The notes under the pieces: generated by a model
What the model saw: only the letters and a program-made list of their open reading frames with translations
The model's database searches: none
Told to the model about the DNA's origin: nothing
Position numbers and translations under genes: made by a program
In this document: piece after piece, positions 1-31,670 of the stretch
Position numbering within the stretch: the stretch's first letter is position 1
Layout: the number at the start of each line of letters is the position of its first letter
NCBI GenBank assembly: GCA_045534735.1
Contig: JAZSKG010000105.1
Location: forward strand, 1 to 31,670
Reading direction: 5' to 3'
Length of the DNA stretch: 31,670 bases
From: Candidatus Stercoripulliclostridium sp.
Lineage (GTDB): Bacteria > Bacillota > Clostridia > Christensenellales > DTU072

Positions 1-1032
1 ATCTTTGAGGTATAGATAGTCAATAGAGTCGGAATCGGTTGCGAGTACGTTGTTGCCGTCAAAGAATTTGTATGCGGTATAGTTTACACCGGAAGTCATG
101 CGAACTTCGTTCTTAGCATCAAAGCCAAGACTACCATCAAAGTCGTAGTAATAGTCGCCCTTAGAAGTGCTATTCGTACCACCATCGGTCTTGGAGTAGA
201 TAAGACGAGTCTTTCCACCAATAACTTGTACGTCAAGAATACTTAAAGTATAGCCATTCTTGTGAAGAAGGGTTGCTTGGTCGTAAGAATATTTGCCGTC
301 TAGAACTTTTTTAACTTCGCCGTTATTGAATGCCCAAATGGTATTGTGTGTCTCGGTCTTGCTGTCTGCAACGGAAGTAAAGAATACTACACCGGGAAGA
401 GCGTCTTCGTAAGTATAGGTAAGGAATGCAGAAGAGATTTCTTCTTTTACAACTTCGTCCTTAATCTTCTTTGCCTTTAGGTCAATTGCGTGTAGGTTGC
501 GGTCTGCATCAAGGTATACTAGGTAGTCCCCAGCAACACGGAAGTTGGTGGTGTAGTCGTCTAGTTTTGCCAAAACTTGGGTTTCCGAACCATCAAGTTT
601 GGTGCGCAAAATCCACATGTTTGCAGTTTTTGCATTACCATCAGAACCCTTTTCCGTAGAAGGTGAAGTATAGTAAATGTATCCGTCTTGAACGGTTAAG
701 CCAACCTTAGTGTTGGTGTTGTAAACGTTCTTGGGAACTATAGTAGTAAGGGTTGACTTCTTGGGAGCGCCGTTTTCTAGTTCTACTCTCATTATAGCGC
801 CTTTAACTGCTTTTCCGAATTCATTTTCACCGGTTACGTCTGCGTAGCCGTTAATGAAATATACGTACTTGCCTACTCTAACTGCTAAGCCACCGTTAGA
901 ACTTACGGTACTATCTGAAAGATCGGTTGCTACGGCATCTTGCTTATAGTTTTCGTTACATGCAACCAAGGTGCAAGCCATAACGCCAACTAGAAGCACA
1001 CAAATTACTAAAGTTAATAGTTTCTTCTTCAT
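1..1032 (-). CDS. Lipoprotein with DUF5050-like (predicted beta-propeller) domain, truncated by the left window edge
   Basis: Absent from the ORF track because it runs off the edge. Manual translation from ATG at 1032 is open to base 1 (344 codons): MKKKLLTLVICVLLVGVMACTLVAC-NENYKQDAV...NGGLAVRVGKYVYFING...DGYIYYTSP...WILRTKLDGSETQVL...GDYLVY. It has a lipobox LVA-C25 and an RBS GGAG at 1038-1041. The NGG-A-x-x-G-x-Y-x-YF and GYIYY/R-x-K-LDGS blade motifs resemble DUF5050 proteins (family recalled, not searched). Confidence 0.8.
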   Translation of the reverse strand, partial: MKKKLLTLVICVLLVGVMACTLVACNENYKQDAVATDLSDSTVSSNGGLAVRVGKYVYFINGYADVTGENEFGKAVKGAIMRVELENGAPKKSTLTTIVPKNVYNTNTKVGLTVQDGYIYYTSPSTEKGSDGNAKTANMWILRTKLDGSETQVLAKLDDYTTNFRVAGDYLVYLDADRNLHAIDLKAKKIKDEVVKEEISSAFLTYTYEDALPGVVFFTSVADSKTETHNTIWAFNNGEVKKVLDGKYSYDQATLLHKNGYTLSILDVQVIGGKTRLIYSKTDGGTNSTSKGDYYYDFDGSLGFDAKNEVRMTSGVNYTAYKFFDGNNVLATDSDSIDYLYLKD

Positions 1033-1064
1033 ATTTACTCCGAAAAGTTTTGTATAACTTATTT

Positions 1065-1093
1065 ATTATATAATAGTAATATTATTTTTGCAA
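1065..1093 (-). promoter_or_regulatory. Sigma-70/SigA promoter for the DUF5050-like lipoprotein
   Basis: Minus strand TTGCAA (1093-1088), 17-nt spacer, TATAAT (1070-1065), about 30 nt upstream of the ATG. Confidence 0.7.
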
Positions 1094-1118
1094 GGATTTG
1101 CAAAGATTTTTACACTTT

Positions 1119-1898
1119 TTACTCGCCTTCAACAAGACTTGCAACGCTATCAAACACAAAACTGGGCTTAATGCCACTTGCAGATAGCATTTCTTTAGTT
1201 GTTTCACCGGAAAGTACTAGTACCGATTGGAATCCGTTATTGATGCCAAAAAGGATATCGGTGTACAAACGGTCGCCTATCATAACGATTCTTTCCTTGG
1301 GAATATCAAAAAGGTGTCCTATGATTTCTGCCATTGGAGAATAAGGCTTACCGCATATAACGCTGGGTGCCCTACCACAAGAACACTCAAAGAGTGCCAT
1401 CATTGCTCCTACGTCGGGCATATCACCGATATCGGAGGGGCATACGGTGTCGGGATGAGTAGCCATAAATTCTCTGCCCTTTTCTAGCAAAATATTGGCC
1501 TTCCAAAGTTTTTCATAATTGAGAGTGGTATCAAACGCAAGTAAAACTATGTCGGCATCCTCACTGATCGGAACACCTTCTTCTTCCAAGGTTTTAACGA
1601 AGGTGGGCGTCCCTATTGGGTATACGCTCTTAGAAGGGCGACGGGTGTGCAAAAATTGTACCGTTGCCATAGTACTGGTTACTATTTGCCAAAGGTCAAC
1701 GGGGTATCCCATGGATGCAATCTTTTTGACGTATTCGCGCTTGTCTTTTGATGAGTTGTTGGTTAAAAAACAAACCTTCTTACCCATGGCGGTAAGTTTT
1801 TTTAAGGTATCAATAGCACCCTCTATGGGTTTATCGCCAAGATAGATGGTTCCATCTAAATCAAACAAGAATAAATCGGCATCAACGGTTGCTCTCAT
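1119..1898 (-). CDS. HAD-superfamily hydrolase, subfamily IIA (NagD/AraL-like sugar or glycerol phosphate phosphatase)
   Basis: All four HAD-IIA motifs are present: FDLDGT (I), LTNNS (II), GKP (III) and GDRLYTD (IV), plus the THPD..CP cap motif; 259 aa. Confidence 0.93.
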   Translation of the reverse strand: MRATVDADLFLFDLDGTIYLGDKPIEGAIDTLKKLTAMGKKVCFLTNNSSKDKREYVKKIASMGYPVDLWQIVTSTMATVQFLHTRRPSKSVYPIGTPTFVKTLEEEGVPISEDADIVLLAFDTTLNYEKLWKANILLEKGREFMATHPDTVCPSDIGDMPDVGAMMALFECSCGRAPSVICGKPYSPMAEIIGHLFDIPKERIVMIGDRLYTDILFGINNGFQSVLVLSGETTKEMLSASGIKPSFVFDSVASLVEGE

Positions 1899-2901
1899 AT
1901 TTTTCCTTTGTGTTAAACGTTAGCGCGTCTAAATATCCGCTTTCTACAAGGTCCCTAACGAGATGTTTTTTAGGGAGCAGAATCGCGCTTATGATTATAG
2001 CGGTAATTATTGCATCTAAATCAACCTTGACGTCCCCTGCAGAAAGTCTAAAAGAATTAAGCAATTTTTCCAGTTCATTTTCCGTGGGGATAAAGTCTTT
2101 TACCTGCTCTAGAAGGAAATTTACTTGTGGCGGTCTTCCCCTCTCCAGAGGTAACTTGATACCGTTTAACTCGGCTATAATGCGCGCGCGAACTAAGTCC
2201 ACACAAGGTAGTATAGCGCAAAAATCATAGTTTGTAAACTGTCTTTTTAAATATAAAAGAGAAAATAGCGCGTAAAAGCGCGCGTGTATATTGTCCAAAG
2301 GGTGCAAACGGTTTAACGTTTCAAAGAGAAACGACACGTACTCCAACCCACCAAGGGCTTCTATGCCGGTGCTTAAAAATTTAAGCAACTCCTCGTCGGT
2401 TCTAAATTCTCCCTCTATTTCCACAAACTCTTTTAGTAAGTTGTAAGCAACCCTCTCCTTCTCACCAAGCCTACCACTACCAAAGATACTTAATGATTCT
2501 ACGTAGAGTGCAGTTAGCAAAATTTCAACCTCTGCCTGGAATAAATATTCATCATTGGTGTTATCTAGAAATACAATATTTGGGTATCCATATTCCACTT
2601 TTTGGAAGTCGTATATTCCAAAGTTCTGAAAGGTAACTAGATTTACTTTTTGTCCTGCCACAACGTAAGGAAGTCCACTCTTTTTTGCTTCCAAAACGGT
2701 CTCCTCTTCTCCGGAGGCAATCATTACGCGCACACTGGGAGGCACCTCTTTATGACAATCTATCACCCTATTCCCAGCCCTTTCCAACGCTCGCCGAACG
2801 TACTCAAAATCCCCCACTATGCCAACGTCACAGTAGGGGAAATTGTTTGTTACGTAAGAAAGCAGACTCTCTTTCAAGTTCTTCGTTATTACTATTTCCA
2901 C
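1882..2901 (-). CDS. Divergent sn-glycerol-1-phosphate dehydrogenase (AraM/EgsA, DHQS-like fold)-related protein, probably lacking catalytic motifs
   Basis: 339 aa from a GTG start. VMIASGEEETVLEAKKSGLPYVVAG and YGYPNIVFLD occupy the positions of the G1PDH segments IIAVGSGTINDxxK...GxPYxxVxT and P-x-A-I-I-x-D, and the C-terminal VRDLVESGYL resembles the family end. The stop overlaps the HAD-IIA start by 17 nt. The ORF is well supported; the family call is tentative. Confidence 0.5.
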   Translation of the reverse strand: MEIVITKNLKESLLSYVTNNFPYCDVGIVGDFEYVRRALERAGNRVIDCHKEVPPSVRVMIASGEEETVLEAKKSGLPYVVAGQKVNLVTFQNFGIYDFQKVEYGYPNIVFLDNTNDEYLFQAEVEILLTALYVESLSIFGSGRLGEKERVAYNLLKEFVEIEGEFRTDEELLKFLSTGIEALGGLEYVSFLFETLNRLHPLDNIHARFYALFSLLYLKRQFTNYDFCAILPCVDLVRARIIAELNGIKLPLERGRPPQVNFLLEQVKDFIPTENELEKLLNSFRLSAGDVKVDLDAIITAIIISAILLPKKHLVRDLVESGYLDALTFNTKEKYESNR

Positions 2902-2938
2902 GCGTATATATTAAAATTTTTTACACCTCCCATTTCCC

Positions 2939-4006
2939 CTAATTTTGTCGCATTTCCACTTTTTCCGTCTCACAATCCGTGACAACCAAAATTAAATTGT
3001 AGACGAATGCGACTATCGGTACTCCCAGCATAAATCCCCAAAATCCAAACAGTCCACCGCCCACGACTACGGCAAGAAGCACCATGAAAGGAGATAGTCC
3101 AACGTACTTTCCCACCACTATCGGATAGGTGGTAACCTGTTCTATTTGCTGTAATACTAGCGTTATTATCACAAACGTTAACACACTCTTTAACGATATT
3201 GGAGCCAGTATTATCACTCCTACCACCCCACCTACCAAACCACCCACGGTAGGCACTAAATTAAATATTCCTACCACAACGGCAAGCAATAACGCATAAG
3301 GAACTTTAAATATTAAAAATATTGAATAGCAAATTAATGAAAACAATAGCGCCTCTATCGTACTACCACCCAAATATTTTGAGAACTTTTCCGTCACGGC
3401 CTTTATGGCTCCCCAGAAAAACTCAGTCTTCTTTTCTCCAAATATTTTTATACCCAATTGCATAAGCATACGACCACCTTTGCCATCCCCCAAAAGCATA
3501 GTTACTCCGAGCATCAACCCAAAAAGAATACTTACTATACCCTTTAGGGTATTCCCCACCCGTGCAACCATGTAAGGGACTAATTTATCCGTCTGCTTAA
3601 GCCACGCCTCCAGCCCCTTTTTAAGCCATTCTACGACTTCTTTTGGCAGTTTGAGTACTTCTTCAAGCCCGCCGTTTATCATCCATTCTAGGCTCTCTTT
3701 TAAGGCAGTAATGCTTTTTATTAACTCCGGCACTACCAAATATCCTATTAATACCAAAAGTCCGACGGCGAACACTAAAGAAATCCCCAAGGCGAGAGGT
3801 CTACGAGCCTTTCCCAGTTTTGGTGAAGATAAAATGGTATTTTCTAAAAAATCCACCGGTGCTTTTATTAGTAGCGCAAAAAACACACCCAATAACAACG
3901 GTGCCAATGCGCCGGATATTTTACCGGTTATTTTTGAAGTAATATCAAGATTAAGCGTAAAAAGTACGAGTGCTGTTAAAAATACTATAGTTAGCGCCTT
4001 TTTCAT
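2939..4006 (-). CDS. AI-2E (PerM/YhhT-like) family membrane transporter
   Basis: Multiple hydrophobic segments; P-x-VDFLE near the N-terminus; FNLVPTVGGLVG; LQQIEQ...YPIVVGKYVGLSPFMVLLAVVVGGGLFGFWGFMLGVP is the typical AI-2E C-terminal signature. I place the start at ATG 4006 (MKKALT, 355 aa) because the track's TTG at 4042 lies inside a terminator hairpin. Confidence 0.9.
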   Translation of the reverse strand: MKKALTIVFLTALVLFTLNLDITSKITGKISGALAPLLLGVFFALLIKAPVDFLENTILSSPKLGKARRPLALGISLVFAVGLLVLIGYLVVPELIKSITALKESLEWMINGGLEEVLKLPKEVVEWLKKGLEAWLKQTDKLVPYMVARVGNTLKGIVSILFGLMLGVTMLLGDGKGGRMLMQLGIKIFGEKKTEFFWGAIKAVTEKFSKYLGGSTIEALLFSLICYSIFLIFKVPYALLLAVVVGIFNLVPTVGGLVGGVVGVIILAPISLKSVLTFVIITLVLQQIEQVTTYPIVVGKYVGLSPFMVLLAVVVGGGLFGFWGFMLGVPIVAFVYNLILVVTDCETEKVEMRQN

Positions 4007-4030
4007 AAGAAAAGTATGAGCAACCGGCGC

Positions 4031-4069
4031 CAAAATAAACAAGGGGAAAGGTTGCCCTTTCCCCTTGTT
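4031..4069 (-). terminator. Rho-independent terminator of the giant-lipoprotein operon
   Basis: Perfect 14-bp inverted repeat AACAAGGGGAAAGG (4038-4051) / CCTTTCCCCTTGTT (4056-4069) with a 4-nt loop, followed on the minus strand by TATTTT, about 20 nt after the stop at 4091. Confidence 0.88.
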
Positions 4070-4090
4070 GGTTATAGTTCGTTAATTCTA

Positions 4091-7000
4091 TTAGTCTTCC
4101 GTTTCCAACGTGCATTGGTCACAATATTCTTGTCCGTTTACGGCATAATTCTTGTGGCATTTAGAACAGAGAACTTCTAATGCTATTCTATTTTGTGAGA
4201 ATACGTTTTGTGCTTGTATGTCGTTTCTTAGAGCAACTACCGACTTGATTGCCGTATCGTTTACGGTAAATTCATTATCAAAGATAGACGTGGTTGCTTT
4301 TTCTGACGTAATGTTCACGGCATATCCGCTATTTGCATTAAATACGTTAGTATCTAGTACGATATTGCCGTTTTGTAGATATACGCCGTTTATGTTTCTA
4401 TACAAGGTAGAAGTACGTAATTCAAGGGATCCACCCAATAGATAGATAGCGGTGGTATATCCGTTAAAGTAGGTATCGGTAACGTAAACAGTACTCTTAT
4501 ATCCGGCCTCGGTTCCTATTGCTTTACTATTCGTTAGTGCAGTAGTTCCCTTTCTTACGAACTCACTTCTGGATACGGTCAATGCACTTGCACCTGCTCC
4601 TACTCTAATGGAAGCATCGTTAGCAACGCTGGTTAGAGAAACGATATCTAAGTATAGCGCACCCTTGTTTACAATGATTTGATCAAAGTGTACTGCTATC
4701 CTTTCCATTTCCTCGTCTTGAGCATATGCACCTATCAAGGAGAGGTTTACCTCTTTACTAATAGTAATGGTTCCGTATTCACCGGGAGCAAGATACCAAA
4801 TTGCAGTAGAACTTGCGCCGTCGCCTGCTCCTAATTGAGCAAGTGCTTCTAAGAGTTCCGTTCTATCTTGGATTACACGAGTATTGGGTTTGTCGGCAAC
4901 AATGTTGTAAACGCCGTCAACCACCTCGGTTATCAGGTAATTCTTGTGGAAGTCTGCAGAAAGAACGGCATTCTTGTTTGCAAGAGTTAAAGGATAACTT
5001 CCAACTATATGTCTGCTTGTTAGCGTTCCACCTGCCCAAACAACCTCTAGGTCACCGAAGGTTACGAGTAAGTTGGTGTCGTATCTACCAACCAAACCGG
5101 CTTCTTTCTCATTATCTGCAGAAACCAAAGTTAGAGTCTTACTGCTATCCCTTAAGTTTACAAGAGCATCTAAGTATTCGCTTGATAGATTGTTTACTAT
5201 TAGTTTTACTTCCCTCTTGTGTACGATAAAGTTGTGTTCATATAGTGCGTTATAAACGTTTGCGCCCACGTTTGCACTAGGATAGTTAATTCCACCATCA
5301 ATCTTTACGGTTACTTGGTAAGAACCGGCATCTTTTATCTTAGAACCGGGAGCCATGGTTTGACCGGTCGTTAGGTTCTTGTAAATATAAGTTACCTCTA
5401 TTCCGGCTAAATCTTCGGGCAATCCGTTAACGGGAACGTCAAAGTATTCACCGGTGTACTCAAAGTCTGTATCAATGGTGTAGTTTACCTTCTTGGGCGT
5501 TACGTGTATTACGATGATGAAGTTGGTTTCACCTATAGTATAGTTACGTTGTCCACCGGTAAATACAAGTTCCATTACGTAGGTTCCTACGTTTATAGGT
5601 CTTAAGTTTTCTATGAATTGATGTTGTGAAGCGTTGGGGTTATAATAGCCGTACTTTGCTTCCGTTCTTGCTCCGGTAGGTATGCCGGCAACTGCGACGG
5701 TTCTTTCTTTACCATTATACTCAAAGGTTACTTGTTGTATCATAGTGGAAAGATTTGTGCCGTTTTCATCAACGTAGTCGTATCTGCTTTCTTCTATTCT
5801 AATGGGATTGCCTTGACTGTCTACGTTTTCATAGAAGAATACGTTATCGGCATTGATGATACGTTTGTTAATAACCATCTTATAGTCAACGAATCCGGTG
5901 AAGTTATAATCATCGCCATCGTTAACAATAAGCCTAATGAAGTAATCTTCTGCATCGGCATTTTCTTTAACCTCAACGGGTTGTGTTGCAGACCAGTTAA
6001 TTCTTCCGTCTATTGAATAAAGAACGGTGAAGTTAATAGGTGCATAAGAGCCGTCTTCACGGAGAAGTTCTACACTCTTAACAAAGTCCTTAACCTCTAA
6101 TTCTTCGCCTGAGTATTCTCTATTACGGAAGTTTACTCCGTCTACTTCTTCCCAAATGAAGTCGTCTTGAGTTACCCTTCTTCTTTCTATAATTACGGTT
6201 ATTGCGCCACTTATAACTCTACCATAAGCATTGGTGTAGTAGCAAGTTGCCGTATATTCGCCTGCTTTGTTTTGGTTTAGAGTATCCAATTCCCATATGG
6301 GAGCGATTCCGGAAGTCGTTAAAGGTAGATCGCTTGCAGTTACTTCGGTACCAAGCGGGAATCTTAGTAGCGTAGTTTCAAAGGTTACGCTTTCTTCCTC
6401 TATCCAATTGTAAGAGTAGGTCTTAATTGGCATCTTGAAGGAAATGAACATCTTGTCGCTGTTTTCGCTTGTAGCATCTTTATCACCGGAAAGTCTGGGT
6501 GAATCGTTAAACGACAAGAAGGTGTAACGACATTCAATGTTAGCAACCAAGTTCTCAACGTCGTACTCAATGTTTACTATTTCCATATACTCGCCGTCTT
6601 CAGAAACGATAATTCTATCGGGCAAGATGTTGGTCTCGGGACCGGGGATATAGGTTCCTGCTGCGTTAATACCAATTGGTATGTAGTCGTAAATGAATCC
6701 ACCGTTTACAAAGCCCAACGAAGATGCGCGAGCACCTATTGCACTATTTGCTACGGTAGAACGTAGAGCATAGAGTTTGGGATCTATTACCTTAATTGTA
6801 AATACTACGTTGTCGTCGTCAACCAAGCCGAGCATAGCATCTACGTTGGAGTATACCCTACCCGCTACGTCCGTCTTAACGGTTGATAGACTCTTAGCGG
6901 GGAAACTAAGTGGTACGGGTGCGATTTCGGAGAAGCCATCGTAATCAAAACGATAGTAGAGTTGTTTTGGTAATTGTTCTTCTAGAGGTATTCCCGCAAG

Positions 7001-10000
7001 CACGTACAAAGTACCACCACTCATTGGTTCTTTGGTCGTTTGACCATCGCCAACGTCTTTGGAAACGGGAATATTACGCGCTCTAATGGGGAATTGTACT
7101 TGTAAGGTTGTACCATAGACGTTCATCTTGGCCGTGATAACCATATACTTTTCGCCTATTGCGCCGGTAATAACGCCAACCGTCAATAGGTGATCTTTAT
7201 TATAATTCCACTCTATGTCAGTTGCATGATAAGGAATGGTTGAACCGGTAAAGATTACGTATACGTCTTCGGGGAAGGCAATGTTATAGGGGTCAATGTA
7301 GAACTCGTCTCTTGCTTGTTGATAGTTGTCAACGGCACCTTCGGGAACCTCGGAAAGAATGGTTTCCTCTCCGTTCTTGAGTACGTAGGTGTATTCTACT
7401 TGTCTGTTTACCGTGGTGAGGGAAAGATCTAGATAGGTACCGAATCTTTCGTCGTCACCTACGAAGTTATAGAGGTCGGAGGTAATCGTTTCACCGCCAA
7501 CAACGTATTGTACGCGGAATCTTCTAATCTTAGCAGATATTGCGCCACCCTTTTCATTTGTTCCAACTAGAGAAATATCACGACTTAATACCCATTCAAT
7601 GTCAACGAGAGTAATTTCTGCACCGAATTTTTGTAGTGCTTCGGTTGCAACGTCGTAAGCGTCGTAGTCGTTAGCAAAGCCCAGTACCAACGTGGAGGGC
7701 AAGGTGTAACGACTTCTTAGGTATCCATCGTTATTCGCGGGGTATAGAACGTTGGTTCCACCTTCTAGTTTGAAGAGTCTATCATCGGTAGGAGTGGGGT
7801 CTACTACGAAGGTATAGTTGTAAACCAACTTGCCTTGGCTGTTGGTATTTACACGGAGCAAGGGATACAAGGAGCCGTCCTTAGCAACGTTAGTGTAACC
7901 ACTTTCCTTTGTGGAAATTGCGCGAGGAGTACGATCCAAATAGGTAACGCGTACTGCAAAGGTAAACTTCGTGTCACTATCTCCACCGGAGGTTACGTCA
8001 CAATATACAAGTCTTGTGCCACCCTTAAGATCAATATGATATATACTTTCGGGGCTGGATGCGTCCTTGTTTTGCCAATCAACTTGAACTTCGCCAAGAT
8101 AAATTAGCGTTTGAGCATCTAGGTTTAATCTACCTCTTGCAAGAGCCGTAGTGGGTATTACGGGGTTCAAGGGGTCTATTACAAGTTCAACGTCACCACT
8201 ATAAGCATAGCCGGCGCCAAATCCAAAGTTAAGTTCGTCTATACCAACTTGTTGTGCGTCAAACTTATAAACGTTAGCAGTCGTATAAGTGTTGCTTAAT
8301 TCGTCTTTGTAAGCGTTAGAGAAGGTTATGGAACCCAGTTCTGCAGAATCTCCCCAGTTTGTCTTATTCCAAGACATAATGGTTCTGCCCCTTTCTACGG
8401 AGTTTACGTAATACTCGGGATAGAAGGTTAGTACTTCTACGGTTTCATTGCCGTTCTTATCTACAACTATAAAGGAAACGTTGAAACTTTCGGCAATGGA
8501 TACTAGAGTAAAGTCGTTAAACTCAATAACGTTTTCTTTTAGACCGTTTACTTTGTTAAAAGTCCACGTATCTGCAAAGAAAGTCATCTCCATAACTTGA
8601 CCGGAGGTGCGACTATCGCCGATTCCGTTACCCACATAGCCGTAAATGGTGTACTCAAATCCACCGTTTACCTTAATGTCGTCGTTTACAAGATCTACTT
8701 TTACACCATCCTTTTCTATTCTCCAAAGAACGTTTGGAAGAACGGGGGTGAGAGCGGAAACGTAGGCGCTATCATAAATGCTTACGTTATCGTTCTTTAT
8801 TTCATCATAATAGATTATGGTGCTATTTGCGTTTTGTGAAAGGCTTTCATACAAAGCATCTAAAGCACTACTTTCCGCATTAGTGATGCCACGCATAGCG
8901 CTTAGGTCATAAAAGTCCTCTTCGCTTAAAGTAGAAGGTAGATCTTCAACCAACATACCAAAGGGATTTTCTGCCTTAAGGGTATTGGGGTAACTTTGAG
9001 GACGAGTGAGCGTTCTGTTGAGAACGTATACTTGTAAAATGAAGTATTGTTCTTTATCTAATTCGTCAAAGTTTCTTAGGCTTGAATAGAACAAGTAACT
9101 TGCGCCCTCGTAATCGCCACCATCATAAACGTAATGGCCGTCTACCATGGTGAAGGGAGCATTCTCCGTTGCAAGAGTCCACTCAACGTTTTGGGTAATG
9201 AGATCTCTGCCACTTACGTTTTCATTTGAATGTTCGTCCACGTATTTCTCATAGTACTTAAATTGAGCCGTGGTAGGCAAACTGAAGGTTGCTCTATCGT
9301 ATGGATCTACATAGTAGATACCATTTACAAGAGCACTTGTGCCCTCTCCTGTCTTAGAGTAATAGAATACGTCTTCAAGCACTCTGCATGGGAAGGTTAC
9401 TATCAAACGGAGAGTATCGTTTCCATCGGGCAATGCAACCTTTAAGTAAATAGGATCGTTTACCCCATAGCCATATTCTTGTGATAGAGTATGTCCTACG
9501 TTGTTGTAAGGAATTTCGGTTATTAACGTATACTCTTCTTTGTTTACGTTATTACGGATATAATACTCAACGGGACGTGGCTTTGAGTCTTCTTTAAACT
9601 CATAATTTACTTCACCAAAGGTTACTTTGATGTCCTTTGGCAATACGAATTTGCCTTCTCCACTATTTGCATATTGATCAAAGGTCATATTGTTGCCGTT
9701 AATGACGTAATCACTATGGCTAATTTGACCTGCCGACAACTTGGTTACTTCTACAAATAGTCTTATTTCTTGTTCTTCGCCGTTATATCCAACAATCTTA
9801 TTGGTTGCAAGAAGTGTAGCATTTAATCCGTTTGAAGTAATTGCGTCTTCTAATTTAGCAACGTCAAACAACTCGGGATTATTATCGTCTGCAAAGCCTG
9901 CACCGGGCATCCAACTTCCTATTAGACTGAACTCAATGTCGTAAGCACTGGTAAATGCCGACGTTTGATCGGGCACAATCGTCGTGGGAAGATTTAGGAT

Positions 10001-13000
10001 TAGATTTTCAAGAGGTAAGTAATCGTAAACGTTACTTATGAGTAGCGTACCATTCTTGATTTGATACAAGCCACTTGGATCTTGTTCGCTCTTATTGGTA
10101 TGATACTTGGTAAAGTTTACGTTCTTAGCATAGAAGGTTATATGTCTTCTAAAGATTTGGCCGTTGGGAAGTTCGGTCGTTAGTTTTACTATACGCGTGG
10201 AAGTAAAGTTGAAGAAGTCGTATTTAACGTTTTCTACAATCGCGCCGGCATCAATCTTTTCGTCGTTTACTAGACTGGTAACGGTTTCTTCTGCTCTCCA
10301 TACGAGGTTAGTGTACTTAACGGCGCCACTATATCTATAATCTACAACAAACTCTTTATCTAACTTATAACCATCGGTCGTTGCATATAGGGCGCTACCA
10401 TGAGCGTCAAATACTTCTACTGCCTCGTTGTAAGCATCTCCCTCTTCTAGTATAGTGTTATCCTTTAAGAATGATACTGTTACGTCAAAGGGTTGAGTAC
10501 CACTTGACTTGGTAAGTTTTTCTATTCTGAAACGGAATATTACGTGAGTGTCGGTTACCGTTACGTTGGGATCGGAGGTTTCTACGTTTCCATAAACTAA
10601 TTGGTCAAAGTTTTCGGGTAGCACGTAGTCAAGTTTAAGTCCCCTTCTTGCAGTAGATGCAAATGAAAGGGTAACGTTGGAGAATATGTATTCTATGTAT
10701 TCACTCGGAGTGCATAGTCCATATTGATTGGTTAGGGCAAAGTACTTATTGATAGCGATATCAATGGTGTTTTCGCCGGTGATTTCTACTACTTGTTTGC
10801 CGTCCTCGCCAATGAGGGGTTCTCTCTTACCTGCAACCTCTTGATACTTATAGGTTACGCGTTGGATTTCCGTTTGCAAGGTTACCGCAGAGAGACCATT
10901 CTCGTCTTTTGCAGAAAGGTTCTTGTCGTAGTTGCCAAAACTGATGTCACCAAGTACTCTTTGCTCAATTCTAAATCCCATTCTGATTTCTTGGGCTTGA
11001 GGCGTACCCTTTCTAATAATACCTCTTAAGAAGTAAATATTTTCTCCTATATCGTGGTATACGGAAGAGCCGAGAGGACTTCTTAGGATTGATAGGAACT
11101 CTTCAAGGTTAATCCATTCTATTTCAATGGGTTTACCATAAGTTCTGGTACCATCGTTAAAGCCTACGTCTATGTGGGTAATACCATATAGATCCTCGTA
11201 TAGTTTTTGTGATACGTGATTTTCATCGTATGGATCTATTAACAAATAGTGATAGGTTTCAAACTTGGTTAGCGTTGCTTCGTCAACAGAGGCAAGACCA
11301 TATATACGATTTTCGTTTACCTCTTTATATACGTATGAAAGGTTCAACTCAACGGTTTGCTTAATGATACCGTCTGCACTTTCAACGTCGGTATATACGG
11401 TTACTATGCCACCCTTTCCACTAGGTATAAATCCTTGTGCGCTTCCTTCAATAGGATCGCCGTTTGCATCTTTGCGATACCAGAAGAGGTTGCCCATCTC
11501 TTGTTGTTGTATGCCTGTTTCTTCCGGGAAGTAGAGAATTAGGGAGGTGGGGAGCATGAACTCTTCGTATGGGTTTAATCCCTCTACGTAGTATTTTCTA
11601 TAAGATTCTACTTGGTCGGAATTATCTACTATTTCCGTGCCTTCTTCGTTGTATCTTCTTAAAACGGTATTTATTCTATCTCCATTTGCATCAAAGAAGT
11701 CAACGTTGCTGTAGTTTGCAGAGTGGTTGCAAATTACCATTTCTAACGTTTGAGTTATGCCGTCGTAAATGCCGTCGTTGTTAGCATCTTCATATTTACC
11801 TATTACGCCTCTTACGCGCATATAGGTTTCTTGGGCAAACGCATTCTTTATGCTATATACCGTCTTGAATAGAGAGGTGCCCTCTATAATCTCTTGTTTT
11901 TCTTCAAGAATGTTGTTTTCTGCTATCCAAAGTACGGGATAACCTACAACTTGCATTCTTCCTTGGTACATAACCTCTACGTATACGATTTCCGGTAGGG
12001 TTGCCGTTCCTTTCTTGTAGGGGTCAAAGTCATAATAATCCGTGTAAACAGATTCAAACCTATCAAAACTTGCAAGGCTTACTTTAACGGGTTCTATCTT
12101 GGAACTTTCGTGAACGTTATTGGTACCCTCTACGTAGTTTATGGAGGTATATGCCATTACGGTTTGCGCTCTCGTTCTTATTTCACGAGTGGGGCACAAC
12201 ACCTCTAGGGTTATATCTTGCGAACCAATGCTGTCGGAATCACCAAATACACATTCAGTCTTATTGGTTTTACCATTGTTCAAGGGGTTAATGGTACGTT
12301 GTACGGTTACGTTATCTGCGTACTTAATGGTCCAATCCAAGGACTCGTTATAGTATCCGTCACAATCGGGATCGGTATTTACGAAACCTGCGGGCTCGTT
12401 TCCTATTATTCTATAAGAACCGGAAGTAAAGTAAATTCTTACTTCATTCTTCTCGTCGGTGGTTGAGGGAATATAATAGGTTTCAGACGACAAACTATCT
12501 ATTGTGTATTGTCCGGGAAGTTCGGTGTTAATTTGAATGTGTGAGAACTTCTTTGCCTCAATTGTTACAACGAGGGCTATACGCATAGTCTTATACTTTT
12601 GTACTATGGTATATTCGCCACCTGAATACTTAATTCTGGAAGTGTCAAATCCCCAGTCAAACCTAGGAAGTTCTACGTATTCAATATTGCTTGAACCGGT
12701 ATATTCCACGAAGCCAATCTTTAATACGTCTGAATAACTGCCGTCTACGGGGTCTTTATAACTGAAGGGATAGTAGGTTTGACCTAGGCTGGTTGCAGAC
12801 TTATTATCCAAATAATATTGGAATGGGTCTATGGTTACGTGAGCAACTATTGGAACTCTATAATAAGAACCATCTTCTTCAATACCATAGTATTCGTTAG
12901 CCACGGCATTTCTGCCCTTAACCTCTAGTGCAATCTTAAACTTTTGCTCGGCTATGGAGCCTTTACCTATAACGATGGTATATTCTTTTTCTTGCAAACC

Positions 13001-16000
13001 ACCCATTAAGTTTTGAACGGTTTCGTTATCATAAGGGAAATCAACGAAATCATAAGATAACGTGCCTATAGATCCGTCCATGTAAAGAACGCCTATGGTT
13101 GCGGGAATGGGTTCTTCGTCAATGGGGTCAATAACCATCTTATAAATGGTACTATCGGGGCTATAAAGTTCTTTAACCTTCTTGGTGCCGTTTTCCAGAT
13201 CGGTTATAAACATTCTATATTTGGCAATTTGACCGAATAATTTTGCTTCGGGATAATACTCAAATTCGCCGTCTTTGATAGTAGCAGATTCGCCTTCATA
13301 GGTTAGTTTGAAGGATAGCGCCGTGCCGTTACCAAAGGTAACCATAGCGTTTTCCGCCCACTTTGCTTCGTAAATAGAGGCCCAACGTTCTTCGTCTACC
13401 ATATTTCCGTTTTCATCAACTACGTTGATAATAGGAGCAGAGTATTCGCTTGCATCTACGTTTATGATAGGCTTAGAGAAGGAAATCTTAACCTTCAATT
13501 CTGCCATGAAGTCCTCTATTCCAAAAATGCTATCCAACGGATCAGTTATTTTCTTGCCCTTACTATCGTAAGAGGGACTTAACATAACCGACAAATAATC
13601 GGGAGCGCCCAAAGTAACGTCGCACTTGTCGCAAACTTCGTCGCCTAGAACATCAACGTGAACGCATATAGTAACGTTGCATTCGTCACAAACACCGTTA
13701 GCATCTACGTCAACGTGATCGCAAATAGCCTTGTTACATAGGTCACAAACGCCATCTGCCACTTTGTCGTCAAGGCGTGCACAAATGAAACCTTTACAGC
13801 AGTCACATTTTTCATCCTTATCAAAGTCGTAGTGAACGCAGGGGTACTCTCCCTTTGAGATATTGCCTTCAGTTGCAAGAATTTCCAAAGCATCAACTAT
13901 GCTTTCAAAATCCCAACCATCCTTGCTTTCGGTAAGTATACCTATGAGTTCTATGGTAGTTTCTCTGGGTAATACGTATTTAACGCCTAAAGCATGGTTA
14001 TTAACGAGTAGTTCACTCTCGTCTTCCGGGCTAGAGCAAAGGTCTACCAAAGGAGTTCCGTTTAGGCTAACAAACGCATTAACGTAGTACTTGTTATTGG
14101 TTTGCCATAGATCCATCTTGATGCCGAGTTCATCACTCGTAGTCATCTTTAGACTGCTGTTCTTTCCACTTACGTCGCCAACAAAGAGTCCCATAAGTTT
14201 GCTTACGTCGCTTTCGGACTTGCCTTGTATACGTAAACTACCTTCAAAGTGTAAATTTATGGTTCCGGGATTCTTAAACTCTTCAAAGGTATCAAAGTAA
14301 CCTATTTCTTCCGGGAATTCTACGATCAAGTGACCATTGCCGTCGTACTTGTCGTTTTCATTGCGCTCGTCTGATGCGCCTAGCGTCAATACAAAGATAT
14401 CATTTTCCCCTGCTTTACCCGTTATAATAACGTTGTCGGTATTGGTATCCCATGCAAGTTCTATAGCAAGGTCGTCAAAATATCCTAGGCCTATAATGTC
14501 CCTAACCATGCCCTCTTCAAGTCCGAGAGTGTTTGCAATAGTAGAAACTATGGTTGCTTCCTCTTCGCCTATAACGTGGCTTAAGAGTTCATTATCTATA
14601 AGGATATAGAAAACTCCGTTATCGCTCTTTATTCTATCTAAATATAAGGATAGTTCTTTGTTGTCTTTTAGTGAAGGATATCCGTCTTCATCTTTTCCGA
14701 AAAGGCCACCTATGTTAATTTCTACGTTCAACATGCCGAGTGCTTTTTCTACAAGTATTTGTAGTTCCTCAGCCATATTTAGTCCTTCAAACTTAATGCG
14801 AGGTAGACCTAACTTCTCGTATTCCATAAAGTCGCCTATATGTTCTTCAAATAGGCCTTTAGTGTCAACGTAAGTGATGCCGTCTTTGTAGGAAGCGGAG
14901 AATATTCTATTGTTCTTACTAAACTCTGCGTTTCCTTGGTTTTCGGTACGATCAACTATATCAATAAGGATTTGGTTTATTGAGTTGTCGTTAGAACTAA
15001 AGTTTCCTTGTACTTTAGCATCAAAGGTTTTATCAAAGGCCGGCACGAAAAGTTTGCCTGCAAGATCCAAAGAGGTTGCACTTTGGGGAACGTAATTATT
15101 ACTCATGGGGTCATCGGCCCTGGTTAGTCTAACGTCGCCCTTTTTGTAATCGGTAGAGTAATCTACGTCAAAGTAATAAGTATCAATGTTATTTGCTTGG
15201 TTACCTGCAAAGTTAATGTTGAAATCGGTAACGTTTTGTTCGCCGTCAATTTGTTTTTCAAATACGGTGAGTAGTTTTGCGTTAAATAGACCTATTTGTA
15301 CTCTACCTAGATCACTAAGTTCAAAGCCGAGAATCTTTTTGGTTAGTGCATCAAAGCGAGTGCCGAGGGTTGCTATATTGTTTTGTATAAACTCGTTTAC
15401 AACGGGCTTTAGGGTATCAAGGTTAATATTGTCAACGGATACGTTGAATTCACTGTCAGAGAGGATAATTTTAGAAATGTTTTTACTATCAACAGAAGCA
15501 GCCATCGCTTCAATATTTTCGGCAAACTCCTCCGAGAATAGGGTTTGCTCCATATCTAAAATGGTGACTGTTTCGTAGAAAATTTGGAAGGTGGAAGTAC
15601 CACCAAAGTCCTCTACCTTTATGTATTCTTCTCCAATAGCAACGTATAAATCGTTGTCTACAAAGTATACGAATAAGGTATTTTCTTCCTTGTTATAGTC
15701 AAAAACTCGTACCATGATTTCGCTGTCTTGGGTACGTTCTAAATCGTAGTTTGCTTGATATTCAATACCAATATTTACGGAATTGGCTATGAAGGTATAC
15801 TTTGAATCTACGTAACGAGTACCCGTAGTTGCTTCATCTACGAGTTTACCGGCACTAACTAGGCCATCTCTAATTTCGCCAAAGATTTGACCTTTGTTTA
15901 TGTTGGACGAAGGATTATCCGGAGTAGTTATATCTCCGGAATTGTTATCGCCACCCGGTAGGTCGGTGGGGTTATTTTCATCCCCCACGTTACTACAAGC

Positions 16001-16066
16001 CAGTAACGCACATGCTAGCGCTACTATTAGTAAAATCAGAATTAATCTCGGTATCTTTCTGTTCAT
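4091..16066 (-). CDS. Giant (3991 aa) surface lipoprotein: N-terminal tandem beta-rich modules, Cys/His repeats, many Big_4-like Ig modules, MBG-like repeats, C-terminal right-handed beta-helix
   Basis: Uninterrupted 12-kb ORF with RBS GGAGGA (16080-16075) and signal peptide MNRKIPRLILILLIVALACALLA-C24. Recurrent [YF]x[IV]DP[YF]...LP.[TE][VI].[VI].F...[VI].W motifs; NY-terminated MBG-like units near the end; WYLAPGEYGTITISK followed by beta-helix-like coils. Confidence 0.9.
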   Translation of the reverse strand: MNRKIPRLILILLIVALACALLACSNVGDENNPTDLPGGDNNSGDITTPDNPSSNINKGQIFGEIRDGLVSAGKLVDEATTGTRYVDSKYTFIANSVNIGIEYQANYDLERTQDSEIMVRVFDYNKEENTLFVYFVDNDLYVAIGEEYIKVEDFGGTSTFQIFYETVTILDMEQTLFSEEFAENIEAMAASVDSKNISKIILSDSEFNVSVDNINLDTLKPVVNEFIQNNIATLGTRFDALTKKILGFELSDLGRVQIGLFNAKLLTVFEKQIDGEQNVTDFNINFAGNQANNIDTYYFDVDYSTDYKKGDVRLTRADDPMSNNYVPQSATSLDLAGKLFVPAFDKTFDAKVQGNFSSNDNSINQILIDIVDRTENQGNAEFSKNNRIFSASYKDGITYVDTKGLFEEHIGDFMEYEKLGLPRIKFEGLNMAEELQILVEKALGMLNVEINIGGLFGKDEDGYPSLKDNKELSLYLDRIKSDNGVFYILIDNELLSHVIGEEEATIVSTIANTLGLEEGMVRDIIGLGYFDDLAIELAWDTNTDNVIITGKAGENDIFVLTLGASDERNENDKYDGNGHLIVEFPEEIGYFDTFEEFKNPGTINLHFEGSLRIQGKSESDVSKLMGLFVGDVSGKNSSLKMTTSDELGIKMDLWQTNNKYYVNAFVSLNGTPLVDLCSSPEDESELLVNNHALGVKYVLPRETTIELIGILTESKDGWDFESIVDALEILATEGNISKGEYPCVHYDFDKDEKCDCCKGFICARLDDKVADGVCDLCNKAICDHVDVDANGVCDECNVTICVHVDVLGDEVCDKCDVTLGAPDYLSVMLSPSYDSKGKKITDPLDSIFGIEDFMAELKVKISFSKPIINVDASEYSAPIINVVDENGNMVDEERWASIYEAKWAENAMVTFGNGTALSFKLTYEGESATIKDGEFEYYPEAKLFGQIAKYRMFITDLENGTKKVKELYSPDSTIYKMVIDPIDEEPIPATIGVLYMDGSIGTLSYDFVDFPYDNETVQNLMGGLQEKEYTIVIGKGSIAEQKFKIALEVKGRNAVANEYYGIEEDGSYYRVPIVAHVTIDPFQYYLDNKSATSLGQTYYPFSYKDPVDGSYSDVLKIGFVEYTGSSNIEYVELPRFDWGFDTSRIKYSGGEYTIVQKYKTMRIALVVTIEAKKFSHIQINTELPGQYTIDSLSSETYYIPSTTDEKNEVRIYFTSGSYRIIGNEPAGFVNTDPDCDGYYNESLDWTIKYADNVTVQRTINPLNNGKTNKTECVFGDSDSIGSQDITLEVLCPTREIRTRAQTVMAYTSINYVEGTNNVHESSKIEPVKVSLASFDRFESVYTDYYDFDPYKKGTATLPEIVYVEVMYQGRMQVVGYPVLWIAENNILEEKQEIIEGTSLFKTVYSIKNAFAQETYMRVRGVIGKYEDANNDGIYDGITQTLEMVICNHSANYSNVDFFDANGDRINTVLRRYNEEGTEIVDNSDQVESYRKYYVEGLNPYEEFMLPTSLILYFPEETGIQQQEMGNLFWYRKDANGDPIEGSAQGFIPSGKGGIVTVYTDVESADGIIKQTVELNLSYVYKEVNENRIYGLASVDEATLTKFETYHYLLIDPYDENHVSQKLYEDLYGITHIDVGFNDGTRTYGKPIEIEWINLEEFLSILRSPLGSSVYHDIGENIYFLRGIIRKGTPQAQEIRMGFRIEQRVLGDISFGNYDKNLSAKDENGLSAVTLQTEIQRVTYKYQEVAGKREPLIGEDGKQVVEITGENTIDIAINKYFALTNQYGLCTPSEYIEYIFSNVTLSFASTARRGLKLDYVLPENFDQLVYGNVETSDPNVTVTDTHVIFRFRIEKLTKSSGTQPFDVTVSFLKDNTILEEGDAYNEAVEVFDAHGSALYATTDGYKLDKEFVVDYRYSGAVKYTNLVWRAEETVTSLVNDEKIDAGAIVENVKYDFFNFTSTRIVKLTTELPNGQIFRRHITFYAKNVNFTKYHTNKSEQDPSGLYQIKNGTLLISNVYDYLPLENLILNLPTTIVPDQTSAFTSAYDIEFSLIGSWMPGAGFADDNNPELFDVAKLEDAITSNGLNATLLATNKIVGYNGEEQEIRLFVEVTKLSAGQISHSDYVINGNNMTFDQYANSGEGKFVLPKDIKVTFGEVNYEFKEDSKPRPVEYYIRNNVNKEEYTLITEIPYNNVGHTLSQEYGYGVNDPIYLKVALPDGNDTLRLIVTFPCRVLEDVFYYSKTGEGTSALVNGIYYVDPYDRATFSLPTTAQFKYYEKYVDEHSNENVSGRDLITQNVEWTLATENAPFTMVDGHYVYDGGDYEGASYLFYSSLRNFDELDKEQYFILQVYVLNRTLTRPQSYPNTLKAENPFGMLVEDLPSTLSEEDFYDLSAMRGITNAESSALDALYESLSQNANSTIIYYDEIKNDNVSIYDSAYVSALTPVLPNVLWRIEKDGVKVDLVNDDIKVNGGFEYTIYGYVGNGIGDSRTSGQVMEMTFFADTWTFNKVNGLKENVIEFNDFTLVSIAESFNVSFIVVDKNGNETVEVLTFYPEYYVNSVERGRTIMSWNKTNWGDSAELGSITFSNAYKDELSNTYTTANVYKFDAQQVGIDELNFGFGAGYAYSGDVELVIDPLNPVIPTTALARGRLNLDAQTLIYLGEVQVDWQNKDASSPESIYHIDLKGGTRLVYCDVTSGGDSDTKFTFAVRVTYLDRTPRAISTKESGYTNVAKDGSLYPLLRVNTNSQGKLVYNYTFVVDPTPTDDRLFKLEGGTNVLYPANNDGYLRSRYTLPSTLVLGFANDYDAYDVATEALQKFGAEITLVDIEWVLSRDISLVGTNEKGGAISAKIRRFRVQYVVGGETITSDLYNFVGDDERFGTYLDLSLTTVNRQVEYTYVLKNGEETILSEVPEGAVDNYQQARDEFYIDPYNIAFPEDVYVIFTGSTIPYHATDIEWNYNKDHLLTVGVITGAIGEKYMVITAKMNVYGTTLQVQFPIRARNIPVSKDVGDGQTTKEPMSGGTLYVLAGIPLEEQLPKQLYYRFDYDGFSEIAPVPLSFPAKSLSTVKTDVAGRVYSNVDAMLGLVDDDNVVFTIKVIDPKLYALRSTVANSAIGARASSLGFVNGGFIYDYIPIGINAAGTYIPGPETNILPDRIIVSEDGEYMEIVNIEYDVENLVANIECRYTFLSFNDSPRLSGDKDATSENSDKMFISFKMPIKTYSYNWIEEESVTFETTLLRFPLGTEVTASDLPLTTSGIAPIWELDTLNQNKAGEYTATCYYTNAYGRVISGAITVIIERRRVTQDDFIWEEVDGVNFRNREYSGEELEVKDFVKSVELLREDGSYAPINFTVLYSIDGRINWSATQPVEVKENADAEDYFIRLIVNDGDDYNFTGFVDYKMVINKRIINADNVFFYENVDSQGNPIRIEESRYDYVDENGTNLSTMIQQVTFEYNGKERTVAVAGIPTGARTEAKYGYYNPNASQHQFIENLRPINVGTYVMELVFTGGQRNYTIGETNFIIVIHVTPKKVNYTIDTDFEYTGEYFDVPVNGLPEDLAGIEVTYIYKNLTTGQTMAPGSKIKDAGSYQVTVKIDGGINYPSANVGANVYNALYEHNFIVHKREVKLIVNNLSSEYLDALVNLRDSSKTLTLVSADNEKEAGLVGRYDTNLLVTFGDLEVVWAGGTLTSRHIVGSYPLTLANKNAVLSADFHKNYLITEVVDGVYNIVADKPNTRVIQDRTELLEALAQLGAGDGASSTAIWYLAPGEYGTITISKEVNLSLIGAYAQDEEMERIAVHFDQIIVNKGALYLDIVSLTSVANDASIRVGAGASALTVSRSEFVRKGTTALTNSKAIGTEAGYKSTVYVTDTYFNGYTTAIYLLGGSLELRTSTLYRNINGVYLQNGNIVLDTNVFNANSGYAVNITSEKATTSIFDNEFTVNDTAIKSVVALRNDIQAQNVFSQNRIALEVLCSKCHKNYAVNGQEYCDQCTLETED
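13610..13840 (-). repeat. Four tandem ~19-20 aa C-x-H-x-D-x-D-x-D-[GE]-x-C-D-x-C protein repeats in the 3991 aa protein
   Basis: CVHYDFDKDEKCDCC / CARLDDKVADGVCDLC / CDHVDVDANGVCDEC / CVHVDVLGDEVCDKC read directly from the translation. Confidence 0.9.
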
Positions 16067-16104
16067 TACTATTATCCTCCCGATGGACTCAAGCCATCGT
16101 TAAT

Positions 16105-17589
16105 TTATGAAATAAGTACGGTTTGGAATAGGTCGGTGTATATGGTTATTAAAGGAGTTACCTCTCCTTCAACGTAGACCTCTACCTTTACGGAGTTTCT
16201 AATGGTCTTTGTCTTGCCTGCTTCTATGAGGTTGTTGCAGTTGTCGCATCTATGATCGCCGTTTTCGTCAATTGAGTTACATACGCTATATTCGCCCCAT
16301 TCTACGATTCTATAAAGATATGAGGTTGTATCCGTTATTCCCTCATTTGCTATACCGTCATTAAGTGCGTTTATTAGAGAAGCAGTATAAAGTGAACCAT
16401 AAGGATTTACTTTGTCATTATAATCGTTTATGGCATAACTAATTTTAACTCCACTTGCAACGGCGTTGTCACTTGCATTGTAGAAGGTAGTCTTGTTAGG
16501 TGACATATCTAATAGAACCAGTCTTACGTTTACTATTTGTTCATATATAGCGTTTGTACCGTCGTAGACCTTTACTATTACCTTCCAGTAGTCTATTACG
16601 CCACCACCAACGAATTGGTCTTGACCAAGAATTAAGGTATCACCACCGGTTGCCCTATCCCACCAAGTTAAGGTGTAGGTAAAGTTTTCGGCGGAAATAT
16701 CGCTTCCGTTGTAGTAACCATATACGTTTGCCTTGTCAATTTGCGTTACGTACTTGTCGCCGTCTACGGGGGTTCCGAATATGGGCTCTAAGGGGTTTAG
16801 TACCATTATGATAGGTGCTTCGTTTAGCCCGAAAGCCTCTATTCTTACTTGGTCGGTACCCTTACCATATCCAACGTCAAGTCCTGTAATTTCAAATACT
16901 TGGTTCCATACTCTCTTAACGATATTGGTGTTATATACCCTACCGTCAATACGTACTGACTTGGAATATTGGGTTTTGGTGTTATTGGAAATATATACGT
17001 CTTCTTCCCAACTTTCTACTCTATAAGTATGTCTACCACCAACCATTCCAAGGTCGTTAACGGCAGTGTCAAGAACGTTGCGTTTTTCGCCGTCACGATC
17101 TACTTGAGTATTAATTAAACGAGAGTATAGGTCCTTATATGGATTAGACGCGCCCGCGTACGTAGTTGCATTGTATACACTCTTGTATGGAGCCTCTGTC
17201 AAAGTATTAACTGCAGGACTACTGCTGTTAATGTAACTTATAGGACTTATATCCAACGCAACAAGTACGATATCAAAGGTTTGAGAATATGAGAATGATG
17301 GATCGTGGATGCTGGTTAATTCAAGCATTACGGTCCAGTTTCTTATGATGCCACCACCAAGCAATGCATGAGAGAGATTGAGTGAATTTACACCATCCCA
17401 AATTACGGTGGTAACTAAGCCTTGCTCGTCGTAACTAATTGCATACTCCGTATTGTAAGTACCAATTGCAGAAACGGTACTATCGCCGGTATCGGGGTTT
17501 ACCCACTTGGGATTCAAGGGGTTAACTACGAATATTGCGTTGTTTTGAGTACCCATACCATAACCTAAGTCAATTTGCAAAATGCTTGG
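16105..17589 (-). repeat. Tandem duplication (~230-260 aa x2) at the C-terminus of the 3213 aa protein
   Basis: Copy 1 (17589-16897): ILQIDLGYGMG...VVNPLNP...LLGGGIIRNWTV...IVLVALDISP...NPYKDLYSRLIN...YRVESW. Copy 2 (16896-16105): ITGLDVGYGKG...VLNPLEP...FVGGGVIDYWKV...VRLVLLDMSP...NPYGSLYTASLIN...YRIVEW. Confidence 0.85.
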
Positions 17590-20500
17590 GTTCTCGTATT
17601 GGTAGATAGCGGGTACAAGTTGGAACTTGGTTGCGCTTACAGAGTTGGCTAGTATGAAGTAACCGGTTGCTTCGCCTTCGCCTTGTGCTCTATTAAGAGC
17701 ATCTCTATCCCAAATCATACGATATTCGTAACTATCGTCGTAAGAAGGATCTATCTTTTCGGGACTAATGCCTTCCGGAACGAAAATCTTGGAAACCATC
17801 GTCTTTTCTAGGTTGCCTTCGGGTGAAGATGAGGTAATCTCAAAGTCAACTTTATAATGGTCAATGGAAGATACGCCGGTGATTGCACTAATTACAAATC
17901 TCATTGCATCCCCTTCCATTATGATGTAGTCGCCGTTAGCACTGGGACGACGTACTGCCTTATGATCCCATCTGTCAACGTAAACTTTAATAACAACGGG
18001 TTGACCACGGTCTACGTTATAGATGTGTCCACGAACGTAGATCGGTACTAGGCCACTTTCGTCAACGGTACCTGCTACGGTAATTTGACTGTCGGTAAAT
18101 TGCCAAATCAAATTAAAGTCTTGTCCGTCAAACGAGTCGGCACTTATTACTATTTCGGGTAGGTCGCTTGCTCTACCTGCGAAGGGGTCGGTGTAACGAT
18201 AGTATGCATTGGGGTTTTCATAACTATCATAGTAGTCAACCACTCCGTTTACTAGTTGATAACTTTCAAATAGTCTGTCCGCAACCTTTACCTTAAGCAA
18301 TAGGTCTTGTGAAGCCATTCCTTCATAGCCACTCAAAGTAGAAATGAAGGAGAAGAAGTTGTTGTGATCGCCTCCAAGAACGGTTTGGAAGGTATCGTAC
18401 ATTACCTCAAAGTTCTCAGGAACGTTCCAGTTCGTGGTGTATTCTAGAGGTTCACCTTCGGTGAAATTGATGGTTACTTTGTTAGGTACGGTAATGTTGT
18501 CTTCGGTATATGGGTCAAGAATTAATACGGAGTCGTCTTGTTGACCTGCATTAATGGACTCTACAGTCTTATCCAAGAAGTGGAATATAACGGTTATAGT
18601 TTGACCATCGCTTAGTTTAGCGTAGGCTAAAACGTCACGATCGCTTATTCTACCCTGTCCTACCCACTTGTGTCCGTTTAGATCGTACTCAATTTGAGAA
18701 ATCAAGTGTTCGTTTCTACATGCGGGATCGTAGTAGAAGTATAGTCCACGACCATAGTTGTACTTGTCGGGATACCCGGGATCAATTACTCCGTCGTCGT
18801 TGAGGTCTAGGGTACGATCCAATGCGTTATAAACAAGGTTGATGTTGGAGGGAACCAAGAAGTTTCCACCATATGCCCAGTTATGGTAAGCATCTATGTC
18901 AACCACGATAACTTCGCCATAAGGATGGTAAATGGAGGTTGAGGAGTAGGATTGCTTTACTCTTGAAGTGAAGTGCAACGAGTCGTCAACGTCCTCTACT
19001 TCGTAGGCAATTTGTACTACCTCGGTGGGTAATACTTTAAGTTTTAAGGTAACGGGTTTACCCATGATGATGGAAGTAGCAAGGTCTATTTCACCACCGG
19101 GATATACGGAAGTACCTCTATAATCTATGGCGCTTAGTTCTGCTTCTACGCCATCGGCTAGCGTCCAGAGAATGTTTTTCTTTACAAGAGTTGAACTGGG
19201 ATCGCCAACTTTAATATTGCTGGGTAGTCTTTCCGAACGCAAGAAGGAAATTAACGGATAATTGTCGTACAAGTTGTCAATTATCAACGTACCATAGGAG
19301 ATGGTGTAGGGACTTGCGTCGTCGTCTGCAGAGTGGAAGTTGGAGCCTATTTCGTAAACGCTGGAAGAAATTTCAACGTAAACGCGTGAACTATCGTGTA
19401 GCATGGTGGAAAGCCAAATCTTACCACCGAGTTTCAATCTTTCTTCACTGATAACGCTTAATTGTTCGTACTTGTAAACCTCTACCATTCTATCGGTTGA
19501 AGCACTAAAGAATGCGTCTTCTGCCTCTTGAGTGGGGAATGCTACCGTCCAAACTGCGGGCACGGTTGCGCCTGATCCACCATAACGAACGGTGGTGCCG
19601 TCTGCGCGAGTAACGGTAAATTGTAGTTGATCTTGTAGTACGTATCCTCCTTCATACTTGAAGGTGTTGTCTGCGTTATAGATTTCCAGTTCTATAGCCT
19701 CTAGAACAATTTGTGATTGATCTTCATCAAAGTCAATGGAGGGCTTATCTTGTTCGGTCATTTCAAGCAAGAACCTAATGGTGAAGTCGTGAGCATCGTC
19801 GTCTTGACCAACGTAGATATCCACACCTTGTCCATAGGTGCCGGTCCAAGCCTCTATTAATTTTTGAGTATCTAGAGTACCAAAGATGGGTAGGCTTGCG
19901 CTGATAGTTGCATCGTTAACGCGTAGGTTTGCCTTATCGCTTTCGCTAAATACTACGGTGATATCGCTAAATAACCAGTTGAAGAATTCGTAAGGAGATA
20001 TTCCTGTGCCGTCCTTAAGTGCTATTAAGCCAGCCCTATTTAGTTGTACTCCACTTAGAACAACGTAGTTGTTAAAGGTGTCAACGGTTATATTGATGCC
20101 ACTGGGCATCTTTGCATCGCGAGTATCTTCTTCCCAAAGGTTAAAGAGTAGATCTTCTACCGTCTTTGCCTCTATTGAATAGGTGAGCATCATATCCTTG
20201 TGGTAAGAATGAATGTCGCCCAAAGTGGTGCTTAGGGTTACGGTAGTGCCCTGTACCCAAGGTGCGTGGTCATGCCAAGATGCAGGATAGATACGATTGG
20301 TGCCGTCTGCAAAGACGATATCCAAAACTTCCGGAACTTGGAAACGAGCATAAGTGTCAACTGCCCAAAGGTAACTCTTTAGTTGATATTCGCTTTGAGG
20401 AGTATCGGTTGAGGTTAGATATTGTTGTAGAACGTCAGCATACGTTAGGTTACCGTCTGCTAGGCTACCATCTATCATCTTGAAAGTTATATCCTCTGCA

Positions 20501-23500
20501 ACACCGGTCATGTGTTGAACTAGAATTCTGACCTTCATAGTGTTTTCGCCTTCACCGATGCTTGCTTCCAAGAAGTAGTAGTTTGCTACTAGGGTAGGAT
20601 CTACTATCAAGCGATATTCTCCGGTTGATGCATCAAAGTGAACGACGTCGTCGCCTTCAACGTTAGACCATTCAACGGTGTCAAAGTAAGGATCAAAGGT
20701 ACCCGTTACCGTGCCGTCAAAGTGAACGTAAATTTCCTTAGGTAAAATCCAAGTATTGCTGTCGTATGGGTCTACGTAATATACACCCCAGTTGTCGCCA
20801 ATGGTAACTTGACCGGGAGTATAGTAAGGAGCAACTTGGATATTCATAACCTTTTCGGTTTGGTCGTGGAAGTCATCGCCCGTCTTGAACGTATAGTCGT
20901 GTTCCCCTATTACTTTATCGGGAACCCTAACGGTTAGGGCAACTTCTTCTATGAAGAACCAACCTTCGTCGTGTTCGCCGTTTAGGTACCACGCACGATT
21001 GTGGTCAAAGTAGTTTGCTAGGTCAAAGTTAGAAGTGGTTACGTTCTTAATGGTTGCACCCGCCGTCTCTAAGAAGGGATATTCGTTGCCCTCTAGTTTT
21101 ACGTTATTTGCTACGGGATGATTCCACTTGATAACCTTTAGGGCATCGGGGCCTTCCAAGAGTTTTTGGAAGTTTTGTCCTTCAAATTCTAAGGCATATC
21201 TATCAAAGGTTGCGGGTAGAGTGCTAAAGAGTGAAGGAATATCGTCTATGGTATAGTTGTAGTCTTTTAAGTTCAATACGTATTCTTCTCCGTCTTGTCC
21301 CTTAAAGAAGTAAACGAGCTCGGTGGGGATAGTATAAGTATCGGGTTTTAGAGCATCTACAACGTACTCGTTGTGGTTGTCTTGACCTATTACCCAAACG
21401 CTTTCCAAGGTGCGTGGCAATACTTCAACGGATATTGCTATTACTTGACCATGGAATACGGTATGGAGATAGGTAATGTTGCTTTCCAAATAATCGGGGT
21501 TTGATGAACTACCGCTATGGCGATTGTTTATGTGTTCTTCTTTGTAAATAGCGCGATCGTTGGGGTAGCAGAAACTCCAGTCAAAGAAACCTACTTCATC
21601 GGGGGTATCCTCTTCGGGATCGTTGTAGAACTTAGTGAATTGGAAGGTTACTTCGTACTTCTTAAAGTACCAGTTTACAAATCCTTGCATCATTTCTTGT
21701 TCTGAAACCATACCACTATTCATAAAGAACGCCTTGTAGATGAGGTATGCGTAAGGATCAATGGTTACGCCGTCTGCAACGGGGGCTTTTACTAGACCGG
21801 ATTCGGTATTTACGTTTACGTACTTGTCGGTTTCAACCTCTCTGTTGAGGATCTTAACAACTACGTTTTCACGGTAAGTGGCCATCATGCCTTCACCGAT
21901 TACAACGTAAACTACGAACTTACCACCGTTCAAAGTAACGTCGTCCCAAGTCATGTTGTTGGTCCAATTGAATGAATGGAATATGGTGTTTTCCCAGTCT
22001 GCTTTGGTATAGTCGTCTCCAGCCCAGTTGTATTCTTTGGTGAAGTCGTAATTTTGAGTATAACCTACGCGAGTTTCGCCAAGAAGTGATTGTAGTTGTA
22101 GTGCCTCTGCGAAAGTTGATGCGTAGAAGTAGTTCTCGTCATAGTCGTAAAGGACTACGTAATTGGTGCCGTCTCCACGTGGGAATTGCATACAGAACAT
22201 ACCGGAGTCAAGGTCGTACTTGAAGGTAAATCCTTTTTGCGTTTCGTATGAGAGAGGATAGACTTTAGGTGGAACGTAGCCGGTTTCTTCATTGGGTTCG
22301 TTTTCGCCGAAGAACTTTTGAGCCTTTAATTCTTCTAGAATTGCTTGCGTTTCTACAACGTAAACGTCCCTATCTTGGTTGTAAAGAACTTTATAGGTGG
22401 GATGTTCTACTATAAACCAACCTTTCTTACGCATACCTAGATCGTAGGTAAAGGTTCTACCTGCGTCGTTGGTGTAGGTTTGATAATAGTACGGAACGTC
22501 CTTATTTATAACTTGCTCTACTGCCTTAGTGTGCTTTAATTGACTACCAAGACCGATAACGTAGAGGTTATTTTCAAAGTCGTAAATGATTTCATATCCA
22601 AGGTCGTTTATAACGGTATAGTAACCGGTATCCTTGTCGTAAACTGCGTGCAATCTAAACTCTGCATCATAGTTATGACGTAGGTCGGCGTCGCCGTAGT
22701 AAGCAGAAACCGTGGTGGGTACGTCGTCAAGGGGCTCCCAAACGTAGTAGTCGTCTACAAGGGAGTTGATGCCTTGTTTACCTATATCGGTGGAGATATT
22801 TACCAAGTAGTCGCGCGTTACGCCCATGAATAGGTCGTTAATTGCAGGCATATAGTAAGTTTCGCCGTTTACAACCTTTATGGTTTCCGGATCGTATAGG
22901 AAGCGGAAGTCGCGTTCTTCTATTCTGTCGCCGAAGTCAAAGTAGACCTTAATAGTTTCGTGGAGTTTAGTAGAGTAAACGGACTCTGCGTTTTCTCCCG
23001 TAATGGGGTCAAGGTCGCCTACTGTGTACATTGCGTACTTAACTTCTTCGTGGTCAATGTTGTGAACTCTTTGTTTAAATCCGATTCTTGCTTCAATGGT
23101 ACCGATTAGTTCGTCAACACGGAAGATATCCTTAACGTATTGGTTAGAAGTAGTAATACGGATTACGTCTGGCTCAAACATTAAGAAGGAGTCCTCGGTG
23201 AGGTTCATAACGAGTTTGGTGATACCTGCAGGGCTATAATCTTCCAGTTCGGTTTCGCCCATATATTCATAGAAGCCACGAATGAATATATCTTCGCGAA
23301 CCTTGAACATAGGCATATTTTCTACGCAATGATAGTCTAGCCATACGTAGCCCAGTTCTTCTACAGGAACTTCGCTACTGAAACTTACGTCGTTTGCGAT
23401 AATGGTAATAATGTCAACTTCTTTAGACTCGCCGGTATTGGTGTCAAGTGTGACGTAGTAGAAGTTAATCTTAAACGCACTTCTTGCAGAACGAGTCCAT

Positions 23501-25746
23501 CTGCCGTTAGGTAGCACTTGCTCGCGAATGTATTGGTCGTAGTCAATGTGGAAGTGGATATTTGCAGAAGCAGGCAAAATAAATGGCGTATTCAAACCAC
23601 TCATATCTCCCATGAATGAGCCTAATAAATCGGAAAGGTCAACTTCTTCTGCAGTAGCGAATATGAATTGTCCGTCTAGTGAGCCGGAGTAGGTCATAAC
23701 GTCTTGCAACTCGTTAAAGTCGTGGAAGGATGGGAATACTATTCTTACCTCTTCACCTATGTGGTTGGGGTAGAGGTCCATTCTAAGAACGAGTGAAGGT
23801 CCGTTTTCTTCTGCTTCTTCTTCGGACATATAGGCTTCGGTGAAGACTTCCAGTCTAATGCTGTATTCGTCAACGTCGTAGGTGACGTCAAAGAAGGTCT
23901 TTTCTATTAAGTCTTCTAGACTTATGTTCAAAATGGTAGCAATTTCTTGTAAATTGAAGCCAAAGTTATCCTGTATGAGTTGAACCATACTATCTGCAGT
24001 AATAACGGTGCCGTTGGGATCGCTAACGGTCATTATCTTACGTATGAGTTCTAGGGTAATTCTAATCTTGATGGTTGCACGGCTGGAAGGATCGTCCTCG
24101 TCTTTCATAGTGGAGGTAACGTTATCCATGATGGTGCCGGTAATTTCTGCAAACTTACTCTCCTCGTCGGGGTTAGGATTGCCGTATAGGATATTGTCAA
24201 CGGCAATAACTGCGTATTCGTCTATGAAGTCAAATAGCATGGAGAGAACGTTAGCAAGGTCAAAGCCACCCTTGTATGCCTTGGGTAGACCTATATCTTC
24301 AAATGCGATACCACCGTAGAGGTGTTGTAGCCCTTGAATATCAATGAAAGTTAAAGCCTCGTCAAGTGGAACGGGTTCGGCAAGTCCCGTTTCGGGATTA
24401 ATCTTAGAAAGTTTATCCTTTTCGCTAGGTACGGTGTAGTACATACCTATGATTAGGTCGTCGGTAGCAATATCACGGCAGTTCATGAAGATCTTGTTGG
24501 TCGTATTGTCTACTTCGTTCATATCCGTACGTAGTAAGACGTCAAGTTTAAGATCAAGCATGGGTATGAACATATCGCCCGTGTACTCGTAATCGCCGTA
24601 TGAGTAAAGGGTGTAGCCCTCTTTATCAAAAACGATATTGGGAGAGGTACGAACGTCGTACTCTGCAGAGATGTGTGCTTGGTAAGGAATGGTTTCTATG
24701 GTAGTTAGACCGGTTTGCTTGTTGTGAACGGGAACGGAGGTATCACCACTTGCATCTACTACTAGTTGACGCAAAATATCTTTACCAAGGTTTTCGTTGG
24801 GGGTAGATATAAATTCCATATCTGCGTTCATGGAGGTAAACGATGCCTTACCTAGAGTACTAAACAAGAAGCCCAAGTACTTGTTGCTCAAGGGGTCCAG
24901 TTTGTCCTCAAAGGGAGCGAATATGGATTGCATGAATTCGGTAATGGTATCAACAACGGTACCAAGGGGTAGGCTGTTAAAGAAAATGGTGGTATTGTCG
25001 CCGTTAAGGGTTTGCTTGTAGTTGTTGGTAACTGCAAGATTGAGCGCCTCACGCAACGTATCCATGGTAGCAGAGGAAGAAACGTTACCTTTGTCGTCTT
25101 CACTTGCAATCATGGTTTCAAGGTTAAATTGGGTAATAAGACGAATGAATTGTTGGTAGATTACAGAGTTACCAAAGTCTTTAAAAATGCGCTTACTGCC
25201 TTGTAGGTTGAGGTAAAGGTCGTTACCATCGTCTACGGAGTTAGGATTAATGCCGTCAAAATAGAAACCGATAAGCATCTCGTTGGTAGCACCGTCAAAC
25301 CATTCAAGAACTATATCGCTGTATCTAATAATGTCATTATGCTTAGCAAGAGCAACGGGGTCTACAAGTGGTAAACCGTCTTCGCCCAAAATCTTGTTGC
25401 CGTTAGCATCCTTAATTTCGTGAGGATAGGTGTAAAGGTTAGCCTCCAGTCTAAGTCTGAAAGCCGAGCCGTTATCGGTATTAATGAGCATGTCTGCGCC
25501 AAGATAATAACCGGTATCCGTTACGACGTCGGAGTCAAGGTGGGCAAGCAAGTTTTCAAGAGAACCAACAGCCTTATCTATGGCCTGTTCTTTAGTCGTG
25601 AAATCCTTGTAGTTGTCGTTTTGCGTTCCATCCACAATGGGGTATGGATCGCTGTAGTCCGGCTCAACGGGGGTACAAGCAAACAGAACCCCCAAGAGAA
25701 GCACTACTGCCAAAATGAAAATAATTGGTTTGAGATGACGGTGCAT
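16105..25746 (-). CDS. Giant (3213 aa) surface lipoprotein, paralog of the downstream 3991 aa protein, with Big_4-like Ig modules
   Basis: Uninterrupted 9.6-kb ORF with RBS AGGAG (25757-25753) and signal peptide MHRHLKPIIFILAVVLLLGVLFA-C24. It carries the same DPY...LP..[IV].V.F.DG...W modules (for example YYVDPYDSNTWILPKEIYVHF, LILDPYTEDNITVPNKVTINFTEG, VPEVLDIVFADGTNRIYPASW). Confidence 0.9.
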   Translation of the reverse strand: MHRHLKPIIFILAVVLLLGVLFACTPVEPDYSDPYPIVDGTQNDNYKDFTTKEQAIDKAVGSLENLLAHLDSDVVTDTGYYLGADMLINTDNGSAFRLRLEANLYTYPHEIKDANGNKILGEDGLPLVDPVALAKHNDIIRYSDIVLEWFDGATNEMLIGFYFDGINPNSVDDGNDLYLNLQGSKRIFKDFGNSVIYQQFIRLITQFNLETMIASEDDKGNVSSSATMDTLREALNLAVTNNYKQTLNGDNTTIFFNSLPLGTVVDTITEFMQSIFAPFEDKLDPLSNKYLGFLFSTLGKASFTSMNADMEFISTPNENLGKDILRQLVVDASGDTSVPVHNKQTGLTTIETIPYQAHISAEYDVRTSPNIVFDKEGYTLYSYGDYEYTGDMFIPMLDLKLDVLLRTDMNEVDNTTNKIFMNCRDIATDDLIIGMYYTVPSEKDKLSKINPETGLAEPVPLDEALTFIDIQGLQHLYGGIAFEDIGLPKAYKGGFDLANVLSMLFDFIDEYAVIAVDNILYGNPNPDEESKFAEITGTIMDNVTSTMKDEDDPSSRATIKIRITLELIRKIMTVSDPNGTVITADSMVQLIQDNFGFNLQEIATILNISLEDLIEKTFFDVTYDVDEYSIRLEVFTEAYMSEEEAEENGPSLVLRMDLYPNHIGEEVRIVFPSFHDFNELQDVMTYSGSLDGQFIFATAEEVDLSDLLGSFMGDMSGLNTPFILPASANIHFHIDYDQYIREQVLPNGRWTRSARSAFKINFYYVTLDTNTGESKEVDIITIIANDVSFSSEVPVEELGYVWLDYHCVENMPMFKVREDIFIRGFYEYMGETELEDYSPAGITKLVMNLTEDSFLMFEPDVIRITTSNQYVKDIFRVDELIGTIEARIGFKQRVHNIDHEEVKYAMYTVGDLDPITGENAESVYSTKLHETIKVYFDFGDRIEERDFRFLYDPETIKVVNGETYYMPAINDLFMGVTRDYLVNISTDIGKQGINSLVDDYYVWEPLDDVPTTVSAYYGDADLRHNYDAEFRLHAVYDKDTGYYTVINDLGYEIIYDFENNLYVIGLGSQLKHTKAVEQVINKDVPYYYQTYTNDAGRTFTYDLGMRKKGWFIVEHPTYKVLYNQDRDVYVVETQAILEELKAQKFFGENEPNEETGYVPPKVYPLSYETQKGFTFKYDLDSGMFCMQFPRGDGTNYVVLYDYDENYFYASTFAEALQLQSLLGETRVGYTQNYDFTKEYNWAGDDYTKADWENTIFHSFNWTNNMTWDDVTLNGGKFVVYVVIGEGMMATYRENVVVKILNREVETDKYVNVNTESGLVKAPVADGVTIDPYAYLIYKAFFMNSGMVSEQEMMQGFVNWYFKKYEVTFQFTKFYNDPEEDTPDEVGFFDWSFCYPNDRAIYKEEHINNRHSGSSSNPDYLESNITYLHTVFHGQVIAISVEVLPRTLESVWVIGQDNHNEYVVDALKPDTYTIPTELVYFFKGQDGEEYVLNLKDYNYTIDDIPSLFSTLPATFDRYALEFEGQNFQKLLEGPDALKVIKWNHPVANNVKLEGNEYPFLETAGATIKNVTTSNFDLANYFDHNRAWYLNGEHDEGWFFIEEVALTVRVPDKVIGEHDYTFKTGDDFHDQTEKVMNIQVAPYYTPGQVTIGDNWGVYYVDPYDSNTWILPKEIYVHFDGTVTGTFDPYFDTVEWSNVEGDDVVHFDASTGEYRLIVDPTLVANYYFLEASIGEGENTMKVRILVQHMTGVAEDITFKMIDGSLADGNLTYADVLQQYLTSTDTPQSEYQLKSYLWAVDTYARFQVPEVLDIVFADGTNRIYPASWHDHAPWVQGTTVTLSTTLGDIHSYHKDMMLTYSIEAKTVEDLLFNLWEEDTRDAKMPSGINITVDTFNNYVVLSGVQLNRAGLIALKDGTGISPYEFFNWLFSDITVVFSESDKANLRVNDATISASLPIFGTLDTQKLIEAWTGTYGQGVDIYVGQDDDAHDFTIRFLLEMTEQDKPSIDFDEDQSQIVLEAIELEIYNADNTFKYEGGYVLQDQLQFTVTRADGTTVRYGGSGATVPAVWTVAFPTQEAEDAFFSASTDRMVEVYKYEQLSVISEERLKLGGKIWLSTMLHDSSRVYVEISSSVYEIGSNFHSADDDASPYTISYGTLIIDNLYDNYPLISFLRSERLPSNIKVGDPSSTLVKKNILWTLADGVEAELSAIDYRGTSVYPGGEIDLATSIIMGKPVTLKLKVLPTEVVQIAYEVEDVDDSLHFTSRVKQSYSSTSIYHPYGEVIVVDIDAYHNWAYGGNFLVPSNINLVYNALDRTLDLNDDGVIDPGYPDKYNYGRGLYFYYDPACRNEHLISQIEYDLNGHKWVGQGRISDRDVLAYAKLSDGQTITVIFHFLDKTVESINAGQQDDSVLILDPYTEDNITVPNKVTINFTEGEPLEYTTNWNVPENFEVMYDTFQTVLGGDHNNFFSFISTLSGYEGMASQDLLLKVKVADRLFESYQLVNGVVDYYDSYENPNAYYRYTDPFAGRASDLPEIVISADSFDGQDFNLIWQFTDSQITVAGTVDESGLVPIYVRGHIYNVDRGQPVVIKVYVDRWDHKAVRRPSANGDYIIMEGDAMRFVISAITGVSSIDHYKVDFEITSSSPEGNLEKTMVSKIFVPEGISPEKIDPSYDDSYEYRMIWDRDALNRAQGEGEATGYFILANSVSATKFQLVPAIYQYENPSILQIDLGYGMGTQNNAIFVVNPLNPKWVNPDTGDSTVSAIGTYNTEYAISYDEQGLVTTVIWDGVNSLNLSHALLGGGIIRNWTVMLELTSIHDPSFSYSQTFDIVLVALDISPISYINSSSPAVNTLTEAPYKSVYNATTYAGASNPYKDLYSRLINTQVDRDGEKRNVLDTAVNDLGMVGGRHTYRVESWEEDVYISNNTKTQYSKSVRIDGRVYNTNIVKRVWNQVFEITGLDVGYGKGTDQVRIEAFGLNEAPIIMVLNPLEPIFGTPVDGDKYVTQIDKANVYGYYNGSDISAENFTYTLTWWDRATGGDTLILGQDQFVGGGVIDYWKVIVKVYDGTNAIYEQIVNVRLVLLDMSPNKTTFYNASDNAVASGVKISYAINDYNDKVNPYGSLYTASLINALNDGIANEGITDTTSYLYRIVEWGEYSVCNSIDENGDHRCDNCNNLIEAGKTKTIRNSVKVEVYVEGEVTPLITIYTDLFQTVLIS

Positions 25747-25829
25747 TTCTATCTCCTAACTGCGCATTAGCGCGTTTTTATTACATACATAGGTGCGTAA
25801 TGCATACGCTTGCGCGCAAAAATTATGCC

Positions 25830-25856
25830 AAAAAGAAGCGAGACTTCTCCCACTTC
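25830..25856 (-). terminator. Terminator-like hairpin in the 5' leader of the giant operon
   Basis: Minus-strand GAAGUGGGA-GAAG-UCUCGCUUC-UUUUU: a 9-bp stem with two G-U pairs (these become A-C mismatches on the plus strand) followed by U5. Confidence 0.55.
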
Positions 25857-25874
25857 CTTTAATTACGCACGTAT

Positions 25875-25903
25875 ATAATATAATATATAAAGGGTAAAGT
25901 CAA
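25875..25903 (-). promoter_or_regulatory. Sigma-70/SigA promoter for the 3213+3991 aa operon
   Basis: TTGACT (25903-25898), 17-nt spacer, TATTAT (25880-25875); about 125 nt upstream of the ATG at 25746. Confidence 0.65.
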
Positions 25904-26166
25904 GGTGCTGGCGTTAATTTTACTTTGTTTTTACCTAAAAATGCGTGCGTAGGGGCGCGCAAATAGAGTTGTTTTTAGGCGCTGTTCCCCTTTATCTTGC
26001 TGAATATTACCTCTTTTAACGTTTCATTTTCGTCCACATGTAACAACGTGCATCCACTTCCTAAAAACATAAAACAGCAATGGAAATAGTAGCGGATTTT
26101 TAAAAACGTAGCACGTGGATTTCTATTTTTCATATTGCAGTTTTATTGCGTATATATGGCATATTG

Positions 26167-26194
26167 GGTATCCTAAAATGCATTTTGGGATACC
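26167..26194. promoter_or_regulatory. 28-bp near-perfect palindrome (candidate operator or hairpin)
   Basis: GGTATCCTAAAATG|CATTTTGGGATACC has 13 of 14 positions complementary and no spacer; TATAAT lies at 26198-26203 on the plus strand. Confidence 0.45.
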
Positions 26195-26377
26195 TACTAT
26201 AATATATTTTACGCGTTGTCGCCTTATCGCAAAAAGACTTTATTTTCTTAACTTACAATTCCCTTTTTTGCGTAGCAATAACCTTACTTTTAAACCCAAT
26301 CATATAGCGTTCTCCCCTCTTCTTTACCCTTTTATCTCTTAAGATCTTATCTTCTCACGCATGCGCATTATCTAAAT

Positions 26378-26406
26378 AAAAGCGAGCGCACCACGCTCGC
26401 CCTTTT
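26378..26406. terminator. GC-rich hairpin flanked by A/T tracts, terminator-like
   Basis: GCGAGCG (26382-26388) - CACCA - CGCTCGC (26394-26400), followed by TTTTATTT on the minus strand and CCTTTT on the plus strand. Confidence 0.55.
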
Positions 26407-26528
26407 AAACGCCCTTAAACGGCGCAAATCACACTCTTTAGTTCTTCCTCGCGCGACTTGCTTTTCGCTCATTTAAGCCCAACAGACGGCCTCGCGCGCG
26501 TATTATGATACGTTACGTTTTAGGCAAT

Positions 26529-26558
26529 AAAAAAGAAGCCCCGAAGGACTTCTTTTTT
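26529..26558 (-). terminator. Rho-independent terminator of the 1023 aa lipoprotein gene (potentially bidirectional)
   Basis: Minus strand AAAAAAGAAGUCC-UUCG-GGGCUUCUUUUUU with a C(UUCG)G tetraloop, 16 nt after the stop at 26575. Confidence 0.9.
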
Positions 26559-26574
26559 AGTTGATAATTCGCTA

Positions 26575-29500
26575 TTATGCGATGGTTGCAGTGAAGGTGA
26601 TGCCAGCGGTACCATATGCCCAGTCTGCAACAGCGATGGTAACGGTTTGACCAGCAGTAAGACTAATTTGGTTATCGGTTAGGGGTTCGCCACCATTGGT
26701 ATTGCCAAAGAAATCTACTTCAGGAATGCTGAACCATGCATCTTCATAATCAGAAGAGAAAGTCAAAGTGCAATCTGCTTCTGCAGTGTAGGTGTATAGG
26801 TAAATGTTTTGAGTTGAAGTGGGACCATATACGAAATTGGGAGTGGTAATTTCAGTATTAAGTACGAGAGCAGTTGCTGCAGGACCTGCAGGAACTTCGG
26901 GTTCGTCTTCTGCGGGTGCTTCAATGTAGAAACTTACTTGAGTGTAAGCGCCTTCTACACCTTCAACTAGTAACATCATTCCACCTTCAGCTTCAACTTC
27001 AAATGATGCTTCGTAGTTGGTTTCTGCAAATAGAACAGCGGTTCCGGGTTGGGGTCTGCCCATTCCACTTGAAATAAAGGGAGTAACTGAAATTACACTT
27101 TCGTCATAACTATAAACGTTGATGGTATAGCCTACAGGAGCTTCTACAACAAAGTTTGCATAACCGAAGTAGTAGCCATAAGTGCCACCATCTACGGTAA
27201 CCATAATCATGTTGCCAGCATCTTCATAAGATTGAGTGGTTACAGCATTGTAGTAGAAGTAATTAAGAGTATCAAGTTCAAACTTTTCATCGCTTACGAT
27301 AAAGTTAAATAGGCTCTTTAGACAATCTATTAGATATGCACCGCCGTCTTTACTGGTGTCAGTAGAAACAGTAGCGAAATCGGTTTCGCCAGCGATAGCG
27401 TAATCTTTTGCTACATAGTCAGCAGCACCAAGAACGTCTTCGTATTCGGTTACGTTTTCAATGATGTTAGCATTTAGACCGATCTTAATTTCGGTAGTGT
27501 TGCCATCGCCACCAAGAACAGCAGAGATGGTTGCACCGATGCCGTCTTTAGCAAAAGCACTTGCGGAGATAGACATATTTGCATATGCATCTTCTGCGTC
27601 AAGAGTTGCCTTAGTAAAGTCATATACTAAACCAATAATGTCTGCTTCGGTTACACCAGCCAAACCTGCGATGGTTCCAAGAACTTTATCGGTTGCAATG
27701 TCTGCTGCGATTTCGCCAAGAACGATTTCGGTTTCGCCAATGTAAATGGTTTCTTCAGATTCGCCGATGAGGCCGTCTTCTGCTATAATAGCCTTAATGA
27801 TGCCTTCAAGGTCAAGGGTTGCAACGCCTTCTTCACTGATGGTTGCAAAGTCTGCAAGAGCTTCAACTTCTGCTAGAAGGTCGGTTAAGAGGGTGCCACC
27901 AAGAACGTCGTCCATGATGATACCAAGGATGTCAGCATTCTTATCATTGATGATGGTGCTTACGATGCCGATAACGGTATCTGCTACACCTGCATTAGAA
28001 GCTTCAACTTCTGCCTTGGGTGCTGCCCAGTTGTCGTATTTTGCTTGTAGACCTACGGGGATCATAAATACGTCTTCAGACCAATTGCCGAATACGCCAC
28101 TTACGGTTGCATAATCAAAAATGATGTTTTCTGCGCCGTCAGCATTGTATTGAGCGATAACTACTTCTTTGGTTTCAGTTATTGCAGTATTGTTTGCCCA
28201 ATCCCAATCAACTTCTTCGTCGTAAGTAAGCACTACTTCTGCATAGAGGTTAGAGAAGTCAATATCAAGGTATTTGTCTTCGCCGAAGCCAAGGATAGAT
28301 ACGTTGGGGTATACGTTAAGGTCTAGGTTTGCATAGCCACCTTGTAGAAGTTCTGCTTCAATATCAAGACCGATGTTAAGAGCAAATTCTTCTGCATCCT
28401 TAACAGCATTCTTAACAGCAGCGGGAACAGCTGCGCTTTCTGCTTTGAAGGAGATGTTGTCTAGACCAAATGCAACTTTGATGCTTTCGTCTGCGGTTGC
28501 ATAAGAGAGGTGTACGCCACCAAAGGTGTCGTCTTCGTTTACGTCAACGTAAAGTCTAATGTCAGGAATAAGAATGTTGCCATTGTCGTCCTTGTTAGGA
28601 GTGAAGGTGAAGTCGCTGAGGTCAAGATTACCACCAAGTAGTAGAGGAACTGCTACGTCAGCAACGCCTTGATATGCGGAAAGGTCACCAAGACCACTTA
28701 CGATATCAGCAATAGCTTCGTTAGAAAGAAGATCGGTTAGGCCAGCGATGTTAAGAGCTGCACCATAGGTGTGGTCGCCGTCTTCAATAGAAAGGTTAGT
28801 AGATTGGTTACCTTTCTTGTCGGTGTCAATAACGTTGTCTTCTACAGGAGCAAATAGTAGACCGCCTACAAGGCCACCAAGACCTTGGATGGTGCCTACG
28901 ATACCGATGCTACCAACGAGACCTTCGTCAATAACGTCACTTACGTCAGCGCCGTCGCCGAACATAGAAGCAGCGTCATATTGGCCGTTATTGTTAGCAT
29001 CCTCGTATGCTTCGCCTTCGTCCCATGCCTTGTTGCCGTTAGCATCAGTAAATTTTTCTGCTTTTTGGAACGTAGCTTCATCAAGACCTGCTATAAGGTC
29101 AAGAAGAGCGGGAACAACGGTTCCGCTTACTAGGTCTGCGTTTTCAGCTTGGCTGAGTTTGGACCATTTTACTTCTTCGTTAAGTACGTTTTGAGCAAAA
29201 TAGAGGTATACTTTACCTGCACTGTCTTGTTGTGCAAATAGTGCTACTTCTACGCCAAGAACGTTTGCTTGAACGAGTGCCCAGTTGTTGGCATTGGTGT
29301 CCTCATCAACGGAACCTGCAACGTTAAGTTTAATGTTGTTTGCTACGCCATCAAGAGTTACGTCTACGTAGAGTTCTGCGTTAACGCTTGCCTTGGTGTC
29401 AATAGTGTTAACAACCTTAATGGTTTCGTCAATAGAGCCAATTAGATCGTCAAGCATGTCGCCTGCTTCAACGGAGATTTCTTTTTCGCCGTTGTCGCCG

Positions 29501-29646
29501 TTGTCACCAGTGTTTCCACCGTTGTTATTATTAGTAGTACCGCCGTTATTTTTGCCTTCGTCCTTAGGTTGACATGCAAAAACTGAGAATGCGAGGATAC
29601 CTACCATTAAAACAACGAGAAGAACTAGTAAAACTTTCTTTTTCAT
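26575..29646 (-). CDS. Large acidic surface lipoprotein (1023 aa), function unknown
   Basis: RBS GGAGG (29660-29656), signal peptide MKKKVLLVLLVVLMVGILAFSVFA-C25, a Gly/Asn-rich linker (GGTTNNNNGGNTGDNGDNG), D/E-rich composition, a Pro-rich linker (PAEDEPEVPAGPAA) before a small terminal beta-rich domain, and its own promoter and terminator. Confidence 0.9.
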   Translation of the reverse strand: MKKKVLLVLLVVLMVGILAFSVFACQPKDEGKNNGGTTNNNNGGNTGDNGDNGEKEISVEAGDMLDDLIGSIDETIKVVNTIDTKASVNAELYVDVTLDGVANNIKLNVAGSVDEDTNANNWALVQANVLGVEVALFAQQDSAGKVYLYFAQNVLNEEVKWSKLSQAENADLVSGTVVPALLDLIAGLDEATFQKAEKFTDANGNKAWDEGEAYEDANNNGQYDAASMFGDGADVSDVIDEGLVGSIGIVGTIQGLGGLVGGLLFAPVEDNVIDTDKKGNQSTNLSIEDGDHTYGAALNIAGLTDLLSNEAIADIVSGLGDLSAYQGVADVAVPLLLGGNLDLSDFTFTPNKDDNGNILIPDIRLYVDVNEDDTFGGVHLSYATADESIKVAFGLDNISFKAESAAVPAAVKNAVKDAEEFALNIGLDIEAELLQGGYANLDLNVYPNVSILGFGEDKYLDIDFSNLYAEVVLTYDEEVDWDWANNTAITETKEVVIAQYNADGAENIIFDYATVSGVFGNWSEDVFMIPVGLQAKYDNWAAPKAEVEASNAGVADTVIGIVSTIINDKNADILGIIMDDVLGGTLLTDLLAEVEALADFATISEEGVATLDLEGIIKAIIAEDGLIGESEETIYIGETEIVLGEIAADIATDKVLGTIAGLAGVTEADIIGLVYDFTKATLDAEDAYANMSISASAFAKDGIGATISAVLGGDGNTTEIKIGLNANIIENVTEYEDVLGAADYVAKDYAIAGETDFATVSTDTSKDGGAYLIDCLKSLFNFIVSDEKFELDTLNYFYYNAVTTQSYEDAGNMIMVTVDGGTYGYYFGYANFVVEAPVGYTINVYSYDESVISVTPFISSGMGRPQPGTAVLFAETNYEASFEVEAEGGMMLLVEGVEGAYTQVSFYIEAPAEDEPEVPAGPAATALVLNTEITTPNFVYGPTSTQNIYLYTYTAEADCTLTFSSDYEDAWFSIPEVDFFGNTNGGEPLTDNQISLTAGQTVTIAVADWAYGTAGITFTATIA

Positions 29647-29688
29647 GTTTTGGTACCTCCAAAAGGATTTTTGTTTTTTTGTGGTGCT

Positions 29689-29717
29689 ATTTTATCACAC
29701 GCGCAAGCGTTTGTCAA
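29689..29717 (-). promoter_or_regulatory. Near-consensus sigma-70/SigA promoter with extended -10 for the 1023 aa gene
   Basis: TTGACA (29717-29712), 17-nt spacer ending in TGA, TAAAAT (29694-29689). Confidence 0.85.
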
Positions 29718-30022
29718 TATTCTTTTTAATTTTGTGCCTACGCGCGCATAATACTAGTCTTGTAAAGTTCGCTCGCGATTGCTCGTTTTATAGTTAAAAT
29801 TTACAAAGGTGCTTGTTTTGATTTTATCTAATTTTGGGCTCCTTTAAATGCTGTTTCGGTTTTCTTTACTCGCGTGTTTCTGCCGTTTTTGATTTTTTAT
29901 TGCCCTTGCGTTTTTGGTGAAATTTTATCCCAAAAATTTCCTCTCTAACATTTTTTAGATTTGACCATTTTTTTACTATTTCGGCTAAAAATTCTCCCCC
30001 TCTTTCTCCCCAAAATTGCTTC

Positions 30023-30051
30023 TTTACACTTTCCCTTTCCCATGTTATAAT
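30023..30051 (+). promoter_or_regulatory. Sigma-70/SigA promoter with extended -10 for the DUF2804-like gene
   Basis: TTTACA (30023-30028), 17-nt spacer, TG at 30043-30044, TATAAT (30046-30051). Confidence 0.75.
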
Positions 30052-30114
30052 AGGTATAAGCAAGGGCTTTTACGTCACTATGCCATTACCATATTTTCTA
30101 AGGAGTTGAGAAAA

Positions 30115-31188
30115 ATGTCAGTTGAATATCCCGATTATATCGCTAAAGAACGTATCCCCGTTGATACCCCGGAAGCACTCGTTGACGAAAACGGCAAATG
30201 TGCTTTTGGTACCTTTAAAGACACTTTTAAAAAGTTAAACCTCATAGACTGTTATAAACCTTGTGGACCTCGCATGCCCGACTTTATGAAGGCAAGTCGC
30301 ATCACCGAATGGGAGGCCTTTGAAATCCATATGAAAGAAGGCGCTCTCGTTTCTGCCGTTTACAAAACCGCATCCATGGGCTTCTCCATTTTCGTTTGGT
30401 TTGATAAACGCACTAACAAATGCCTCTCTTGGTGGAATCCAACTATCCCCGCAAGCAAAGCAAAGGTCGCTAGCCAACTTGTAGACGACTACTGCTACCA
30501 CAAGACCGGCAAGAGTGAGTACACCATTACTAACGACCTACTAAACGGAAAGGCTCACGCTAAAGGTTACTCCAAAGGTAAATGCGGTACCTTTGAAATT
30601 GATATGAACGTAACGCGCATATCCAATCCTTGCATTGTAAGCATTCCCTTTGGTGAAAACAAACCTCTATACTCCCAAAAAGAGTTCCTTAAGGCAGAAG
30701 GCACCATTACCGTTAACGGAGAAACCTATTTCACCGACGAAAACAGCCTTGGTATCATAGACGACCACAAGGGTTACTATCCCTTTAAGGCACACTACGA
30801 CTGGTTAACCACCATGGGACAAATAGAAATTGACGGCGAAATGAAGAATTTTGGCTTCAATCTCACTCGCAACCAATCCATAGACCAAGATAAGTACAAC
30901 GAAAACCTCATTTGGCTTGACGGCGTTTCCTATCCCCTACCTCCCGTTACCTTCTCTAAAGAAGATAGATATGCTAAGACCTGGTACATTAAAGATGAAC
31001 ATGGTTGCGTAGACCTTCGCTTTGAAATTGACGACGTATTCTATATTATAATGCACATGCTAGTAATAGATAGTTACTACGCACTTCCCTTTGGTAAGAT
31101 TTACGGAACGGTAAAAGATACTAACGGCAAGGTTTATACCCTAGACGGAGCATTGGGTATAGCAGAAGATAAAACTACGAGAATGTAA
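30115..31188 (+). CDS. DUF2804 family protein
   Basis: Start placed at ATG 30115 (MSVEYPDY, 357 aa) because of the RBS AAGGAG at 30100-30105 and because the track's TTG at 30016 lies upstream of the promoter. Motifs G-x-F-G-x-F, TEWEAF, DDHKGYYP, W-D-W...GFNL..NQ, NENLIWLDG...LPPVTF and Y-x-x-PFG-x-x-x-G match my recollection of DUF2804. Confidence 0.75.
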   Translation: MSVEYPDYIAKERIPVDTPEALVDENGKCAFGTFKDTFKKLNLIDCYKPCGPRMPDFMKASRITEWEAFEIHMKEGALVSAVYKTASMGFSIFVWFDKRTNKCLSWWNPTIPASKAKVASQLVDDYCYHKTGKSEYTITNDLLNGKAHAKGYSKGKCGTFEIDMNVTRISNPCIVSIPFGENKPLYSQKEFLKAEGTITVNGETYFTDENSLGIIDDHKGYYPFKAHYDWLTTMGQIEIDGEMKNFGFNLTRNQSIDQDKYNENLIWLDGVSYPLPPVTFSKEDRYAKTWYIKDEHGCVDLRFEIDDVFYIIMHMLVIDSYYALPFGKIYGTVKDTNGKVYTLDGALGIAEDKTTRM

Positions 31189-31242
31189 AAACGCGATATT
31201 TTAGCGCTATGCTACGTTAAAACCCAAACCCCTTCAGGGCGC

Positions 31243-31467
31243 AGTGCTGTAGTGCGGAATGCGGAACGCGGAGCGCGGAACGGCTTCGCTACGTAAAACT
31301 TCGCTCAATCGGTTTGATTCAATAAATATAATAAACAAAGAGTACAAGTATCTTGCTTGTACTTTTTTATATAGATTTTTCCTTGTGGACGGAAGGAAAT
31401 GAAGTGAGGTCGTTCCGCGTTCCGCACTCCGCATTCAGCACTTAAATTGCGTTCCACGCTCTGCGCC
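31243..31467. repeat. Inverted pair of imperfect heptamer arrays (consensus A[AG][CT]GCGG) enclosing a terminator; MITE/REP-like
   Basis: Left arm 31243-31282: agtgctg-t-agtgcgg-aatgcgg-aacgcgg-agcgcgg-aacg. Right arm 31411-31442, reverse complement: agtgctg-aatgcgg-agtgcgg-aacgcgg-aacg. A degenerate extension continues to about 31467. Confidence 0.8.
31337..31368 (+). terminator. Rho-independent terminator downstream of the DUF2804-like gene
   Basis: AGTACAAG (31341-31348) / CTTGTACT (31356-31363) stem followed by a T-tract to 31368. Confidence 0.7.
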
Positions 31468-31515
31468 TGCTCTTCTTATCTAAAGATAAAAAGTAAAATC
31501 TTCGCGCCATTTGGC

Positions 31516-31549
31516 TTGACTTCTTGCCCCTTTAATTATATGATATAAT
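31516..31549 (+). promoter_or_regulatory. Sigma-70/SigA promoter(s) for the decarboxylase beta-subunit gene
   Basis: TTGACT (31516-31521), 17 nt, TATGAT (31539-31544); an overlapping extended -10 TG-A-TATAAT occupies 31541-31549. Confidence 0.7.
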
Positions 31550-31597
31550 TACGGAGTATGGGGCTATAGCCCCTCCTAAAAGATAAGGAGAAACGTA

Positions 31598-31670
31598 ATG
31601 GAATATCTACTTGAGGGTTTAGCCGTTCTATCATATAAGCAAGCAGCAATGTGGCTTATAGGCGGTTTAC
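31598..31670 (+). CDS. oadB: Na+-translocating decarboxylase beta subunit (OadB/GcdB/MmdB family), truncated by the right edge
   Basis: RBS AAGGAG (31585-31590); translation MEYLLEGLAVLSYKQAAMWLIGGL resembles the clostridial OadB N-terminus (M-x-x-LLEG...Q-x-x-M-W-x-IGG-x-L). Only 24 codons are visible. Confidence 0.65.
   Translation, partial: MEYLLEGLAVLSYKQAAMWLIGGL

Follow-up and report, generated by a model that had tools for sequence, protein, structure and literature searches.

Among the closest described parallels to the locus analyzed here is the Giant1-5 cluster of Apilactobacillus kunkeei (Pedersen et al. 2026, PMC12863079). As in the pair of genes treated below, which we call A and B, consecutive genes in a small genome encode extracellular proteins of 3,000-8,000 aa; the paralogs within the cluster are less than 20% identical, and positional homologues are conserved between strains. 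Recent gene conversion is likewise absent, the proteins are elongated (one member being made of arrays of beta-sheet domains), and the neighbors Giant4-5 co-diverge.

Other known proteins resemble parts of A and B. In LolA/LolB and the mycobacterial LppX, LprG and LprF, as apparently in our pair, an open half-beta-barrel with helices lies right behind a lipoprotein signal peptide. Strings of ~115-135-aa beta-sandwich modules like those of A and B are found in GhpA of Aureispira, in Sap/EA1/SbsB, in Rib/Lig domains and in BbgIII (Foldseek E 4e-8 to 1e-5), although this likeness is at the fold level only, with whole-chain TM ~0.1 and VIA Z ≤4.3.

The layout of the A-B locus within the window (the whole stretch of 31,670 nucleotides that was analyzed) is given in Table 1. 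An initial annotation had described two giant ORFs, of 3213 and 3991 aa with a 38-bp gap, forming a single unit with one upstream promoter and one downstream terminator. The ORFs and the gap are present as claimed, and we found a promoter-like site before A and a strong terminator (14-bp stem) after B; the spacer holds no terminator, only a weak hairpin (z 0.12). These signals support the assignment of A and B to a putative operon-like unit. The promoter candidate has 10 of 12 consensus matches, the best in the region, but it is a consensus match only, in a region that has 12 sites of this kind in total where chance predicts 22. Folding of the 5' leader of A gave an MFE of -41.3 kcal/mol (z -3.2), and none of 200 shuffled sequences folded equally well.

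Table 1. Features of the A-B locus (positions are those of the window; aa, residues of the encoded protein)
Feature	Position	Strand	Description
Third lipoprotein gene, upstream	26575..29646	-	1023 aa; has its own terminator
Sigma-70-like promoter candidate	25875..25903	-	TTGACT, 17-nt spacer, TATTAT; 129 nt 5' of A start codon
5' leader of A, structured	25747..25872	-	13-bp hairpin, then U run
Gene A	16105..25746	-	ORF of 3213 aa; predicted lipoprotein, mature 361 kDa, pI 4.3
A signal peptide and lipobox	25675..25746	-	Cys24; PS51257-type pattern
A base, membrane-proximal	22687..25674	-	aa 25-1020
A base subdomains			~aa 49-379 LppX/LprG-like; ~aa 381-682 LolA-like; then a third beta-sheet domain
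A-specific insert	21907..22683	-	aa ~1022-1280 (~250 aa); no B counterpart
A Ig-like array	17197..21906	-	~12 beta-sandwich modules, aa 1281-2850; collinear with B 1030-2723
A terminal module, two tandem copies	16177..17583	-	aa 2722-2933 and 2953-3190; E 2e-21 between copies
A-B spacer	16067..16104	-	38 bp; contains GGAGG Shine-Dalgarno sequence
Gene B	4091..16066	-	ORF of 3991 aa; predicted lipoprotein, mature 444 kDa, pI 4.4
B base	13067..15994	-	aa 25-1000; homologous to A base (BLASTP, hhalign)
B-specific Cys-rich insert	13601..13846	-	aa 741-822; 14 Cys in CxxC-type pairs
B Ig-like array	7898..12979	-	aa 1030-2723; collinear with A
B-only distal part	4094..7897	-	aa 2724-3991, ~1,270 residues; includes further beta modules
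B distal elements			MBG-like repeats 3214-3626; right-handed beta-helix 3842-3941; CxxC...CxxC tail (Cys4 knuckle) 3967-3985
Intrinsic terminator after B	4038..4069	-	14-bp stem, 7 GC pairs, then T-rich tail

Several relatives have a gene of ~760-900 aa at the position equivalent to the upstream lipoprotein gene. Homology of its 1023-aa product to A and B was not borne out, the hhalign similarity being limited to the first ≤94 residues, signal peptide included; a search of the ESM Atlas gave no match to it.

The lipobox Cys reported at residue 24 of both proteins is indeed there, and B has an additional candidate at Cys19. The pattern, which we take to be that of PROSITE entry PS51257 and which was applied as a regular expression, fits 25 of 26 A and B orthologs, the start of the lone exception being mis-called. 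Both A and B have N-terminal K/R, then a hydrophobic core, and a lipobox whose last residue is Cys, and the genome contains two LGT matches for Lgt (192 and 132 bits) and a Peptidase_A8 match for LspA, signal peptidase II (109 bits). The prediction that A and B are lipid-anchored is thus supported. Lgt and LspA would acylate the lipobox Cys, which would therefore place the base on the outer face of the cytoplasmic membrane.

As the initial annotation had stated, neither protein contains LPxTG, an SLH domain or a C-terminal transmembrane anchor; a second hydrophobic segment and a C-terminal hydrophobic segment are absent from both. Searches of four family genomes for sortase, SLH, Omp85 and LpxC were negative, and PBPs were found in family genomes. 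The family consists of walled, single-membrane, uncultured Clostridia of guts and digesters, with genomes of 1.3-2.7 Mb, and is common in the guts of ruminants, birds and termites as well as in digesters; DNA matches came from ruminant-gut metagenomes of 8 studies, with no RNA run among those listed. Since sortases and SLH domains are missing from these genomes, lipid anchoring appears to be their way to display large surface proteins.

Profile-profile alignment (hhalign) of A and B returned one collinear match, A1-2844 to B1-2723 (E 3e-123, 20% identity), whose diagonal score of 1161 compares with 105, about ten times lower, for the best off-diagonal match. This agrees with the collinearity to about residue 2700 of B and 2830 of A that had been read from the sequences. 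Each module had also been said to be closest to its positional counterpart, and in independent searches with 150-aa segments the top B match was indeed the positional cognate in 18 of 19 cases. All 11 motif pairs listed earlier are present and aligned in the same order by the independent profile-profile alignment, and 10 are fully in register; the register did not hold throughout for LGYGMG/FGFGAG, aligned in 3 of 6 columns only. BLASTP relates the bases (A143-735 to B115-652, E 1e-17), and the last shared module, well conserved, marks the end of the collinearity (A2714-2838 to B2601-2717, E 3e-12).

The pair was retrieved from 60 of 61 genomes and all 17 genera of one Christensenellales-like family, with A followed by B on one contig and strand in at least 40 genomes, so that the co-occurrence and synteny which the initial annotation had singled out for checking hold. 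Many MAGs belong to the family, and a single scan yielded 58 loci. Orthologs of A (29-99% identity) are ~2,600-4,300 aa long and those of B 3,400-6,800 aa. The A and B trees are reciprocally monophyletic (100/100) and mirror each other, indicating that the duplication is older than the family. Together with the collinear alignment, the trees bear out the proposed ancient whole-gene duplication in which the order of domains was kept. We ruled out gene conversion between the two genes because A-vs-B identity is constant at 21-23% inside each genome. Recent tandem duplication was likewise discarded as the origin of the extra modules in long orthologs, BLAST giving no self-matches.

Judged by sequence, A and B are an unannotated protein family without a Pfam or NCBIfam model; no described system with this architecture had been recognized beforehand, and no family in Pfam or NCBIfam matches over the full length. 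The family is small and restricted to giant proteins (101 matches among 1.84 billion representatives), and literature searches retrieved nothing on it.

In our preferred reading, A and B are probably two co-expressed, non-redundant, lipid-anchored surface fibers. From the base, the module array would cross the wall and project tens of nanometers; the two fibers would be produced together and have different jobs. A would combine a slowly evolving base with a short tip, and B would provide a faster-evolving arm whose tip is a probable glycan- or partner-binding end. There may be contact between the chains, with the base and the last shared module as its likeliest sites, and a zipper-like, in-register pairing over the full length is not required by the data.

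Such a pairing is the essence of an alternative in which A and B form an obligate parallel heterodimer, their modules paired in register in one lipid-anchored stalk and B alone forming the tip beyond the last common module. The single putative operon with its short spacer, the strict 1:1 occurrence of the two genes and their unchanging order throughout the family, the mirrored phylogenies and the arrest of collinearity at one well-conserved module all speak for it. Preserved domain order, however, is the default after a whole-gene duplication without shuffling and therefore does not by itself imply pairing.

In relatives, the last shared module starts at A/B residues 2701/2551, 2745/2412, 2888/2429, 2673/2470 and 2712/2416, and in further relatives at 2920/2382, 2335/2222, 3461/4547 and 3462/4541. 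The offset between the two chains is thus 113-538 aa within the close clade and ~1,080 aa (~9 modules) in genus g2, and the stalks differ by 1 to 9 modules. One genus does have both proteins ~500-600 aa longer in the same interval, as paired chains might, but in genus g3 the expansions of A and B fall in different intervals, and the ~250-aa insert of A has no counterpart in B.

Rate comparisons point the same way. The base of B evolves ~1.3-6 times faster than that of A, the conservation of cognate segments is uncorrelated (r -0.18), and excess rate covariation was absent from cognate modules (permutation p 0.52); with 13 genomes, the power of the last two comparisons is low. Slightly positive but non-significant rate correlations were obtained for the base (r 0.19-0.24) and for the terminal module (r 0.39). 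On these length, rate and covariation comparisons we lean against a strict register, and we regard the in-register heterodimer as unlikely. A looser variant, an obligate 1:1 heterodimeric lipid-anchored fiber whose clasps would be the bases and the last shared module, the Ig arrays between them running alongside with slack, seems to us quite unlikely as well. If true, the clasped fiber would be an envelope organelle without a described counterpart, and a defining one for the family of DTU072/Stercoripulliclostridium-type Christensenellales.

We modeled two parts of A, 2,137 of the 7,204 residues of A and B together. The model of the A base (m6a16c6a72609; pLDDT 77, pTM 0.64) appears to contain two LolA/LppX-like half-barrels, a match at the fold level only: Pfam and NCBIfam, LolA and LppX_LprAFG included, gave no family match to the base of either protein. 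VIA-align scored it at Z 8.8 against LolA, 8.2 against LppX and 8.1 against LprF, with LolB also matched, values (8-9) that sit near the tool's stated background of 7-8; for carriers of this type overall, Z was 7.4-8.8 over 135-180 aligned residues. Foldseek gave a probability of 0.99 to LprF, and the TM by hit to an AFDB LppX_LprAFG entry was 0.47. Foldseek ranked vitellogenin, lipovitellin, ApoB and MTP highest (E 2e-5 to 2e-4); we rejected an identity as a large lipid transfer protein because TM was ~0.1 and the VIA rmsd 20 Å.

The resemblance to lipid carriers (LppX, LprG, LolA, LolB) raises a second alternative, namely that A and B are a core envelope scaffold or a lipid-handling device and not adhesins. 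The ligands of the tandem half-barrels at the membrane would be lipids, glycolipids or acyl chains of lipoproteins, and the arrays would serve as a wall-spanning spacer or coat. The base is the most conserved part of A (42-54% identity among orthologs), the Ig arrays resemble the S-layer proteins Sap, EA1, SbsB and SlpA, and the lineage lacks SLH and sortase. The pair is also universal in the family and vertically inherited, which is unusual for adhesins and could indicate a structural envelope role instead.

However, similarity of fold does not demonstrate lipid binding: GerS of C. difficile, according to one report (10.1101/2025.01.13.632879), is a LolA-like lipoprotein with a non-lipid role. 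In addition, the modules at the end of B (beta-helix, MBG) are of kinds that typically form binding tips, and at least 20 further giant open frames occur in the genome, suggesting that giant surface proteins are commonplace in it. We consider a scaffold or lipid-handling device distinctly improbable.

Between base and array, the A-specific insert contains short internal repeats (A1024-1142 matches 1089-1220) and is missing from A orthologs of deeper genera. The array beyond it was modeled over A1270-2400 (m4dbd224653cf, pLDDT 84.7) as beta-sandwich modules of 115-135 aa. All 186 PDB matches obtained with Foldseek at E≤1e-3 are Ig, cadherin or S-layer arrays, among them GhpA, protocadherins, Sap/EA1/SbsB and BbgIII; as modeled, the modules are Ig-like in fold. 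The initial annotation had called them Big_4-type: the Ig-like fold stands, but Big_4 (PF07532) gave no match at E≤1 in A or B of the window, whole or in pieces, and only weak matches in 6 of 19 orthologs of A (best E 1.6e-5). Its claim of an LP..V.V.F.DG motif in 15-20 modules per protein was an overstatement, the literal motif occurring at 1-2 places in A and 5-7 in B.

At the distal ends, the first copy of the terminal module of A is cognate to B 2601-2717, and a short Cys motif (Cys 3156, 3167 and 3170) lies near the C-terminus. In B, Beta_helix (PF13229) is marginal on the whole protein (E 7e-6, 26.2 bits against a cut-off of 25.9) and scores E 3e-7 and 30.7 bits on a fragment; 9 of 12 B orthologs carry it in precomputed annotation. 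MBG_3 is weak (E 0.012), and MBG_2 occurs in a B ortholog. Pfam and NCBIfam searches with A and B, whole and in nine pieces, gave nothing else, and the tip of B had no PDB match by sequence. ESM Atlas matches, with scores ≤0.87 and thus leads only, were to MBG, Big_2, YDG, Beta_helix, PKD and Rib.

The pair accounts for 21.7 of the 1,624 kb of the window's assembly (~1.3%) and is kept in every genus sampled, and is therefore likely to be central to the contact of the cell with its surroundings. In addition, it offers a clean example from nature of a multidomain protein (~2,700 residues) that has retained its order of domains through duplication and through divergence down to 20% identity, which makes it useful for asking what fixes domain order.

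In the comparison with the known systems, no sequence relationship of Giant1-5 to A or B was found; the Giants lack a lipobox and are proposed to attach via an SH3b-like domain at the C-terminus. Giant1-3 take the form of alpha-helical rods and have a beta-solenoid at the N-terminus, module-by-module collinearity between neighbors is not reported in that cluster, and the phylum-level context differs (PMC12863079). The LolA/LppX-type carriers are single-domain proteins of ~200 aa, whereas A and B have two such domains in tandem, with long inserts, fused to an Ig-like module array of more than 2,000 residues. Unlike GhpA and the S-layer proteins, A and B carry no SLH, LPxTG or type IX signal, their predicted anchor being the N-terminal lipid. 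The combination of parts in A and B is unusual: a lipid anchor at the N-terminus, LolA/LppX-like domains in tandem as the base, and a long array of Ig-like modules.

The window encodes two giant lipoproteins, A and B, with A upstream. Their 38-bp spacer carries a GGAGG ribosome-binding site; its sole hairpin lacks a U tail and folds only weakly (-9.5 kcal/mol, z 0.12), so that the spacer holds no terminator-like element. We treat the best promoter-like site in the region, ahead of A, as a consensus match only, because such sites are fewer region-wide than in shuffled sequence. With the terminator-like stem after B, this layout agrees with the co-transcribed unit that the initial annotation had predicted. 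The operon leader could be an attenuator, as it has a 13-bp hairpin ahead of UUUUU.

Features of the A/B locus and its surroundings in the window
Feature	Position	Strand	Remarks
Promoter-like site	25903..25875	minus	10/12 matches; 129 nt upstream of A
5' leader of operon	25747-25872	minus	unusually stable fold, -41.3 kcal/mol, z -3.2
ORF A, 3213 aa	16105-25746	minus	
A-specific short repeats, aa 1024-1220	22087-22677	minus	Tyr/Asp hairpin motifs abundant; confined to the clade nearest the window, absent from deeper genera
A short Cys motif near end	16237-16281	minus	C3156, C3167, C3170
ORF B, 3991 aa	4091-16066	minus	
B lipobox region	16010-16066	minus	two lipobox-compatible cysteines (Cys19, Cys24) versus one in orthologs
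B Cys-rich insert, aa 741-822	13601-13846	minus	14 Cys, arranged in Asp-rich CxxC repeats; absent from A
B C-terminal CxxC...CxxC tail	4112-4168	minus	
Terminator-like element 3' of B	4069..4038	minus	14-bp GC-rich stem, then T-rich tail
Third lipoprotein gene, 1023 aa	26575-29646	minus	upstream of A; own terminator; Asn/Gly-rich linker, very acidic

Both proteins open with a lipoprotein signal peptide, with the lipobox Cys at position 24 of A and at position 19 or 24 of B, and neither sequence has LPxTG or any further hydrophobic segment. ORFs, spacer, signal peptides and absent anchors were thus as originally described. The mature proteins are acidic (A, 361 kDa, pI 4.3; B, 444 kDa, pI 4.4). 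Since the window's genome also contains two copies of Lgt as well as LspA, the lipid anchoring proposed for the pair is a sound prediction. In four genomes of the family (G000, the window's own assembly, with G068, G168 and G121; three at least 96% complete), PBPs, Lgt and LspA were present, and Omp85, LpxC, sortase and SLH were not found. By gene content, family members are walled, single-membrane bacteria with a lipid anchor as their one evident means of displaying large surface proteins, and they seem to rely on it.

Plain BLASTP reveals just the front part of the relationship between A and B (A143-735 against B115-652, E 1e-17, 21% identity), together with a few weaker matches in the same order. 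When family profiles built from aligned A-type (19) and B-type (13) sequences were compared, the top match was one alignment of A1-2844 with B1-2723 (E 3e-123, score 1161; 2192 aligned columns, 20% identity), whereas the best off-diagonal alignment scored 105. As an independent check, 150-aa profile segments of A were each searched against the full-length B profile; of the 19 segments that reach residue 2850, 18 had their positional counterpart as best match (E 1e-13 to 6e-4), the sole exception being an A-specific insert (~1022-1280). This single dominant diagonal upholds the collinearity claimed initially, as opposed to generic repeat similarity. All 11 motif pairs listed in its favour were present and aligned by the profiles, 10 of them completely in register and the other in 3 of its 6 columns, and the alignment stops near A 2830 / B 2700, where collinearity had been said to end. 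Past this point, A repeats the last shared module once in tandem (A2722-2933 versus A2953-3190, E 2e-21) and then ends; B extends ~1,270 residues further.

Pfam and NCBIfam gave no match on A and, on B, nothing beyond a marginal Beta_helix at 3842-3941 and a weak MBG_3. Structure models of two stretches of A were built with family alignments. That of A 1270-2400, in the array following the membrane-proximal base of ~1000 aa, consists of beta-sandwich modules in series, with helical inserts in places (pLDDT 84.7). Its Foldseek PDB matches were multi-Ig arrays (E 4e-8 to 1e-5), including the grappling-hook protein GhpA, protocadherins, the S-layer proteins Sap, EA1 and SbsB, and the Ig modules of BbgIII; VIA-align matched single modules of 115-135 aa at low Z (<=4.3). 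Together these results support an Ig-like assignment of the A array modules at the fold level. Of the Big_4-type Ig modules initially proposed, the Ig-like fold therefore stands, but the Big_4 identity is not supported in the window's own proteins: weak Big_4 matches occur in just 6 of 19 orthologs, and the literal Big_4-like motif is present at 1-2 sites in A and at 5-7 in B.

The model of A 25-1030 (pLDDT 77, pTM 0.64) has a fold that is not Ig-like. In VIA-align, model residues 25-355 matched LppX (Z 8.2), LprF (Z 8.1) and LprG (Z 7.4), and residues 357-658 matched LolA, LolB and ependymin (Z 8.8 to 7.5), the alignments covering most of each target. Foldseek returned LprF (probability 0.99), and AlphaFold DB an LppX_LprAFG lipoprotein (TM by hit 0.47) with several unnamed lipoproteins of 770-1070 aa. 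Because the Z values lie near the tool's stated background, a LolA/LppX-like base of A is moderately supported, at the fold level; by homology, B has this base in common with A. That a pair with such a base forms a core envelope or lipid-handling scaffold strikes us as quite improbable. The Cys-rich motifs of these extracellular proteins may be metal knuckles or inter-chain links.

The window's contig (C52) belongs to a 1.62-Mb MAG, 79% complete. A base-profile search detected the A/B locus in all 17 genera of the family and in 60 of 61 genomes. In at least 40 genomes, A was followed by B on the same contig and strand at a distance of about 9-11 kb, and the reversed order was seen in none, the remaining assemblies being fragmented; the co-occurrence and synteny raised by the initial annotation thus hold. 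Five metagenomic contigs with A orthologs (29-53% identity) all carry a same-strand 3,474-3,908-aa gene next, and three of them a 786-894-aa gene ahead. Outside the family, the rest of the order gave short partial matches only. Among 1.84 billion representative proteins, 101 match A/B, nearly all giant or fragments, and fall into A-like and B-like score classes; given this and the near silence of Pfam and NCBIfam, the proteins do appear to form an undescribed family. The relatives ('Candidatus Stercoripulliclostridium', 'Clostridiales bacterium DTU072', Christensenellaceae / Christensenella sp. MAGs) were sampled from the colon of goat, sheep and roe deer, from chicken caecum, and from digesters and termite guts, and DNA near-identical to the window was found in ruminant-gut metagenomes.

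In some genera, B-type orthologs reach 6,340-6,800 aa (G168:C3, G034:C16, G227:C3; B-like P0110, P0111), their extra modules lying mostly between the last two shared anchors, without recent internal duplication. Giant ORFs outside the family (one of 8,606 aa) have in common just a ~100-aa piece of the base (profile positions ~358-466; G023:C3:618956-619213, G113:C104, G059:C95), possibly a mobile sub-domain.

In a maximum-likelihood tree built on the N-terminal ~1000 residues of 13 proteins of each type, A and B separated at 100/100 support; their subtrees had near-identical topology, with B branches about 1.3-6 times longer. Gene conversion between A and B was rejected, as identity stays at 21-23% inside each genome. 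The family-wide pair, the A/B split, the mirrored subtrees and this identity argue that the duplication predates the family, both copies having been vertically inherited and never homogenised; with the collinear alignment, they bear out the ancient whole-gene duplication first suggested.

Preserved domain order is by itself no evidence of pairing, because whole-gene duplication leaves the same order unless domains are shuffled. For a length test, segment HMMs served, genome by genome, as anchors to place the last module that A and B share. Its start lies at A 2701 / B 2551 in the window, at 2745/2412, 2888/2429, 2673/2470, 2712/2416, 2920/2382 and 2335/2222 in the closer clade, and at 3461/4547 and 3462/4541 in another genus, g2; by these positions, the shared parts of A and B differ by 1-4 modules among close relatives and by about 9 elsewhere. 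In a further genus, g3, A and B expanded in different intervals; in g2, one interval gained ~500-600 aa in both. Identity among orthologs is 42-54% in the A base versus 20-36% in its array, and flat in B (15-37%); conservation of cognate segments was uncorrelated (r -0.18, n 18). Relative-rate covariation, mildly positive at the base and terminal module, was 0.011 for cognate versus 0.012 for non-cognate segments (permutation p 0.52). None of these three indirect tests (length, constraint, rate), all of low power, favours a strict zipper. Strict co-occurrence, the single operon and the mirrored trees would fit a functional partnership, and A and B may touch at the base or terminal module; an obligate, in-register heterodimer we nevertheless consider unlikely, since duplication alone predicts the preserved order and the tests lend it no support. 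The account we favour, and hold to be somewhat probable, is that A and B are made together as non-redundant, lipid-anchored surface fibres, in which A would carry the conserved LolA/LppX-like base and B would be a faster-evolving arm with a beta-helix/MBG tip.

At the position of the 1023-aa gene, three metagenomic loci (L003, L005, L007) and genome G034 have a gene of 760-900 aa, whose product begins with a lipoprotein signal peptide in the three metagenomic loci that were checked. Similarity of the 1023-aa lipoprotein to the A/B profiles was supported over the first 94 residues or fewer only. Giant surface proteins are a general habit in the window's genome, since at least 20 ORFs of >=1,500 aa (up to 4,794 aa; on C204, C240, C169, C91, C264 and other contigs) make up about 11% of the assembly. 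None of the others is detectably related to the A/B base, and what distinguishes the pair from them is that it occurs universally in the family.

Among described systems, the nearest analogue is the Giant1-5 cluster of Apilactobacillus kunkeei (PMC12863079), which likewise consists of tandem giant paralogs, less than 20% identical, in a small genome. Unlike A and B, the Giants have another anchor and other folds, and show no collinearity.
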